Positions 1 through 64,000 of a stretch of DNA of 64,000 nt are shown here, piece by piece. The stretch lies in contig JBDRKL010000007.1 of assembly GCA_043814055.1 (NCBI GenBank), forward strand, positions 62,766 to 126,765. Direction: 5' to 3'. The stretch is from an archaeon. GTDB taxonomy: Archaea; Undinarchaeota; Undinarchaeia; Undinarchaeales; JBDRKL01. The translations under genes were made by a program, and so were the position numbers. Below the pieces are notes generated by a model. That model ran no database searches. It was not told where the DNA came from and saw only the letters and a program-made list of their open reading frames with translations. Within the stretch, counting starts at the first letter, position 1; each line of letters begins with the position of its first letter.

Positions 1-116
1 AACATCTTGAAGGGGACATCCAAAGGAGTGTTGCAGACATAATCAAGATAAAGAAAGATCTGGGCTTTGAGCCGAAGTATTCTTTGGAGGACGGACTCAG
101 AGAGATGGTAAAATGA
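1..116 (+). CDS. NAD-dependent sugar epimerase/dehydratase (GalE-like), 3' fragment
   Basis: Manual translation HLEGDIQRSVADIIKIKKDLGFEPKYSLEDGLREMVK* matches the extended-SDR C-terminal pattern; stop overlaps the next ATG (ATGA). Confidence 0.75.
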   Translation, partial: HLEGDIQRSVADIIKIKKDLGFEPKYSLEDGLREMVK

Positions 117-802
117 GTGAGAAACTTGCTTTTGTGATTCCAGCGTATAATGAGGAAAAAACACTTGGACTTACACTGGATGACGTGAAAAAGAATTTTC
201 CAAAAGCAGAGATTTTCGTGGTTGATGATGGCTCTGCAGACAAGACACGGGAAATTGCAAAGAGCAAAAAAGTCCATGTTCTGCAACACGTCATAAACAG
301 GGGATTAGGTGCAGCGCTTGGCACGGGGATAATTGCGGCGATAGCATACAAGGCGGATTATATTGTTACTTTTGATGCAGACCTGCAGCATACTGGGAAA
401 GACGTGAATCGACTTATAGAACCGCTTAAAAAAGGCAAGGCAGATGTTTCGCTTGGCTCAAGATTTTTGGACAAAAAGGACCTTGAAATGATGCCCGCTG
501 TCAAGAGAATAGGCAACAGCACGCTTACTGGAATAACAAACATTCTCGCCGGAACGAAAGTAACTGACTCGCAAAGCGGGTTGCGAGGTTTTACAAGACA
601 GGCTGCGGAAAAGCTGATGATAATTTGCGATAAGTATGAGGTGAGCTCGGAAATCATATACGAGCTCGGCAAAAAACACCTGAGAATTGTTGAGGTTCCA
701 ATAAAAGCTATATACTACGATGTCAAAAAGGGAACCACGATAAAATCAGGCGTTCACATTGCGTGGAGCATGGTGCTTAAAAAGATAGGTGTTAAAAGAT
801 GA
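113..802 (+). CDS. GT2 glycosyltransferase, polyprenol-phosphate hexose synthase (DPM1)-like
   Basis: IPAYNEE, VVDDGSAD, NRGLGAA, DADLQH, GSRF and DSQSGLRGF motifs. Confidence 0.9.
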   Translation: MSEKLAFVIPAYNEEKTLGLTLDDVKKNFPKAEIFVVDDGSADKTREIAKSKKVHVLQHVINRGLGAALGTGIIAAIAYKADYIVTFDADLQHTGKDVNRLIEPLKKGKADVSLGSRFLDKKDLEMMPAVKRIGNSTLTGITNILAGTKVTDSQSGLRGFTRQAAEKLMIICDKYEVSSEIIYELGKKHLRIVEVPIKAIYYDVKKGTTIKSGVHIAWSMVLKKIGVKR

Positions 803-1143
803 TACTAATAAGTGGAATACAAGTGATAGGAATTGTTCTTGCAGGATTGATATTCTATGAAGCGCGAGTTCTTTACAAGGTTGGAAAGTTCAAGAAGCGC
901 GACTTTGGGATGTGGACAACGATTGCGCTGGGTCTGGTTGTGTTTTCAGCAGCCCCGGCCATGATGGCAGGGTTTGTGAACTTGTTCGCCAATGTCACGA
1001 GGGGACTGGACGCGCTCATTCTGTTCGCGCTATTCGGGGCGTATGCGCTGGTTTTCCAGGTTTATATCAGGATTCAGGAGACGAACAGGCAGATAACCGA
1101 GCTTGTGAGGAAAGTTGCGATTGAACTGGAGAAGAAAAAATAA
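799..1143 (+). CDS. DUF2304-like small membrane protein, partner of DPM-like GT2
   Basis: 3 TM segments, C-terminal ITELVRKVAI; typical pairing with the upstream GT2. Confidence 0.75.
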   Translation: MILISGIQVIGIVLAGLIFYEARVLYKVGKFKKRDFGMWTTIALGLVVFSAAPAMMAGFVNLFANVTRGLDALILFALFGAYALVFQVYIRIQETNRQITELVRKVAIELEKKK

Positions 1144-1167
1144 GCGACTCAATTTAGTTTAAAGAGC

Positions 1168-2379
1168 TTAGTCCATTTGTATTTCGCCAAATGTTTTTAC
1201 AATAACATCAAGATCGTCTTGTGAAAGATACTGGTGGCAGCCAATGTAGAAACCATTTGAACCTGTATAGTCTGCGTTTGGTAGTTTTCCTTCATATGTA
1301 GCCTTAAGATAAGAATATGCTGCCTGCTGTGTTGGGATACAACCGAAGAGTGGTCTTGTCTCAACTCCACGCGACTCCAGCTCTGCTCTGAGTTTTTTCC
1401 TAGGTATTTTGTCAGGATTCTTTATTATAATTGGATATGCAAGATAGCTTACGTTCTCGTTGTATGGCGGAAGCTGTAGAACGTCAGAGTATTTTTTAAG
1501 ATTTTCATTTAGATACTTAACGTTATTTAACCTGCTTTTAGTTATGTCATCTGCTTTTTTTAGTTGGGTACCGGCAAGTGCTGCCTGAAACTCCATGGTC
1601 TTGAAGTTGTAGCCAATCAAATCGTGTGTGAATCTTGGGTCAAAATCATCGTCACCTTTGTAAGCTGCCATTTTTGGGCATTTCCCCTCGTTTCTTGTGC
1701 AGACTGGGCAGTCACACATGCGCCCATTTGCCTTGATGCGTTTGAGCAGTTTGTATATCTCAATGTCATCTGTTGTTATTGCACCCATCTCTCCCGCCTG
1801 TATGTTGTGGGCTATATAAAATGAGAAGTCCGCCAACAGAGAGAGCGATCCTGTTTTTTTGCCTTTGTACGTTGTCCCATGAGCCTGCGCAGAGTCCTCA
1901 AATGTAATCAAGCCATATTCTTTTGCGATTTTGTTTATTTCATCCATATCGCAGGGATAACCCATTAGGTGTACTGGCAGAATTGCTGCGTATTCAGATG
2001 AGTCGTCGACTCCCTCAAGATGAGCTTTTATGTTCTCAGGCGTGATTCCAAACGTTGCCGGATCTGTGTCAACATATACAGGTTCAAAGCCTGTTGTGAC
2101 TATTGCATTACTCGTAGCTATGTAGGTTAGAGGCGTGGTTATTATTTTTGACTTCTCTTTTATAGGGGTGATTGGGTGGTGTTTAAGAGCTGTAAGCCCC
2201 CCCATTATTGCACTTGTCCCAGAGCTTAGAGCCACTGCATATTTTGTCCCTATATACTCTGCAAACTCGCTTTCAAAATTTCTTACACACTCTGCCTCAG
2301 ATATTCGACCTGATTCCAGCACGCGAAGTACTGCTTCTTTCTCGTCTTTTCCAATAACAAAATCCCCTACATGTATCAT
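1168..2379 (-). CDS. DegT/DnrJ-family PLP/PMP enzyme, His-type (RfbH/ColD-like 4-keto-6-deoxy sugar 3-dehydratase)
   Basis: SSGTSA, EDSAQAHG; SFYIAHNI has His at the usual Lys position; GRMCDCPVC Cys cluster. Confidence 0.8.
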   Translation of the reverse strand: MIHVGDFVIGKDEKEAVLRVLESGRISEAECVRNFESEFAEYIGTKYAVALSSGTSAIMGGLTALKHHPITPIKEKSKIITTPLTYIATSNAIVTTGFEPVYVDTDPATFGITPENIKAHLEGVDDSSEYAAILPVHLMGYPCDMDEINKIAKEYGLITFEDSAQAHGTTYKGKKTGSLSLLADFSFYIAHNIQAGEMGAITTDDIEIYKLLKRIKANGRMCDCPVCTRNEGKCPKMAAYKGDDDFDPRFTHDLIGYNFKTMEFQAALAGTQLKKADDITKSRLNNVKYLNENLKKYSDVLQLPPYNENVSYLAYPIIIKNPDKIPRKKLRAELESRGVETRPLFGCIPTQQAAYSYLKATYEGKLPNADYTGSNGFYIGCHQYLSQDDLDVIVKTFGEIQMD

Positions 2380-2523
2380 TTCAAAGTTTCACCTCTTTCA
2401 TCAGCTTTGGAATCAACACAAAACTCAGCAATTTCTAGGGATTTTGTGTCTGATTTCAAAGTTTCACCTCTTTCACGGGCTTTGAAATGAGTACATTCAT
2501 AGATTTCATGGTCTGTACCTCAT
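2377..2523 (-). repeat. Two tandem start-codon dumbbell elements (69 nt + 75 nt)
   Basis: Minus strand AAATGA..AAATCA..AAATGA; each unit has hairpin 1 with a bulged G plus hairpin 2 ATTT/CCAAAG-N18-CTTTGAAAT with GAAAGAGGTGAAA in the loop. Confidence 0.85.
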
Positions 2524-3473
2524 TTTTTGTTTCGCCAATACTCCAAGATGTCTTTGAGCGTTGTGTCAAAGTCTATCTCAGGTTTCCAACCGGTCTGCTT
2601 GCAGAATTTTGTGTTGTCCCCAAGCAAAATTTGGACATCACTTGGCCTCATTCGCTCTGGGTCTTCCTTTACTTCTATTTTTGCGTCTGACATTCCCAAT
2701 AGCTTGTCCAGAACTTCCTGGATTGGGTGAGTTGTTCCACTGCAGATATTGTAGACATCTCCGGGTTCGCACTTCTCAACCGCGAGTAGGTATGCGCGAA
2801 CTGTATCTCGCACGTCAGTGAAGTCGCGCTTTGCAGTTAGATTTCCGACATTAATTATTGGATCTTTTTTATTGTTTTCAATGTCCACTATCTGCTTTGC
2901 AAAGTTTGAACAGACGAAAACACTGCCGCGTCTTGGACCGGTGTGATTGAACGCGCGCGTCCTAATTACTTTTACCCCGTATGACTGGAAATACTGGTAA
3001 CCGAGGTAGTCCTGCGCGACCTTGCTCACTGCGTACGGGCTCAGCGGCCTTAGCGGGTTCGTCTCCTTGATCGGAACTTCGTCTGGCATGACCATGCCAT
3101 ATTCCTCAGAAGAGCATGCTATCTGAATGGTTGGGTCTGCGTCTGATTCGCGGACTGCTTCAAAAAGATTTAGCTCCCCTATTAAATTGGTGTGCATTGT
3201 ATCTGCAGGGGAACGCCAGGACGCGGGGACAAAAGACTGTGCAGCCAAGTGGAAAATGTAATCAGGCTCGGATTCTTTTACAGCCGCTTTCATACTGTAT
3301 GCGTCGTGCAGATCTGCCTCTATAAGTTTGAGATTGTTTTGTATATGCTTTATGTTTTCTGAGTCGCTCCTCCAGCGGGTTAATCCATAGACCTCATGCC
3401 CTTTTTCAAGCAGGAGCTCTGCCAGGTGGCTTCCTGCGAAGCCGGTTATGCCGGTTATTAATGAGTTTGTCAT
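2520..3473 (-). CDS. gmd: GDP-mannose 4,6-dehydratase family
   Basis: LITGITGFAGSHL, HLAAQSFVPASW, PYAVSK, RAFNHTGPRR; start moved to ATG 3473 behind GGAGG. Confidence 0.85.
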   Translation of the reverse strand: MTNSLITGITGFAGSHLAELLLEKGHEVYGLTRWRSDSENIKHIQNNLKLIEADLHDAYSMKAAVKESEPDYIFHLAAQSFVPASWRSPADTMHTNLIGELNLFEAVRESDADPTIQIACSSEEYGMVMPDEVPIKETNPLRPLSPYAVSKVAQDYLGYQYFQSYGVKVIRTRAFNHTGPRRGSVFVCSNFAKQIVDIENNKKDPIINVGNLTAKRDFTDVRDTVRAYLLAVEKCEPGDVYNICSGTTHPIQEVLDKLLGMSDAKIEVKEDPERMRPSDVQILLGDNTKFCKQTGWKPEIDFDTTLKDILEYWRNKK

Positions 3474-3550
3474 TTCAAAGCCTCCTTGAATTTTACCAGC
3501 TTTGAAATACACACAAAGCTGGACACATTTGTTAAACTTTGTTGTGTCAT
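3471..3550 (-). repeat. Start-codon dumbbell element (77 nt) with AAATGACA duplication
   Basis: Direct repeat AAATGACA at both ends; stem 2 ATTTCAAAGC/GCTTTGAAAT is a perfect 10 bp; 26-aa mini-ORF 3470-3550. Confidence 0.85.
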
Positions 3551-3583
3551 TTTTACCTCCACCTATTCCGTAGGATTATAATT

Positions 3584-4408
3584 TTATTTCCACTCCTTTA
3601 TCGCCTTTTCGTAGCTTTCATTTGTGCCAAGGTCGTACCACGGACCTGAGTAGACATATCCAGAAAGTTTTCCCTGCTTTGCGAGCTTTGGGAAGACATC
3701 CTTTTCCAGCATTGCCTTTTTCTTGTTTGGCAGGTAATCAACAATGCTTGGCTCAAAAATGTAAAGACCTGCATTTATTAGGTTGCTAATGCGGTCTTTT
3801 GGCTTTTCAATGAATCCGGTTATTGCTGATCCGTTTAGAGTTGCAACACCAAATCGAGATGGATCCTTGACTGTTGTGAGTGCAATGGTTCCGGTAGAGT
3901 TTGAATTTAGATGAGTCTGGAGCATGTCAAGTACATCTATTTTAGAGAGAAGGTCGCCGTTCATCATTACGAACGTGCTGTCAATCTTGCCTTTCGCGAG
4001 CCGAAGCGGTCCTGCGGTTCCAAGCGGCTCTTTTTCAACTAAATATTCTATGTTCACACCTAGGTTGTTGCCATCACCTAAGTGGGCTATTATTTTTTCA
4101 GACATATGACCGACCGACAATAGAATATCGTTTATGCCAAAGCTTTTGAGGTTCAGGATAAGGTGTTCCACAAGAGCCCTTCCTTGAATAGGGATAAGCG
4201 ATTTTGGAACTTCGTAGGTTAATGGGCGGAGTCTTGTCCCAATACCCCCTGCGAGCACAACTGCTTTGCTTATGCCATTGATTTGAAATGCTTTTCTGAC
4301 AAGTTTCTCAACTGCAGCAGACCTGTTTTTGACAGTAATATTATCTATTGTTCCGTCTACTTTTTTAAGAATTCCCTTATCCAACGTCATGGTAATTCGC
4401 TTTTTCAT
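3584..4408 (-). CDS. Sugar-1-phosphate nucleotidyltransferase with N-terminal ribbon-helix-helix domain
   Basis: KKRITMTLD..L.K.D...NRSAAVEKLV (RHH pattern) followed by LAGGIGTRLRPLT, EPLGTAG, NGD, WYDLGT. Confidence 0.85.
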   Translation of the reverse strand: MKKRITMTLDKGILKKVDGTIDNITVKNRSAAVEKLVRKAFQINGISKAVVLAGGIGTRLRPLTYEVPKSLIPIQGRALVEHLILNLKSFGINDILLSVGHMSEKIIAHLGDGNNLGVNIEYLVEKEPLGTAGPLRLAKGKIDSTFVMMNGDLLSKIDVLDMLQTHLNSNSTGTIALTTVKDPSRFGVATLNGSAITGFIEKPKDRISNLINAGLYIFEPSIVDYLPNKKKAMLEKDVFPKLAKQGKLSGYVYSGPWYDLGTNESYEKAIKEWK

Positions 4409-4412
4409 AGAA

Positions 4413-4442
4413 GTATGATGATGTATGATAAGGGTATATAAA
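4413..4442 (-). promoter_or_regulatory. TATA box (TTTATATA) plus tandem ATCATAC direct repeat, candidate RHH operator
   Basis: GTATGAT at 4413-4419 and 4423-4429 (10-bp period) between the TATA box (4435-4442) and the ATG. Confidence 0.5.
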
Positions 4443-4459
4443 GCTAATGAACCAAAGAT

Positions 4460-5797
4460 TTACCCGGATGCTGCGCTCACTCCAAGATCCAATAGTTCTT
4501 TGGCACGAGCCTTTGTTTTTGCCTCTGCAAACACTCGGATTACTGGTTCGGTGCCGGATGCTCGAACCATTACAGAGCCATCTTCATAAATTGCTTTTAT
4601 GCCGTCCATTGTGATCAACTCTGCACCTGATACCTCAAGTTTTTTCAGTACATTTGCCATCACAGAACCTTTGGTTTCAGGGCTGCAGTTCATTTTTGTC
4701 TTTAATTGATAGTATTTTGGAACTTCCGATATCAATTGCTCAAGGAATTTGCCGGTTGATGCTAGAAGGTCGAGTAGTTTTGCCACAGTTGCCGAGCCAT
4801 CTCGCATAAAGCTTATCTCTGGGAATATGCTACCACCGTTTTCCTCAAAACCATACGCTGCCTTTGATTTCATAACGCTTTCCCCGATGTACTTTCCGCC
4901 GACTTTGGTCTTTACAACCTTGCCGCCCAGTTCATCTGCCACATCGTCTATAGCTTTTGAAGTTGCAATCGGTGTGACCACCTTACACCCTTTACTGTTG
5001 ATAAAAAAATTGTGGGCAAGCAATGTGCCTGTAACGTCTCCCATTATGAATTCACCCTGACCTGTTGCGAATATGGCTCTATCGCCATCTGTATCAAAAG
5101 CCACGCCAAAGTCTGGCTTTTCTTGTTTCACAACATCCAAAAATGTTGTCAAGGTTTCTGGTGTTGGCTCAGGCGGCCTTTCAAACGCTCCAATGCTTGT
5201 GTGGAGGGCAATTACTTCGCAGCCAAGAGATTCCAAAAAATCTGGAATGAAAAGGCTTTGGGCGCCGTTGCCGGTGTCAACTACTACTTTGAACCGCTTC
5301 GCTCGAATGGCATTCGCGTTTATATTATTTGTTAAAGCGCGTGCATAAGGCTCGAGGATGTTGCAGTTTTTGCTTGTTCCAGCGCTTCCATTCGGAGCGA
5401 GTAAAAACTTTTTTGAATTAAAGATTTTCTCAAATTCCACTTCTTCCTTTTCAGCGATTTCAAGGCTGCTGCCCATTATAAACTTAAGACCGTTCCACTC
5501 CGGCGGGTTGTGGGATGCAGTTATCATCGCACCTGCAGTATAGTTCTGCTTAACCGCAAAGCTTACTGAAGGTATTGGAGCTACACCAGCATCCTCAACA
5601 TCTGTGCCTGTGGAAAGCAGGCCACTTACGAATGCGTTTTTTAGCGCCTCTGAAGAGCTTCGTGTATCCCTTGCAACAAGAACCTTACCGCCCTTCAGGA
5701 AAGTGCCAAATGCCTTGCCAAGCCCAAGAACAAACTCTGGAGTAAAATCGCGGTTTGCAATGCCGCGGATTCCTGTTGTTGAGAAAAGTCCGGTCAT
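4460..5797 (-). CDS. Phosphomannomutase/phosphoglucosamine mutase
   Basis: GIRG, TASHNPPEWNG, DTDGDR, RASGTEPVIR. Confidence 0.92.
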   Translation of the reverse strand: MTGLFSTTGIRGIANRDFTPEFVLGLGKAFGTFLKGGKVLVARDTRSSSEALKNAFVSGLLSTGTDVEDAGVAPIPSVSFAVKQNYTAGAMITASHNPPEWNGLKFIMGSSLEIAEKEEVEFEKIFNSKKFLLAPNGSAGTSKNCNILEPYARALTNNINANAIRAKRFKVVVDTGNGAQSLFIPDFLESLGCEVIALHTSIGAFERPPEPTPETLTTFLDVVKQEKPDFGVAFDTDGDRAIFATGQGEFIMGDVTGTLLAHNFFINSKGCKVVTPIATSKAIDDVADELGGKVVKTKVGGKYIGESVMKSKAAYGFEENGGSIFPEISFMRDGSATVAKLLDLLASTGKFLEQLISEVPKYYQLKTKMNCSPETKGSVMANVLKKLEVSGAELITMDGIKAIYEDGSVMVRASGTEPVIRVFAEAKTKARAKELLDLGVSAASG

Positions 5798-5899
5798 TTA
5801 TAAATAGGACATAGGGAAATGCCTTTTTAAGCTTTTTAGAACACTGATACACAAGAGTTATAAAATGCTGCAGGACCTATACGAAGACAGAGACATTGG

Positions 5900-7117
5900 A
5901 TGAACACTAAAAAAAAGTTTAAAGTGCTGATTGTGCAGCATCATTACTACCCTTCGATAGGCGGGGCGCAGGAATATGTTAGAATGTTTGCCGAAGGGCT
6001 CGTGAAGAATGGGCATGAGGTTACAGTTTATACAACCAACAGCATGACAGGAGAGGATGTTCCTGGAATTTCGTTCAGGTGGCCGTTTTTTAATAGACCA
6101 AAGAAAAGGGCGCAGTTGGCGAGAGAGGAAACCATAAATGGCGTAAAGGTAAAGCGGTTTGATGTTAAGCTACGATTGTACAGTTTTAATTTTATGCCAG
6201 CTATGTTTAAAGAGCTGGGAGGGCTAGGGGATTATGATATTGTAAACGGCTGCGGGTTTAATTTGCTCAGCACGTATAAGGCCTGCAAAGCTGCGAAGAA
6301 AAACAATAAGCCTTTTGTGCTGTCTGCGATTGATATAACCATACCTAGAAGCCTGCCTGTTTTGGCAAAAATTTTCAAAGGAATATACGACTGTACGTAT
6401 GGGAAGTATATTGTTGCGAATTCACAGGCGTTTACAGCCCTTACAAAAGGACAGGTTCCGCAGTATGAAAGAGTTGGAGTCAAGGCGAATGATGTAACTG
6501 TGATAGAAAGCGTAATTGATTTGAAAAAATACAGGCAAAAACCACGAGGGAATTTTAGACGAAAGCATGGGCTGAAGAAAGAAGACAGGTTGATACTATA
6601 TGTTGGGCGGCTTATCGAACACAAAGGTGTGCAGGATGTCATAAATATGATGCCAAAAATTCTTGAGAAGCACGCAAACGCAACGTTCCTGATTGCGGGG
6701 GTTGATGGCGGGTACACAGGTGAGCTTGAAAAATTAATTGAGAAAAAAGGACTGAAGAGTTCTGTTAAAATGCTTGGGGCACTTGGCAAGGAAGAGCTCT
6801 TGGATGCATACGCAGACTCTGAGATATTTGTGCTGCCAAGCAACATGGAAGGCTTTGGGATAGTGATGCTCGAGGCTATGGCCTCTGGAACTCCGTGCGT
6901 TGCATATGATATAGAGAACGTGAGGGAAGTTATTTTAAACAACAAAACTGGGTTTCTTGCAAAGGATGAGAAAGAATTTAGAGAGCAGATTTTGGAGTTG
7001 CTAGGGGACAAAAAGAAACTTGGTTCATTTAGAAAAGCAGGGCTTGAGGACGTGAAGAAATACTCAAAAGAGACGTTTGCAAAGAAATTTGAAAAAGTTT
7101 ATCAAGAGTTGGATTAG
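5900..7117 (+). CDS. GT4 glycosyltransferase
   Basis: GGAQ, YVGRL..HKG, PSNMEGFGIVMLEAMASG. Confidence 0.9.
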   Translation: MNTKKKFKVLIVQHHYYPSIGGAQEYVRMFAEGLVKNGHEVTVYTTNSMTGEDVPGISFRWPFFNRPKKRAQLAREETINGVKVKRFDVKLRLYSFNFMPAMFKELGGLGDYDIVNGCGFNLLSTYKACKAAKKNNKPFVLSAIDITIPRSLPVLAKIFKGIYDCTYGKYIVANSQAFTALTKGQVPQYERVGVKANDVTVIESVIDLKKYRQKPRGNFRRKHGLKKEDRLILYVGRLIEHKGVQDVINMMPKILEKHANATFLIAGVDGGYTGELEKLIEKKGLKSSVKMLGALGKEELLDAYADSEIFVLPSNMEGFGIVMLEAMASGTPCVAYDIENVREVILNNKTGFLAKDEKEFREQILELLGDKKKLGSFRKAGLEDVKKYSKETFAKKFEKVYQELD

Positions 7118-7800
7118 CGCTCTTTAAATCCTTCCTGGTTTATGCGCTCAAGCGATTCCAGCGAGCCGAACTCATTGAACATTTTTTCAGTTACAAAAGC
7201 GAGCAGCTCTTTTTTGGATACAAGTTCCTGAAGCGCGGAAACCAGGTCGGATTTTCCTTCTGGAATTAATTTTAGAATTTCTTTTTTGAAAATCAATAGC
7301 CCGAAGTCCATGTATTCCATATCAGGAGTTATGTCTTCCTTGTCGTATTTTGAGATTAGCTCATCTGAAACTGCAACGTTTGAGGAGTATCCCTCAGGGG
7401 TCTTTCGCACAACCATAAGACTTGTCTTGTTGTGATTTTTGAAATAGTCATAGACTTCCCTGAAGTCAATTGGGAGGTATGTATCGCCGTACATTACCAT
7501 GAATGTTTCTTCAAGCAGAGATTCTGCGTTCTTCAGGGCTCCTGCAGTGCCGAGCGGCTCTGCTTCTTGGCTGTATTTTAGGTTCACCCCGAACTTGGAG
7601 CCGTTGCCAAAGTGTTCTTGGAGTTTTTCACCTAGGTATCCTGTGCAGAGGACTAGGTCAAGGATGCCATTGTTCTTTAGGCGCTCTATAACGTGCTCAA
7701 GAAATGGCTTGCCCTGAACTTCAAGAAGTGTTTTTGGAACTTTTTCAGTGAGTGGCTTAAGCCGCGTGCCCAATCCTCCGCAAAGTATTGCTATCTGCAT
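7114..7800 (-). CDS. hddC: Heptose-1-phosphate guanylyltransferase-like nucleotidyltransferase
   Basis: LCGGLGTRL, EPLGTAGAL, YGDTY; last gene of the hddA-gmhA-gmhB operon. Confidence 0.7.
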   Translation of the reverse strand: MQIAILCGGLGTRLKPLTEKVPKTLLEVQGKPFLEHVIERLKNNGILDLVLCTGYLGEKLQEHFGNGSKFGVNLKYSQEAEPLGTAGALKNAESLLEETFMVMYGDTYLPIDFREVYDYFKNHNKTSLMVVRKTPEGYSSNVAVSDELISKYDKEDITPDMEYMDFGLLIFKKEILKLIPEGKSDLVSALQELVSKKELLAFVTEKMFNEFGSLESLERINQEGFKER

Positions 7801-7801
7801 T

Positions 7802-8767
7802 TTAATCACGATTTAACAATTGCTTGTTCTCCAAAAGATAACGAACAGTCCGGCGAATCCCTTCCTCAATGGATATTGTTGGCGCCCAGCCGAGCTTTTT
7901 TATTTTGGTAGTGTCCAGCAGGATTTTCGGCGCGTCGCCTTTCCATCCGCGCTTGCCCCCCTTGTATTTGTATTCAATCTTGCTCAGGCCGAGCTCGTCC
8001 ACGATTATGTCGCGGATTTTGTCCACGTTGATGCACTCGTCATTGCCTATGTTGATGACATTTACCTGCTCTTTTGACTTCTCAATTGCGCAGAGAGTTC
8101 CTGCAACAGAATCGCCTATGTAAAGATATGGTTTTTCCTGACTCCCATCGCCGAATATCTCAAGCTCTTTCGGGTTTGCAAGCAGTTTCTTCGTGAAGTC
8201 AAAGATAACTCCGTGCGTGTAGCGTTCGCCTATCATGGAGACATACCGGGTTATTGTTGATCGGATGCCGTAATATTCCGAGAACGCCTCAACCATTGCT
8301 TCCCCAGCGAGCTTTGACGCGCCGTAGAGCGAGGTCTGTGTTGGCGCATAGGTCTCAGGGGTTGGGAAAACTTCAGCATCTCCGTAGATTGCGGATGAGG
8401 ATGCAAACGAGAGTCCTTTCACGTCGTTGGCACGCATGGCTTCAAGAACGTTGTATGTGCCTATCGTGTTCTGCTCAAGGTCAACCTTGGTGTTTGTTAT
8501 CCCGCCGCGCACGTCAGCGTTCGCCGCAAGGTGGAAAACAAAGTCCTTGCCGGCCAAAGCTTTCTTGAGCGAGTCCAAATCAAGAATGTCAGCTTCCACG
8601 AGCTGAAAGTTTGGATTGTCCTTGTGCTGCTTGATGAAAAAATCGCCCGTGCTCTTCAAAGTATCGTAGACCGTGACGCTGCAGCCATCCGCGATTAGGC
8701 GGTCAACTATGTGGCTTCCTACAAATCCAGCCCCGCCTGTCAAAAGGACTTCACCAAGATTTTTCAT
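7802..8767 (-). CDS. NAD-dependent nucleotide-sugar epimerase/dehydratase
   Basis: TGGAGFVGSH, HLAANADVR, YGASK. Confidence 0.88.
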   Translation of the reverse strand: MKNLGEVLLTGGAGFVGSHIVDRLIADGCSVTVYDTLKSTGDFFIKQHKDNPNFQLVEADILDLDSLKKALAGKDFVFHLAANADVRGGITNTKVDLEQNTIGTYNVLEAMRANDVKGLSFASSSAIYGDAEVFPTPETYAPTQTSLYGASKLAGEAMVEAFSEYYGIRSTITRYVSMIGERYTHGVIFDFTKKLLANPKELEIFGDGSQEKPYLYIGDSVAGTLCAIEKSKEQVNVINIGNDECINVDKIRDIIVDELGLSKIEYKYKGGKRGWKGDAPKILLDTTKIKKLGWAPTISIEEGIRRTVRYLLENKQLLNRD

Positions 8768-9417
8768 TTTTTCTTTTTGAACTTAGCCCAAGTGTCCAGG
8801 AACTCGTCTATCGTGCTTTCGGTGCGCGGGTTCCACGGGAGCGTCTTAAGAACTGGCGTTGGTATTGTCAAAACGTGCGCTCCGCTTCGGAATGCGCGGT
8901 TCAGATGCGATGCCTGCCTGAAGCTGCCAAGGATTATTTTTGTCGTAATTCCGTGCTGTTCAAAAATGTCAACTGTCTCCATTGTGACCTGCTCGGCGTC
9001 GTAGCCCATGTCCTCTATGCGCGCCCAGAACAGGCTCACGTAGGTTGCGCCTGCAAGCGCTGCCAGAACTGCCTGGCGGGTTGACATGCACGCAGTCACG
9101 TTGGTCTTGATTCCTTTTTCAGAAAGGATTTTAACCGCCTTTAGGCCCGGGATGCCCATTGGGATTTTTATCGCAATGTTCTTGCCCCATTTGTTGTATT
9201 CCTCGGCTTCCCTGACCATCTCGTTCGTGTCGTTCGTGGTTACTTCCACGCTTATTGGACCGTCAGTCAGCTTTGCTATTTCCTTTATCTGCTTTTCAAA
9301 GTCGCAGCCCTCTTCCTTTGCCACGATTGACGGGTTTGTGGTTACCCCGCTGATTATGCCCCAGCTTATCAGCTCTTTTATTTCCTCTATGTTCGCAGTG
9401 TCTGCAAATATTTCCAT
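8764..9417 (-). CDS. tal: Transaldolase (small TalC/FSA type)
   Basis: FADTA, GVTTNPS, IKIP, NVTA, AGATYVS. Confidence 0.88.
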   Translation of the reverse strand: MEIFADTANIEEIKELISWGIISGVTTNPSIVAKEEGCDFEKQIKEIAKLTDGPISVEVTTNDTNEMVREAEEYNKWGKNIAIKIPMGIPGLKAVKILSEKGIKTNVTACMSTRQAVLAALAGATYVSLFWARIEDMGYDAEQVTMETVDIFEQHGITTKIILGSFRQASHLNRAFRSGAHVLTIPTPVLKTLPWNPRTESTIDEFLDTWAKFKKKK

Positions 9418-9420
9418 TTT

Positions 9421-9993
9421 TTATTCCTCCTTTAGTATCAATTCAACAGACTCATACAAGTCCTTGACCATGAAATCCGGCTTTGCGTTTTTTTCCTCAA
9501 GCAATTTGCAAACGTCGCACTTGCCCTGCATACCGATTAAGATTGTAGTGCAACTCGCACTTGCCCCTGCCTTGATGTCAGCCCAGCTGTCTCCAATCAT
9601 GTAAGACTGCTTTGCGTCAATGCCCAGGTCTTTGCAAGCCTGCTCAATCATGCCGGGTTTTGGCTTGCGGCACTCGCACTCGTCCTCGTGCTTGTGCGGG
9701 CAATAGTATATCGCGTCAAGCTTTGCATCAGCCGCTTCAGCGAGTTCTTTCTCCATTTTTTCGTGTATTTTCTTGAGCATTTCTTCAGTTAGGCGACCTT
9801 TTGCAATTGCTGGCTGGTTTGTAATTACAATCGCGAGGTAATCTGAGTTGTTTATCTTTTTAATTGCATCCGCAGCGCGCGGCAACAGTTTGAAATCGTT
9901 CGGCTTGAGTGGAGAGTCCACTATACCGAGCTCCTCGTTCAGATATGGCTCGTTTATGGTGCTGTCCCTGTCTATGAAGATTGCTTGCTTCAT
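9421..9993 (-). CDS. gmhB: D,D-heptose 1,7-bisphosphate phosphatase
   Basis: FIDRDSTIN, TNQP, CPH..CECRKPKPGM, IGD; start corrected to ATG 9993. Confidence 0.88.
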   Translation of the reverse strand: MKQAIFIDRDSTINEPYLNEELGIVDSPLKPNDFKLLPRAADAIKKINNSDYLAIVITNQPAIAKGRLTEEMLKKIHEKMEKELAEAADAKLDAIYYCPHKHEDECECRKPKPGMIEQACKDLGIDAKQSYMIGDSWADIKAGASASCTTILIGMQGKCDVCKLLEEKNAKPDFMVKDLYESVELILKEE

Positions 9994-10589
9994 TCTTTTT
10001 CTATTTTCTCCTTGAGCGCTGCGCACAACAGATGCGAGAGCACTGCGTGGAAGCCTTCTGTGAGCGGCGTGGATTCTACCGGCACAATTAGGCAATGGTC
10101 AGCCATCTGCTTCATTGCTCCGCCGTCAAAACCGGCAAGGCCGATTGCAACTCCACCATTGTCCTTTGCATACTGAAGCGCCTTGAGCAGGTTCTGGGAC
10201 CAGGTGCCTGCCTTGTCAGAGCCAGAGCCGCCGTGCACGCTGAACGCGATTACCACGTCGCCTTCCTTGAAGAAGTTGATGAGCTGTTCGGAGTAAACGT
10301 CACCCCAGCCGTTGTCATTTGTAAGAGCGCTGACAAGCGGAATGTTGTCCACGAGCGCAAGCGCCTTGAAGCGCTGTTTGCCTTCAACATTGCAGTATTT
10401 GTTCAGGTCACATGCCATGTGCGTTGCAGTTGATGCTGAGCCGCCATTTCCAATAAGGAAAACTGTTGAGCCGCGCTTCCACGCCTCAAAGAGCGCATCT
10501 ATGACTGCATCTATATCCTTTTGTGAAATATTTTTCACTATATCCTCCATGTTGGAGAAGTATTTTTCAAGAAATTCTTGGTTGTTCAT
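9990..10589 (-). CDS. gmhA: Sedoheptulose-7-phosphate isomerase (SIS domain)
   Basis: GNGGSASTATHMACDL, ALTND, GFDGG. Confidence 0.85.
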   Translation of the reverse strand: MNNQEFLEKYFSNMEDIVKNISQKDIDAVIDALFEAWKRGSTVFLIGNGGSASTATHMACDLNKYCNVEGKQRFKALALVDNIPLVSALTNDNGWGDVYSEQLINFFKEGDVVIAFSVHGGSGSDKAGTWSQNLLKALQYAKDNGGVAIGLAGFDGGAMKQMADHCLIVPVESTPLTEGFHAVLSHLLCAALKEKIEKE

Positions 10590-10665
10590 TTCAAAGTTTC
10601 ACCTCTTTCAGCAGCTTTGAAATAAACACGAAACTGCTTGACAGATTTATTGTTTTGTGCCTCAT
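10587..10665 (-). repeat. Start-codon dumbbell element (76 nt) with AAATGA duplication
   Basis: ATGA[G]GCACAAAAC/GTTTCGTGTTTAT plus ATTTCAAAG/CTTTGAAAT; SD GAGGTGA in loop 2; 24-aa mini-ORF 10591-10665. Confidence 0.88.
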
Positions 10666-11654
10666 TTTGCCTCCGAGTGCGCCTTGCTCCAGTTGTAGAG
10701 CTTGTGCACTAGTTTTATTGATTCAAGAGCGTCATTCGCGTTCGCGAGCGGCTCGCGGTTTTCCTCTATTGCTGCAAGAAGTTCCTTGAACTCAAGAGCC
10801 CAAGAGTTGTCAGCTTCAGGAAATTCAAACACCTCTTGGTCAGGCGGACCCATCTCTGGTTTCATCTTGTAGAGCGTGAGAGTTTCTGGACCGTAGCTTC
10901 TGCCGAGCCCGTTTATTTCAATTACACCTGTCTTGCCGAATATGTGGAAGTAAAATCGGTTTTTCCACTCGGTCCAGCTTGCGTGCAGGAACGCTGTTTT
11001 GCCTTCCTTGCTCCTGAGTATTGCAAAGCCATTGTCCTCAACTGGTATTTCCCAGAATTCGTTTGTCGCGAAGCCGACAGCATCATCAAAATTGCCGGCG
11101 TACCAGCGCGAAAGATCAATTAAATGAGAACCTTGGTCAAGCATTTCTCCGCCGCCGCTTTTCTCTGGGTTTGCGCGCCACTCTTTTTCATATCCTGGGC
11201 GACCGCCGTGGCCATAAACAGCGCGGATGTAGCAGAACTCGCCGATTGCTCCGGAGTCCAAGAGCTCCTTTGCCTTGAGCATCGCGGGGTGGTATCTGTG
11301 ATTGAATCCAACTTTGACTTTCTTGCCGGATTCCTGCGCGGCTTTGACCAACTGCGCGACTTCGTCAGGATTCCTGCCGGCTGGTTTTTCAACAAGCACG
11401 TGCTTGCCGTTTTGGAGTGCTTCAACTGATATTGGTGTGAGCAGGTCGTGTGTAGTGCATACAAAAACTATGTCAATTTCAGGATTTGATACGACTTCTT
11501 TCCAGTCCGTGGTGTATTTGCAATTGTATTCTGACGCAAGTTTTTTTGCACTTTCCTCATTAACGTCTGCAACTTGGATGAGCTCTGCGCCTTCAAGCGC
11601 TGCCGCGCGCTTGTTGCCTATGAGCCCTGCGCCGATTATTCCAACGTTAACCAT
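10662..11654 (-). CDS. Gfo/Idh/MocA oxidoreductase
   Basis: GIIGAGLIG, HVLVEKP, GFNHRY, GGGEMLDQGSH; start 11654 or 11660. Confidence 0.88.
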   Translation of the reverse strand: MVNVGIIGAGLIGNKRAAALEGAELIQVADVNEESAKKLASEYNCKYTTDWKEVVSNPEIDIVFVCTTHDLLTPISVEALQNGKHVLVEKPAGRNPDEVAQLVKAAQESGKKVKVGFNHRYHPAMLKAKELLDSGAIGEFCYIRAVYGHGGRPGYEKEWRANPEKSGGGEMLDQGSHLIDLSRWYAGNFDDAVGFATNEFWEIPVEDNGFAILRSKEGKTAFLHASWTEWKNRFYFHIFGKTGVIEINGLGRSYGPETLTLYKMKPEMGPPDQEVFEFPEADNSWALEFKELLAAIEENREPLANANDALESIKLVHKLYNWSKAHSEAK

Positions 11655-12492
11655 TTTCATCACCTTTCTTCTCAAACGCTAGGAAATTGTCAATTCGCCT
11701 GAGCCTGTAGAGCGAATTGTTTTCAAAATCAGATTTGCTGAGATTTTCCCAGTTGTCCCACTTCGCGCTTATAAGGCGGCCGGTTATTCCGTTGGATTTT
11801 TCAGATGCGAGGAAAGAAACAAGCTCCGCGACTTTTTCAACTGAATCACCGCCGAATTCTTTCTGCTTCTTGGATTGCTCCAGAAAGTCCTTGCCAGCTT
11901 TTTCACCCGCTTCAAGAATCTGCTCAAGAAGCTGGGTGTTTATTGCCCCAGGAGCTATGCAGTTGATGTCAATGTTTTTCAATTCAATGGAAAGACACTG
12001 GGTCAGACCGGCAACAGCGAATTTTGAAGTGGTGTATGCGCTTAGGTTTGGCTTAAGGTTTCCTCCAACTCCGCCGCCTGCTAGGTTTATGATTTTTCCG
12101 CTTGGCATATGCGGAAGCACTGCCTTTATGCAGTTCACCATTCCGAGCAGGTTGACCTCAATGGTCTTCTGCCACAGCTTAAGGTCATTCTGTTCAAGTG
12201 GGCCGATTGGACCGTACATTCCGGCGTTGTTTACAAGAATATCTATCTTGCCGAACTTCTCAGCTGCCTGTGAAAAGCATTTTTTAATGCTTTCTGAATC
12301 TGAAACGTCTGCCTGACACTTCAGAACTTCAACCCCGCTTAGTTCGGATTCAAGCGAGTCAAGGTCTGCTCTGGTTCGCGCGATTATTACAAGGTTTGAG
12401 CCCTGGCTTGCGAGATGCTTGGCTATTTGGCGGCCAATTCCCTTGCCAGCACCGGTAATTACGCTTGTTTTTCCGCTCAGTGTTTTTACCAT
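11647..12492 (-). CDS. Short-chain dehydrogenase/reductase
   Basis: TGAGKGIG, NNAG, YTTSK. Confidence 0.88.
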   Translation of the reverse strand: MVKTLSGKTSVITGAGKGIGRQIAKHLASQGSNLVIIARTRADLDSLESELSGVEVLKCQADVSDSESIKKCFSQAAEKFGKIDILVNNAGMYGPIGPLEQNDLKLWQKTIEVNLLGMVNCIKAVLPHMPSGKIINLAGGGVGGNLKPNLSAYTTSKFAVAGLTQCLSIELKNIDINCIAPGAINTQLLEQILEAGEKAGKDFLEQSKKQKEFGGDSVEKVAELVSFLASEKSNGITGRLISAKWDNWENLSKSDFENNSLYRLRRIDNFLAFEKKGDENG

Positions 12493-13796
12493 TAGACCCC
12501 CATCCCGTAGTATTCAAACCCGGCTGACTTAAGCAATTTGTGGTCAAGGAAATTTTTAATGTCGTATATCTCTGGGCTCTTCATGGCTTTGCCTAGTTTT
12601 TTAAAGTCAATCTCTTTGAACTCCGGCCACTCTGTGGCAAGTATTAGCGCGTCGCAATTCTTCGCTGCTTCGTCTGCTGTTTTTGAGAGTATGATTTCCT
12701 TTGTGTCTTCGCTTGGTTCTGAAATTTTTGGGTCAAATGCCTTTACTTCTGCACCCTCCTTTTTCAAGGCTGACGCGATTTCAAGTGAGATTGAGCGCCG
12801 AAGCGTGTCCGTATTCGGCTTGTAGGTCAGACCGAGGAGCCCGAACGTGAGGCCGCTCAGATTTTTGTGCTTTTTCCTGATTTTTTTCAGGAGTGCATTT
12901 ATCCGGTTCCTGTTCACGCTGAGCACTGAGTCAAGGAGCGCGGTTTCAATTTTATTTTCTTCGCCGAGCTTTCTGAGAGTTTGTATGTCGCGGCCGAGAG
13001 TTCCTCCGGCAAAGCCGAAGCCCGGCAGTATTGGGGCTTTTGGACTCACGCGGGAGTCTGCCTTGAGCGTTTCTACAACTTCAAATGCATTCGCGCCGAC
13101 TGATTCGCAGAGGTCTGCGAGCTCGCTTGAGAAACTTATGCAGGTTGCGAGGTACGCGTTCATCGCGTGCTTTGACATTTCCGCGCTTTCAACTCTTATC
13201 ACTATTTTTTTGCAATCAATTTTGTCAAAAACACTAAGAACTTTTTCTTCAGCTTCTTTGTCACTCACGCCAAAGACCATTCGGTCTGGCTCAAGGAATA
13301 TCTTTATCGCATTGTTAAGCCTCAGATTTTCCGGAACGTATGAGATTTTCACTTTGCCCTCTCCAAACTTTTTATCAAACAGCCCCTTGAGTTTCCTGCA
13401 AGTTCCAACTGGGACTTGACTGGTCATCACTATTGCTGGAAATTCGTTGTTCTCATTTGGCTTGAGGTTTTCAAGCAAGTAGTCTGTTGAGTTGTCGATT
13501 ATGGATAGGTCAACAACATCATTGTCATCAACTGGTGTGTCAAAAGCTATGAAAATGAAATCAGTGTTTAGGAGTTCTGGGCTGAGTTTGGAAAATGAAA
13601 GCGCACCTGAGCTTATGTGTGCATTTACAAGTTCTTCCAAACCAGGCTCGTAGATTGGCAATTTGCCACCTGAGATTTCTTCCACCCTTGTTTCATCAAA
13701 ATCTGTGCCTATCACTGTGTGGCTAAGTTTTGGAAGACACGCGCAGTGGACAAGACCAAGATGCCACAATCCGATGACTAAAATTTTGACCCCCAT
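12492..13796 (-). CDS. UDP-glucose/GDP-mannose dehydrogenase family protein lacking the catalytic Cys
   Basis: PIYEPGL, PENLR, AEMSKHAMNAYLA, GLTYKPNTD; GFAGGTLGRD replaces GxGGxCxxKD. Confidence 0.8.
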   Translation of the reverse strand: MGVKILVIGLWHLGLVHCACLPKLSHTVIGTDFDETRVEEISGGKLPIYEPGLEELVNAHISSGALSFSKLSPELLNTDFIFIAFDTPVDDNDVVDLSIIDNSTDYLLENLKPNENNEFPAIVMTSQVPVGTCRKLKGLFDKKFGEGKVKISYVPENLRLNNAIKIFLEPDRMVFGVSDKEAEEKVLSVFDKIDCKKIVIRVESAEMSKHAMNAYLATCISFSSELADLCESVGANAFEVVETLKADSRVSPKAPILPGFGFAGGTLGRDIQTLRKLGEENKIETALLDSVLSVNRNRINALLKKIRKKHKNLSGLTFGLLGLTYKPNTDTLRRSISLEIASALKKEGAEVKAFDPKISEPSEDTKEIILSKTADEAAKNCDALILATEWPEFKEIDFKKLGKAMKSPEIYDIKNFLDHKLLKSAGFEYYGMGV

Positions 13797-14776
13797 TAGT
13801 TACCCACCAATATTTTTGAACCCTCAAAGTCAAACTTGAATTTGACTTCGTGAAGACCCTCTTTTTTCATTGCTGAGCGGAGCTTGCCGGCATCTTCTGT
13901 GCAGAACATGAGAAATCCGCCACCGCCGGCTCCGACCAGCTTTCCGCCTATTGCGCCATTTTTAATTGCAATGTCGTACCATTTGTCAATTTCAGGATTG
14001 CTCATACCTTCCGTGCGCGTTCGCTTGTTTTTCCAGTGAACATCAAAAAGCTCGCCGAGCTCACGTAAGTTTCCAGATTCAATTGCCTTCCCGCATTTTA
14101 TGCCGAGCTCTTTTGTTTTCTTGAGATTTTCAATCATGTGTGAATCTGCGCTTTTACTCTTGTCATCCTGGTCTTTGAGTATTGCAGATGCAGAGCGGGT
14201 CTGTGAGGTGAAGAACAATAAGAGGTTATTCTCAAGCTCGTTGACTATGTCAGGAGAGAGCTTGAGCTGGTTTATTTCAACGTTTCCATTGCTCTTGAAC
14301 GTGAAAGACGTTATGCCACCGAAGGCGGCTATGTACTGATCCTGCTTCCCGACCGGCTCTTTAAGAATGTCCATTTCAATGTGGCATGCCTCTTCCGCCA
14401 AGTTCTTTGTCAGGATTTTTTCTCGCTTGTAGTGGTGCAGCGCGTTCAGGAGCCCGACCGTAAACGAGCCCGAAGAGCCAAGGCCAGTGCCGGCTGGGAT
14501 GTCCGCCATGCTCGCGACCTCTATTCGTTTTGTGACTCCGGTAAGCTTGAGAGCCTCGCGTATGAGCGGGTGTTTCAGGTCGTCAATGTTGTCAACGCGC
14601 TCGGATTTTGAGTAGTGGGCTATTATGTCGTCCTTGAAATTCTCGTGCAGGCTTATGTAGACGTATTTGTCTATCGCCGCGCTTATCAGAAAACCGTCAT
14701 CCTGCGTGTAATATGACGGCAGGTCAGTGCCCCCGCCCCCCAAGCTGATGCGCAAAGGTGTCTGAGAGATAATCAT
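13796..14776 (-). CDS. hddA: D-glycero-D-manno-heptose 7-phosphate kinase (GHMP family)
   Basis: GGGGTDLP, GTGLGSSG, GKQDQY, GAGGGGF. Confidence 0.9.
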   Translation of the reverse strand: MIISQTPLRISLGGGGTDLPSYYTQDDGFLISAAIDKYVYISLHENFKDDIIAHYSKSERVDNIDDLKHPLIREALKLTGVTKRIEVASMADIPAGTGLGSSGSFTVGLLNALHHYKREKILTKNLAEEACHIEMDILKEPVGKQDQYIAAFGGITSFTFKSNGNVEINQLKLSPDIVNELENNLLLFFTSQTRSASAILKDQDDKSKSADSHMIENLKKTKELGIKCGKAIESGNLRELGELFDVHWKNKRTRTEGMSNPEIDKWYDIAIKNGAIGGKLVGAGGGGFLMFCTEDAGKLRSAMKKEGLHEVKFKFDFEGSKILVGN

Positions 14777-14883
14777 ATTGTTTCAGTCGTGAATCAGCCT
14801 ATATAAACGTTATAGAACAAGAGTTCATACCCAAGATTCGGAAACAAAGATATTTATAGATTACAAAGAGAGGGTAGAGAATA

Positions 14884-15894
14884 ATGGAAGTAAGCGTTAT
14901 TGTTATCACCTATAACGAGGAACAGAACCTGGGAGAATGCCTTGAGTCGCTTGTGGCGCAGGACTACCCACCGAAAGACTACGAAATTCTCATAGTGGAT
15001 GCTGATTCAACTGATAGAACTCATGAGATAGTAAAGAAGTTTTCAAAGAAGTACAAGAACATCTCACTGCATATTGAAAAGAAAATGGGACGGCCAGCCA
15101 GCAGAAACCGCGGAATAAAGGAAGCAAAATATGGATACGTTGCATTCACAGATGCGGACTGCGTTGTGCCAAAGAATTGGCTGAGTGAACTGGCCAAAGC
15201 GTTTGATAAGAACCGCACGGAAAACCTTGCAGGTGTCGGAGGCGCAAACATAGCTCCAAAAGACGCTGTGGATTTCATGAAAGCGGTCTACATAGCGCAG
15301 AACACGTTTCTTGGATCGCTCGGAAGCGTGCAGAGCAAGGTCTTTGACAAGGTTGGGAAGGTAAGGAGCATTGCGTGCGCGAATGCTTTCTATGACAAGA
15401 GAAAGCTGGAGGAGGTTGACGGGTTCACAAAGGGTATTGTAGGGGATGATTGGGAGCTCAATTATAAATTAAGGAAAAAGGGCTACGAACTGCTTACGGT
15501 TCCAAAGTCGTACGTATGGCACAAGTTCAGGGCAACCCCGCGGGTTTTTTTAAAGCACATGTACATCTACGGCCGGATTCGCGGTGATTTGTTCAGGAGA
15601 TATCCTGATACGCTTTTTTCAGTTTACTCACTTTCACTCATTTTCACCCTGATTATATTGGCGCCGCTGTTTTACTGGGTACATCCAATATTTTTGCTAC
15701 CGCTCCTTTATTTTCCAACTATACTGGCGTACAGCGCATACCTAGCTATAAAGAACAAGAGTGCAGAACTATGGGCAAAAGTGTTCGCGGTCTTTGTCAT
15801 ACAGCACTTCGCGTATTCATTTTCAGTGCCGATTGGAATGGTAGTAAGATTTAAGGTCCGCAAAAGTATTAAAGAAGGACTGGCAAGAGAATAG
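14884..15894 (+). CDS. GT2 glycosyltransferase with C-terminal TM helices
   Basis: VITYNEE, VDADSTD, FTDADC, GDDWEL. Confidence 0.88.
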   Translation: MEVSVIVITYNEEQNLGECLESLVAQDYPPKDYEILIVDADSTDRTHEIVKKFSKKYKNISLHIEKKMGRPASRNRGIKEAKYGYVAFTDADCVVPKNWLSELAKAFDKNRTENLAGVGGANIAPKDAVDFMKAVYIAQNTFLGSLGSVQSKVFDKVGKVRSIACANAFYDKRKLEEVDGFTKGIVGDDWELNYKLRKKGYELLTVPKSYVWHKFRATPRVFLKHMYIYGRIRGDLFRRYPDTLFSVYSLSLIFTLIILAPLFYWVHPIFLLPLLYFPTILAYSAYLAIKNKSAELWAKVFAVFVIQHFAYSFSVPIGMVVRFKVRKSIKEGLARE

Positions 15895-15900
15895 GTCTGA

Positions 15901-16488
15901 ATGGAATTAAAAAAATGTCAACAAATAGAAATGGGGAAGATAGCGGAGCTTGTAAAAGGCAAGCGAATAATTGACTTTGGATTTGCAGAGACACCTAATC
16001 CTTTTCTTGAGGGGGGTGTTATAGGCGTTGATATAAATAAGCCGTATAAGATGCCCAAGAATTATGACAGGTTCGTCCAGCAGGACCTAAATGAAACTCC
16101 TTATTCTTTCAGAAGTGGATATGCAGATTGTATAACAGCATCGGAGGTTATTGAACACCTTGAACGACCGTATGATTTTTTGAAAGAATGCCATCGCATA
16201 CTAAAGCCAAAGGGAAAACTGCTACTGTCCACGCCAAATGCATTTTACTACACAGTGTTTGTCAGTGCGATGCTGGGTAAGTGGAAAGTTTATGCAAAAA
16301 AGAAAACTGACGAACACCTCCAGGAGTGGTCAATACCATTAATGAAGTATAATTTGGAGAAATTTGGGTTCAAAGTTGTGAACGTGCTTCCAACTTTCAT
16401 CACAATTCCAAAGACGAGGATTACAATAGGACTGAGAAAGGTGCTTAATCTTTCAAGCACAGTTATTTATGAATGTGTCAGGAAATGA
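15901..16488 (+). CDS. Class I SAM-dependent methyltransferase
   Basis: IIDFG, ASEVIEHL, RILKPKGKLLLSTPN. Confidence 0.8.
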   Translation: MELKKCQQIEMGKIAELVKGKRIIDFGFAETPNPFLEGGVIGVDINKPYKMPKNYDRFVQQDLNETPYSFRSGYADCITASEVIEHLERPYDFLKECHRILKPKGKLLLSTPNAFYYTVFVSAMLGKWKVYAKKKTDEHLQEWSIPLMKYNLEKFGFKVVNVLPTFITIPKTRITIGLRKVLNLSSTVIYECVRK

Positions 16489-16588
16489 GAGCTATAAAAA
16501 ATCAAATAATATGGTGAAGAAGTAATCGATTCGCTGCCAAAAATTATTGGGCAGAAGTGCCCCTCACAAAATTTAAAGAATACCTAGC

Positions 16589-18694
16589 TCAGTAGATTAC
16601 CTTGAATACCTTAATTTCTTCGCCGAACTTGGTTATAAGCTCAAAATGCTCAAGACCTGCACCTTCAAAGAAGTGCAGCCTTGTGAGCATATTCTCCTCA
16701 AGATTCTTTGGTAGGTAAATTGCCTGCTGGAATCCAGGCTGTAAGTAGAGCATCGCATCAAGGGTGTTTTCACCATCTGTCTGGCTCACCATTCCTAGGC
16801 CATTCTGGTTGAATAGGAATACTCTTTGTATCTGCTGGCTCTGGTAGCCCTGCCGAAGTGTTGCAGTGACTTCTTGCTCCTGCAGGTTTACAATTATGCT
16901 TGAACCCGAACCAAGATTATAGATTAGGAGCGTGCCATTGGAAGTTTGCTTATAATCGGACAGACTGAGTATTGGGTAATACTCACCCTTGCCGCGGCCG
17001 AGGAAGCTTATCGGACCATACTTTGCTATGAGGTCAGAGCTTGTGAAGAAGTAGCTCACGTTGTACTTGTCCAGCAACTCAACAGCTTCTTGTTCATCAG
17101 TGCTTGTGAATATCATGCCAAGGTCGTGGACATGGAATGGATTCTGGCTCCCGTCTGCCACAACAGACCTTTCTGCAAGCGCCGTGACTGCGTGGCCAGG
17201 GTCCCACCAAGATGCGAAAATTGCATCTTTTGGCGTTTCTGTGCGCGCCCACTCAAAGAAGTTGAGCCAGTTTGGACCAAGGGACGGGCCTGATTGTTTT
17301 GAGATTAGGGTTGCAGTTGAGAAATATGAAGGTCCTACTGGAGCGCCATCAGAGGAAGGAGTGTTTGGAACACTGAATATTACAAGAACCACAAACAATA
17401 ATATTAATATTGAAAGGATTGGTTTCTTTTTGTTAATTAGTGAGAGGAGATATGAAACAGCCACTGCACTAAATATGATGAGTGGAATGACCATCATCTC
17501 TATGAAGCGGACTGCGCCGAGGGAGGAATATAGGGTTGCGAGGAACCAGAGCGCGAAGAACATTAAATGGTGTACTTTTCCCTTAATTTTTTTCCATAAG
17601 CCAAGCGGCAGTAAGCAGAAGAATGTTATTGCAAGGATCAGATTGGTAATATGAATACTAGATAAAAGTGCTTTGGTTGATGGCGGGTTCATTTCAGAAA
17701 CTGTCAGCATGACGTTTCTTACTTCAACGTCACCCTGAGCCACTGTTTCTGTGGTTTTTAGGTTCAAAGCGCTTGATATCGCGCCCCAAAACTTGACTGC
17801 ACCGAGACCCTGAACAGCAGCAATTATGAGTAGACCAACTACCAAGAGTATTAGAAGAGTCAGGTATTTTTTGTCATGCTCTTTGAAATGTGATTTTATG
17901 TTGTTAATTAAATTAGCTTCTTTGTTGAGAAGGTTTTTAGAAATGTGGTATAGGAAATAGAAGAACGCCGAGGCTAGCATAAGCAAAGGTGCAAACTGAT
18001 AACCGCCCCAGGTAAGGCCGAAAAGACCGAGTGAGAGTCCGCCGGCAAGGGCATAATATATTGATTTTTTATCCCACGCAGCCAAGAAGAAGTAGAAGGT
18101 TAGTATGGTGAAAAAAGCAATAGGCGCATCTGAATCAGAGAACCCGATAACACTTCTCTGCAGGAATGGCGCGGATAGAGTGTAGAGAAACGCCGCAGAG
18201 AGGCCTGCTTTTGCTCCAAAGAGCTGCCTCACGAGCAGAAACATTGCCAGCACTGCGAAAATGCCGAAGATGGCAGGCGTATATCTTGTCCATTCAACAA
18301 GGCTTGAAGTCATAAAGGTTCCAAAGAACTTGTAGGAATATGCTATGAAGTATGGGTAGAGCTCAAAAGCAGATTGACTTCCAAAGGGCGCGTCATGCAT
18401 TGTGTCCCACGTGACCATTTTTCCATTGACTTCTTTCATTGTATCACCGATGTAGCCGTGATCCAGAACTTCGCTTGCGTGCCTGTAGTGCCAATAGGGA
18501 TCCATTGCAGAAAGAGAGCCTTCATTTATGCCAGTGTAATTAGCCACTGGAGCAAAGCGAAGCCATGCTGAGAGAAGCAGGATTAGGATAAGTATGATGT
18601 AAGTTACAGCTTTCTTGTTTTCAGTCAGTTTACTCAGAAAGCCGAACTTTTCTGCGAACTTTGAAAAGTCCAGCTCAATCTCCTTTTCTCCCAT
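16589..18694 (-). CDS. aglB: Oligosaccharyltransferase STT3/AglB
   Basis: DPYWH, many TM segments, TVSE, SWWDPGH, soluble C-terminal domain. Confidence 0.92.
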   Translation of the reverse strand: MGEKEIELDFSKFAEKFGFLSKLTENKKAVTYIILILILLLSAWLRFAPVANYTGINEGSLSAMDPYWHYRHASEVLDHGYIGDTMKEVNGKMVTWDTMHDAPFGSQSAFELYPYFIAYSYKFFGTFMTSSLVEWTRYTPAIFGIFAVLAMFLLVRQLFGAKAGLSAAFLYTLSAPFLQRSVIGFSDSDAPIAFFTILTFYFFLAAWDKKSIYYALAGGLSLGLFGLTWGGYQFAPLLMLASAFFYFLYHISKNLLNKEANLINNIKSHFKEHDKKYLTLLILLVVGLLIIAAVQGLGAVKFWGAISSALNLKTTETVAQGDVEVRNVMLTVSEMNPPSTKALLSSIHITNLILAITFFCLLPLGLWKKIKGKVHHLMFFALWFLATLYSSLGAVRFIEMMVIPLIIFSAVAVSYLLSLINKKKPILSILILLFVVLVIFSVPNTPSSDGAPVGPSYFSTATLISKQSGPSLGPNWLNFFEWARTETPKDAIFASWWDPGHAVTALAERSVVADGSQNPFHVHDLGMIFTSTDEQEAVELLDKYNVSYFFTSSDLIAKYGPISFLGRGKGEYYPILSLSDYKQTSNGTLLIYNLGSGSSIIVNLQEQEVTATLRQGYQSQQIQRVFLFNQNGLGMVSQTDGENTLDAMLYLQPGFQQAIYLPKNLEENMLTRLHFFEGAGLEHFELITKFGEEIKVFKVIY

Positions 18695-18745
18695 GGCTAG
18701 CTAGTAACTTTGTGTGATTAATAAATCTTTTGATTTAAAAATAGA

Positions 18746-20197
18746 CTAGGATTTAACGTAGTACGAGGACTTTCGCCCAAGGTTGAAATATATTTTTGCA
18801 AGTATTTTTTTCACAAAACTACTGGTCATTATTTTTGAGTGTATGTACTTGCGCGTTACAATATATGCCATTAAAGCGCCGAGCGGGCCGAACCTCTTGA
18901 ACTTGTGTCCAAGGAACTTGCGCTTTATGGCTAGGCTTATGCGTTCGCCCTCCTTGTACAGCTGCTTTCTTTTTTCAATTGAAAGCTCAGGCGTTGAGAA
19001 GCACGGGTCAGAAGACCACTGATGGGTCCGGTTTAGATAATCGCTGGGAGGGGATATTAGACACTTGTCTGCGTTTAGCTGTTCATACATTTCAGTCTGG
19101 GGGAAAGGTGTTGGCATATAAAAATATGCATATGCGACCGGGTATTTCTGGGCGAACCTGAAGGAGTTTCTAACGTGAGTTTCGGTTTCTCCAGGAAGAC
19201 CCAGTATGAAGAACAGGCCAACCTCCATTTCAAGGTCTAGTGCGATCTTTATCGCATTTTCAATGTCCCCCAGCTTTTCACCTTTTTTGACTTTCTTCAG
19301 AATGTCCTCATTTGCGGACTCAACTCCAAACGCAAGCTCATTCACCCCAACTTTTTTTAAGCGCTTTAGCATTTCACGGTCAATGCCGTCTGCGCGCACG
19401 CCGTTTCCAAGGACCAGCAATAAATCAGTGAGGTTTCTTTTCTCTATCTCGTCGCAGATATCATATACGTGCTTCTTGACGAGTGTGAAATTGTCATCAA
19501 TTATGCCAAAGCGCCGGTATCCAAGCCTGTACCAGTATTCCAGCTCATCTACAACATTTTTCCCTGAGCGCATACGGAACTGCTGACCTATGGCAACCTT
19601 GACCGGGCAGAATGTACAGGAGAATGGGCATCCGCGGGAAGTAACGATTGGAATTGTCTTCTCCGGGTATTTGTCAAGGTCAAACTTTTCGTATTTGGGG
19701 AATGGAATTTTGTCCAAGTTAGTTTCAAATGGTCTGTCAGGATTTTCAACTATCTTGTTTCCGTCGCGATAGAGAAAACCCTTTATCTTTTTTAGAGGGG
19801 TGCCTTTGCAAAGTTCCAATAGCGTTGTTTCACCCTCCAGCTTTATTGCGTAGTCAACTGCATCGCATTCAAAAACCTTTTTGCGGAACGTGGATACGTG
19901 AGGGCCGCCAACAACTATCTTCATATTTGGAAATTCTTTTTGGATAGCAGTTAGGATTTCATAAACATGTGCGTAAAGCGGACTCATTATTGACATTGCT
20001 ATTAAATCCGGTTTTGAGCCACGGATTTTTTCAAAAAGAGTTTCAATCTTTGGGTCTATAGACATATCCCATACATCGTGGCTAATTGAGTTCTTTTTCA
20101 AATATTCAGAGAGGTAACCTAAACCTGCACACAAGACTGCTCCGTAATGCCCTTTTCCATAGGCGGGATTGATTAAAAAGACTCGCTTAAATCGCAT
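18746..20197 (-). CDS. B12-binding radical SAM protein
   Basis: GGPHVS, EGE, TSRGCPFSCTFC, DDNF, GVES. Confidence 0.9.
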   Translation of the reverse strand: MRFKRVFLINPAYGKGHYGAVLCAGLGYLSEYLKKNSISHDVWDMSIDPKIETLFEKIRGSKPDLIAMSIMSPLYAHVYEILTAIQKEFPNMKIVVGGPHVSTFRKKVFECDAVDYAIKLEGETTLLELCKGTPLKKIKGFLYRDGNKIVENPDRPFETNLDKIPFPKYEKFDLDKYPEKTIPIVTSRGCPFSCTFCPVKVAIGQQFRMRSGKNVVDELEYWYRLGYRRFGIIDDNFTLVKKHVYDICDEIEKRNLTDLLLVLGNGVRADGIDREMLKRLKKVGVNELAFGVESANEDILKKVKKGEKLGDIENAIKIALDLEMEVGLFFILGLPGETETHVRNSFRFAQKYPVAYAYFYMPTPFPQTEMYEQLNADKCLISPPSDYLNRTHQWSSDPCFSTPELSIEKRKQLYKEGERISLAIKRKFLGHKFKRFGPLGALMAYIVTRKYIHSKIMTSSFVKKILAKIYFNLGRKSSYYVKS

Positions 20198-20326
20198 TAT
20201 GAACTGGTGTATTAATTTACCATATTTATATGTGCTGAATCTTTAATTCGTGCCATTATGAAAGTTTACAATGGGAAAAGTACGAGACATATAGATTTAT
20301 ATAAAAAATAAACAAAGGCAAGGGTT

Positions 20327-21889
20327 ATGGAACTGGAGAAGCGCGACTGGTTGTGGTGCGGAATTATTGTTCTGGCACTCGTTCTGATGTCGGTTTATGT
20401 TAACATACAGGTTAGTGGATTTCTCCAGGGGGATGAGGTTACCGAGGTTCTGGACGGCATATTCATAATGAATTATGTTGGGGATAGTATTGCACAGGGC
20501 AGTTTCATAAATCCGCTGCAGTACGCAACTGACTTCCAGAGCAAGTCATTCGGGCTCACCATCAATAACAGGCCGTTGTACTTTAGGGGGCTTGAAGCCG
20601 TGCTGTTCGGGGCGTTTGGCGTCAATCTGCTGATACCGCGGCTCCTCTCACTGTTTCACGCAATAGGATTCTTTTTGATTTGGTACTTCTGGATAAAGCA
20701 GGAGTATTCGGAAAAAGTTGCGGTGTTTTCAAGCTTTATAATGCTCACGAGCTGGAAGTTCGTTATGTACTCTTGGCGAATAACAATGGAGTTCCCGTAT
20801 CTGTTATTCCTGTTCCTCTCGCTCTTCTTGTTTGTCAAGTATTACAGGAGCAGGGATGAGAAGTATGTTCTTCCGTTCTTTGCCACAGTTTTTCTGGGTC
20901 TGATGACGAAGAATGTTATGCTTTTTCTTTTTCCAATCATTGCACTATATCTTATTATTAGATGGAGGTTCAGGATTAATAAGGAGAAGCTTTGCGATTT
21001 GAAGAATTTGGTTTTTAAAAAGAGGTTTGTCTTTTTTGGGATTTTGACTGGCGCTCTCGCAGTGCCGTGGTACTTCCTGAGCATTACGACGAGCTCAACT
21101 GTGCAGGGGCTTGTTAACGATGGGGTGCGCTCGTTCAATCCGCTGACTTATTTAATATTAATAGTAAAAGAAGAGCCGATTATACTTGTAGGGTTCTTGG
21201 TCTATGTTTTGTTCTTCCTGTTCTATAGAAGGGCAGATGCAACAACCTGGGAGCGGGACGCTCCGTATCTCGCAGCACTTGTTGTTTTCTATACAGTTCT
21301 TAGTGCAATGGGATGGAAGCACTTCAGGTACATAGCGATAATCTATCCGGTGTTTGCGCTGTTTACAGGAGTTGTGCTTGCAAATTTAAGAAAAATTGGC
21401 TATGCTGTTTTTGCCTTGATACTTCTATTTAACGTATTCCTGTTTGTTGGATATATGCAAACGCCTGCTGTTGGAGGAACATATGAAGAATTCAATGCGA
21501 ACTTAAAGCCAGGAGTGTTTGAGGTGCAGGGCATTCAAGATGTTCCTGACAAATGGGGTGAGGTTGCTGAATTTATGGCAGAAGTTGAGCCGCAGGGCAA
21601 CGTGCTTTATGCAGGGTATCCTGGGAATTTCCTTTATAGCTATCACATAAACATGCTTGGCCGGCCCGAGGTGCGGCTTGTGAGGGACCATCCAAGCGAC
21701 GTGGCGCAGTTTGACACAGTTGAAGATGTGGTTGAGCATTATGATATTGAGTATATAGTATATGACACTGAATTGGACCTTTCATACCACTGGGCTAAAA
21801 TTCTCCCATTGGTTGGGGATGAGCTTGCGAAGGACAGGTATGAGAAGATTGGCGATGTGAACAAGGTTGAAGTGTACAGGATAAAATAA
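20327..21889 (+). CDS. GT-C fold (ArnT/PMT-like) glycosyltransferase
   Basis: DE motif after TM1 (QGDE), multiple TMs, RY motif, extracellular C-terminal domain. Confidence 0.7.
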   Translation: MELEKRDWLWCGIIVLALVLMSVYVNIQVSGFLQGDEVTEVLDGIFIMNYVGDSIAQGSFINPLQYATDFQSKSFGLTINNRPLYFRGLEAVLFGAFGVNLLIPRLLSLFHAIGFFLIWYFWIKQEYSEKVAVFSSFIMLTSWKFVMYSWRITMEFPYLLFLFLSLFLFVKYYRSRDEKYVLPFFATVFLGLMTKNVMLFLFPIIALYLIIRWRFRINKEKLCDLKNLVFKKRFVFFGILTGALAVPWYFLSITTSSTVQGLVNDGVRSFNPLTYLILIVKEEPIILVGFLVYVLFFLFYRRADATTWERDAPYLAALVVFYTVLSAMGWKHFRYIAIIYPVFALFTGVVLANLRKIGYAVFALILLFNVFLFVGYMQTPAVGGTYEEFNANLKPGVFEVQGIQDVPDKWGEVAEFMAEVEPQGNVLYAGYPGNFLYSYHINMLGRPEVRLVRDHPSDVAQFDTVEDVVEHYDIEYIVYDTELDLSYHWAKILPLVGDELAKDRYEKIGDVNKVEVYRIK

Positions 21890-21898
21890 ATAGGTAAA

Positions 21899-24385
21899 GT
21901 GCATATAAGAACAGAGATGATAAAGAAAATGTGGGATTTTGTATTTGGAAGGGCTAGAGAACCCTCTATGTTTGTCATTATAGGCGGGCTTAGCACGATT
22001 GTGAATTATGGTCTTTTTGCCTTGCTTTTTACGCTTGTGGGGGTTCATTACTTGTTTGCCGCCGGGGTTGGCTATGTTTCGGGGGTTATGTTCAGTTATG
22101 CTTTCAATACAAAGTACACGTTCAGGAAAAAAATTGGAAAAACAGTATTCACATACTTTTTGTCTTATGGTGTGACGCTTGTGATGAGCTTAAGCTTGCT
22201 GATGTTCCTGAAAGTCTCGCTCGGCATAGATCCGCTTATAGGCAATATCTTGACTATTGGCTGCATAACTTTTGTCAATTTTGCCTCGTGCAAGTTTTTG
22301 GTTTTCAATGAGAAGCTTAAAGTTCCAAAGATTTTTAAGAGCAGAATTTTCTTGTCAGTTCTTGGGCTAAAAATTATAGCATCTTTTGTGTTCACCTCTG
22401 ATGTGATTATGACGCTGTTCATCCCATTTGTGACCAGTTTTGTTTCAAATCCTCTTGCAAATCCTTATTCAGAATTTGCCGTTATTAATTCAAAGGCATT
22501 TCCATATCCGCCGTTTATGCTTGCGGTGTTCAGCCTTCCGTATGTTTTCTTTGGATTGGCAGCTGTAAAAAGTATGACGATAACGATATTTTTGATTAAG
22601 CTTCCACTGCTCCTTGCGGACATCGGAGTGTTCTACATACTCTACAAGCTTTTTGAGAATAAAGAGAAATACATAACTTATCTGTACTGGTGCTCGCCGA
22701 TAATATTCTACGTGAACTACATACACGGGCAGCTGGACATAGTGCCGATAGCTCTGCTCCTTGCCTCGATGTATTTCCTCACGAAAAACAAGTTTAGCCG
22801 CTCAGCTATTTTCTTAGGCCTTAGCATAGCAACAAAGTCCAATGTATTTGTTGTAATTCCAATAATATTCCTTTACCTGTTGAAGAAACGGAAGGGGGTT
22901 CTTGACTCAATTGATATAGCAAAGTATTTCCTGATTTCGCTTGGGATTTACGCTGTTTTTGTGCTGGCGTTCTTATCTCCTGGCTTCATAAAGATGGTTT
23001 TTCTCGCGCCGGACCAGGCAAGGTTCTTGTACCTCGGCGTGAACTTCCCAGAAGGTCTTGTGTTTTACGTGATACCTGCGCTATACCTCTACCTCATTTT
23101 CAAGACCTGGAGCTTTAAGCGAGTGACAAAGGACATACTGTTCATGGTGACTGGAGTCACGTTCACTCTGCTCGTGACTCTTCTTTATCCGCTTCAGGGG
23201 TGGTACGTATGGTGCATACCATTCATAGTTTATTTCTTCATAAAAGAAAAGAAACTTGATCCGTGGATATACATTTCATTCAACGCCGCGTACCTCCTTT
23301 ACTTTGCACTCATACCTGCCTCTGACATATTCAACGTGTTCCAGAGGATTTCTCCTGCAATAGCTTCAATGCCAACGCCTTATGTGATTCTTCAAAGTTA
23401 TGGAATAAATGCAGTTCTTGTGCAGGGTTTGGCGTTTACAGCATTGACATCTGCCTTGCTCTACACTGGGTATAAGATATACGTGTATGGAGTCAAGAAC
23501 AGCCTCATATTCCAGGAGAAGAACGGCATACCTGCGATAGGAATTTGCGGAGACTCTGGAACAGGCAAGACTCTGCTTGCTGAGGATATTTCAAATTTCT
23601 TTGGAGTGGACAACACCACAGTAGTTCATGGAGATGATATTCATAAGTGGGAGCGGCACGACGAGAACTGGAAAAAATACACGCATCTAAATCCAATAAG
23701 CAATAAAATACGGTTCAATTATGAGCAGATGAACGCGCTCAAGCAGGGCGTTGAAGTGCAGCGCGCGAGTTATGACCACGACACAGGTTCTTTCACAGAG
23801 GGCCACGCGGTACTTCCAAAGAATCTTTTGATTTCAGAGGGGCTGCACACCTTCTTCCTTAATGATGAAAACCAGGTATATGAGCTCAAAATCTACTTGA
23901 AGCCGGACGAAACCATAAGGAGAAAATGGAAAGTAGAGAGAGACACAAAAAAGAGGGCGCACAGCAAGAAGAATGTGCTTGCACAGCTAAAGGCAAGGGA
24001 GCAGGATGCTGCGAAGTACATAACACCGCAGGAAGAAAAGGCTGATGTGATTATTTCTTACAAAAAGGATGGAGTTGAGGTTGATGTCAGGACAGATATA
24101 CAAATGGATGTATTCATAGAGAGGATTAGGGACATAAGAAGTTTAAGCTGTGAACTTGAGTATCCGAATGACAAATTCCTGCGAATGCGGCTTGGCGGTG
24201 AAATAAGGAGAGGGGATGTTGAAAAACTTATTGAGGGCTTTGAGGTTGAGCAGGACGATTATGAGATAGACAGACAAAAAATAAAAGACGGCTATGATGG
24301 GCTTATGCAGGCACTAGTTTTGTACTTGCTTAACGAAAAGCTCAGGAAACTGGTGGGAAAAGACTCTAATGGACGAAACATTTGA
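21899..24385 (+). CDS. Fusion of GtrA-like flippase domain, GT-C membrane glycosyltransferase and phosphoribulokinase/uridine kinase-like domain
   Basis: N-term GGLSTIVNY..SYAFN..YTF (GtrA); middle FPYPP, KLPLLLAD, GQLD; C-term GDSGTGKT, YDHDTG, EGLH, WKVERD; start may be ATG 21917 or 21929. Confidence 0.75.
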   Translation: MHIRTEMIKKMWDFVFGRAREPSMFVIIGGLSTIVNYGLFALLFTLVGVHYLFAAGVGYVSGVMFSYAFNTKYTFRKKIGKTVFTYFLSYGVTLVMSLSLLMFLKVSLGIDPLIGNILTIGCITFVNFASCKFLVFNEKLKVPKIFKSRIFLSVLGLKIIASFVFTSDVIMTLFIPFVTSFVSNPLANPYSEFAVINSKAFPYPPFMLAVFSLPYVFFGLAAVKSMTITIFLIKLPLLLADIGVFYILYKLFENKEKYITYLYWCSPIIFYVNYIHGQLDIVPIALLLASMYFLTKNKFSRSAIFLGLSIATKSNVFVVIPIIFLYLLKKRKGVLDSIDIAKYFLISLGIYAVFVLAFLSPGFIKMVFLAPDQARFLYLGVNFPEGLVFYVIPALYLYLIFKTWSFKRVTKDILFMVTGVTFTLLVTLLYPLQGWYVWCIPFIVYFFIKEKKLDPWIYISFNAAYLLYFALIPASDIFNVFQRISPAIASMPTPYVILQSYGINAVLVQGLAFTALTSALLYTGYKIYVYGVKNSLIFQEKNGIPAIGICGDSGTGKTLLAEDISNFFGVDNTTVVHGDDIHKWERHDENWKKYTHLNPISNKIRFNYEQMNALKQGVEVQRASYDHDTGSFTEGHAVLPKNLLISEGLHTFFLNDENQVYELKIYLKPDETIRRKWKVERDTKKRAHSKKNVLAQLKAREQDAAKYITPQEEKADVIISYKKDGVEVDVRTDIQMDVFIERIRDIRSLSCELEYPNDKFLRMRLGGEIRRGDVEKLIEGFEVEQDDYEIDRQKIKDGYDGLMQALVLYLLNEKLRKLVGKDSNGRNI

Positions 24386-25283
24386 GGAGTTCGTGGAACT
24401 CTGCGACATTGTAGGCAATGATGCTCAGCTCACTCAGGGCTCTGGCGGCAACATCTCTGTAAAGGATGGGGGTGAGATGTACATCAAGGCATCAGGTTTT
24501 CTTATAAAAGATGTTAACAAAGACACTGGTTTTGTAAAGGTTGACTACAAAAAGCTTGTCAGCTTGCTTGAAGCAGGAAAAGAGGTTGGCAGCAGGGAAG
24601 TTTTGGATGCAAAGATTAGCGAGGGTGAACTGCGGCCTTCAATGGAAACTAATTTTCACGCATTTTTAAAAAAGTATGTTGTACATCATCACTCTGTGAA
24701 TGTCAATGTGCTTGGATGTTTGAAGAATGCAGAGAAGCATTTGGATGCGGCGCTTGGTGATGATTTTGCGTTTGTAGGGTATGAAACTCCAGGCGGCGCT
24801 CTTGCGAGGAAAGTTTGGGAGAGTGATTATGAAAAAGAAATTATTGTGCTACAGAATCATGGAATAATATTGCACGGAGATGATTTTGGAGAAGTAAAGA
24901 AAAAAATAAAAAACGTTGAGTCAAGAGTGAAAAAATACCTGAGAGAGAATATTGAAGGTTTTGAAGAGTATTCGTACAAATCGCTTGAGAAGATTGTGGG
25001 CGGGTTTGTAGGAGCCCCTGAAGAACTGCTTGAAGAGGTAAAGAAAGGATACATATTTCCGGATGATGTTGTTTTTCTGCACGGGAAAAAGATTGAGGTA
25101 GAGAACGGCCGGGTAAAATATGAAGGTGATTTAAAAGAGGCGACAAATGTGGATGAGACCCTGCAGGCGAATCATTTTGTACTCTCCAATGCTGAGAAGC
25201 TTGGTGAGGTCAGGTATTTGACTGAGGCTGAAGTTAATATAATTGTAAATCTTGACGAGGAAAAGTACAGGAGAAAAAATTGA
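24369..25283 (+). CDS. Class II aldolase/adducin family protein
   Basis: GSGGNISVK, IKASG, RPSMET.FH, HHHS, LQNHG. Confidence 0.85.
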   Translation: MDETFEEFVELCDIVGNDAQLTQGSGGNISVKDGGEMYIKASGFLIKDVNKDTGFVKVDYKKLVSLLEAGKEVGSREVLDAKISEGELRPSMETNFHAFLKKYVVHHHSVNVNVLGCLKNAEKHLDAALGDDFAFVGYETPGGALARKVWESDYEKEIIVLQNHGIILHGDDFGEVKKKIKNVESRVKKYLRENIEGFEEYSYKSLEKIVGGFVGAPEELLEEVKKGYIFPDDVVFLHGKKIEVENGRVKYEGDLKEATNVDETLQANHFVLSNAEKLGEVRYLTEAEVNIIVNLDEEKYRRKN

Positions 25284-26161
25284 AAATAGTAATACCGATG
25301 TCAGGAGCAGGGACAAGATTTGTTAAGGCCGGGTATGAGGAGCCGAAGTCGCTGCTCATGGTAGACGGCAAGCCGATAATAGAGCACATAGTTGATATGT
25401 TTCCAGGCGAGGACGATTTCATATTTATTTGCAATCCAGAGCACTTGGAAAAGACAAATTTGAGAGAAGTTCTTGAAAGGATTAAACCGACTGGGAAAAT
25501 AATTGAGGGCGAGAAGCACAAGAAAGGCCCGGTTTACACTGTGCTTCCGTTTTTGGACGAGATAGGTGATGATGAACAGGTTATTGTTAATTACTGCGAC
25601 TTTGGATGGGACTGGGATTATGAGGATTTCAAGAGGAAAATGGAGGAGACCAAGTGCGACGGATGCGTTGTGGCTTACAAGGGATACCACCCGCATCACT
25701 TTGGAGACACTTATTATGGATATATGAGATGGGACGAGAATAATTACATGCTTGAAATCCGAGAAAAAGAGCCCTTCACAAACAATAGACAAGAAGAGTA
25801 TGCGTCTTCAGGGACTTATTATTTCAGAAAAGGGGAATTTTTGAAAAAATACTTCAAGGAAGTTGTGGACAAGGACATAAACAAGTATGGAGAGTACTTC
25901 GCGAGCCTTCCATACAATCCAATGGTGCGAGATGGTTTGAAAGTTTACATTTATGAGATTCCGGTTTTCCTGCAGTGGGGCACCCCGCAGGATTTGGAAG
26001 AGTACGAAGCGTGGTCCAGGCATTTCTTGGGAGAGGATAAAGGAAAGACTAGCGAGCCAAAGGGAAGAAAAGTTGATTATGAAATAAAACTTGAGCCAGG
26101 GTCAGAAGAGTACAAAGAAGCAGAAGCATACTGGGCGAAATATTTTGAGGGTAAAAAATAA
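25280..26161 (+). CDS. Sugar-phosphate nucleotidyltransferase-like protein
   Basis: IPMSGAGTRF..GY..PK, YCD, WGTPQDL; TTG start. Confidence 0.8.
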   Translation: MKIVIPMSGAGTRFVKAGYEEPKSLLMVDGKPIIEHIVDMFPGEDDFIFICNPEHLEKTNLREVLERIKPTGKIIEGEKHKKGPVYTVLPFLDEIGDDEQVIVNYCDFGWDWDYEDFKRKMEETKCDGCVVAYKGYHPHHFGDTYYGYMRWDENNYMLEIREKEPFTNNRQEEYASSGTYYFRKGEFLKKYFKEVVDKDINKYGEYFASLPYNPMVRDGLKVYIYEIPVFLQWGTPQDLEEYEAWSRHFLGEDKGKTSEPKGRKVDYEIKLEPGSEEYKEAEAYWAKYFEGKK

Positions 26162-26235
26162 TGGCAGTTGGAAGCTTCCAAAAATATATCAGCTCCCAAC
26201 TACATTTAACTCACAAAAGGCAGGGAAGTTAAATG
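26161..26235 (+). repeat. Start-codon dumbbell element (72 nt) with AATGGCA duplication
   Basis: ATG[G]CAGTTGGAAGCT/AGCTCCCAACTACAT plus ATTTAACT/AGTTAAAT; 23-aa mini-ORF 26161-26232 ending TAA ATG. Confidence 0.8.
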
Positions 26236-27036
26236 GCAAATATAATTCCAATGGCAGGAGAAGGAACAAGATTTGTTGAGGCAGGGTACGACTTGCCCAA
26301 GCCACTTATTCCGGTTTCTGGAAAACCCATGATACTCCGGGTTGTTGAAAACCTTCCTGAAACTGATAAATGGATTTTTCTTGTGCGAAAGGAGCATATT
26401 GATGAGCACGAAATTGACAAAATTTTAAAAGATAATGTTCCGGGCGCGATTATTGTTCCAGTTGAGGAAACTACAGAGGGGCAGGCAAGCACGTGCATGC
26501 TCGCGATGCCGCACCTTGAGCCCGATGAGCCCATGTTCATTGCTTCGTGTGATAATTCTTTCTTGTACGACAAGAAGAAGTATGTTGAACTTACGCAAGA
26601 TGAAAGCGTGGATGCAATTATTTGGACATTCACGCAGAGCGAATTGCTCAGGGAAAAGCCGGAGAGCTGGGGGTGGGTTGTTCTTGGAGAAAAGAATGAG
26701 GTGAAGGACATGTCAGTAAAGACCCCAGTTTCTGACAACCCTTTTAATGACCATGCGGTTGTGGGGACGTTTTACTTTAAGCGCGCTGGAGACTTTGAAG
26801 CAGCGTACAACATGATGGTTGAAGAGAAGTTCAGGGTAAATAACGAGTTTTATGTTGACTCCATCCCAAAGTTCTACAATAAGATGGGCAAGAAGAGCAT
26901 TATTTTTGATGTTGAGCTGTATGTTGGCTGGGGGAAGCCTAAGGATTTGAAAGAGTATGAAAAAATAGAATTAGAGAAAGACAAACCTTTAATATGGAAG
27001 AGGTACTTTGAACAATTGGAGGATTTGAATGGCTAA
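26233..27036 (+). CDS. Sugar-phosphate nucleotidyltransferase-like protein (paralog of the upstream gene)
   Basis: IPMAGEGTRF..GY..PKP, GQAST, SCD, WGKPKDL. Confidence 0.8.
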   Translation: MANIIPMAGEGTRFVEAGYDLPKPLIPVSGKPMILRVVENLPETDKWIFLVRKEHIDEHEIDKILKDNVPGAIIVPVEETTEGQASTCMLAMPHLEPDEPMFIASCDNSFLYDKKKYVELTQDESVDAIIWTFTQSELLREKPESWGWVVLGEKNEVKDMSVKTPVSDNPFNDHAVVGTFYFKRAGDFEAAYNMMVEEKFRVNNEFYVDSIPKFYNKMGKKSIIFDVELYVGWGKPKDLKEYEKIELEKDKPLIWKRYFEQLEDLNG

Positions 27037-27757
27037 ACAAAAAAAAGATGTGTTAAAACTGGCCAAGTCAGTTTTTATATTTCAGGACGTGTTGTCGTGG
27101 CTAGACACGAAAGTGCCAGTTGTGCTTGAACACAACCTGCAAAAGTATTCAGCGATAAAAAAGACATTTTACATGACCGCACTTGAGGAATTGGACGGTG
27201 ATTATTATGAATTCGGTGTGTTTACAGGTAGCTCGTTTGTGTGCGCAATGAGGGCGCACAGAAAACTGAAGAATTTAGGAGAGATAAAAACAAAATTCTT
27301 TGGCTTTGACTCGTTCACCGGCTTTGGAGATATTGCAAAAGAGGATGAACACGGATTTTATCAGAGCAATATATTTACAATAAATGAAAAAAAAGTGTTA
27401 AGGTATATCAGAAAACGGGCAAAGGGACTGAAGTACAGTATAATCAAAGGGTATTTTGAAGATACCTTGAAGGGAAAAACCTGTGTAGCACTTAGCAAAG
27501 ATAAGGCGCGAATTGTGTTTATTGACTGTGATTTGAAAAAGCCAACTGAGCTCGCGCTCAACTATGTAAAGCCTGCTTTGCAACAAGGAACTATGGTAAT
27601 TATGGATGATTTCTACTCATATAAAGGAAGTTCGAAGAAAGGCGTTGCAGGGGCTTTCTTTGAGTTCTGTGACAGAAACACGAAGATAAAGTTCAGGCGA
27701 GTGTTTGACTATGGAATGGGGGGAGTTGGCTACGTAGTTTCTGAGATTAAAAAATGA
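27029..27757 (+). CDS. TylF/MycF-family O-methyltransferase
   Basis: GDYYEFGVFTG, FGFDSFTG, KGYFEDTL, IDCD, DDF. Confidence 0.82.
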   Translation: MAKQKKDVLKLAKSVFIFQDVLSWLDTKVPVVLEHNLQKYSAIKKTFYMTALEELDGDYYEFGVFTGSSFVCAMRAHRKLKNLGEIKTKFFGFDSFTGFGDIAKEDEHGFYQSNIFTINEKKVLRYIRKRAKGLKYSIIKGYFEDTLKGKTCVALSKDKARIVFIDCDLKKPTELALNYVKPALQQGTMVIMDDFYSYKGSSKKGVAGAFFEFCDRNTKIKFRRVFDYGMGGVGYVVSEIKK

Positions 27758-28464
27758 AACCAAAACTTTCAATCGTCGTGCCATGCTACGATGAAGAAAA
27801 GAACATACCGCTCATTTTGGATAGATTCAAGAGTGTCATAAAGACAAAGGATGTTGAACTTATTTTGGTTGACAATGGTTCGAATGATAATACTCCACAG
27901 GTCTTGAAAAAGCTTCTGCCAAAGTATAAATTCGCGCGGTCTGTTAGGGTTAAGAAAAATATTGGATATGGCTGGGGTATATTTTCAGGATTGAAATCTG
28001 CAAAGGGTGAGTTCCTTGCGTGGACTCATGCAGATATGCAGACAGATCCAAAAGATGTTATTACTGCATTCACATTCATCAAGAAGCAGGAGAACCCTGA
28101 AATGACTTATGTCAAGGGTAGAAGAAGAGAACGTCCGCTGTTTGATGGGGCGTTTACCTTGGGAATGAGCATAGCAACAACTTTGCTCCTTGGAAAGTTT
28201 ATGAGCGATATAAATGCTCAGCCAAATGTATTCCACAGAGAATTCTTTAATCTGCTTAGAAAAAAGCCTCCAACGGATTTCTCATTTGATACTTATGCGT
28301 ATTATCTTGCAAAGAAGAATGGGTATAAAGTTGTGAAAATTCCAGTTTATTTCAAAAAAAGAATTCATGGAGAGTCACACTGGAATGTGAGCTTCGGCGC
28401 GAAGTGGAAGTTCATCAAGCGCACAGGGAAATTCATAATGATGCTTAGGAGAGAATACAAATGA
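27754..28464 (+). CDS. GT2 glycosyltransferase (polyprenol-phosphate sugar synthase-like)
   Basis: VPCYDEE, VDNGS, NIGYG, HADMQ, RIHGES. Confidence 0.85.
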   Translation: MKPKLSIVVPCYDEEKNIPLILDRFKSVIKTKDVELILVDNGSNDNTPQVLKKLLPKYKFARSVRVKKNIGYGWGIFSGLKSAKGEFLAWTHADMQTDPKDVITAFTFIKKQENPEMTYVKGRRRERPLFDGAFTLGMSIATTLLLGKFMSDINAQPNVFHREFFNLLRKKPPTDFSFDTYAYYLAKKNGYKVVKIPVYFKKRIHGESHWNVSFGAKWKFIKRTGKFIMMLRREYK

Positions 28465-29042
28465 TGCTCATAATGCACCGCGTGAACACAATTGAAGGGC
28501 TTAAGAACGTTTCGGCCGAGTACGGGGTTGAAGTGGATGTAAGAACTGATGGGAACAAGCTGATTTTAAACCACGAGCCAATGGAAGGCGGTGACGAGCT
28601 TGAGGAATACTTGAAAGAGTACAAACACAAATTCATAATATTCAATATAAAAGAAGCTGGGATTGAGGATAAGGTTAGGGCGCTTGCTGAAAAATATAAG
28701 GTAAAAGATTACTTTCTGCTTGATGTGGAATTCCCATATATCTACAAGGCGGCGCGGAGTGGTGTGAAAAACATTGCAATACGATTCTCAGAGGATGAGC
28801 CTATTGAGGCTGCGCTCGAGTACAGGGGGAAAGTTGATTGGGTGTGGATTGATACTAACACTAAATTGCCGCTTGATGCTGATGTTGTTGAAAAGCTTAA
28901 AGGGTTTAAAACATGCCTTGTTTGCCCGAGCAGGTGGGGAAGGCCAGAAGATATAAAGGAGTATAAAGAGAAAATAAGCGAGCTTGGGATTAAACTTGAT
29001 GCTGTTATGACTGAAGAAAAATATGTAGGAGATTGGAAATGA
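28461..29042 (+). CDS. GDPD/PLC-like phosphodiesterase TIM-barrel protein
   Basis: HRVN, GVEVDVR, HEP, NIKE, WVWID. Confidence 0.65.
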   Translation: MMLIMHRVNTIEGLKNVSAEYGVEVDVRTDGNKLILNHEPMEGGDELEEYLKEYKHKFIIFNIKEAGIEDKVRALAEKYKVKDYFLLDVEFPYIYKAARSGVKNIAIRFSEDEPIEAALEYRGKVDWVWIDTNTKLPLDADVVEKLKGFKTCLVCPSRWGRPEDIKEYKEKISELGIKLDAVMTEEKYVGDWK

Positions 29043-29692
29043 AGATAAAAGCAGTTTTAATGGATTTGGATCATACCCTTTATGATTATCACGCATGCAA
29101 TGACGCCGGGATGGATGCGGTTTTTGGATTTATAGAGAAGGAATACAGCAAAAAGCGCGATGATGTTGAGAAGATTTTCTACGCAGCGCGGAAAAAGGTC
29201 AAGATGGATTTATTGGGGGCAGGGGCTTCGCACTCGCGGCTCTTGTATTTCCAAAAAATGCTTGAGGAGATTGAAGGGACTACAAATCCAAAAACAATAC
29301 TTGAGGTTTATAACTTGTTCTGGGACACTTATTTTGAAAAAATGAAGGTTCCGGATGGTATCAGGAAACTGCTTGAGCACATCAAGACAAAAAAGGTCAA
29401 GATTGTGCTGGTCACTGATTTGACTGCGAGGGTTCAGATGCAGAAGCTTGAGAAAATGGACCTTGGCAACTTGATTGACTTTGTGGTAACTTCAGAGGAA
29501 GCAGGAAGGGAGAAGCCAGCCCCGTATATTTATTATCTCGCGCTTGAAAAGGCAAAGTGTGATATTGACGAAGCCATCTTCATAGGGGACGACTATGACA
29601 AGGACATTGCAGGCGCAGAGAATCTTGGGATTAAAAATTTTAACTTGAGCCACAACTCGGACTGGAAAGAGATTTGGGCTCTGTTTGAATGA
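29039..29692 (+). CDS. HAD-superfamily phosphatase
   Basis: DLDHTL, SEEAGREKP, IGD..DKDIAGA. Confidence 0.88.
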   Translation: MKIKAVLMDLDHTLYDYHACNDAGMDAVFGFIEKEYSKKRDDVEKIFYAARKKVKMDLLGAGASHSRLLYFQKMLEEIEGTTNPKTILEVYNLFWDTYFEKMKVPDGIRKLLEHIKTKKVKIVLVTDLTARVQMQKLEKMDLGNLIDFVVTSEEAGREKPAPYIYYLALEKAKCDIDEAIFIGDDYDKDIAGAENLGIKNFNLSHNSDWKEIWALFE

Positions 29693-29747
29693 TACTGGAG
29701 CACTAATTCACCACATATTTAAATGGAAAAATGTTCCAATCGCTAAA

Positions 29748-30830
29748 ATGATAAAAGTAGATTTGATAAACGGCATAAAAACCGAGAACCCCTATGGGTT
29801 TAAAGTGTATGTTGATGAAATAAACCAGCTGCTAAAGGAGGAGGTTGAGATAAACGAGATACTTTATACTCCGAGCAAGAGCCAGATTGTCCACTTTTTC
29901 CAGAGGTTTGTGGAGTATCCGCTTAGGATAATGGCGGGAAAGCAAAGAGGTGCAATAAAGCACATAACCACACCGGATCTCGCATATCTTTTAAACATGT
30001 TCAGGTTTAGAAACTGCCTGATAAATGTCTACGACGTCACGTTTCTGGAGAGGATAAAAGACTACAATATAGTGGTTAGGTTCCTGCTGAGGCTCAATGT
30101 TATGGGCATAAAGAAGGCAAAACATATTGTAACGCTTAGTGAGTACTCGAAAAGAGATATACACGAAAAAATTGGAGTGCCTCTGAATGACATAACCATT
30201 ATAGTGCCATCTCTGAATCACAAAGTGCATAAAAAAAATAGGAGCAAGGAGATACTGAAAAAGTATGGAGTAGAGAAAAAAACTGTTGTTATGTACGTTG
30301 GGTCAGAAGAGCTCAGGCAGAACATGGACAAGACACTTAGAATGCTCAAGGAAATAAAAAAGGATGTCAAGGATGTGGTTCTTGTAAAAGTTGGAAACCC
30401 CCAGTGGAGCGGGGGCAGGGAGAATACCTTGAGAATTATCAAAGAACTCGGGCTTGAGAAGGATGTGATTATTGTTCCGATTGAAGATTCGCAAAGTGCA
30501 GAAAGCCTGAGTAAGTTTTACAACGCAGCGGATGTGCTTGTGTATCCATGTGCGTACACTGGATGGGGGCTCCCCCCTCTCGAGGCAATGGCGTGTGGAA
30601 CGCCTGTTGTTACTTCTAATACAACCTCGCTGCCAGAGGTTGTTGGAGATGCAGGGATTATGATAAAGCCAGATGACATCAAAGCGTATGCGTCAGCAGT
30701 AATCAAAGTACTTAAGGACAAAAAAACTAGGGAAAAAATGATAAAAAAAGGATTGGCAAGGGCGAAAAAGTTTACATGGGATGCATCAAGTAAAAAAATG
30801 CTTGCTGTATACAAGAGATTGGATAGCTGA
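29748..30830 (+). CDS. GT4 glycosyltransferase
   Basis: [28 protein letters not shown]; start moved to ATG 29748. Confidence 0.88.
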
Positions 30831-30912
30831 TACAGACTTCCATTTGTATGTGGTTACAATGGTCAATGAGAAAATTAATAAAAATAGGATAATTACGAAA
30901 TAAGTTAATGAG

Positions 30913-31761
30913 ATGGCGAAACTAAAAGTAAAAGAGATAAAGTGTGAAATTTGCGGCTCTAGTGAACACACTTTGTACAGGAAAAATTCTAATTTGGACA
31001 TCGTGAAGTGCAAAAGCTGTGGTCTTATATATGTAAACCCACAGCCAACTCTGGAATACTTGAAGGATTTTTACAATGAGGGGGAATATCGGCAGGAGCG
31101 ATGGGATTATGTTCCGCCTTACATTGGACTTGTCAAAGAAGGGTATAAGAAAGTTACCAAGTTTTTGAATGAAAACATAAAGGCAAAGAAGCCAAAGCTT
31201 CTTGACATAGGAAGCGGGTTTACACATGAATATAATGTTTTAGAGACGCAGGGCTGGTCCGTCTTGGGCACAGAGCTTTCAAAAACATTCGTCAACGCGG
31301 CAAAGAAGAAGGGCTTAAACGTTGTGTATGGCGACATGCTGAAAATGAAATTGAAGGCTAGGGACTTCAGTGCGATAATAATGATGGCTGTTTTTGAGCA
31401 TTTGACAAATCCACGCGAGTACCTGAACGAGTGCAAGAGGATTTTGAAAGATGATGGTATTATTGTGATAAAGATACCAAACCTTAATTACACGCTTATG
31501 AATTCAACAAAGCTTTCGCTGGCCGAGCAGATGCACCTATTCCATTTCACTCCGAAGACCATCAAAATGCTCTTAGAGGATTGTGGTTTTGAGGTTATAA
31601 AGAATGAACCAGTGCTTGAATGTGGTTCTGAGCACAAAGCAAAACATTTTGCCATGGTCGCTTGGGATAAGGCGTCCTGGGCAATATACAAAATGACTGG
31701 GATTCACACTAATCTACAGATGACTGTTTACGCGAGGAAAAATAAAGAATTTAACAGTTAG
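30913..31761 (+). CDS. Class I SAM methyltransferase with N-terminal Zn ribbon
   Basis: CEICG..CKSCGL, LLDIGSG, VFEHL, IPN. Confidence 0.85.
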   Translation: MAKLKVKEIKCEICGSSEHTLYRKNSNLDIVKCKSCGLIYVNPQPTLEYLKDFYNEGEYRQERWDYVPPYIGLVKEGYKKVTKFLNENIKAKKPKLLDIGSGFTHEYNVLETQGWSVLGTELSKTFVNAAKKKGLNVVYGDMLKMKLKARDFSAIIMMAVFEHLTNPREYLNECKRILKDDGIIVIKIPNLNYTLMNSTKLSLAEQMHLFHFTPKTIKMLLEDCGFEVIKNEPVLECGSEHKAKHFAMVAWDKASWAIYKMTGIHTNLQMTVYARKNKEFNS

Positions 31762-31838
31762 GACGGTAATGCAGATATCGGTTTCGGCAATTAATTATTC
31801 ATAAATTATATAAATGCTATTTTTAAGTACTTGAGCTA

Positions 31839-32648
31839 ATGATAAGTGCAACTACTGTGTTATGCATATCTATAGCGGAGAAACCCGGGACTTTTGGCTC
31901 TCTATTCCACAACAGGGCCTACGAAATGCTCGGATTGGACCAGGTTTATATCCCAAGGAAGGTTGAGGCAAAGAAGCTTGAATCAACCATTGCTTCAGTT
32001 AGGGCTTTGGGAATAAAGGGGTGCAGCGTCTCCATGCCACACAAGGTTGAAGTTATGCAATACCTGGACAGTTTTGATAGTTCTGCATCAAACGTGGGTG
32101 CTGTGAACACAATCGTGAGACAGGGTGATGGGACGCTTAAGGGTTATAATACGGATTACTACGGAGCGAAAAAAGCGCTTGAAGAAAATGCAGATGTTGC
32201 GGGGAAAGATGTTCTTATGATAGGCGCTGGCGGAGCTGCGAATGCAATTGGTCAGGCAGTAAAGGACCTTGGAGGCAATTTGAGCATTGCGAACAGGACT
32301 GAGGAGAAGGCAAAGGAGCTGGCGGATAAGCTGGGTGCAAAAACAATTGCCTGGGGTGACTTGACGAGTTCAAAAGGATACCTTTTGATAAATGCAACTT
32401 CAATTGGTATGAAGGATTCAGATACAATGGTCGTTTCCAAGGAAACGCTTAGTAATTTTGAAGTTGTAATGGACGTAGTTATATCACCACCTAAACCGAA
32501 GCTGATTCAAGAGAGTGAGGCTCTTGGAAAGAAGACTATCCCTGGTACATATATGTGCACTTATCAAGCTGCTGAGCAAGTAAAACTTTACACCGGGCAG
32601 GATGCTCCTGAGGAATTGATAAAAAAGACATTGGAGGAATTTGCATGA
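31839..32648 (+). CDS. aroE: Shikimate dehydrogenase-like protein
   Basis: SVSMPHK, GAVNTI, NTDYYG, GAGGAA, NRT, NATSIG. Confidence 0.75.
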   Translation: MISATTVLCISIAEKPGTFGSLFHNRAYEMLGLDQVYIPRKVEAKKLESTIASVRALGIKGCSVSMPHKVEVMQYLDSFDSSASNVGAVNTIVRQGDGTLKGYNTDYYGAKKALEENADVAGKDVLMIGAGGAANAIGQAVKDLGGNLSIANRTEEKAKELADKLGAKTIAWGDLTSSKGYLLINATSIGMKDSDTMVVSKETLSNFEVVMDVVISPPKPKLIQESEALGKKTIPGTYMCTYQAAEQVKLYTGQDAPEELIKKTLEEFA

Positions 32649-33112
32649 CCAAAAAATACAATTTTGTTCTTGATGTTGACGGGGTTTTGACAACCGGGCA
32701 GTTTTTGTACTCACCCAATGGGAAGGAGTACAAAGTTTTCGGCCCACACGACGCGGATGGGCTTGAGCTGATAAAAGATGAGGTTGAGATATTGTTCATA
32801 AGCGCGGACAAGCGCGGCTACCCGATTTCTGAGAAAAGGGTGAAGGATATGGGATACCCTATAGAGCTTGTCACTGCTGCAGAGCGTTATGAGTATATTG
32901 AGAAGAAATATGGATTTGAGAACACAATTTTCATGGGCGATGGCATAAATGACGTTTCGCTCTTGAAAGCGTGCAAGCTTGGAATTGCTCCTGCAAATGC
33001 AAGGGTTGAAGCAAAAGAAGCGGCAGACTTTGTTACAGAGTCAAATGCGGCAGAGGGTGCGGTTTGCGACGCGTGCATTGAAATAAAGAAGAGATTTTTG
33101 GAGGAAAAATGA
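32645..33112 (+). CDS. KdsC-like HAD phosphatase
   Basis: DVDGVLT, D..GL, MGDGIND, GAV. Confidence 0.8.
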   Translation: MTKKYNFVLDVDGVLTTGQFLYSPNGKEYKVFGPHDADGLELIKDEVEILFISADKRGYPISEKRVKDMGYPIELVTAAERYEYIEKKYGFENTIFMGDGINDVSLLKACKLGIAPANARVEAKEAADFVTESNAAEGAVCDACIEIKKRFLEEK

Positions 33113-34704
33113 GTGATTACAAGGTTTGTATTCTGGCTGCAGGTGTAGGAAGCAGGATTGGAGCAATGTCAAATCATATTAACAAGGCTATTCTGCCTGT
33201 CAATTTTAAGGCAGCAATCTCATACATAATTGAGAAGTTTAAGGAGGATGTGGAAATTGTGGTTGCAGTTGGGCACAAAAAAGAAACTGTTATTGATTAT
33301 CTTAGCATAGCGCACCCTGAGAGGAAATTCACTTTTGTTGAAATAGATAAATATGTCGGTCCAGGTACAGGACCGGGGTACTCGCTTTTGCAGTGTAAGA
33401 AAGAATTGAACAGCCCATTTGTGTTTTTTGCAGCAGACACTATAGTGCTTGAAGATATTCCACCTGTTGACGAAAACTGGTTCGGCATAGCTCCGGTGAA
33501 GGACACAGATAAGTACTGCACGGCAAAGATAAAGAACAATCTGGTTGTTCAGCTTGACGATAAGATAAAGTGCAGTAATAAATTCGCTTTTATTGGACTG
33601 GCCGGCGTTAAAGACCATGAGGTTTTCTTTTCCGCTCTGGAGAAAAACAAGGACGTGATAAGTGGGGAGATACAGGTGTCAAACGGGTTTAAAAAGCTGA
33701 TTGAGAAAAAATTAGTTCCGGTTGGCTTCACATGGTTTGATACTGGCTCTGAGAAGAATTATGCTGAAACCTGCAGGAATTTTGCAGGAGAGGACGCAAA
33801 ATTCGACTTCAGCAAGGGAGATGAGTTCCTGTACTTTGTAAATGGTCGGGTGATAAAATATTTTGCAGACCCGGAGATTGTAAAGAAGAGGGTTGAACGT
33901 GCGAATAGGCTGAAAGGCCTATGCCCTGAGATAGATACCCATAAGAATAATTTTTACGCTTACAAGAAAATTGAAGGACAAACATTGTATTCCGTTCTGA
34001 ACAACCAGGTGTTTGCAGAATTTCTTGAGTGGGCCAAATCCAATCTTTGGAAAAAGCAAGAGCTGTCCGGAGAAAAGTTGAAAGAATTCAAAGAGGCCTG
34101 CAACAAGTTTTACAGAGACAAGACAGAAAAGCGACTGAAGATGTTCTATGAAAAAACCGAGATTGAAGATTCCAAGAGTGTGATAAACGGGATAAATGTT
34201 CCGCCGCTCAAGGAACTTATTGATAAATTAGATTGGGATTCAATCTGCGACGGTACACCATCCAATTTCCACGGTGACCTTCAGTTTGACAATATTTTGA
34301 TAAGTGAAAATCCTAAGGATGAGCTAGATAAATTCGTGCTTCTGGACTGGCGGCAGGACTTTGGTGGCTTGACAAAGGTTGGGGATTTGTATTATGACCT
34401 TGCAAAGATGTATGGAGGTATGATAATTTCATACAAACTCATAAAGGAAGGTATGTTCTCAGTGGATGTGAGCGGGGCTAGTGTGCATTACAATTTCCAC
34501 ATAAAGAACGACTTGATAGAAGCAAAAGAGATGTATGAGAAATTTGTGGAAGCGAATGGGTTTGATTTGAGGAAGATACAGATAATCACTGCGCTCATAT
34601 TCCTCAATATGTCCCCATTGCACACGGATCCGTTTGACATTCTGCTATACAACCTTGGAAAGAATATGCTGAATCGGTGCCTAAATGGAGTTAAGACAAA
34701 ATGA
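33109..34704 (+). CDS. Nucleotidyltransferase fused to an APH/choline-kinase-like phosphotransferase
   Basis: N-term LAAGVGSR, WFDTG; C-term HGDLQFDNIL, LLDWR, YYDLAK. Confidence 0.82.
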   Translation: MSDYKVCILAAGVGSRIGAMSNHINKAILPVNFKAAISYIIEKFKEDVEIVVAVGHKKETVIDYLSIAHPERKFTFVEIDKYVGPGTGPGYSLLQCKKELNSPFVFFAADTIVLEDIPPVDENWFGIAPVKDTDKYCTAKIKNNLVVQLDDKIKCSNKFAFIGLAGVKDHEVFFSALEKNKDVISGEIQVSNGFKKLIEKKLVPVGFTWFDTGSEKNYAETCRNFAGEDAKFDFSKGDEFLYFVNGRVIKYFADPEIVKKRVERANRLKGLCPEIDTHKNNFYAYKKIEGQTLYSVLNNQVFAEFLEWAKSNLWKKQELSGEKLKEFKEACNKFYRDKTEKRLKMFYEKTEIEDSKSVINGINVPPLKELIDKLDWDSICDGTPSNFHGDLQFDNILISENPKDELDKFVLLDWRQDFGGLTKVGDLYYDLAKMYGGMIISYKLIKEGMFSVDVSGASVHYNFHIKNDLIEAKEMYEKFVEANGFDLRKIQIITALIFLNMSPLHTDPFDILLYNLGKNMLNRCLNGVKTK

Positions 34705-35699
34705 AAGCTGATCTGGGCCTTGGCCCTATGAGTACTGAGATAATTGAAGCAGTTTTCAAGTATTCACATTACTACAGAACCGAACTTATGCTCATAGCTT
34801 CAAAGAATCAAATCGATCACGCTGGGGGGTATGTGAACAATTGGAACACCAAGCAATATATGGAGTTCATTAAAGAAATGCGCAAGAAGTATGCAAATAG
34901 TTTTGTTAAGATATGTAGAGATCATTGTGGTCCTGGGTTTAATGGCAACTATGAGCTGGATGATACTTATAAAACAATAAAAGCAGACATAGCTGCTGGG
35001 TTTGATTTGATACACATAGACTTCTGTAAGTTTAAAGGCAGCCAAGATGAAATGTTTGAAGAGTCAAAGAAAGCAATTGAATACTGCAAAGAATTGAATA
35101 AAAATATACTCATAGAAGTTGGAACAGATGAAAATGAGGGAATGGAGTTTACTGTAAATGAACTAGGCGTAATTGAAAGGGACGTAGAATTTTTCAAGGA
35201 TTTTTGTGAACCAGAGTTTTACGTTGTTCAGACTGGCTCATTGGTTAAGGAAATAACCCAAGCAGGAACTTTCAACAAGAAATTTGTTGAGAAAATTTCA
35301 AAATTTCTGCATGACAATAATATCAAGTTGAAGGAGCATAATGCAGATTATCTTTCAAAGCAGGAAATATTGGACAGACGGGGCGTAGTGGATGCGATGA
35401 ATATTGCGCCACAACTAGGGGTTGTGCAGACCTCGCTTGTACTTAACAAGTGCTTGATGTACGGGATAGATTTTGATGATTTTGTGAATGTTGTTTATGA
35501 GGGGAAGAAGTGGGAGAAGTGGCTTGATAAGAATTCTCCTGAAAACAAGTTTCTTTGTGCAGTCACAGCAGGACACTATCATTTTGCTTCAGATGAATAC
35601 AAAACAATAATTGAAAAACTGAGTGAGTGTGAGGATATTAATGAAAGTATCATAAATGCAATCATGGAGGTGATTGATTATTATGAAAGTGGTAACTAA
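34701..35699 (+). CDS. GatZ/KbaZ-like TIM-barrel ketose-phosphate epimerase/aldolase
   Basis: IASKNQID..GGY, DHCGP, GFDLIHID, EVGTDE, KEHNADY, NIAPQLG. Confidence 0.65.
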   Translation: MKADLGLGPMSTEIIEAVFKYSHYYRTELMLIASKNQIDHAGGYVNNWNTKQYMEFIKEMRKKYANSFVKICRDHCGPGFNGNYELDDTYKTIKADIAAGFDLIHIDFCKFKGSQDEMFEESKKAIEYCKELNKNILIEVGTDENEGMEFTVNELGVIERDVEFFKDFCEPEFYVVQTGSLVKEITQAGTFNKKFVEKISKFLHDNNIKLKEHNADYLSKQEILDRRGVVDAMNIAPQLGVVQTSLVLNKCLMYGIDFDDFVNVVYEGKKWEKWLDKNSPENKFLCAVTAGHYHFASDEYKTIIEKLSECEDINESIINAIMEVIDYYESGN

Positions 35700-36060
35700 A
35701 CCATGGGGGAAGGAGATTTGGATTGAGCTAAACGACAAATACTGTTACAAACGCATTTACATCAATGCCGGAACCAAAACGAGTTTCCAGTACCATGACA
35801 AGAAACTGGAAACCAATTACATAATTGAGGGTGAGGCAGAGGTCTGGCTTGAGAACGATAAGGGCGTTGTTGAAAAAAAGAAAATGGGAAAAGATGATGT
35901 CTTCACAGTACAGCCGCCAAAGAAGCACCGCGTAATTGCAATCACAGACATAATTCTGCAGGAGGTTTCGACTCCGGAAGTTGATGATGTGATTAGGATA
36001 GAGGATGATGCTGATCGGCCTGATGGGCGCATTGAATCGGAGCACGAAAGTGCAGAATAG
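35683..36060 (+). CDS. Cupin (mannose-6-phosphate isomerase type II-like)
   Basis: KPWGKE, SFQYH..K.ET, HRV, EVSTPEVDDVIRIED. Confidence 0.8.
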   Translation: MKVVTKPWGKEIWIELNDKYCYKRIYINAGTKTSFQYHDKKLETNYIIEGEAEVWLENDKGVVEKKKMGKDDVFTVQPPKKHRVIAITDIILQEVSTPEVDDVIRIEDDADRPDGRIESEHESAE

Positions 36061-37566
36061 ATGAAAATTGATAAGAGATATATATTCAAACAGACGTTTT
36101 GGATGTATACATTTGCATATCTTGCAGCACCTCTTGGATATCTAATACGAGTTATATATGCGCGGAGCTTTGCGGTTGAGGAGTTCGGACTGATTTATTC
36201 AATAATTGGATTAATCAGCTTAATTAGTATATTCAACGACTTTGGGTTTACGGAAACCCTGAATTACCATGCGACGCGGTTTTATGAAAAAAAGGAATAC
36301 AGCAAAGTAAAGGGCTCATTGATATTTGCGTTTCTAATGCAGTGTAGTACTGCTTTAATTTTGGCATTGCTGTTTTATTTCCTAAGCCCATATCTTGCGG
36401 AGCACTACTTTAGAACAGAGATAGCAGTATCCACATTCAGATGGTTTCTGCTTTACCTGATATTCTTCAATATTTCAAGGCCAATCATTCAAATATTTGT
36501 TGCCACACACAATTACTATTATGGAAACCTCGCAGAGTTTTTGAGAAATGTAATGGTTCTAGTGCTTTCAGGGTTGATGATTTTTTATGCCCCACTGAAG
36601 ACTACTGATTATGTTGGAGCGGTTTGGGGTATAAGCGTTTTTAGTTTAGTAGCTTTATTTTATTTTTTAAGCAAGAAGAAATTCCCTGAGATTTATAAGT
36701 CAAAGGCAGATTTGAGCCGAGGGCTTTACAGAAAATTGTTTAACTATGCTATCATCGTTATAGTCGGAAATGGCGCCATGATTTTCTTGTCTACGATGGA
36801 TGTGGTGCTGTTAACTTACTTACGAAATTTGTATGAGGTTGGGCTTTACAGCATTGCCCTTGCTCTTGCCCTTGTATTGACAACGCTGACTGGCCCAATG
36901 GTTGGAATTGTATTTCCGTTGGTTTCAAAACTTAATGTAAATAAGGACAATGAGGGGATAAAGAAGATTATAGGAATTGTGTACAATACTGGACTATACT
37001 TAATACTACCTGCCTTGGTGATTTTTGTGGTGTATCCAAGTGAGATTATCAGTCTGCTCTTTGGAGGGAAGTACACTCTAGCGGCTAATGCCCTAATTGT
37101 ACTGTCTTTTGCTTACTTCTTAAACGTGTTTGGCTCATTTAATTTTCAAATGATGGCAGGTCTGGGTTTGATAAAAGAGCGGATGAAGATATTTTATATT
37201 TCAGCATTTGTTAATTTCGTTGCAGATGTCGTATTGATACTGAGTTATGGCATGATCGGGGCAGCATTAGGCACATTGATAACTATGGTTGTTTTGTTTT
37301 CACTAAGCTATCATTTAATTGCCAGGAGGTTTGCGGTAATACTTAACAAAAAAGCCATTGGAAAGACTGTAGCAAGCAGCATTTTGATATTCTTTATAAT
37401 ATATTTCTTAAAAGGCGCCATAACTACCAATATTTTTATAGAGATTGGGATTATATTGGCAATTTCAGGAAGCATTTATGCTAGTATAGGTCACTTTTGG
37501 GGGATACTTGATTATAGAGAACTATTGAAAATGATTAAGGAGGGTCGCACGAAAAAGAGTGGATAA
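36061..37566 (+). CDS. Oligosaccharide flippase (Wzx/MurJ/AglR-like)
   Basis: About 14 TMs, EEFGLIY..DFG, VGLYS, YGMIGAALGT. Confidence 0.88.
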   Translation: MKIDKRYIFKQTFWMYTFAYLAAPLGYLIRVIYARSFAVEEFGLIYSIIGLISLISIFNDFGFTETLNYHATRFYEKKEYSKVKGSLIFAFLMQCSTALILALLFYFLSPYLAEHYFRTEIAVSTFRWFLLYLIFFNISRPIIQIFVATHNYYYGNLAEFLRNVMVLVLSGLMIFYAPLKTTDYVGAVWGISVFSLVALFYFLSKKKFPEIYKSKADLSRGLYRKLFNYAIIVIVGNGAMIFLSTMDVVLLTYLRNLYEVGLYSIALALALVLTTLTGPMVGIVFPLVSKLNVNKDNEGIKKIIGIVYNTGLYLILPALVIFVVYPSEIISLLFGGKYTLAANALIVLSFAYFLNVFGSFNFQMMAGLGLIKERMKIFYISAFVNFVADVVLILSYGMIGAALGTLITMVVLFSLSYHLIARRFAVILNKKAIGKTVASSILIFFIIYFLKGAITTNIFIEIGIILAISGSIYASIGHFWGILDYRELLKMIKEGRTKKSG

Positions 37567-37606
37567 ACCATTAAGTTTATAATCCACTATAAAGTAGAGG
37601 AGTATA

Positions 37607-39220
37607 ATGGACGTGTTGTTAGTAATTCCAAAGTATCTTAATCAGATAGAACCACTCTATGATTATCCTACTGCAATTGGACTGAGTTATATATCCGCTG
37701 CTTTGAAGGGCGCTAAGCATAATGTAAAATGCCTAAACCTCAACCAGGAAAAGGGTTACCCAAGGGATATATTGACAAAAGCTCTTGATGAGAAGAAATA
37801 TGATATTGTAGCCACTGGCGGAGTGGCAACGCTTTACAACATGCTTGAAATAATTCTAGATACTGCCAAAAATCACAAGTCAGAACCAAAGACTGTGCTT
37901 GGCGGATTGATTATAACAACAGAACCTGATTTGATATTTGACGCCCTAAAACCAGATATTGGAGTTTTGGGAGAGGGTGAAAAAACAATTGTTGAGTTGC
38001 TGGACTACCTTGAAAAAAAGAAGGACCTGAAAAAAGTTAATGGCATAATGTATCAGACGGAAAATGGAACAGTTAGAATAAATGAAAAACGAGAAGTGAT
38101 ACAGGATTTAGACACAATACCGTTTCCAGACATGGAAGGAATCGGATTTCAGGAACAATTAGACCACATGCACACCAACTTTGGCTACCAAACGTCTATA
38201 ATGGACAAGCCAAGTGTGTATCACATTTTAACCAGCAGGTCGTGCCCGTTTCAGTGCACATTCTGCTACCATGACAGCCACTACAGGACACGAAGCATAA
38301 AGAACGTGATGGAAGAGCTTAACCAGGTTATTAAGAAATATAAGATTAACATTTTAATAATATATGATGATTGTTTCGCAATTAACAAGGAAAGGATAAA
38401 AGAATTCTGCATAGGAATCAAAAAGATACAAAGCGAGATAGATTGGGAGCTAAAGTGGCACTGCCAGTTAATGGTTAGCACTGTTGACAAAGAGCTGTTA
38501 AAAACTTTAAAAGACGCTGGCTGCTACATGATTAGCTATGGGTTTGAGAGTTATAGCCCGATAGTTCTTAAGAGCATGAGAAAGAACATAACTCCCGAGA
38601 AGATAGATTTTGCCCTAAAGGAAACCATAAAAGCTGGGATAAATTTGCAGGCGCACTTTATTTTTGGAGACATAGCAGAAACAATGGAAACTGCAAAAGA
38701 AACGCTTGACTATTGGAAGGAGAATTGTGAGGGCCAGGTATACCTGAATTTAATCGGCGCCTACCCAGGCAGTTACATATATAATTACTGTGTTGAGAAG
38801 GGATTGATAAAAGATAAGCTTGATTATATCAAGAACCGAGTTGCATTGGATCCAACATTTAATATGACGGAAAAAATGACGAATGGAGAATACAATAAGC
38901 TGAAGCGGGAGGTTAGATCCATGAAAAAATATCTATACCCAACAGTTCCAAAAAGCATGAAAAAAGAAGGGTTCCAAACGTACTCATTAAAAGTTGTTTG
39001 CCCCTTCTGCAAAAAAATAAACGAATACAAAAATTCGCTCATATTCAAGCCATGGAATTTTAATATGGATATTTTGTGTAGGCACTGCTACAAGAAGTAT
39101 TTAATAACATGCCGCTTGCATAAAATAGCGTTCCAGCACTATTCATTTTTCAAGCCTATAATACAGGTGTACAACTACATTTTAATGAATATTGGGAAGA
39201 GAAAGATGAACAAGACCTAG
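37607..39220 (+). CDS. B12-binding radical SAM protein with C-terminal Cys pairs
   Basis: GEGE, TSRSCPFQCTFC, GFES, CPFC..CRHC. Confidence 0.88.
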   Translation: MDVLLVIPKYLNQIEPLYDYPTAIGLSYISAALKGAKHNVKCLNLNQEKGYPRDILTKALDEKKYDIVATGGVATLYNMLEIILDTAKNHKSEPKTVLGGLIITTEPDLIFDALKPDIGVLGEGEKTIVELLDYLEKKKDLKKVNGIMYQTENGTVRINEKREVIQDLDTIPFPDMEGIGFQEQLDHMHTNFGYQTSIMDKPSVYHILTSRSCPFQCTFCYHDSHYRTRSIKNVMEELNQVIKKYKINILIIYDDCFAINKERIKEFCIGIKKIQSEIDWELKWHCQLMVSTVDKELLKTLKDAGCYMISYGFESYSPIVLKSMRKNITPEKIDFALKETIKAGINLQAHFIFGDIAETMETAKETLDYWKENCEGQVYLNLIGAYPGSYIYNYCVEKGLIKDKLDYIKNRVALDPTFNMTEKMTNGEYNKLKREVRSMKKYLYPTVPKSMKKEGFQTYSLKVVCPFCKKINEYKNSLIFKPWNFNMDILCRHCYKKYLITCRLHKIAFQHYSFFKPIIQVYNYILMNIGKRKMNKT

Positions 39221-40197
39221 TCTTTCGGCTTTCCAAGGAAGTTTACTTTTATTGAATTCGGAATCAATGCAGCAATAGCATGGAGCAGTTTTTTCTCTAG
39301 CAACAACAGATTAGTTGAAGTTTTTAGATTCGCACTGCAATACTTATTGTAAAGTTTAATCCATTCCATTGAAGTATATCCAGAATAGTCCACTATCTGA
39401 AGAAAGTTGGCTGGAGGATATTTGAGCATTTTGATTGCTAACTTGTTCATACTAACCGGGACAACATTGTTCGCAACAAAATCTTCGAAGAGTTTAATCT
39501 GCTCTTCGGTTGGTTTTTTATCAACCTCGTATTCTAACTTATGATGTTTCCTAAAGAAGGTCAGCCATAGGTATTGCTCTGAAACATATCGGTACAGAAA
39601 TCCTTTTGGATTCAAATTGCCGGGCTTTCCTTTGTACCAGGTTGAGAATCCAGGTTCTTTTGTTAGAGGAATATCCCAGATGTCTATTAAGTCCGTTCTG
39701 TATCCAAACAGAAATATATCACTTAAGTGGAATATTGTGCCGTGCCGCTGGGGAACTAAAGAGCCTGCGAGCGAAATTATAACCCGATTTTTAAGTATTT
39801 TTGATTTTGAGTACTTTTCAAACGTACCAAAGTAATCCAAAAATCCTTTGCTAAGGAGGATAGTATCAGCGCGTAGCTTGACAGCGTACTTACCCTTGGC
39901 TTTTTTAAGACCGTTCTTGGTTGAAACTATCTGGCGATTTGTGTTGTTATACAGTTTCTTGCTCTCGTGCCAGATTGTTGCTCCAGGATCTTTGTTTAGG
40001 ACTAATGTGTCGTAGTCTAAACCGGAAACATCCACCCCCTTCCAGGTTGAGAGGACTATTTCAGAAGTTGGGAAAAATTTTCTTATTGACTCCAGACATC
40101 TGCGCGTATACTGCTCGTTTGGATTCTCTGATTTTGCACCATATATCGGCCCTTGCACAACAAAGGATATTTCGTTTTCTTGAATTTTTTCAGTCAT
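39217..40197 (-). CDS. wavE: WavE-like lipopolysaccharide synthesis protein
   Basis: ISFVVQGP, EIVLSTW, DPG, NTNRQIVST..GL, KLRAD, EQYLW. Confidence 0.75.
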   Translation of the reverse strand: MTEKIQENEISFVVQGPIYGAKSENPNEQYTRRCLESIRKFFPTSEIVLSTWKGVDVSGLDYDTLVLNKDPGATIWHESKKLYNNTNRQIVSTKNGLKKAKGKYAVKLRADTILLSKGFLDYFGTFEKYSKSKILKNRVIISLAGSLVPQRHGTIFHLSDIFLFGYRTDLIDIWDIPLTKEPGFSTWYKGKPGNLNPKGFLYRYVSEQYLWLTFFRKHHKLEYEVDKKPTEEQIKLFEDFVANNVVPVSMNKLAIKMLKYPPANFLQIVDYSGYTSMEWIKLYNKYCSANLKTSTNLLLLEKKLLHAIAALIPNSIKVNFLGKPKD

Positions 40198-40228
40198 TTT
40201 GCTTTTGTTTTATTAAGCTCCCACATTT

Positions 40229-41020
40229 TTAAGAAACAAACGTGGTTTTATCAACCTTTCTCGTTTTTAAGAAGTAAACCTCGTAATATTTCGCGTAAAT
40301 CGAGAACTCATAAAACGCATTGCATGCTGCCCAGATTATTGCATGCATCCCCTTGAACAAGAAACCCTTGTAGAGCAGGAGGCCGAAAAAATGCACCATG
40401 GGATTTATGAACATTCCATAATAGAGCTTTGCCCTGCTTATCCTTCCCTTGCCAAATCTTGCAGAAGATACTATCTCCCTCTCTGTTTCAACATCCCACC
40501 GATTAACCATTTGGAAGAGAGCGTCTGTGTCATTGGCATAATGGTAGCAATGCCCTTTGAGCATTCCTATCTTTACTCCCTTGTCAAAACCCGCAACCTC
40601 GTGTGTTGCCCCCTCATAATGCAGAATGCCTTTTTTGTAGAGCCGAATTAATTTTAGGGTTACAAGAGGCCTTTTTAAAAAATAATCATTTCTTTTCAGG
40701 TAATATGCGTCGTATCTTGGATTTTTCAAAGTTTCCTGAATGTTTTTCTGTATTTGTTTGTCCAGTACTTCATCGCTGTCTAGTTCAAAAATCCACTCGT
40801 ATGAGCACTTGCTTATTGCAAAGTTTTTCTCTTTGTCAAATCCTTCAAATTTTCTCTGATAAATTTTACAACCATATTTTTTACATAGATTTAGGGTGCC
40901 ATCCTTGCTGAACCCATCTACGATTACGATTTCATCCGCCCATTTTACACTTTCAAGGGCTTTTCTTAATCCTTTTTCACTGTTTCTTGTTAGGATAAAC
41001 GCAGAGATTCCTTTTTTCAT
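40229..41020 (-). CDS. GT2 glycosyltransferase (WaaE/KdtX-like)
   Basis: LTRNSE, VDGFSKDGT, LDSDE, HE; start ATG 41020. Confidence 0.85.
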   Translation of the reverse strand: MKKGISAFILTRNSEKGLRKALESVKWADEIVIVDGFSKDGTLNLCKKYGCKIYQRKFEGFDKEKNFAISKCSYEWIFELDSDEVLDKQIQKNIQETLKNPRYDAYYLKRNDYFLKRPLVTLKLIRLYKKGILHYEGATHEVAGFDKGVKIGMLKGHCYHYANDTDALFQMVNRWDVETEREIVSSARFGKGRISRAKLYYGMFINPMVHFFGLLLYKGFLFKGMHAIIWAACNAFYEFSIYAKYYEVYFLKTRKVDKTTFVS

Positions 41021-41021
41021 T

Positions 41022-42455
41022 TTAAAGTTCCACTGTTTCACTTATGTGTTCTCGTCTTGGATTTCTGAGTGAAGTTATGAAGATATTATATAAATAATAC
41101 ATATTCAGGAAGAAGCCTTTTGAAAAAACAAGCTTGGTAAATAATTTTGTGTAGAATATTTTATTTTTAATTTTTCCAGCATCATGGAATTTTTTCTTAT
41201 ACATATCAAACTCCTTGGGAGTTACATTATCACATAGTATAGTCTCATTTGTAACCGGCATGCTTCCGCCAAAACTCAACTTTATCTTTTCCAAATGGAT
41301 TTTTGAATAATCCTTCCCAGTCTTCTGTTTTAGCTCTTCGCATAAAGCTGTTTTTGGAAAGACCATAAGCATGTTAGGAGTATCCATTAGATCGCTGTAT
41401 TTTTTGAAAAAGTTAAAGGAGTTCATGATAGTCTCGTGAGTGTCTTGCGGGAAGCCCATCATCGCATAACCCTGCACAAGTATGCCATATTTTCTGCACA
41501 GGTCTGATGCCTTTTTATTTTGTTCCACTGAAATGGCTTTGCTGTTTTTTGCGTATTGCAGTATTTCATTGTCTCCTGTCTCAAATCCAAAGTGTATAAC
41601 TAAAACATTTAGCTCTTTAAGCAATTTTATCATTTCTTCATCTATCAAATTGCTTCGCCCTAGTGCAATAAAACTTATTTTCCCCAGCAATTTTTCCTTT
41701 TTCATAAGCTGGATTAAATCTCTAATTCGCTGTTTGTTGCATATGAATAAGTCGTCACCAAACCACTGCACACTGTGCTTTAGGCTGTATAATCTCTTTA
41801 TGTCTTCCAATATGTACTCTACGCTGTGCATCCTAAATGTTCTCCGCCAAATTATTGGTGAAGAACAATATATACAATTATAAGGACATCCCCGGCTGGT
41901 AAATAAAGTGTTGTTGGTTGGATTTAACAAAGCTCTTTCCGGGAGACCCACTGAGTCTAGGTCTTTTATGAACTCGCGGGGTTTGTTTATATGCAATTTT
42001 TTGTTTTCCCAGAATATCAATCCATCAATTTCCTTTTTGGTTTTTGGCGGTTTACCTATGGAAATTTTTGGGTACAAATATTTTAACAATTCGTGGAAGG
42101 TTTGTTCTCCTTCTCCGGCTACTGCATAATCTATTTCAGGGATAATGGCATCTGGGAATAGAGTTATGTGGGCGCCGCCTGCTACAATTACTACCTTTTT
42201 ATCTAGTTTCCGTATAGATTTTGAGAGTTCTTTTGCGTAATCATAACCAGGCGTTGTAACAGTTAAACCAACAATATCGGGTTTGTATTCTTTTACGATT
42301 TGCAAAAGCTTGTCTTTATCAGCTATGGAAACTGCTTTTACATATAGCTTTTCTTTAAACTTGCCTTTTAGATAACTTGCTAGGTAGCCTGTTGCCAAGG
42401 GCACACTGTAAGTAAAATCTGTTTTTGATACACAATTAATGAATAATATTCTCAT
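41022..42455 (-). CDS. B12-binding radical SAM protein
   Basis: GGAHIT, GEGE, TSRGCPYNCIYC, GFETG. Confidence 0.88.
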   Translation of the reverse strand: MRILFINCVSKTDFTYSVPLATGYLASYLKGKFKEKLYVKAVSIADKDKLLQIVKEYKPDIVGLTVTTPGYDYAKELSKSIRKLDKKVVIVAGGAHITLFPDAIIPEIDYAVAGEGEQTFHELLKYLYPKISIGKPPKTKKEIDGLIFWENKKLHINKPREFIKDLDSVGLPERALLNPTNNTLFTSRGCPYNCIYCSSPIIWRRTFRMHSVEYILEDIKRLYSLKHSVQWFGDDLFICNKQRIRDLIQLMKKEKLLGKISFIALGRSNLIDEEMIKLLKELNVLVIHFGFETGDNEILQYAKNSKAISVEQNKKASDLCRKYGILVQGYAMMGFPQDTHETIMNSFNFFKKYSDLMDTPNMLMVFPKTALCEELKQKTGKDYSKIHLEKIKLSFGGSMPVTNETILCDNVTPKEFDMYKKKFHDAGKIKNKIFYTKLFTKLVFSKGFFLNMYYLYNIFITSLRNPRREHISETVEL

Positions 42456-42557
42456 TTTTCACCAATCAATCCGCATTCCTTTTAAGTATATGGACTACAA
42501 GAAAGGGGTTAATAAAACTTATGATACTGGAATACAGTCCAAGGATTAAAAAGGAGA

Positions 42558-43640
42558 TTATTCAAGTATCGCCCTAAGAAGAATTGTTGCATACGCACCT
42601 TTTTCTAAATCAAATTTAAGAGTTATTGTTGAATCTTCCACTTTGTGCTCAAGATTTTTCATCTCCGCAAGGTATTTGCGCGGCTGACCCTTGCACGAAG
42701 CCTCTGGGAAGCTCTTGACCTTGAACTCTGGCCTGCCGTTATCGTAGCCAGGTAAGGTTCCAGCACCTTCCAAGGATTCATTGTTCTTGATTTTTTCAGA
42801 GAGTTCCTGGTTGAAGATGTAAGACTGGTAAGAGTGCGTGAAAATTTTGTACATATTCTTTGAGAGCTTCTTGAACGCGCCTACGTAGTCGCTCGGGTGC
42901 TGGACCAGGTGGTTGAGAAGTGCTTTTTCAAAGCGCATATAGTTTGGAAATTTCACAAGCGCCTCGTTGAAAGAGCCCCAGTTTTCTTTTAGTAATTTGC
43001 GGGCTTCGTTTCCTTCAGGCAGGGTATCCTCGCCTTCGGTAAGGAATATTTTGATTGCAGTTTCAATGTCGTTGTCTATGATTGCTTTGCCAACCTCGTG
43101 GTTGTTCTGGCGGTTTCCGAAGCGCTGCTCGCCGAAGAAATTTGGAATACCACCAATTTTTTTTATCTCCTTAAGTTTTGACCCAAGGTTCTCTGGGTGC
43201 TCTGCGTTTTTTATGTTTATTGTGAATCGGTTGCCCCACAGGTCGCCAAGGTCAAGCTTCTTGACGCCAGGCGCGAAGTCGCCGAGTGTGGTGTCCTTGA
43301 TTCTTACCTGTGCAAGCTGTTCAGGCAAGAGTTTCCAGGCTGCGATTCGCTGGGATGTCAGCGCGAACTTGTCCTTTGTGCCTGCATAGGTCAATCTTTT
43401 ACGGGACTGGCCGCATAGCCGGGCGATGTTCTTAAGAACTGTGTCCTGGTTCCAGTCGCGCTTGACTAATGTGAAATGGGTGTATTCAGATGTGTGTGGG
43501 GTGTGTGAGGTTTCAGGTTCAAGGGAACAAACTGTGCCATCAATCAAAATCTCCTGCACTATGAAATCACTAGGCTCATGCTTGATAACCCCGCCAGTGC
43601 CTGGCGATTTTGTAAAAGAAGTTGTTATGCCAGGAATCAT
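42558..43640 (-). CDS. truD: tRNA pseudouridine(13) synthase
   Basis: DFIVQE, YAGTKDK, GNRF, PNFFGEQRFG, GAYAT. Confidence 0.92.
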   Translation of the reverse strand: MIPGITTSFTKSPGTGGVIKHEPSDFIVQEILIDGTVCSLEPETSHTPHTSEYTHFTLVKRDWNQDTVLKNIARLCGQSRKRLTYAGTKDKFALTSQRIAAWKLLPEQLAQVRIKDTTLGDFAPGVKKLDLGDLWGNRFTINIKNAEHPENLGSKLKEIKKIGGIPNFFGEQRFGNRQNNHEVGKAIIDNDIETAIKIFLTEGEDTLPEGNEARKLLKENWGSFNEALVKFPNYMRFEKALLNHLVQHPSDYVGAFKKLSKNMYKIFTHSYQSYIFNQELSEKIKNNESLEGAGTLPGYDNGRPEFKVKSFPEASCKGQPRKYLAEMKNLEHKVEDSTITLKFDLEKGAYATILLRAILE

Positions 43641-43981
43641 TTTACCAGAGGCAGCTCCCCAGTAATCTTGTCAATCGCGTTTTCCTTGTTCGGGCCGATT
43701 GCAATTGCGGTTATTGTGCCTGGTGGAATTTCAGTGAGCCCGGCATCCTTGATGAGAGCTACGGCGAGCCCGGCATCCTTCGCAGCCTGGAAAAGTTTTT
43801 GCAAATCCTCAAGGGTTTTTGCCTCCAGAACCACTTTCTTGCTGCCCTCAGAGTGCCACGCCTCACGGTCTCCTGGCTCTGCTTTTGAGCTCGCCTCAAT
43901 GCTCGCGTGGCAGGCCTGCGCTATTGCTTTGCCCAGGCTAAGTTTGAGATCTTTGCGGAGCACAATTGCCTGCTTATACAT
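43637..43981 (-). CDS. pth2: Peptidyl-tRNA hydrolase Pth2
   Basis: KQAIVLRKDL, GKAIAQACHA, DAGLTEIPPGT, GP; start ATG 43981. Confidence 0.92.
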   Translation of the reverse strand: MYKQAIVLRKDLKLSLGKAIAQACHASIEASSKAEPGDREAWHSEGSKKVVLEAKTLEDLQKLFQAAKDAGLAVALIKDAGLTEIPPGTITAIAIGPNKENAIDKITGELPLVK

Positions 43982-44015
43982 AATGTATTTATGAGCGCGA
44001 AGCTTTAAATGGGTT

Positions 44016-44375
44016 ATGAAAACTGTTCTTGCAGGTGGAGTGTTTGATTTGTGGCACGAAGGCCACAGGTACTTCCTGCAGGAGGCGAAGAAGCTCGGCG
44101 ACGAGCTTGTTGTGGTTGTGGCGAATGACGCCAGCGTCAAGAAAAAGATTAATAACAAGCAGGCTGCGAGGGCAAACATTGTGCGGCAGCAGGGCATTGC
44201 GGACAGGGTTGTGATTGGGGACGCTAAGGATTTTATGAAAACTGTGCGGAAGATTAGGCCGAACGTGATTGCGCTTGGCTATGACCAGAAGAATCCGGTG
44301 CTGGAGAGTGGGATAAAAGTTGTGAGAATTAAAAAGTTTGGAGATTATAGCAGTTCAAAACTGAGAAAGAAGTGA
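44016..44375 (+). CDS. ribL: Archaeal FAD synthetase / cytidylyltransferase family
   Basis: GVFDLWHEGH, LVVVVAND, ALGYDQ, SSSKL. Confidence 0.75.
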   Translation: MKTVLAGGVFDLWHEGHRYFLQEAKKLGDELVVVVANDASVKKKINNKQAARANIVRQQGIADRVVIGDAKDFMKTVRKIRPNVIALGYDQKNPVLESGIKVVRIKKFGDYSSSKLRKK

Positions 44376-44378
44376 GTT

Positions 44379-44756
44379 TTACTTGCAGAAGCAGAGGTAA
44401 TCAAAGCTACCATACCCAATTCTTGAATATTCAAGACCTTTCGTCTGGCACCAGCTATTACAGCACTCCGCGTCGGTTATACAGGAGAAACCCATATTTT
44501 CCTTGCAGAATTTGAAAGAAGTTGGTGTAACAGGATATCTGCTATTGCATCCTTGTGAATTAGAATTGAGAGCACCCCCTACTTTTCCAACTATTGCAGT
44601 GCCGTAATAGTTGCTTCTGCAGCAGGAGTAACGGGTTTCTTCGTAGTGCGGATTAGAACCTTTAATCTCGTCTGGAAGCGTGAAGAAACCAAAAGTTGTA
44701 ACAGCTATTATGATAAATACAAAAATTATCATCACAAGGAGGTTTTTTGAAATCAT
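44379..44756 (-). CDS. Membrane-anchored/secreted 10-Cys domain protein
   Basis: Start MISKNLL at 44756, N-terminal TM, RYSCC..GTAIV..GCN..FKFC..CCNSWC..CFC. Confidence 0.7.
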   Translation of the reverse strand: MISKNLLVMIIFVFIIIAVTTFGFFTLPDEIKGSNPHYEETRYSCCRSNYYGTAIVGKVGGALNSNSQGCNSRYPVTPTSFKFCKENMGFSCITDAECCNSWCQTKGLEYSRIGYGSFDYLCFCK

Positions 44757-44760
44757 TTTA

Positions 44761-45594
44761 TCAATCCCTGCAGAAGCACATATAAGCGTACAGATTAGCA
44801 CCTGGCCTTGAAAATTCCTGTTCCTGTTCAAGGCACCAGTTATGACAGCAGAGAACTTCGTCATCAGATTTGGAACAGTATTCCCCGCCAGAAACGCTGC
44901 ATAATTTGAAGTTATTACTTGGCATCCAATACTTTTCGTTGCAGCCAGTTCTTAGTGTGCCGTCCGTTACTATTGCAGTTCCAGATCCAGTACAGCATGA
45001 ATATCTGATTTCATCTTCAATCGGGTTTGGATTGGTCCGCTCCAATGAGGTGTCAAATACAAGTTCTATGGTTTCAGCCTGTTTTATTTGCTCTTTAGTC
45101 AATGACTCACAGCTGTTGTAGGTTTTTTTAATGCCCTCTACTATGAGGAGTTCATTCCAGGATAGTGCGTCGCTGTTTAATATGAGATTCGTGGAGTGAC
45201 CTGAATATGAATAGAGGTTATTTGTATTGAGTTTTAAATACACGGTTGCTTCGCCTTTTCTTGGCACTTCAATGTAACCCTGATATAACGGCGAAGCGTC
45301 TGCGCTCTTGGACTTTGAAAATGAAACAGTATATGAGTTCATTACATAGCCGGTCGTGCTGTCGCGGAAACAGATGAGAGGCGCTTCGGGCGCGTAATTT
45401 TTTGAAAAGTAAAAATCATTCCTGAGTGTTACAGTTTGTAAAGTCAGGAGGGAGACGTGGTCTTGACTATAGATTGTTACAAACTCAGGGGTTTCCGTTT
45501 CAACACTAAGCGGAACAGAGTACAGATCAAAAAACACCATAACTGCCATAATAAAAACAATTGCTATTATGATGATTATGTTCTTTGAAAGCAT
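44761..45594 (-). CDS. Membrane-anchored protein with a C-terminal 10-Cys domain, paralog of the downstream gene
   Basis: MLSKNIII N-terminal TM; RYSCC..GTAIV..GCN..FKLC..CCHNWC..CFC. Confidence 0.7.
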   Translation of the reverse strand: MLSKNIIIIIAIVFIMAVMVFFDLYSVPLSVETETPEFVTIYSQDHVSLLTLQTVTLRNDFYFSKNYAPEAPLICFRDSTTGYVMNSYTVSFSKSKSADASPLYQGYIEVPRKGEATVYLKLNTNNLYSYSGHSTNLILNSDALSWNELLIVEGIKKTYNSCESLTKEQIKQAETIELVFDTSLERTNPNPIEDEIRYSCCTGSGTAIVTDGTLRTGCNEKYWMPSNNFKLCSVSGGEYCSKSDDEVLCCHNWCLEQEQEFSRPGANLYAYMCFCRD

Positions 45595-45603
45595 TCTATG
45601 TCC

Positions 45604-45873
45604 TCAGTGCTTGGGCGACTTTCTGACCCCTAGCTTCACGTCCCTTCCGAAGATTACCATTACTCCTGAAGATGCCAACAATACCAGAAAGATTAGCCCA
45701 CTGTTCAAATCAAATTTGACCAGTATGTAGGCAATCAATATCAGATATATTGAAGCCGAGAGGCCGTACATCACGTTGGAGTACTTCTTGGTTGTGGCGT
45801 AGATGAAAATGGTCAAGAGAACCATTCCGGTTATACCGTAAACCGCTACACTTAGTGCTGCTTGTTCGTACAT
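45604..45873 (-). CDS. Small 3-TM membrane protein
   Basis: Hydrophobic ORF coupled by TGATG to the upstream gene. Confidence 0.6.
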   Translation of the reverse strand: MYEQAALSVAVYGITGMVLLTIFIYATTKKYSNVMYGLSASIYLILIAYILVKFDLNSGLIFLVLLASSGVMVIFGRDVKLGVRKSPKH

Positions 45874-46049
45874 CACAAACCACGCTCCTTAAAGTATCTG
45901 GCACCGAAAAAGAATATCACTACAAGGCATGCCAGAATTATTGTTTTTACCTCTCTAGACAGGTTCAGAATTACTTCCCATGCAAAGTATATAATTGCAA
46001 TTATGAACAGGAGAATTGCAATCATATAGAAGATTTTTTGCAGGTCCAT
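45873..46049 (-). CDS. Small 2-TM protein (58 aa), absent from the ORF track
   Basis: Manual translation MDLQKIFYMIAILLFIIAIIYFAWEVILNLSREVKTIILACLVVIFFFGARYFKERGL*; TGATG coupling to the next gene. Confidence 0.65.
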   Translation of the reverse strand: MDLQKIFYMIAILLFIIAIIYFAWEVILNLSREVKTIILACLVVIFFFGARYFKERGL

Positions 46050-46101
46050 AGGTGAGGTAGAGAATTAGTTTATAAATAGGTTTCCCTAAAGCTCAAAATC
46101 T

Positions 46102-46755
46102 ATGATTAAAATAATCGGTACTTCGCACGTGTCCCCGCAGAGCCTGAAAGAGATTGATAGGGTTATTGCAGAGGTCAAGCCGGACTGCGTTGCGCTGGAG
46201 CTGGACAGGAACCGATTTGAGGCGCTGAAGCGCGGCGACCACGTGAACCTCTCAGCAATTAGATACATCGGACTCAAGAGCTACTTTGTCGCGAAGATTC
46301 TTTCAATAATCCAGGAGCATCTTGGGAAAAAGACAGGGGTAATGCCTGGAGAAGAGATGATGGAGGCGTTCAAGGCAGGAGCGCGGAGCAAGGCGGATAT
46401 CGCGCTGATTGACAGAGATATTCGAGTGACGCTGGAGAGGATGAAAACGATTCCGCTGAGAGAGAAATTAAAGATTATTCTTGGGGTTTTCAAGAAAGTT
46501 CCAGTTGGGGAAAAGTTTGACCTTAAGAAAGTTCCTTCTGATAAATTAGTTGAGAATATGGTTGAGCACGTCAAGGAGGTTAGCCCGACGCTTTACAAGG
46601 TTTTGATTGAGGAGAGGGATATTCACATGGCGCGGGTCCTTGTTGAGTTGAGCAAGAAATATCCAAAGATTGTTGCAGTGGTTGGAATGGGACACAAGAG
46701 AGGAATGGAGAAGGAGCTGGCTAAGATAAAAACTGCAAAGCAAACCAGCGAATGA
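46102..46755 (+). CDS. TraB/PrgY (pheromone shutdown) family protein
   Basis: IGTSHVS, VALELD..R, PGEEM, DRDIRVT, ERD..M, VVGMGH. Confidence 0.88.
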   Translation: MIKIIGTSHVSPQSLKEIDRVIAEVKPDCVALELDRNRFEALKRGDHVNLSAIRYIGLKSYFVAKILSIIQEHLGKKTGVMPGEEMMEAFKAGARSKADIALIDRDIRVTLERMKTIPLREKLKIILGVFKKVPVGEKFDLKKVPSDKLVENMVEHVKEVSPTLYKVLIEERDIHMARVLVELSKKYPKIVAVVGMGHKRGMEKELAKIKTAKQTSE

Positions 46756-47772
46756 TTACTTAATCCCCAAGCTCTTGTCTGTCTTCTTAATACTCTCTTC
46801 CTTGCTCGCTGTGTCCATCATTGCGCGGATGCAGTCCACGTTTTCCGGGATTACTATTGATTCCTGTGGCACTGCCTGGAACATAAACAGTTCCTTGTCT
46901 TTCACGCCGATTGAGTCTTCCCACACGAGGTTCTCGTACATGTCATAGCGCGGCCTGCCGAAGTCGCGGGCGTATTCAACCATCTCTGCAGTTGAGAGTA
47001 TTCCGTCAGAGGACTTGAGCATCTTTATGCGCGGAAGCTTGTTGAACAATTCAACAACATCGTCTGCCTTCGCGTCCTTCTTGAGCTGGACCATCAGGGA
47101 GTGCGCGTGCATAAAGGTTGTTGAAACCTTGAATGCGCTCGTGATTATGTTCAGGTTTGGAAGCACTGTGAGCACATCTGGGCCGTGGTGGCTCGGCACT
47201 GTGATTGGGTTTGGCATTATCGCGTCTATTGGCCCGCTCTTTGAGCCCCCGGGGTCTGACGCTCTGCGCACCAGGACTACGCGGGCTTTTTCAACACCGA
47301 ACTCTGCGTCAACTGCTCCGAGCACTCTTGAGAGCCCTGTGGTATTGCAGCTCACAACTCTTACGTGGTCCTTTCCCTGTGCCTCGTCATAATTTGAGTA
47401 TGCGTTGAATGATGTTCCTGTTAGCTCGTGCTTCTCAGCGCCCTGGTAAATTGCCTTGATGCCTTTTGGAACATAGTATTTTTCCTTGTTCTCAGCACCC
47501 ATCTTTTTTGGAGAGCAGTCAACTATGATGTCGCACTTTTCAAGAAGGTCGTCTATTGTTCCAGCGAGCTTAATGCCTGCATCGTCAAAAGATTTTGTAT
47601 TGTCAGGGATGCCGCAGTAAAGGTCAAAGCCCTTCTCAACTGCCATTTTGCTTTCCCAAGTTGGGCGGGTTTTCGTGACTCCGACAACTTCCATGTCGTC
47701 CTGGAGCTTTACCGCGTCCGCAACGCGCTTTCCGATTGTTCCGTAACCGTTAATGCCTACTTTAATTGTCAT
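46756..47772 (-). CDS. gap: Archaeal (type II) glyceraldehyde-3-phosphate dehydrogenase
   Basis: NGYGTIGKRVA, VVSCNTTGL, SHHGPD, QESIVIPEN. Confidence 0.95.
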   Translation of the reverse strand: MTIKVGINGYGTIGKRVADAVKLQDDMEVVGVTKTRPTWESKMAVEKGFDLYCGIPDNTKSFDDAGIKLAGTIDDLLEKCDIIVDCSPKKMGAENKEKYYVPKGIKAIYQGAEKHELTGTSFNAYSNYDEAQGKDHVRVVSCNTTGLSRVLGAVDAEFGVEKARVVLVRRASDPGGSKSGPIDAIMPNPITVPSHHGPDVLTVLPNLNIITSAFKVSTTFMHAHSLMVQLKKDAKADDVVELFNKLPRIKMLKSSDGILSTAEMVEYARDFGRPRYDMYENLVWEDSIGVKDKELFMFQAVPQESIVIPENVDCIRAMMDTASKEESIKKTDKSLGIK

Positions 47773-47915
47773 TTTATTCCTCCTTTGATCTGTTTAGCCC
47801 ACTTCGCGAGCGAAGCGAGTGAATGTGGGCTCATGCAGAGGTGCCACCCTCCGCGGCAAGGCGGAGTGCCGGAGCCATTTATTCCTACTTTAATTGTCAT
47901 CTTAGTCCTCCTTTG
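47738..47915 (-). repeat. Diverged ~50-nt direct repeat of the gap SD plus first 12 codons (128-nt period) flanking a GC-rich hairpin insert
   Basis: CAAAGGAGGACTAAG-ATGACAATTAAAGTAGGAATAAATGGCTCCGGCAC versus CAAAGGAGGAATAAA-ATGACAATTAAAGTAGGCATTAACGGTTACGGAAC. Confidence 0.85.
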
Positions 47916-49146
47916 GTTTGTTTTTCCCGCCTTTGAATTTCTTCGCTGAGTTTCTCAGTGTCTGGAACGCGATGAGGTCCTCGCCCGCGAGGAACGAGAG
48001 GCACGCACCACCGCCCGTGCTTATGTGGGTTATCTTGTCCTCAAGCCCGAGGTGCACAACCGCGGTTGCGATGTGCCCGCCGCCGACCACTGTGAACGCC
48101 TTTGACTCCGCGACCGCTTTCACGATTTCGTGCGTGCCCTTGGCAAAGTTCTTCTCCTCAAATATGCCCATCGGGCCGTTCGCAACTATCGTGCCAGCAG
48201 TTTCAAGAATATACTTGTACCTGCCGATTGTTCCAGTGCCAATGTCTGCAATCCTGTAGGGCAAAGGTAGTTCTGAAAGCGAGACCTCAAGGCGCTGGCC
48301 GTGCTTGTCAACCGCGACATCCATCGGCACTTCAATCTGAGTTCCGTACTTGTTGAGAAGATTCTTTGCCTGCTCCACAAGTTTTGGGTAGTCCTCCATG
48401 TACTCTAAGCCGCGGATTTCATAGCCCTTTGCAATCAGGAAAATGTTTGCAACCAGACCACCTGTTAGTATCTTGTCCGCAATTTTTTTCTCAAGGTACT
48501 GCTCAACGGATTTCAGCGAAGTTTTTACCTTTGACCCGCCGACCACGAAAACGCTCGGCTTTTTCTTTGACGTTATGACCTTGGTGAGCATTTCAAACTC
48601 GTTCTGCATAACTCGGCCTGCTGTAGAGGGTAGGAGCTCTGTGAAGCCAACCATTGAAGGCTGGGAGCGATGCGCTGCAGCGAAAGCGTCGCTCACGAAA
48701 ATGTCGCCGAGCGGGGCGAGCGCGCGGATGAAATACGAGTTGGACTGAACGTCCGGCGGGCGCTTTAGGAGCTCTTCTGAAAGGAAGCGCACGTTTTCAA
48801 GAAGGATTATTTCGCCGTCCTTCATCCCCTTTATTTTTTCGCAGGCGGTCGGACCGATTATGTCCGGAACATGCTCAACCTTGAGGCCGAGTTCGTTGAG
48901 GCGGGCGGCGTGCTTTTTTAGGGAGGTGAAGTCGTAGTCATTGCCTGGCCTGCCCTGGTGAGCAAGCACAACAACCTTGGCGCCTTTCTTTGAGAGCTCC
49001 TTGAGGGTTTCCGCGTGCTTTATTATTCTGCGGTCGTCAAGGAACTTGTCAGTTTCAATGTCTATCGGGCAGTTCAAGTCCACTCGAACAAAAGTTGTCT
49101 TGCCCTTGAAGTCCAGGTCGTCAATTGTCATAATTCCGTCAATCAT
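47902..49146 (-). CDS. pgk: Phosphoglycerate kinase
   Basis: RVDLNCP, HQGRP, LLENVRF, DAFAAAHR, NGPMGIFE, STGGGA. Confidence 0.95.
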   Translation of the reverse strand: MIDGIMTIDDLDFKGKTTFVRVDLNCPIDIETDKFLDDRRIIKHAETLKELSKKGAKVVVLAHQGRPGNDYDFTSLKKHAARLNELGLKVEHVPDIIGPTACEKIKGMKDGEIILLENVRFLSEELLKRPPDVQSNSYFIRALAPLGDIFVSDAFAAAHRSQPSMVGFTELLPSTAGRVMQNEFEMLTKVITSKKKPSVFVVGGSKVKTSLKSVEQYLEKKIADKILTGGLVANIFLIAKGYEIRGLEYMEDYPKLVEQAKNLLNKYGTQIEVPMDVAVDKHGQRLEVSLSELPLPYRIADIGTGTIGRYKYILETAGTIVANGPMGIFEEKNFAKGTHEIVKAVAESKAFTVVGGGHIATAVVHLGLEDKITHISTGGGACLSFLAGEDLIAFQTLRNSAKKFKGGKNKPKED

Positions 49147-49220
49147 TTCTTTTCACCTCTTTCATCAACAAAGACAGGAACTCGAATGCTGTCAGATTTC
49201 TCAGGGCATTTGAGTCTCAT
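49144..49220 (-). repeat. Start-codon dumbbell element (74 nt) with AAATGA duplication; stem 2 degenerate
   Basis: ATGA[G]ACTCAAATGC/GCATTCGAGTTCCT; TGATGAAAGAGGTGAAA shared with the 2.4-kb copy; 25-aa mini-ORF 49143-49220. Confidence 0.8.
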
Positions 49221-49879
49221 TTGTATCCTCCACAGATGTCCTCAAGAACTGCCTTGGGGTCTTCCGCTTTTGTGAAAGCCGACGCGAGCAGGACACCTGA
49301 GACACCGAGCTCTACGGCTTTTTTAACATCAACTCCGTTTGAAATTCCAGCACCGCAGAGGACTATTGTTTCCTGATTTACCTCGCGGATTTTTGCAATC
49401 GTGTCTGTGATAATTTCAGGATTCGCGGTTGAGACCGAAACGCCGCTCCCTATTAGCGCAGGGGGCTCAACTGCTATGAAATCTGGATTGAACGCTGCGT
49501 ATGCTTTGCTTGAGTCTGCGTTATGGGAACAAACCAGGGCTTTCATTCCGAGCTCGTGGAGTTTCTTTATTGATTTTTCAATTTGCTCCAGCTCAATGCG
49601 CTTTTCCGAGTGGTTGATTAGGCTGCCTGTTGCGCCTGCGAGTTTTGTAGCCTCTGTGAGCTGAGCGCCAGTACCTGAGCCAGGGCTGATAGGATCAATA
49701 TGCTGAGCATAAGTTTCAATTATTTTAGAAACAGCTTTGAGATCCGCAGACTGCGGGGCGATTATGACTCGGACTCCTGTTGCCTCAGAAACGCCCTTTG
49801 CAATTTTCGCGAGTTTTAGAGCGTTTTGACCGATTGCTTGTGTGTATGCTTTAAAATTAAGCACTACTAAAGGTTCCAA
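49217..49879 (-). CDS. tpiA: Triosephosphate isomerase (archaeal type)
   Basis: NFKAY, AQH, NHSEKR, AVEPP.LIGSG, CGAGI, GVLLAS. Confidence 0.95.
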   Translation of the reverse strand: MEPLVVLNFKAYTQAIGQNALKLAKIAKGVSEATGVRVIIAPQSADLKAVSKIIETYAQHIDPISPGSGTGAQLTEATKLAGATGSLINHSEKRIELEQIEKSIKKLHELGMKALVCSHNADSSKAYAAFNPDFIAVEPPALIGSGVSVSTANPEIITDTIAKIREVNQETIVLCGAGISNGVDVKKAVELGVSGVLLASAFTKAEDPKAVLEDICGGYK

Positions 49880-49989
49880 TGCCGTTCCTATCTCCGGCTT
49901 TAATTATCAAGCTAGGTTTAAAAAGGTTGTGAATGGGGGCTTCAGCGCAACTAAAAGTATATAAAAGCGCTATCAGATAGATACGCGTT

Positions 49990-50151
49990 ATGAGTAATTG
50001 CATAAGTTGTGGAATGAGTTTAGAAAACGAAGATGCCAAGGCGGAGTTCAAATGCCCAAGCTGTGGTAAAACCGTTGTAGCCAGGTGTGGCACTTGCAGA
50101 AAGCTCTGCAGAGAGTACACTTGCAAGGACTGTGGCTACGTGGGACCCTAG
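49990..50151 (+). CDS. Small Zn-ribbon protein (HVO_2753/DUF1610-like), 53 aa
   Basis: Manual translation CISCG..FKCPSCG..RCGTCRK..YTCKDCGYVGP; usual position upstream of aEF-1beta. Confidence 0.88.
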   Translation: MSNCISCGMSLENEDAKAEFKCPSCGKTVVARCGTCRKLCREYTCKDCGYVGP

Positions 50152-50152
50152 G

Positions 50153-50461
50153 ATGAGCTCGGTCATTGTTGTATATGACATCATACCAAACGCTGAACAG
50201 GCAACACCTGAACAGATAGTTGAGAAACTGCCTGGGATTAATTTTGAGGGAAAAGGAACAGACTCCAAGGGCAAGGAGCAGGAATACTATTTCAAGCTCG
50301 GCGAGACCAAGGTTGAGGATTTTGTTTTTGGCTTGAAGAAGGTTGTCGCGACTTTTGAGATTCCGGACGCCGAGGGCGCGCTTGACGCTTTTCAGGAAAA
50401 ATTAGAGGGAATAGAAGGTGTTGAGAACGTGAACCTCGTTAATATGGGCCGACCGATTTAG
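50153..50461 (+). CDS. ef1b: Translation elongation factor aEF-1beta
   Basis: VVYDIIP, FVFGLKKV, IPDAEGALD, IEGVENV; start ATG 50153. Confidence 0.85.
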   Translation: MSSVIVVYDIIPNAEQATPEQIVEKLPGINFEGKGTDSKGKEQEYYFKLGETKVEDFVFGLKKVVATFEIPDAEGALDAFQEKLEGIEGVENVNLVNMGRPI

Positions 50462-50595
50462 TGCAAGCCGGATACACAGTGCTGGCACACATCGCTTTTC
50501 TTGCCAAGGCAATTGCTACATGTTGGCTTACCGCACTGCCTGCAGGTTTTTATAGCAATTGAGCCACAAATGTGGCACAATCCAAGGTGTTCCAT
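50458..50595 (-). CDS. Small 8-Cys zinc-finger protein (45 aa)
   Basis: Manual translation MEHLGLCHICGSIAIKTCRQCGKPTCSNCLGKKSDVCQHCVSGLH*; four CxxC motifs. Confidence 0.75.
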   Translation of the reverse strand: MEHLGLCHICGSIAIKTCRQCGKPTCSNCLGKKSDVCQHCVSGLH

Positions 50596-50635
50596 AATTT
50601 AAATAAGGATGGCGTCTATATATGTTTTCTAAAAC

Positions 50636-50825
50636 GCGGGGGTAGCAAAGCCTGGTCAAATGTGCTAGGTTCAGGGCCTAGTCTCTTAGTGAGTTCGAGG
50701 GTTCAAAACAGCGTCGCTACGCTGGCAAGCACGAGGGGTGCATCGCTCCCTTCGTCGCGAGCACCCCAACTAATACAAGTTGGGAAAAAAATGTAGCAAC
50801 GCCTGAGAAAATCCCTTCCCCCGCA
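50636..50825 (+). tRNA. tRNA-Leu(CAG) with a 104-nt intron at position 59/60 (50708-50811)
   Basis: Acceptor GCGGGGG/CCCCCGC-A; anticodon arm CTAGG-TTCAGGG-CCTAG; long variable arm; T stem GAGGG/CCCTT; BHB GGG TTCA AA^A CAG...CTG AGAA AA^T CCC restores the TTCAAAT loop; TATA TTTAAATA near 50598. Confidence 0.9.
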
Positions 50826-50836
50826 TCATAATAAAA

Positions 50837-51208
50837 ATGAGAATAAAAAAAGTAATCAAAGCACCAGATAATTATGAAGGCTTAGGTAGAGCTGAAACTC
50901 AAACTTTTTTATCAACAGTTGCAACATTAAGCGCCACTTTGTTAGGGCTGTATATGTTAACAATAACATTTGCAATAGGCCAGGGAATTAAATTCACACC
51001 AGGAGGAGTCACTAATATAAAAGTAACTGTAATAATCTATGTTCTTTCCTTAGTGTTAACTCTTGTGTCTATGATAATTGTTGCAGATACCGCAACAGGT
51101 CGGAAGGCACGTCTTGTTACTGCAATAATTGTTTCTGCGATATTTTTTGTAGGGGTAATCCTTATGACCACAGGAATAATGTACCCATTAATTGCAGCAA
51201 TGTTATAA
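50837..51208 (+). CDS. Hypothetical 3-TM membrane protein
   Basis: Hydrophobic ORF directly downstream of the tRNA. Confidence 0.55.
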   Translation: MRIKKVIKAPDNYEGLGRAETQTFLSTVATLSATLLGLYMLTITFAIGQGIKFTPGGVTNIKVTVIIYVLSLVLTLVSMIIVADTATGRKARLVTAIIVSAIFFVGVILMTTGIMYPLIAAML

Positions 51209-51217
51209 CCAAATTAA

Positions 51218-52219
51218 ATGAACTCAAAACTCAAACACCTCCTTGAAGAAAAAAAACTGGATGCCTTGCTTCTGGTTAATGGTTCGCATCCGAGGTTTGA
51301 CCCGAATTTTACATACTTCACCGGCTTGGATGATTACTCCGGCTCAATCGCGCTTGTTGGAGACAAGACAGAAGTTTATGTACCGGAGTTTGAAGTGCTG
51401 AGAGCGAAGATTGAATCAAAAAAAAGCTGCAAGGTTTTTGAAAGACCCATAAAGTTCAGCGAGCTCACGAAGAGATTGAAGAGCATGAAGCTCGGCGTGA
51501 ACGGCAGCGCGCTGACCATTGAGCAGAGCAGGGAATTGAAGAAGAGCAAGATAAAAATGCTTGACGTTGGGCGGGACTTGAGAAATATGAGAATGATAAA
51601 GTCCGCGGACGAGATTGAAAAGCTCCGGAAGGCTGTGCGGATTTCAAAAGGGTTTCATAACCAGACTTATAGGGATAAAACAGAGCGGGAGATTGCAGCT
51701 GATTTCTATCATTATATTACAGAGAAGGGCTGCAAGGCGAGCTATGACCCTGTTATTGCCTATGACGCGCGGGCTGCGCTTCCGCATTCAAAGTTCACAG
51801 AAGGCAGGGGCAGTAAATGTTTGCTGATTGACGCGGGAGCGGCCTGGAAAGGCTACAAGGGGGATATCACGAGGACGTATATGCTCAAGAGCGACAAGAA
51901 ATTAAAAGAGATTTATGATATTGTAAAGACTGCGCAGGGAATGGGAATTGACGCGGTTGCATCTGGAGTTAAAGCCGCAGAGGTTGACAAGGTTGTGCGG
52001 GATTATTTGAAGAAGCACGGCTATGATTTGATTCACGCGACAGGGCATGGGATTGGATTGAATGTGCACGAGAAGCCTTACATAAGCGACAAGGCTGTTG
52101 AAGTTCTTGAGCCAGGAATGGTGTTCAGCATTGAGCCTGGGATTTATATTAAGGGAAAATACGGAGTTAGGATTGAGGATGATGTTTTGGTTACTAAGAC
52201 TGGCAGGAAAGTGTTATGA
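51218..52219 (+). CDS. Xaa-Pro aminopeptidase/prolidase (M24B)
   Basis: ALPH, IDAGA..GY.GDITRT, HATGHGIGLNVHE, EPGIY, GVRIEDD. Confidence 0.92.
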   Translation: MNSKLKHLLEEKKLDALLLVNGSHPRFDPNFTYFTGLDDYSGSIALVGDKTEVYVPEFEVLRAKIESKKSCKVFERPIKFSELTKRLKSMKLGVNGSALTIEQSRELKKSKIKMLDVGRDLRNMRMIKSADEIEKLRKAVRISKGFHNQTYRDKTEREIAADFYHYITEKGCKASYDPVIAYDARAALPHSKFTEGRGSKCLLIDAGAAWKGYKGDITRTYMLKSDKKLKEIYDIVKTAQGMGIDAVASGVKAAEVDKVVRDYLKKHGYDLIHATGHGIGLNVHEKPYISDKAVEVLEPGMVFSIEPGIYIKGKYGVRIEDDVLVTKTGRKVL

Positions 52220-53064
52220 AGTATCAGGAAGAGTGCTGGGATTGCGCTTATAATCAGATAAAACGGGCGGCGAAGCACGGTATCAAAGATGAGGAGAAGC
52301 GGAAGAAAGTGATTGAAAAGGCGAACAAGATTGCAGAGAAAAGCGTTCCAGTAGACACGCCAGCAGAGTTTGGCACTAAGATTCACGCCTACATAAATGA
52401 GAATTCAGATACTTACCCGTTTGAAGAGTTCCGAGTGAAAGGATTGGAAGCTGCAGAGAAAGCGCTTGAGATTTTGAAACCGGAGATAAAGACACTCAAG
52501 GACGCGTGCGTTGCCGCAATAATTGGAAATTACATTGACTCAACCCCGATGGGCGATGATATGGGCAAACTGGACGAGTTCAGGAATATGATTCACGAGG
52601 AGCTTGCTGTTGATGATTTTGAAAAGTTTGAAAAGCTTTTGGAAAGCGCGAAGACTGTTGTTTATTTGACTGATAATTACGGGGAGCACTTGTTTGACCT
52701 TGAAGTTGTGCGGATGCTAAGCGAGCTGGAAAAGGACGTTACCTGCGTTGGGAAAGCAGGAAAGATTTTGAATGATGCAACTGCGCAGGATTTGAAGGAT
52801 GCCGGGTTTGAGAAGTATGCGAAAGTTGAATCGCTCGGAGCTGCGTGCATCGGAGTAGTTTGGGAAGCGGTTTCAGAGGATTTCAAAAAGCTTTTTGAAG
52901 AGGGGGATTTAATAATTGCAAAAGGCATGGGCAATTACGAGAGCTTGGAGGACAATCCGCGGGAAATTGTGTTTATGCTCAGGGCGAAGTGCTGGCCGGT
53001 TGCGCGAAATTTGGGAGTGCAGAAGGGGGATAATGTGCTTAAGGTGAAAGAGAAGAAGGATTAA
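52216..53064 (+). CDS. DUF89/ARMT1-like damage-control phosphatase
   Basis: EECWDC, GNYID, TDNYGE..FD, LNDAT, AKGMGNYESL, LRAKC. Confidence 0.88.
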   Translation: MKYQEECWDCAYNQIKRAAKHGIKDEEKRKKVIEKANKIAEKSVPVDTPAEFGTKIHAYINENSDTYPFEEFRVKGLEAAEKALEILKPEIKTLKDACVAAIIGNYIDSTPMGDDMGKLDEFRNMIHEELAVDDFEKFEKLLESAKTVVYLTDNYGEHLFDLEVVRMLSELEKDVTCVGKAGKILNDATAQDLKDAGFEKYAKVESLGAACIGVVWEAVSEDFKKLFEEGDLIIAKGMGNYESLEDNPREIVFMLRAKCWPVARNLGVQKGDNVLKVKEKKD

Positions 53065-53087
53065 CGTAGTTTTACAGTGAGTGGAAC

Positions 53088-53687
53088 TTATACTAAATAT
53101 TGTTTTGTTATTTGCCACTGCCAGAAATTTAAAAGATCAACCGCGGATTCTTCTCTTGTGAGTTCTCCTGCTTTTTCTACATATTCAAGTCGTTTAAGTT
53201 TAGAATTAATTTCGTATTTATGATGCTCTGTTGTTCTGACGTCGCCAGTGGCGAATTTTGTATACTGCCCACTTTCAAATTCATTGGAAAGAGCCATCAA
53301 GCCGAGCAGATTGTGCAGATATATACCACCGTAAATGCTGGCTGTACTACCGCATAAAAGTATTGTACTTGCTATTTCATTTCTTTTTGAACTTTGATCT
53401 TTTAATTCTTCTAAAAGTTTTTTGGTTTCTTTTAGACGAATAGAAAATAATTTGAGGCAAGAAAGCAATTCCATCTGCTCTTTGTCATATCCCTTAAAAG
53501 CAAAGAGGTCTCGTTTTTCATAAAACTGCCAGAGCTCATTGAATCCTTTATAAGATCCCTTAGGGTGTTTCCCCTCAAGTATACTGAAGTATAGCCCTTG
53601 AAAACAATTTATTGGACCAGAGGTATGTTTTCCGCTATGGAAAAAGAATTTCTCATACCAATCAATCCAATCACTAAGCGTTTTCAT
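53088..53687 (-). CDS. Hypothetical protein
   Basis: 199-aa ORF overlapping the DUF371 stop; no family recognised. Confidence 0.5.
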   Translation of the reverse strand: MKTLSDWIDWYEKFFFHSGKHTSGPINCFQGLYFSILEGKHPKGSYKGFNELWQFYEKRDLFAFKGYDKEQMELLSCLKLFSIRLKETKKLLEELKDQSSKRNEIASTILLCGSTASIYGGIYLHNLLGLMALSNEFESGQYTKFATGDVRTTEHHKYEINSKLKRLEYVEKAGELTREESAVDLLNFWQWQITKQYLV

Positions 53688-54087
53688 AAGTTATCTCCAT
53701 AGTTAGTTCGTTCTTTGAATTCTTTAACTTTTCTACAAATTCTCTGTTTAAATCTGCACAGGCTTTGTCCGCGTTGATGCAGAGTGTTCTGTCATCAATG
53801 AAATCGCTTTTGCGGATTACAATGTCTTGGGTGTTTGTTAAAATCAGGTTAGGAGAGCCGCGAGCCTTGATTATCTCAACCAAACCATCAACTTTTAAAA
53901 TGATTTGAACTTCGCAGTCGGTTTTGAGCTTTTGTTTTAAGTCTTCAGGAAGATCAGAGCAGGCTGCGGTTGCTGAAACCCCGATGATGCAATCACCCTG
54001 CAGGGTTAGGTCTGATTCTTTTGTTACTTCTATTGTGGTTTTGTGCGTGGCTTGGATGTTGGAATGGCCGCGGGCTGTGAGAATCAT
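53674..54087 (-). CDS. DUF371 family protein
   Basis: ARGH.NI.ATH.TT.EVTKE..LT..GDCIIGV, VIRKSDF, ADKA..DL. Confidence 0.9.
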   Translation of the reverse strand: MILTARGHSNIQATHKTTIEVTKESDLTLQGDCIIGVSATAACSDLPEDLKQKLKTDCEVQIILKVDGLVEIIKARGSPNLILTNTQDIVIRKSDFIDDRTLCINADKACADLNREFVEKLKNSKNELTMEITYENA

Positions 54088-54482
54088 TCTATTTTCTTCC
54101 CTGCATTCTCGCCAGGCATCAAGTTGTAAACTTCTTCAACCACGAATTCAACAAGGCCTTTTGGGTTTTTGGCAGGGTTGATTGACTGGAGCCACTTGAT
54201 GCATTCCAAGTGCTTTTCATCTCCGCTGTGGTAAGTTGCTGTGCCAACGAGCTTGTAAGACTCCTCGGTTTTGGCGTCCCAGAATGAGACGCAGCATTTC
54301 GGATTTGCCTGGACATTTTCCGCTGTTTTCTTCATAAAGTTGTCTGCGAACCAGATTGTTTTTTCATCAACAATCTTTTTCCAGTAGATTGGAACTGCGT
54401 TCGGCGTTCCATCTGCAGAGGTTGTTGCAACCACTACAAGGTCCTGAGACTCAAAGAGATTTTTTATTGCTTCGGTTATCAT
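54084..54482 (-). CDS. Pyridoxamine 5'-phosphate oxidase-like FMN-binding protein
   Basis: VATTSADGTPN, DNFMKKT..N...NP, SYKLVG, PGENAG. Confidence 0.85.
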   Translation of the reverse strand: MITEAIKNLFESQDLVVVATTSADGTPNAVPIYWKKIVDEKTIWFADNFMKKTAENVQANPKCCVSFWDAKTEESYKLVGTATYHSGDEKHLECIKWLQSINPAKNPKGLVEFVVEEVYNLMPGENAGKKIE

Positions 54483-54525
54483 TCTACCACCTATAAAATA
54501 GTAGGTGGGCTGATATAAATAATTA

Positions 54526-55137
54526 TTAGATAACCCGGCTCAGCCTGTCCTTCAACGCTTCTTTCTCTGAGATTGACGTGTATCCTGCTATGTGGTCTAT
54601 TTGTTTTCCATCTTTGAATACCAGAATTGCTGGGAGCGTATGTACTCCGAACTTGTCCATCAGGTGCGGTGCCTCTCTTGCATTGAGCTTGTGGACTGGA
54701 ACGTCCTTGAGCATTTTTGGCAGGATGTCTGAGTAGAGCGCTGCGTTCAACCGGCATCTTGAGGCAAAGTTTTCACTCCAGAACTCCACAAGTACTATTC
54801 CTTTTTGATTTATTTTTTCTTCAAAGTCTTTGTTGGTTATGACTGATTCGTTCTCGCTTGGGTCTGCGTTGAACCTTGGCTCTTTTATTTCAGCATCGCC
54901 CTTTGAGTATTTTGAGACTTCCTCGTCAAGCTTTTTCAATCCTTCATTGTTTATTGCGCCGAGCACTGCCCGGGCTGGGCAGGTCTTGATGCACTGGAAA
55001 CAGTCGTTGCATTTTGAATTGTCCACTTCAGGCCGCTTGGTTTTCTCGTTAAAGCTCCACGCTTTCTGCGGGCAAGCTGTGATGCACGGGCATCCTTTCC
55101 CCTTGTCGCAGATGTTGTGGTTTATTTTGATAGGCAT
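54526..55137 (-). CDS. 2x[4Fe-4S] ferredoxin fused to a thioredoxin-fold domain
   Basis: CDKGKGCPCITACP and CNDCFQCIKTCP; Trx-like VLVEFWS..RC, FGV..LP..LVFKDGK; start ATG 55137. Confidence 0.8.
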   Translation of the reverse strand: MPIKINHNICDKGKGCPCITACPQKAWSFNEKTKRPEVDNSKCNDCFQCIKTCPARAVLGAINNEGLKKLDEEVSKYSKGDAEIKEPRFNADPSENESVITNKDFEEKINQKGIVLVEFWSENFASRCRLNAALYSDILPKMLKDVPVHKLNAREAPHLMDKFGVHTLPAILVFKDGKQIDHIAGYTSISEKEALKDRLSRVI

Positions 55138-55172
55138 GGACAGTAACCGTGCCAAATACTATTTAAAAAGAT

Positions 55173-55233
55173 TTTCGTAAGATTTACGTAGCAGAACCTT
55201 TAAATAGTTTGAATTTCGTAAATAATACGAAAT
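55173..55233. promoter_or_regulatory. Two CGTA-N5-TACG palindromes and divergent TATA boxes; candidate Lrp operators
   Basis: TTTCGTA-AGATT-TACG (55173-55188) and perfect ATTTCGTA-AATAA-TACGAAAT (55213-55233). Confidence 0.6.
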
Positions 55234-55702
55234 GAAAGGATTTGACTCTTTGAAGAAGGATGATAAGAAGCTCTTGGATTTGCTTCAGAATAAGGATGCG
55301 TGTACTCCGCGCATAACGTTTTTGGCTAGGAAAATGGGCCTGCCGACCTCTACTGTGCAGGCGAAATTGGACAAGTTTGAGAAAGAGGGGTATATTCAAG
55401 GTTACTCTGCTGAGCTTGACCCTGAGAAAGTTGAGAAGTCGCTTGTTGCTTTCAAATTTGTGAGAAAGAAGTTTCAGAAGCCAGAGGATATGCATAAGTT
55501 TGGGGAGTATCTGGCGAAGCTGCCTGGGGTGCAGGAGGTCTATTTCACAGTCGGGGAATGGGGCTTTGTGACCAAGTGGAGATTCAGGGATCACAGGGAT
55601 TATGTAAAGACCATACCACAGATTGGGGTGTGGTCAGACGCGTGCCAGGGTATGATGGCTCCGAAGACTTTCAAGGATAGTAGGAAAGTTATAATAGATT
55701 AA
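55232..55702 (+). CDS. Lrp/AsnC transcriptional regulator
   Basis: D.KLL..LQ, LARKMGLPTSTV....KFEKEGYIQGY, LPGVQEVY..VGEW. Confidence 0.9.
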   Translation: MKGFDSLKKDDKKLLDLLQNKDACTPRITFLARKMGLPTSTVQAKLDKFEKEGYIQGYSAELDPEKVEKSLVAFKFVRKKFQKPEDMHKFGEYLAKLPGVQEVYFTVGEWGFVTKWRFRDHRDYVKTIPQIGVWSDACQGMMAPKTFKDSRKVIID

Positions 55703-56712
55703 AAGAAATCCGCCAGGCTCTTCTGGTCCTTCGCGTGCGCTGCTTTTCCAAGTTTTTCTAGCGCGTTTGTGATTCTTTCTTTTGAAAAGTCGTGGCGCTC
55801 GTGCAGAATTTCCGTGAGCTTTTCCTCATTTGGAGCGCCCCATTTGAGCGAGTAGTCCTTTGTGATTTCCGGCTCTGTAAAGATTTTCTTGACCTCGAGA
55901 GGATCTACGCCGAAATCAAGCTCTTTTGCCCAAGCTGAGATTGGTTTTTGCCTTATGTGCTGCAGGGCTTTCTTTGGACCGATACCTTTTATGCCGGGGT
56001 TGAAGTCAGTGCCGACCATAATGCCGATTTCAATTAATTGCTCCTGGCTTAGTTTAAGTTCAGCAAGGGCTTTGTCCAACTCCAGCATTTCAGGGTTTAC
56101 GTCAATGTACACATTTCTACGCGGCAGTTTGCGCTTTCCAGTGATGTTCACGTTGCGTACGAGCTTTGGAGCTCCGAAGAGGAGTGAGTCAAAGTCCTGC
56201 GAAGCAGCAGCGAATACGTCCCGCTCCTTGCACAAGTGAGCTGCCTGAGCCTCGCCTTCGCCAGGGGATTGCACCCAAGGGAGTCCAAGCGCGTCAAGGA
56301 GCTCCTTGCACTCATTGAGCATATCCTCGGTCAGTTTGGATGTGGCCTGGGCGTATTTACGGGCGCCTTCCATGTCGCCGCGGTCTTTTGCAGCTGTCCA
56401 CTCGCGCTGGGCTTTTTCCTTGGTTGCCTTGCGTTTTTTAAGGGTATCTGCCTTGAGCTGAGGCGGCTTGCCATCAAACACGTAGCAAGGGAGCACACCA
56501 ATTTCCATTAAGCGCATATTCCTGTAGAAAATTCCTGACAAGTGCGAGGTAATCTTACCCCTGGAATCCATCAATGGTGTTCCGTCGTGCTGGCGGATTA
56601 TGCTGAGGAACTGGTAGATTGTGTTGAAAGCGTCAACTGCGATTTTCTTCCCAGCCAAGCTATTCAAGTCCAGTTCTTCTGCTTTGATTAAATCGCCCAA
56701 GTCAACGCCCAT
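55699..56712 (-). CDS. fen: Flap endonuclease 1
   Basis: DAFNTIYQFL, TSHLSG, EGEAQAA, SQDFDSLLFG, GTDFNPGIKGIGPK; PIP box QKSLADFF. Confidence 0.96.
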   Translation of the reverse strand: MGVDLGDLIKAEELDLNSLAGKKIAVDAFNTIYQFLSIIRQHDGTPLMDSRGKITSHLSGIFYRNMRLMEIGVLPCYVFDGKPPQLKADTLKKRKATKEKAQREWTAAKDRGDMEGARKYAQATSKLTEDMLNECKELLDALGLPWVQSPGEGEAQAAHLCKERDVFAAASQDFDSLLFGAPKLVRNVNITGKRKLPRRNVYIDVNPEMLELDKALAELKLSQEQLIEIGIMVGTDFNPGIKGIGPKKALQHIRQKPISAWAKELDFGVDPLEVKKIFTEPEITKDYSLKWGAPNEEKLTEILHERHDFSKERITNALEKLGKAAHAKDQKSLADFF

Positions 56713-56768
56713 CTTCTATATAGTTTCTATAGGCAAGGTTTATTTTTAAAGATTGGTAAGGAAGCGTA

Positions 56769-57065
56769 ATGGGAATTATAATAGAAAAAGCCTCAATATT
56801 GTGCAGTGCTTTTACAATCGGGGCGCTGATTTTTGGGCTGGATCCGATGAAGGCTTTTGCCGTCGGGATAATCGCGTTTATGCCGATTAGGATGTTTCTT
56901 GGCGGCAAGATAATGTCACAGAGCGGGACCGCGGCGAGCCTGGGCGCAGTTGTTGGGTTCCTGTACGGGCTTGAGCCAATGACAGCATTCTTCTGCGGGG
57001 TTGGGGCAGGATATTTTTACTTGTACTGGTGGTTGTTCATCTTTCCAAAAATAGTCGGGGATTAA
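56769..57065 (+). CDS. Small membrane protein with an internal repeat
   Basis: GLDPMKAF / GLEPMTAF repeated TM-hairpin unit. Confidence 0.55.
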   Translation: MGIIIEKASILCSAFTIGALIFGLDPMKAFAVGIIAFMPIRMFLGGKIMSQSGTAASLGAVVGFLYGLEPMTAFFCGVGAGYFYLYWWLFIFPKIVGD

Positions 57066-58598
57066 TTATTCTTTTGGTAAAACCCGCTTGTATAAATCAT
57101 CCGTCAGCTTGCGACCGTTCTGTTTCTCCCATTCCTCAATTGACACGCTGAATTCCTTTTGTATCTTGTCCCTGTAGAGTTCGGGCATCACGTTGAAGGT
57201 GCAGAATGGGATTACGCGGCCGTCGGGCACTGCGTAGTGGATGCAGCACTGCTGGACTCGCTGGATGTCATAGTTGTAGCCATCCATGAAGTGCATCATT
57301 CCGATGAAGAGTGTTTTCTTGTTGAACTCGCCGAGCGCATCGTAGTCGTGCTTTATTAGGACATTGTAGAGTAGTTTGCCGAGTTTTAGGTCTGCAGGAG
57401 CTTTCTTCTTGTCTATGAAACTATTGAGCTTGTAGAGTGCTTTCGCGCTGACGGCTGCCTTATTTTTACCAGACCTAAGCTCTTCCGTAGCCTCGTCAAG
57501 ATATTCAAAGAATCCTACGTGGTCAAAGAAGCGCGGCATTGGGATGTACTTTGTGCCGTCGTTGACAGCGTAGGTTGCCATTCCGCAGGCAAAGTGCGAA
57601 CCGAATTCGTACTGCGGCTTTCCAGTCATTGCTTCAACAAATTGGGATATAGGAAGTGCCACCGGTATTGGATAGAAGTCCTCGCGGGCGAACTCGCCAT
57701 TGGTCTGTTCCTCTATCTTTTTGATTGTGTCAGGAATTGTGATTCTGGACTTGTCACGCTCTTTCTTTGGCATTCGCCCCACAAGGGAAACCGGCTGGAA
57801 GTTCACTGCGCGGATTGTGTCGTTGTTTTGGCCGGCGAAGCGGAGTATGTTCCCGAGATCGTGGTCGTTTACGCCCTTAATTACGGTTGGGACTAGGACA
57901 ACGTGCATATCTGCCTTGCGGCAGTTCTCAATCACATTTGGGATTTCCCAGTGGTTCTTTGGATTAGTTTGAGGGGTTGTGCCGTCATAGCTCAGGTAAA
58001 ACACATTTGCTCCGGCATTCTTCAGATTTTGCACAAGTTCCGCGCTCTGGGATATCTTGATTCCATCTGTGTTTACTTGAATGTGGTTAAACCCGAGTTC
58101 TTTTGCCATCTTGACAATATCAATCAGGTCTTCACGTACAGTTGGCTCGCCCCCGGTTATTTGGAGCCCATTGCATTGTATTGGTTTTTCATTTCGCACG
58201 GTTTCCATCATTTTTCTTATCTGCTCCATTGTCGGCTCGTAGACGTAGCCGGTTTTTTGGGCGAAGAAGAAGCAATACCAGCAACTCAGGTCGCAACGAT
58301 TGGTTACTGCAATGTTAGTGAGTGTTGAGAAGGACTTGTGATTTTTGCAGAGCCCGCAATCCTTTGGACAGTTCGGATTTTCCTTGGTTACTTGGGGATT
58401 TTCAATAGCCCGTGCCTTGCGGTCAAAGCTCTCCGCCTTTTTGTACATTTCATAGTCGCTCCAGTAGATCTCCTCAAAATCGCCGTGCTTAGGGCAGGTC
58501 TTTTTTATCCAGACCTTGTTGTCCCGCTCAAATACCTCGGCTGGGAGGACTTCGTAACATTCTGGGCATATGCTCTGGGTGTCTCTTAGTTTGTTCAT
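57066..58598 (-). CDS. tes: Tetraether lipid synthase (Tes/GDGT-MAS, MJ0619-like radical SAM)
   Basis: N-term SICPEC..CPKHG, CPKDCGLC..H, TNRCDLSCWYCF, NFQPVSLVGR, HFACG, CCIHY..PDGRVIPFCTFN. Confidence 0.88.
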   Translation of the reverse strand: MNKLRDTQSICPECYEVLPAEVFERDNKVWIKKTCPKHGDFEEIYWSDYEMYKKAESFDRKARAIENPQVTKENPNCPKDCGLCKNHKSFSTLTNIAVTNRCDLSCWYCFFFAQKTGYVYEPTMEQIRKMMETVRNEKPIQCNGLQITGGEPTVREDLIDIVKMAKELGFNHIQVNTDGIKISQSAELVQNLKNAGANVFYLSYDGTTPQTNPKNHWEIPNVIENCRKADMHVVLVPTVIKGVNDHDLGNILRFAGQNNDTIRAVNFQPVSLVGRMPKKERDKSRITIPDTIKKIEEQTNGEFAREDFYPIPVALPISQFVEAMTGKPQYEFGSHFACGMATYAVNDGTKYIPMPRFFDHVGFFEYLDEATEELRSGKNKAAVSAKALYKLNSFIDKKKAPADLKLGKLLYNVLIKHDYDALGEFNKKTLFIGMMHFMDGYNYDIQRVQQCCIHYAVPDGRVIPFCTFNVMPELYRDKIQKEFSVSIEEWEKQNGRKLTDDLYKRVLPKE

Positions 58599-58601
58599 TT
58601 T

Positions 58602-58635
58602 AAAGTTTTAAAACTTTTAAAAAGTATTAAATACT
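58602..58635. promoter_or_regulatory. Palindromes in the tes / regulator divergent promoter
   Basis: Perfect 16-bp AAAGTTTTAAAACTTT (58602-58617) and AGTATT-A-AATACT (58623-58635). Confidence 0.45.
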
Positions 58636-58654
58636 AATATATTTAAATGTTGTT

Positions 58655-59134
58655 ATGGACCAAATAGACAAAATAGAATCTGAAATAATAAACGATTTTA
58701 CAGTTGCAGCCTCGCTATTTGGGTATTCTGAAGTGCACGGAAGAATACTTGCTGCCCTATTGGTTGAGGGGGGCGACCTTTCTTTGGAGGACCTTGCAAA
58801 GAAGACTTCTTATTCCACAAGCATGATATCACTAAGCCTGGACCTTCTTGCAGTAATTGGAATGATAACGAAGGTTAAGAAACCAGGGGACAGAAAATTA
58901 TATGTTTCGCTCCAGGGAGAGATACTGCCAGCGTTGAAAATTGCCATTGTGTTAAAGATACAACAAGGCGTAGTAAAAGGCCGGGCCAATTTTGAGGAGT
59001 ACCGGAAAGAAGTTCGGATGTTAAAAGACAGCAAGAAGAAAAAAGTGTTGGTCACGCTGGACAAGCTAGACCACGAGCTTGAGCGAATTGAAAAATATAT
59101 AAACAGATTAGCTGAAGTTGAGCTGCCAGAATAG
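58655..59134 (+). CDS. GbsR/MarR-type winged-helix regulator
   Basis: GYSEVHGRILAAL, LSLEDLA..T.YS.SMIS.SL, KKPGDRKLY. Confidence 0.85.
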   Translation: MDQIDKIESEIINDFTVAASLFGYSEVHGRILAALLVEGGDLSLEDLAKKTSYSTSMISLSLDLLAVIGMITKVKKPGDRKLYVSLQGEILPALKIAIVLKIQQGVVKGRANFEEYRKEVRMLKDSKKKKVLVTLDKLDHELERIEKYINRLAEVELPE

Positions 59135-59143
59135 GTGTGACTA

Positions 59144-59614
59144 ATGCTTGAACTAATTTACATCGCGGTGGTATGGATACTGCCTGCGTGCTTTGCAAAC
59201 GCGACCCCTGTACTTTTGGGAGGAGGGGCGCCTATTGATTTCAAAAAAAAGTTGAAGGGAAAGCGGATTTTGGGGGACAATAAGACCATTCGTGGAACCC
59301 TTTCAGGAATTGTTGTTGGAACGCTCACTGGGCTTGCATTTGGCAAGCCAGAGCTTGGAATGCTTCTTGGCATGGGGGCGATACTTGGTGATTTGGCAGG
59401 GAGTTTTTTAAAAAGAAGGGTGGACATAAAGCCAGGGAAATCGTTTCCACTGCTGGACCAATATGATTTTTTACTTGGAGCGCTTTTATTTGCGTCATTT
59501 TTGGAATTTCCTTCCTGGGAAACACTGGTAATCATGCTGATTGTAGTGCCGCTGCTGCATCTTGCAGCTAATTTTGGAGCATATCTGCTCGGTTTGAAGA
59601 AAGTTTGGTGGTAG
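59144..59614 (+). CDS. carS: CDP-archaeol synthase
   Basis: LPACFANATPV, PID, LGDNKTIRG, GDLAGSFLKRR, LDQYDF, LGLKKVWW. Confidence 0.92.
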   Translation: MLELIYIAVVWILPACFANATPVLLGGGAPIDFKKKLKGKRILGDNKTIRGTLSGIVVGTLTGLAFGKPELGMLLGMGAILGDLAGSFLKRRVDIKPGKSFPLLDQYDFLLGALLFASFLEFPSWETLVIMLIVVPLLHLAANFGAYLLGLKKVWW

Positions 59615-59619
59615 GATTT

Positions 59620-60915
59620 TTAGGCGTAGCGTGACCACATCTGAAGGAAGTGCACAACAAGGAATACTACAACTGCAACAAGCAAGCCGAGAGTTAAGTA
59701 GAATATGAGTGTGCTTTCTGCATCAGTTGTTTCCTCATCTGTTTGAGTGGTTGTATCTTCTGTGTCAGTGGTTGCATCCTCTGTGTCAGTAGTAGTATTC
59801 GTAGCATCTGAAATGACTTCAAACTCAACTGAGCTTGTGAAAGACTCCTCAAATTTCCAGTCACAGTCCTCATAATCAACCGTAAGTGTAAGGCTGTACA
59901 TTCCTGATGCTATGGTGTCCGCGGTGTTTATCGCAAAAGTTTCAAGCGGGTCTGCTGGATAGTAGGCGGTTGGCTCTATCTTGTTGTTGAGCGGAGTTAT
60001 GGTTTGAATTGGAATTGATACCTTGCCATCTGATGAGCCCAGGGATAATTTGACATTGCAGGCAGAGTGACCGCCGGTGTTGCTGTTGTAAAGGTAGACC
60101 TTCACATCTGCACTCTCGCCTTGCTTGAGAGTTTTCGGCATATCAAGCTTTGCGTTCATTTTTGGAGGCTCTGTTCCCTTGACCTTGTCTTCGTTCATTA
60201 CAATAACGCTTTCATTGAATCGCTGGGTTGACGCCAAGCCGTCAACATATTTGTAGGAGACAAATATTGGGATGTAAACTGTTGTGTATATTATTGTGTC
60301 TGGCATGCTTTTTTGTGGCTTGAATGTGATTGTGAAATCGCGCTCGTCGCCCTTGTTCATCTTGTTCGGGGCGGATTTTGTTTCGTATATGAAATATTGA
60401 GGATTGTCCAAGACGTCAACATCTATTGAACTAATGTCAGTTTCGCCGTCTGCCTTCATTGAAAAAGTCACAAAAAGTGTATCGTTGGAGTACTGTCTAC
60501 CGGTTCCGCTTGAAAAGCTCTTAAGCGTTAATCCATTGCTTGCAAATACAGGGTAGGTTTCTGGGGGGTATGAAACGCCATCGGTTTCGTAATATATAAT
60601 TGAAATGTTTATGTAGCCGGACGTTGGCAAGGCCTTGTCAAGCACAACGGTTCCGGTTCGCTCTGGCCTTATGCGCAACACCGAACTGCTGAGAACTGAA
60701 ATGTTCTCCCCATCATACTGGAAGACCAAATAACCACCATGGGCACCTTCTGCATCAGGGATTATGTCCGAACCAAAGTCATTTCGCAGGTCAAATGCAA
60801 TGGAGCCATTAACATCTTTGGTGTCCATAACTGTGAAAAAACTTCCGGCAAAAGCGCTCGGAACCAGCATCAGTAATAAAAAAGCAACTGCAAAGATTAA
60901 TATTGATTTTCTCAT
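59620..60915 (-). CDS. Surface protein with signal peptide, Ig-like/COG1361-like domains, Thr/Asp-rich linker and C-terminal TM
   Basis: N-terminal signal, beta-rich body, TTTDTEDATTDTEDTTT linker, C-terminal hydrophobic anchor. Confidence 0.7.
   Translation of the reverse strand: MRKSILIFAVAFLLLMLVPSAFAGSFFTVMDTKDVNGSIAFDLRNDFGSDIIPDAEGAHGGYLVFQYDGENISVLSSSVLRIRPERTGTVVLDKALPTSGYINISIIYYETDGVSYPPETYPVFASNGLTLKSFSSGTGRQYSNDTLFVTFSMKADGETDISSIDVDVLDNPQYFIYETKSAPNKMNKGDERDFTITFKPQKSMPDTIIYTTVYIPIFVSYKYVDGLASTQRFNESVIVMNEDKVKGTEPPKMNAKLDMPKTLKQGESADVKVYLYNSNTGGHSACNVKLSLGSSDGKVSIPIQTITPLNNKIEPTAYYPADPLETFAINTADTIASGMYSLTLTVDYEDCDWKFEESFTSSVEFEVISDATNTTTDTEDATTDTEDTTTQTDEETTDAESTLIFYLTLGLLVAVVVFLVVHFLQMWSRYA
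59747..59788. repeat. 21-bp tandem duplication encoding the TTDTEDA/T linker
   Basis: gtggttgtatcttctgtgtca / gtggttgcatcctctgtgtca. Confidence 0.8.
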
Positions 60916-61976
60916 AGGACTCTAGTTAGAGTAAACGGTTTTGGTTTATTAGCTTTTCCCTTTTTTATCAATATGTCGGCTGCGAAGCAAGACTCGGTTG
61001 GGGAGTAGGTTTTCACGTTTCTTATTTCCAGAAGCTCAAATTGGGTGTTTGGCAGAAAGTCGCTTATTCTTTGCCGAACGCTTTCTTCAGAGTCCGTGAA
61101 GGTGTAGAAATTAATAATCCCTTTTTGCTTTAGCGCTTTCACCGCCTGGGGCAGGAAATTCTTGTCGGTTTTTGGCAGGTTCATTATGACGCGGTCTGCT
61201 TTTTCAGGAATTTTGGGCTGGAGCTTGGCAAAGTCTCCGCATAGGGGGGTTATTTTTTCACTAACCTTGTTGAGCGCAAGGTTTGTTTTAAGTGAGGAGA
61301 TTGCATCCGGGTTTATGTCTATGGCATAGATGTGTTTTGGCTGGGATTTTTTCGCAATAAGGATGGAGAATGGGCCTGCGCCGCAGAATGCGTCAACTAT
61401 TGTTTCGTTTGGTTTGACTTGGTTTGATATAATCAGGCGCTCGGTTGAGAGGCGGGGGGTGAAAAATACCTTGGAGAGGTCAAATTTGTATGTGCAGCCG
61501 TGCTCCTTGTATGTGGTTTCGGAGGTTCCTGTGCCGGCAATTTGCTGGAGTGAGCGGACGCGGTAATCCCCGGCAACCGCGCTGGTTTTCTTGAAGACTG
61601 CGCGGAGCTTTGGGTATAGAACTAGAAATGCTGAGGCGATTTCCCTTTCCTTTTGTTTTAGTTCAGCGGGTATTTCAACAACTGCGATTTCGCCGTAGAG
61701 GTCAAAGGATGTTCTTAATTGTTTAAGCTCTGTTTTTGAAAGTTTCTTGCTTAGAATTTCAGTAATTGAGTGAGGTCTTGCGGTTTTTGGCTTGAACTTC
61801 TTGTTCAGTACTGTGCCCAATTTTTCTGCAGTTTCTTTTTTGATGCCTTTCAGCGGGAAATAAATAAAAGTTTTTTCAGGAATTACTTCCCTTGAAATGT
61901 CTAGGAGCCCCTGGGCGAGCAGTTTCTTTCTAAGCGGCTCGGCTTTTTCTTTTTTTACTTTAATACAAAGGGTCAT
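60912..61976 (-). CDS. trm5: Trm5/Tyw2-family tRNA methyltransferase
   Basis: SFDLYGEIA, GDYRVR, EHGC, VFFTPRLSTER, DAFCGAGPF, DINPDA, MNLP; start ATG 61976. Confidence 0.85.
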   Translation of the reverse strand: MTLCIKVKKEKAEPLRKKLLAQGLLDISREVIPEKTFIYFPLKGIKKETAEKLGTVLNKKFKPKTARPHSITEILSKKLSKTELKQLRTSFDLYGEIAVVEIPAELKQKEREIASAFLVLYPKLRAVFKKTSAVAGDYRVRSLQQIAGTGTSETTYKEHGCTYKFDLSKVFFTPRLSTERLIISNQVKPNETIVDAFCGAGPFSILIAKKSQPKHIYAIDINPDAISSLKTNLALNKVSEKITPLCGDFAKLQPKIPEKADRVIMNLPKTDKNFLPQAVKALKQKGIINFYTFTDSEESVRQRISDFLPNTQFELLEIRNVKTYSPTESCFAADILIKKGKANKPKPFTLTRVL

Positions 61977-62541
61977 TTTGTATGCTGCAGGAGTAGAACG
62001 TGTCAAGAATTAGCACTGCGATGCGGCAAGCTGCTGCGTCCATTGCCTTCTGGCTTTCTGCTGTTACTGTCACGACTGGGCCTGAAACTTCTATGGAAGT
62101 TTGGCCTGCGTCTGACCTAAAGAGGATAACTGGGGTTTTTGTGGTTGCGTTAGCGGTTGTCATTACTGGAACTGTTGGCTTTTTTGCCCACGGCTCTGTG
62201 AAAGCTATTTTGTGAGGTATTCCTTGACTTATGAGTGTTTTCTGCACTTCATAGACTGAGCTGCCGTAGGCAGCAGTGCCATTCGGGTCCATTAATAGTA
62301 TTATATAAGATACTTTTGAATTGAGTAGAGCGGTCCAAGCCTCGTCCTCGTGCGGATATATTGGAATAGCAGAGCAGGCGGTTGCGTTTGCCCTAAATGG
62401 GACAATCTGGTTGTTGCACACGAAGTAATCAGAAGTTTCTCGCGGAGTTGTGTCTGGCCACACCGCCCAGACAAGGAATATGGCGAATGCGAGAAGTGTG
62501 AGTAGTATGAAGAGATTTACTGGGGAAAATTTTATTTTCAT
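61960..62541 (-). CDS. Membrane-anchored hypothetical protein
   Basis: N-terminal TM; ends overlapping trm5. Confidence 0.6.
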   Translation of the reverse strand: MKIKFSPVNLFILLTLLAFAIFLVWAVWPDTTPRETSDYFVCNNQIVPFRANATACSAIPIYPHEDEAWTALLNSKVSYIILLMDPNGTAAYGSSVYEVQKTLISQGIPHKIAFTEPWAKKPTVPVMTTANATTKTPVILFRSDAGQTSIEVSGPVVTVTAESQKAMDAAACRIAVLILDTFYSCSIQNDPLY

Positions 62542-62580
62542 ACGCTCTGCTAAGTTGTTTTGAGTTTATATTTTTAATCC

Positions 62581-62672
62581 AAAAAAAAGGAAAAAAGAAG
62601 AGGGGTGCAAACCCGCAAAAAATGCGGGTTGCACAACGCGCTTACGCGCGTTTGTGCGTTACCCCTCTTCTT
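62581..62672 (-). terminator. S-layer gene terminator: 12-bp stem plus T-tract, loop interrupted by a 49-nt double hairpin
   Basis: AAGAAGAGGGGT (62595-62606) / ACCCCTCTTCTT (62661-62672); TTTTTTCCTTTTTTTT follows on the minus strand. Confidence 0.7.
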
Positions 62673-62682
62673 ACAGTATGTT

Positions 62683-64000
62683 TTAGCCTACGTATGCGGT
62701 TTTGCCGTCAAGCGTTGCCAGGTTTGCGTCGAATGCAGCCAGCATTGATCCAGCATCTCTGCTGTCATCTGCTGTGTATCCTGCAGCGACAATTGCGTAT
62801 TTGCCCTCGGCAAATGCGTCAGCAACAAGTTCAATGCTGAACTCGCCATCCTGGTCAATTACACCGGTTGCGTCTCCACCAAAGTACTTGAAGGTGTTCA
62901 CGAGCTTTCCTTCGGTCTGGAGCTCATTGACCAGCGTGTTAACTGCTGGTCCACCAACAAGAACCAATGTGTAGGTGTTCTTGTCTGACTGTGTAACCTC
63001 AGAGTCGAGCCTTGCCAGAGTGTTTGGCAGAGTGACTGGGGTCTTGCCGGATACTGATCCTGCAACCTCAATCTCTATGCCGCCAATCTTTGTGGTCTCG
63101 CCTGCTGCCACAGTTACAGGGGTTCCCTTGCCTTCAGACAGAGTCCCAAGCACAATTTCACCGAAGAGCTGCTCACGTGGCATCTCAAGGGTTACCAAAT
63201 TGTTTCCTGCGGTTATTTCAGTTCCCCATGGGGTTATGTAGTCTCTGGTCAGTGGCTCTGTGGTGCCTTCCCTTGCAATGAAGTTCGCGGTTGCAGATGC
63301 AGTTGGGAAAGCTGCAAAGTACACGTATGCGCTTGTGCTGTCCGTGTTGTTTACGTCCTCAAAGCGACCGTTGTTGCTGCTGTAGGAGCTGTTGTACTCA
63401 ATAGTTATGTTGCTCGTTGCTCCAGCGCCACCTCCGCCGTTTGTGAACAATGCTGGTTCAGCAATGTTTACATAGCCATGTCCAAGACTGCCTACCGCCT
63501 CACCTGACACGTTGCTGAAGTACCTGATTACTGCAGAGTTTGCAGTTGTCAGTTTCACAGCAGCGGTTGTGCTTGCGGTGTATGTCAGAGTTGACGTGGT
63601 TGGGTCTTTGTAGTAGAACTTGTCTGTTCCTTCTGTGGTGTTTATCCATATTTCGTTGGTCAGCTTAGTTCCACTGTACACAATGTAATCCCCGCCAGGT
63701 GTCCTAACTCGAATTACCGGCTGTGCAGTTCCGCTCTTGTCAAGGTCGCGTGTGGTTGGCTGTACGTCAACCTTCACATAGTCTGGGGCGTTGCCGTACT
63801 TGTCAGTTAGACCGTTGTAGGTCAGAGCAAACAAGCCGTTTGGTGATGGATTGCTGTCGCCTGGGTACAGGACTGGGTCAGATGTTCCTGTGGTCAAGTG
63901 CGACTGGATGTCCTTCACCGTTATGTTTGTGTTGGTTGTGGTGTTGGCCAAGTCGACCTGCCAGGATGTCTCAGTTCCGTCGCCGAGTGTCAGGTATCCG
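62683..64000 (-). CDS. S-layer glycoprotein, C-terminal part (5' end lies outside the window)
   Basis: LARLDSEV..LVLVGGPAVNTLV..IVAAGYTADDSR motif of Methanococcus/Thermococcus-type S-layers; many NxS/T sequons. Confidence 0.8.
   Translation of the reverse strand, partial: GYLTLGDGTETSWQVDLANTTTNTNITVKDIQSHLTTGTSDPVLYPGDSNPSPNGLFALTYNGLTDKYGNAPDYVKVDVQPTTRDLDKSGTAQPVIRVRTPGGDYIVYSGTKLTNEIWINTTEGTDKFYYKDPTTSTLTYTASTTAAVKLTTANSAVIRYFSNVSGEAVGSLGHGYVNIAEPALFTNGGGGAGATSNITIEYNSSYSSNNGRFEDVNNTDSTSAYVYFAAFPTASATANFIAREGTTEPLTRDYITPWGTEITAGNNLVTLEMPREQLFGEIVLGTLSEGKGTPVTVAAGETTKIGGIEIEVAGSVSGKTPVTLPNTLARLDSEVTQSDKNTYTLVLVGGPAVNTLVNELQTEGKLVNTFKYFGGDATGVIDQDGEFSIELVADAFAEGKYAIVAAGYTADDSRDAGSMLAAFDANLATLDGKTAYVG

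Follow-up and report, generated by a model that had tools for sequence, protein, structure and literature searches.

A lineage-specific hairpin repeat on archaeal start codons with a putative translational relay

Palindromic elements of Rickettsia are hairpin repeats that are tolerated since the host reading frame survives, and they become part of the protein. In leader-peptide attenuation of the ermC type, a leader ORF runs through four segments capable of alternative pairing. For the element described here, a hairpin repeat of about 60-135 nt in an archaeal genome of 0.98 Mb (82% complete), the closest analogues are the Neisseria REP2 repeats and the haloarchaeal PATEs. REP2 and the Borrelia plasmid IR sequences are described as lying immediately upstream of genes in some 20-30 copies per genome; REP2 measures 120-150 bp and is described as carrying a promoter together with a 5' UTR, and Rickettsia palindromic elements, BRE and RUP are named in the same source as repeats inserting in frame (Delihas 2011, PMC3184786). 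Terminal-only PATEs of 52 bp are apparently mobile in Haloquadratum, according to PMC3119063, which notes this mobility in a strain where all IS200-type transposase genes are pseudogenes and describes IS605-type elements as making no target duplication. Coupling of termination to re-initiation is described for ATGA/TGATG overlaps in PMC6728339.

The archaeal element resembles REP2 and the Borrelia sequences, as PMC3184786 presents them, in copy number, gene-upstream position and the lack of terminal inverted repeats; no sequence relation to them was found, the element having no match in Rfam. It differs from the bacterial REP2 in its archaeal host and its length, in lying mostly inside operons on stop/start overlaps, in keeping the old start codon for a putative relay mini-ORF and in its host-specific duplication of the start. 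With the Haloquadratum PATEs, as characterised in PMC3119063, it shares an archaeal host, a size too short for a transposase, the lack of terminal inverted repeats, two near-terminal palindromes of similar sequence, a short terminal oligonucleotide and heterogeneous families. PATEs, however, are described there as free of target duplication, not tied to start codons and resident in genomes where IS605-type transposons are abundant, whereas here the repeat includes host bases, copies lie almost all at gene starts and no TnpA/TnpB was found in the assembly. Unlike the Rickettsia-type repeats, the element stays outside the protein, its mini-ORF stopping at -4 to +13 relative to the real ATG in 27/28 loci. 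The mini-ORF ends in ATGA, TGAnnnnATG or TGATG, a likeness to termination-reinitiation coupling, and its path through four-segment alternative pairing recalls ermC; yet those are native arrangements or dedicated single-operon regulators, whereas this is a dispersed repeat family with no conserved stalling peptide.

The status of the hairpin units as a repeat family beyond chance is confirmed. At E<=0.001, a covariance model (R1) matches the genome 31 times and 40 other genomes not at all, and about 30-36 start codons are occupied in all. Among 31 nhmmer hits (E<=0.001), 27 end directly on the ATG of a frame of 47-729 codons (a frame of at least 47 codons follows 34% of random ATGs), two are dimer-internal junctions, and two correspond to a TTG of the element's own 3' end serving as gene start. 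The initial annotation, which had proposed a repeat family on start codons with an ATG-containing direct repeat and suggested a covariance-model scan for further copies, is borne out on these points. The direct repeat measures 3-9 nt (16 nt in metagenome copy L170); AAATG forms the left flank at 12/27 loci, and the ATG alone is invariant. Identity continues past the ATG into the second codon of the host (summed run 37 vs 20.8; 0/20,000 permutations reach 37), and sub-families starting ATGGCA or ATGACA sit on genes starting ATGGCA or ATGACA in 6/6 such loci. One copy, C9:267-337, lies in the context of a stop codon (AAAATAAGA), with the next ATG following after 5 nt. The functions of the host genes are unrelated (EF-2, both transketolase halves, pyrI, ndk, pgk, RpoP, an Spt4-like gene, porB, Mnh subunits and a topo VI B-like gene, named from N-termini and, for the five window genes, by Pfam). 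The copies before the Spt4-like gene and porB are identical at 131/133 positions with different flanks, and a related copy precedes L19e on a metagenome contig; near-identical copies before unrelated genes show copying between loci. Copies also cluster locally, with 9 neighbour pairs <2.5 kb apart vs 3.0 expected (p = 0.001).

The window, the 64-kb stretch of DNA analysed, carries six units (Table 1), all present where the initial annotation placed them, with the stems, loop-1 AAAT and purine-rich loop-2 motifs it quoted; the loop-1 AAAT is not universal genome-wide, as judged by eye from the alignment. The units open with ATG and end on the ATG of a long ORF, the internal junction of the tandem reading ATC. 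The five host ORFs encode, by Pfam, a DegT aminotransferase, a GDP-mannose dehydratase, a SIS-domain protein, PGK and an NTP transferase, and the host genes of units A-C together span 1171..3473 (-).

Table 1. Hairpin units, host genes and unoccupied stop/start overlaps in the window
Feature	Position	Strand	Basis
Unit A, first of tandem dimer	2452..2523	-	Sequence; R1 match C7:65214-65292, 66.4 bits
Unit B, second of tandem dimer	2377..2454	-	Sequence; R1, 78.8 bits
Unit C	3471..3550	-	Sequence; R1, 76.3 bits
Unit D	10587..10665	-	Sequence; R1, 88.2 bits
Unit E, diverged copy	49144..49220	-	Sequence; R1, 35.6 bits, E 0.001
26.2-kb unit, strongly diverged, architecture as in other units	26161..26235	+	Sequence
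DegT aminotransferase, host gene	1171-2379	-	Pfam, E 5.8e-86
GDP-mannose dehydratase, host gene	2523-3473	-	Pfam, E 1.3e-86
Phosphoglycerate kinase (pgk), host of unit E	47905..49146	-	Pfam PGK, E 9.8e-123
Unoccupied AAATGA overlap	28459..28464	+	Long open frames both sides
Unoccupied AAATGA overlap	111-116		Long open frames both sides
Unoccupied AAATGA overlap	29037-29042		Long open frames both sides
Unoccupied AAATGA overlap	33107-33112		Long open frames both sides

In the tandem, the first ATG of unit A (2523-2521) shares ATGA with the TGA stop of the GDP-mannose dehydratase gene, and its 3' end, the internal junction, reads ATC in place of ATG; reading from the first ATG gives 5 codons up to an ATGA, at which a new frame of 17 codons begins. 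Unit B runs up to and includes the start codon (2379-2377) of the DegT-family aminotransferase gene; at 73/78 positions it matches the second unit of another dimer (C10:34987-35066), which has an unrelated gene downstream. In unit C, a 26-codon mini-ORF begins at the first ATG (3550) and closes with the TGA contained in ATGA; the start codon proper (3473-3471), within the direct repeat AAATGACA, opens the GDP-mannose 4,6-dehydratase gene. The first ATG of unit D (10665) overlaps the upstream stop (ATGA), and its 24-codon mini-ORF is closed by a TGA that precedes the real ATG (10589-10587) of the SIS-domain (GmhA-like) gene by 4 nt. Unit E likewise begins (49220) on the stop of the upstream gene, presumably triose-phosphate isomerase from its position beside pgk, and its mini-ORF of 25 codons ends in ATGA on the pgk start (49146-49144). 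The 26.2-kb unit, which R1 does not find in its genome scan, starts ATGGCA and continues with hairpins GTTGGAAGCT/AGCTCCCAAC and CATTTAACT/AGTTAAATG; it has only GGGA in its loop, a direct repeat AATGGCA and a mini-ORF of 23 codons, with its TAA directly adjoining the ATG of the NTP-transferase gene. As originally claimed, removal of one unit would restore an ordinary stop/start junction like those at the four empty AAATGA sites, which are genuine overlaps flanked by long ORFs.

Each element consists of the native SD, the first ATG, hairpin 1 and hairpin 2, whose loop displays GGAGGTGA and whose 3' arm contains the real ATG; three-hairpin variants measure 130 nt. The two hairpins are sequence paralogues (CAAAGC...GCTTTG occurs twice in the alignment), and within each dimer the loop-2 sequence is homogenised. 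Pairing is retained despite differing stems, with 86.6% of cells paired (20-47% in slid controls) and 14/21 pairs, in both helices, changed on both sides, a level reached by 0/500 shuffles. These compensatory changes suggest some requirement for the hairpins as such. G.U and A.C cells occur in equal measure (32 vs 36) and thus single out no strand, and the antisense strand folds better in 6/7 units folded; together these do not favour selection on the mRNA fold. The folds of the seven units leave the region of the 5' ATG unpaired and place the 3' ATG within a continuous helix.

From the first ATG runs a mini-ORF of about 19-46 codons (46 in a dimer). Its frame is open in 27/28 loci vs 8.8 expected, with stops by frame of 7/32/26 (all 7 frame-0 stops in one dimer), and 2 of 12 distinct lengths are multiples of 3 (not significant), statistics that overstate independence because the copies share descent. 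Openness is maintained across frame-changing loop lengths, the three-hairpin variants and the 46-codon dimer; the peptide is not conserved, and copies differ in which of two frames they use for its 3' half. An SD-like 4-mer precedes the first ATG in 21/27 loci and occurs in loop 2 in 26/27 (background 0.16; 16S 3' end GATCACCTCCT), which upholds the view that the element brings its own SD; in the units read in the window this SD stands 12 nt from the ATG, a long spacing. The suggestion that the element stays harmless by preserving translation fits the open mini-ORFs.

In order-level relatives, the element is absent from five orthologous junctions, and 44/49 junctions are compact: tktN-tktC in 8/10, pyrB-pyrI in 11/12, porA-porB in 3/3, ndk in 11/12 (no hairpin spacer in view) and pgk in 11/12, the upstream stop lying within -4 to +1 of the pgk ATG. 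This absence agrees with the initial annotation. Protein identity to the nearest genomes is only about 50-70%, so that an ancient element lost elsewhere would be an alternative to 'insertion'. The first ATG falls where relatives have the compact junction, mostly an ATGA or TAATG overlap, and the proteins align to those of relatives from residues 1-8, which marks the second ATG as the true start. A genome from another family of the order (G005) has its own repeat of the same architecture, with no SD in the last loop.

The element is probably a lineage-specific, non-autonomous, copy-and-paste hairpin repeat that lands on start codons and relays translation. After insertion, the original SD and start codon stand at its 5' end, and a start codon is regenerated at its 3' end. 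The old start codon would now open the mini-ORF, and a ribosome from the upstream gene or the native SD would translate through both hairpins, melting hairpin 2, which otherwise pairs the new ATG. It would terminate at a TGA that either precedes the real ATG by 4 nt or overlaps it (ATGA) and would then re-initiate, aided by the motif displayed in loop 2; mini-ORF translation and re-initiation are both predictions from sequence. As to how copies arise, an enzyme supplied in trans may act on the hairpins, or the microhomology between SD-ATG sites may be used. Given such a relay, the element looks like selfish DNA built so that the genes hit stay translatable. The variable repeat length, unlike a classical fixed target-site duplication, the long spacing of the loop SD, the strand-neutral folding, the missing last-loop SD of the G005 family and the lack of any transposase, TnpB, reverse transcriptase or tyrosine recombinase in the 82%-complete assembly count against this explanation.

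A host regulatory leader, that is, a regulon-wide translational attenuator or uORF switch in which a 1:2 + 3:4 dumbbell alternates with a central 2:3 helix and translation of the leader ORF sets ATG exposure, is rather unlikely. The widespread leader ORF (27/28 loci) and the pairing of the real ATG in hairpin 2 agree with it, as does the central helix of the stem 1 3' arm with the stem 2 5' arm, which is 74.5% paired, has a covarying outward extension (TC/GA, GC/GC, ACC/GGT, CTCC/GGAG, AC/GT; summed run 34 vs 19.2, p = 0.0002 by permutation) and forms the alternative rod that is the minimum-energy fold of the EF-2 copy. However, 45/500 shuffles reach its number of doubly changed cells, which lends no support to covariation of this central helix, and the alternative pairing follows trivially from the paralogy of the two hairpins. 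Moreover, the hosts have no common function, the peptide is neither conserved nor read in one frame, the SD sits in a loop and is therefore not sequestered, and the relatives' junctions work without the element. It is unlikely, too, that the element is a 'terminal-only' IS200/IS605-type derivative moved as single-stranded hairpin DNA by a trans Y1 HUH transposase, with insertion 3' of a short oligonucleotide (AAAT/AAATG) repeated at its right end. Local clustering, two similar palindromes lacking terminal inverted repeats and a structure equal or better on the non-coding strand speak for such mobility, but stem 2 itself contains the equivalent of the cleavage site, which in IS608 complexes is adjacent to the stem, and AAATG flanks only 12/27 loci. 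The size is comparable to that of the 52-bp PATEs, yet the repeat extends into host-specific bases, against the absence of target duplication described for IS605-type elements (PMC3119063). In the 82%-complete assembly, Y1 transposase (Y1_Tnp) gave no hit, TnpB none above cut-off, and no reverse transcriptase or tyrosine recombinase was found. The initial annotation is partly supported: its account of the repeat, start codons, SD, absence in relatives and copying stands, while the excised circle of single-stranded DNA, the attC or HUH substrate and the circular RNA that it invoked are conjectural.

Spread without any transposase, by replication template switch or ectopic gene conversion through shared SD...AAATG homology, is a doubtful reading in which entry at the recipient SD-ATG and return at the donor 3' SD-ATG would insert the hairpins and duplicate the start. 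It agrees with the missing transposase, the near-exclusive placement on start codons, the variable repeat, the match of ATGGCA/ATGACA sub-families to gene starts, the SD on both sides of the element and the homogenised loop 2 of dimers. It sits poorly with the stop-codon copy C9:267-337, with the G005 family and with stem changes suggesting that the hairpins are needed, and we know of no template-switch or gene-conversion mechanism that builds a repeat family. Action at the RNA level, as a bulge-helix-bulge intron or self-circularising RNA whose removal from mRNA restores the ATGA junction, is highly improbable: the element's ends are complementary to its centre and one unit removed would leave an ordinary junction, but the seven folded units contain no bulge-helix-bulge, Rfam gives no match, and an SD, ATG and stop of its own would be pointless if removed. 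New relative to the initial annotation are the mini-ORF, the spread of the element across the genome, the variants with three hairpins and the parallel family of G005.

Structured repeats dispersed through the genome make up the family of the start-codon element; they are confined to gene starts, and the corresponding junctions of relatives lack them. The family shows evidence of recent copying, a direct repeat that contains the start codon, a maintained open frame and, within the last loop, a Shine-Dalgarno (SD) motif. G000, the genome containing the window, is assembled to 979,685 bp in 14 contigs (82% complete) and is the sole representative of its own family among the genomes compared; its order holds 12 other species genomes in four families, and the phylum 17. 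A covariance model, R1, built from 26 copies and run alongside an nhmmer profile, gives 31 matches in G000 at E<=0.001, extending beyond the window the family that the initial annotation had proposed there. Strongly diverged copies, recovered by a scan for hairpins on ATG and from weaker matches, bring the number of start codons concerned to about 36. Such copies include the 26.2-kb unit and unit E of the window, together with two on contig C12 whose stem 2 is CATCAACATCGG/CCGATGTTGATG. R1 has no match in 40 relatives and 16 other genomes of the phylum, and the 64-kb window has no Rfam match at the gathering score.

Re-reading of the sequence places all six window units exactly where the initial annotation had located them (table below), and the four AAATGA sites that it had called empty are true stop/start overlaps. 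By Pfam, the host genes encode a DegT-family aminotransferase, a GDP-mannose 4,6-dehydratase, a SIS-domain (GmhA-like) protein, a phosphoglycerate kinase and an NTP transferase.

Table. Copies of the element in the window.
Unit	Position	Strand	Description
Units A and B (tandem dimer)	2452-2523 and 2377-2454	minus	head-to-tail; internal junction is ATC
Unit C	3471-3550	minus	starts with ATG, ends on the ATG of a long gene
Unit D	10587-10665	minus	starts with ATG, ends on the ATG of a long gene
Unit E	49144-49220	minus	starts with ATG, ends on the ATG of a long gene; strongly diverged
26.2-kb unit	26161-26235	plus	starts with ATG, ends on the ATG of a long gene; strongly diverged

The consensus runs in the order native SD, ATG(A/G), stem 1 and stem 2. 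Stem 1 (ACACAAAGC / GCTT(C/T)GTGT) closes a loop of 4-17 nt, and stem 2 (CATTTCAAAG / CTTTGAAATG) closes a loop of about 19 nt that is rich in purines and includes GGAGGTGA. G000 has 33 occurrences of CTTTGAAATG, about two thirds of these being the 3' end of an element. The archaeal 16S rRNA of G000 (1506 bits) has the 3' end GATCACCTCCT, and GGAGGTGA is therefore a full SD for this ribosome. Against a background of 0.16, 21 of 27 loci have an SD-like 4-mer ahead of the first ATG, and 26 of 27 have one within loop 2. The distance from ATG to ATG is 76 nt in 11 of the 28 tabulated loci; other loci have 59, 62, 65, 67, 72, 74 or 77 nt, rising to 121-130 nt with three hairpins and to 137 and 144 nt in two tandem dimers. 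Lengths divisible by 3 appear depleted by locus (2/28), yet they account for 2 of the 12 distinct lengths, and the depletion is not significant given shared descent. The G000 family looks modular. Extra GC-rich hairpins (CGGACGC...GCGTCCG and others) stand between hairpins 1 and 2, or precede hairpin 2 alone, at C9:28237-28362 and C12:143447-143560. The 130-nt variants enclose at their centre a second hairpin module, CACAATGAA...TTCATTGTG, with TTCATT on its flanks.

Both stems covary. In a model-based alignment of 28 copies (27 from G000, one from a metagenome contig), standard pairs account for 86.6% of cells and 14 of 21 pairs have changed on both sides (42 cells), values that none of 500 column shuffles reaches, in line with the initial description of differing stems with preserved pairing; the alignment is fitted to the model and hence leans towards structure, with a large contrast to the controls. 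Sliding the 3' partners by 1-3 columns lowers pairing to 20-47%. RNAalifold on the raw MAFFT alignment recovers only five stem-2 pairs, because stem 1 is displaced by one base between sub-families, and a hand-set structure with the model-based alignment is used instead. Neither strand is singled out: there are 32 G.U-type and 36 A.C-type cells, and in six of seven units folding gives the complementary strand a z-score more negative than that of the mRNA strand. Hairpins 1 and 2 are sequence paralogues, CAAAGC...GCTTTG being present twice, so that a central helix could also form from the 3' arm of stem 1 and the 5' arm of stem 2. This helix is 74.5% paired, and 45 of 500 shuffles reach its number of doubly changed cells, which leaves its covariation unsupported; matched changes in its outward extension give p = 0.0002 in a permutation that ignores kinship between copies.

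The enrichment at start codons proposed by the initial annotation holds across the genome. With an E<=0.001 cut-off, nhmmer gives 31 matches, 27 of which end on an ATG opening 47-729 codons; of all ATG triplets in G000, 34% open at least 47 codons. Of the four exceptions, two are dimer-internal junctions, and in the other two the gene starts at a TTG within the element's own CTTTGAAAT; by eye, we take one of these genes to have a PurD-like N-terminus and the other to be helix-turn-helix-like. One copy (C9:267-337) lies between two genes, past the stop of the first and 5 nt ahead of the second gene's ATG, with ATA replacing both ATGs inside a 10-nt direct repeat, CAAAATAAGA. None of the G000 copies identified lies within a gene or at a 3' end. 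Copies are also clustered, with nine neighbour pairs less than 2.5 kb apart against 3.0 expected (p = 0.001).

Five G000 junctions were compared with the 12 other genomes of the order, at protein identities of 46-73%, and the element is absent from the relatives at all five, leaving the empty orthologous junctions expected of the insertions first proposed. The split pair tktN-tktC is found in 10 relatives, none of which carries the element: in eight, the genes meet in an ATGA or TAATG overlap or an 11-nt overlap, or the second starts a few codons beyond ATGA, and in two a small Cys-rich ORF lies between them. This ORF (loci L174 and L175, from relatives G009 and G001) spans about 30 codons between the transketolase halves, starts at the ATGA overlap and is zinc-ribbon-like by eye. 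The pyrB-pyrI junction is ATGA in 10 of 12 relatives and TAAAATG in one. Upstream of ndk, the element is present in 0 of 12, the upstream stop lying at -15 to +5 in nine; in two others the spacer is plain and longer, or none is recorded, and N masks one junction. The porA and porB genes overlap by 10 nt in two relatives, and a third has a simple repeat, a run of CCCAAACCTCAAAC-type repeats at the porB start (locus L215, relative G002). The gene before pgk ends between -4 and +1 in 11 of 12 relatives. At all five junctions, the first ATG in G000 falls at the relatives' overlap, within the conserved C-terminal codons of the upstream gene, and the G000 proteins align to their relatives from the second ATG. 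Gain in G000 rather than loss elsewhere would be the parsimonious reading of this sequence comparison, with relatives as distant as 46-73% protein identity.

Copying is evident within the genome. Two 133-nt three-hairpin copies, before a Spt4-like gene (contig C11) and before porB (contig C10), differ at two positions and have unrelated flanks; the differing flanks rule out segmental duplication for this pair, identical at 131 of 133 positions. Unit B and the second unit of the C10 dimer are identical at 73 of 78 positions, and the median pairwise identity between copies is 67%. A strict pattern scan of metagenomes yields one contig, L170 (1.9 kb), whose copy scores 69.7 bits; its coding sequence has no match in G000. 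By its N-terminus, the gene behind this copy is presumably L19e. An exact direct repeat containing the ATG brackets the copies; it measures 3-9 nt at 27 loci and reaches 16 nt in L170. The identity runs past the ATG into the second codon of the host (summed run 37 versus 20.8) and extends at least three positions in 7 of 25 loci; none of 20,000 permutations reaches the run sum or this count. Copies beginning ATGGCA or ATGACA sit on genes with the same beginnings. To the left, AAATG is found in only 12 of 27 loci, the ATG alone being invariant. From the range of 3-16 nt and the identity in the second codon, the repeat is real, includes host-specific bases and has no fixed length.

These observations bear on how the copies arose and why they lie where they do. 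The absence of the element at five orthologous junctions in relatives, together with near-identical copies at unrelated genes, rules out both hairpins arisen by chance and conserved UTR hairpins of the ordinary kind. Selection alone could produce the start-only distribution if start codons are perhaps the sole harmless sites in a genome with almost no non-coding DNA. However, copies are wholly missing from other neutral places and the direct repeat includes host-specific bases, which together point to real targeting of start sites. The variable length of the repeat could possibly reflect decay of an older duplication of fixed length.

Targeted insertion may proceed in either of two ways. One possibility is that an HUH enzyme acting in trans uses the element as a single-strand hairpin substrate, as with the palindrome-associated transposable elements (PATEs); the two similar palindromes and the strand-neutral pairing agree with this, while the variable, host-specific repeat misfits. 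More speculatively, template switching or gene conversion through SD-ATG microhomology would need no transposase and would fit both the direct repeat and the location. The 82%-complete G000 assembly yields no Y1 transposase (PF01797), reverse transcriptase or tyrosine recombinase, and its sole TnpB-like match (PF07282, 16.5 bits) is below cut-off, inside a 638-codon frame. No repeated sequence in the assembly exceeds 556 bp, and it thus holds no multi-copy IS. With 18% of the genome missing, failure to find a mobility enzyme is not proof of absence. A Phage_integrase (XerA-type) search likewise has no match in G000 and succeeds in 14 of 14 control genomes, which may be a consequence of the 18% not assembled.

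The first ATG of the element opens a mini-ORF, a feature missed by the initial annotation. Leaving aside the last 21 nt, its frame is stop-free in 27 of 28 loci, against 8.8 expected from region shuffles; the shared descent of copies makes the open-frame numbers overstate independence, although the loops vary widely. In the stretch before those 21 nt, stops number 7, 32 and 26 in frames 0, +1 and +2, all seven frame-0 stops belonging to the dimer on contig C7. The mini-ORF spans 19-46 codons. It ends at a TGA 4 nt ahead of the real ATG, the host gene start, in 13 loci and at the TGA of an ATGA in nine; the remainder end at TGATG (two), at a TAA abutting the ATG (one), or 4 or 13 nt inside the gene (two). 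Openness persists when loop-1 lengths shift the frame, the 3' half then reading ...ISKL.K..KL or ...FKAGE.GE.LK, and it persists in the 130-nt variants (42 codons) and through a whole dimer (46 codons). Because the frame stays open despite a 3' half read in two frames, the peptide is not conserved but its translatability is kept. In most loci, a long co-directional upstream ORF ends a few bases from the first ATG or overlaps it as ATGA.

We infer that the element survives because translation is relayed across it. A ribosome finishing the upstream gene, or bound at the native SD, would start at the old ATG. Translation of the mini-ORF would then pass through hairpins 1 and 2, open the helix in which the new ATG is paired, and terminate at a stop overlapping or abutting this ATG, with re-initiation there. 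ATGA and TGATG overlaps are a known arrangement for coupling genes (PMC6728339).

The closest described systems are Neisseria REP2 and Borrelia IR (PMC3184786), with haloarchaeal PATEs (PMC3119063) also close. REP2 and IR are described as repeats that lie directly before genes and carry an RBS and an ATG as well as two stem-loops and a translatable frame. The G000 element shares with REP2, so described, its place immediately upstream of genes, an RBS, an ATG and two internal stem-loops. It differs in domain of life, in size and in its operon-internal position, most copies abutting an upstream co-directional gene, and it retains the old start codon with a relay ORF and duplicates host bases. 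Likened by description, it is called here an analogue of REP2, not a member. PATEs, which include 52-bp terminal-only forms (PMC3119063) and derive from IS200/IS605, resemble it in their subterminal palindromes at both ends and lack of terminal inverted repeats, the two covarying hairpins making up nearly the entire G000 element. Unlike a PATE in that account, it duplicates host bases, has no conserved 4-6-nt target oligonucleotide and sits on start codons, and no IS605-type gene is found in the 82%-complete assembly. Unlike a classical MITE, its ends are direct repeats (ATG...ATG), not inverted, the sole end-to-end complementarity being a 5-nt CAAAG/CTTTG core; without terminal inverted repeats or a fixed-length duplication, it is not a classical MITE. 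An ermC-type translational attenuator would combine a leader ORF with mutually exclusive pairings that free the start site; a leader ORF is present here, and the central helix described above could be the alternative pairing. Such an attenuator also has a conserved stalling peptide and a sequestered SD, whereas here the 3' half of the peptide is read in two frames and the SD lies in a loop. The bulge-helix-bulge intron motif (two 3-nt bulges around a 4-bp helix) is absent from the minimum-energy folds of seven units. The element is filed as a new variant of small non-autonomous repeat elements, outside every named family. No description of an archaeal start-codon hairpin repeat was found in the literature searched.

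Small non-autonomous repeats are already known; a start codon as the only tolerated or targeted site is unusual, as is an insertion paid for by rebuilding the SD, the ATG and the stop-start relay. If the relay operates in this way, the element provides a natural portable cassette for translational coupling, and archaeal termination-reinitiation and start-site selection could be studied with it as a clean system. For annotation, a first ATG with a good SD carries the risk of mis-started genes or phantom ORFs of 20-46 codons.

A parallel family is present in G005, a relative from another family of the order. Its pyrB-pyrI junction holds a 156-nt spacer folding into four hairpins (L219:1310-1465), and BLAST with this spacer finds 11 plus-orientation matches in G005 (further copies in loci L220-L229) and two weak matches in G001. 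Nine other G005 copies were read and end ...TCGCGAAAATGG on a gene's ATG, except one in a different context; by reading, we take one host gene to be L19e. The last hairpin, GATTTTCGC / GCGAAAATG, pairs the start codon, its loop is without an SD, and the 5' edge, AAAATCA, resembles the ATC variants of G000. Against the G005 copies, R1 gives a single end-to-end sense match, at 16.6 bits (E 0.22); with a best match this low, the two families share an architecture and their homology is unproven. Several families of one architecture in streamlined genomes of about 1 Mb raise the question of how selfish DNA persists with almost no non-coding space. In a broader reading, which we consider unlikely, the phylum would host an undescribed class of start-site-homing mobile hairpins, with a fast-evolving family per lineage (G000/L170 and G005/G001 types), spreading free of transposase via SD-ATG microhomology or pairing between centre and start region, and acting as obligatory coupling relays (an upstream ORF plus a start codon in a hairpin) that the host is perhaps beginning to use as switches.

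The junctions before pgk and at pyrB-pyrI (L192) are occupied in both G005 and G000, as is an L19e-like start in both G005 and the metagenome contig L170. The G005 insertion before pgk (L238) is a different one, and GAAATAA is the sequence at the 5' junctions in G005. Such shared occupancy could mark hot target sites or old shared insertions. In the G000 assembly itself, local repeats of 83-245 nt with 78-100% identity occur at C6:72487-75351 and C4:75958-76151. The end of contig C2 and the start of C10 overlap exactly over 133 nt, as do positions 1-87 of C4 and C7 over 87 nt; from these exact end overlaps, the contigs probably join in the real chromosome.
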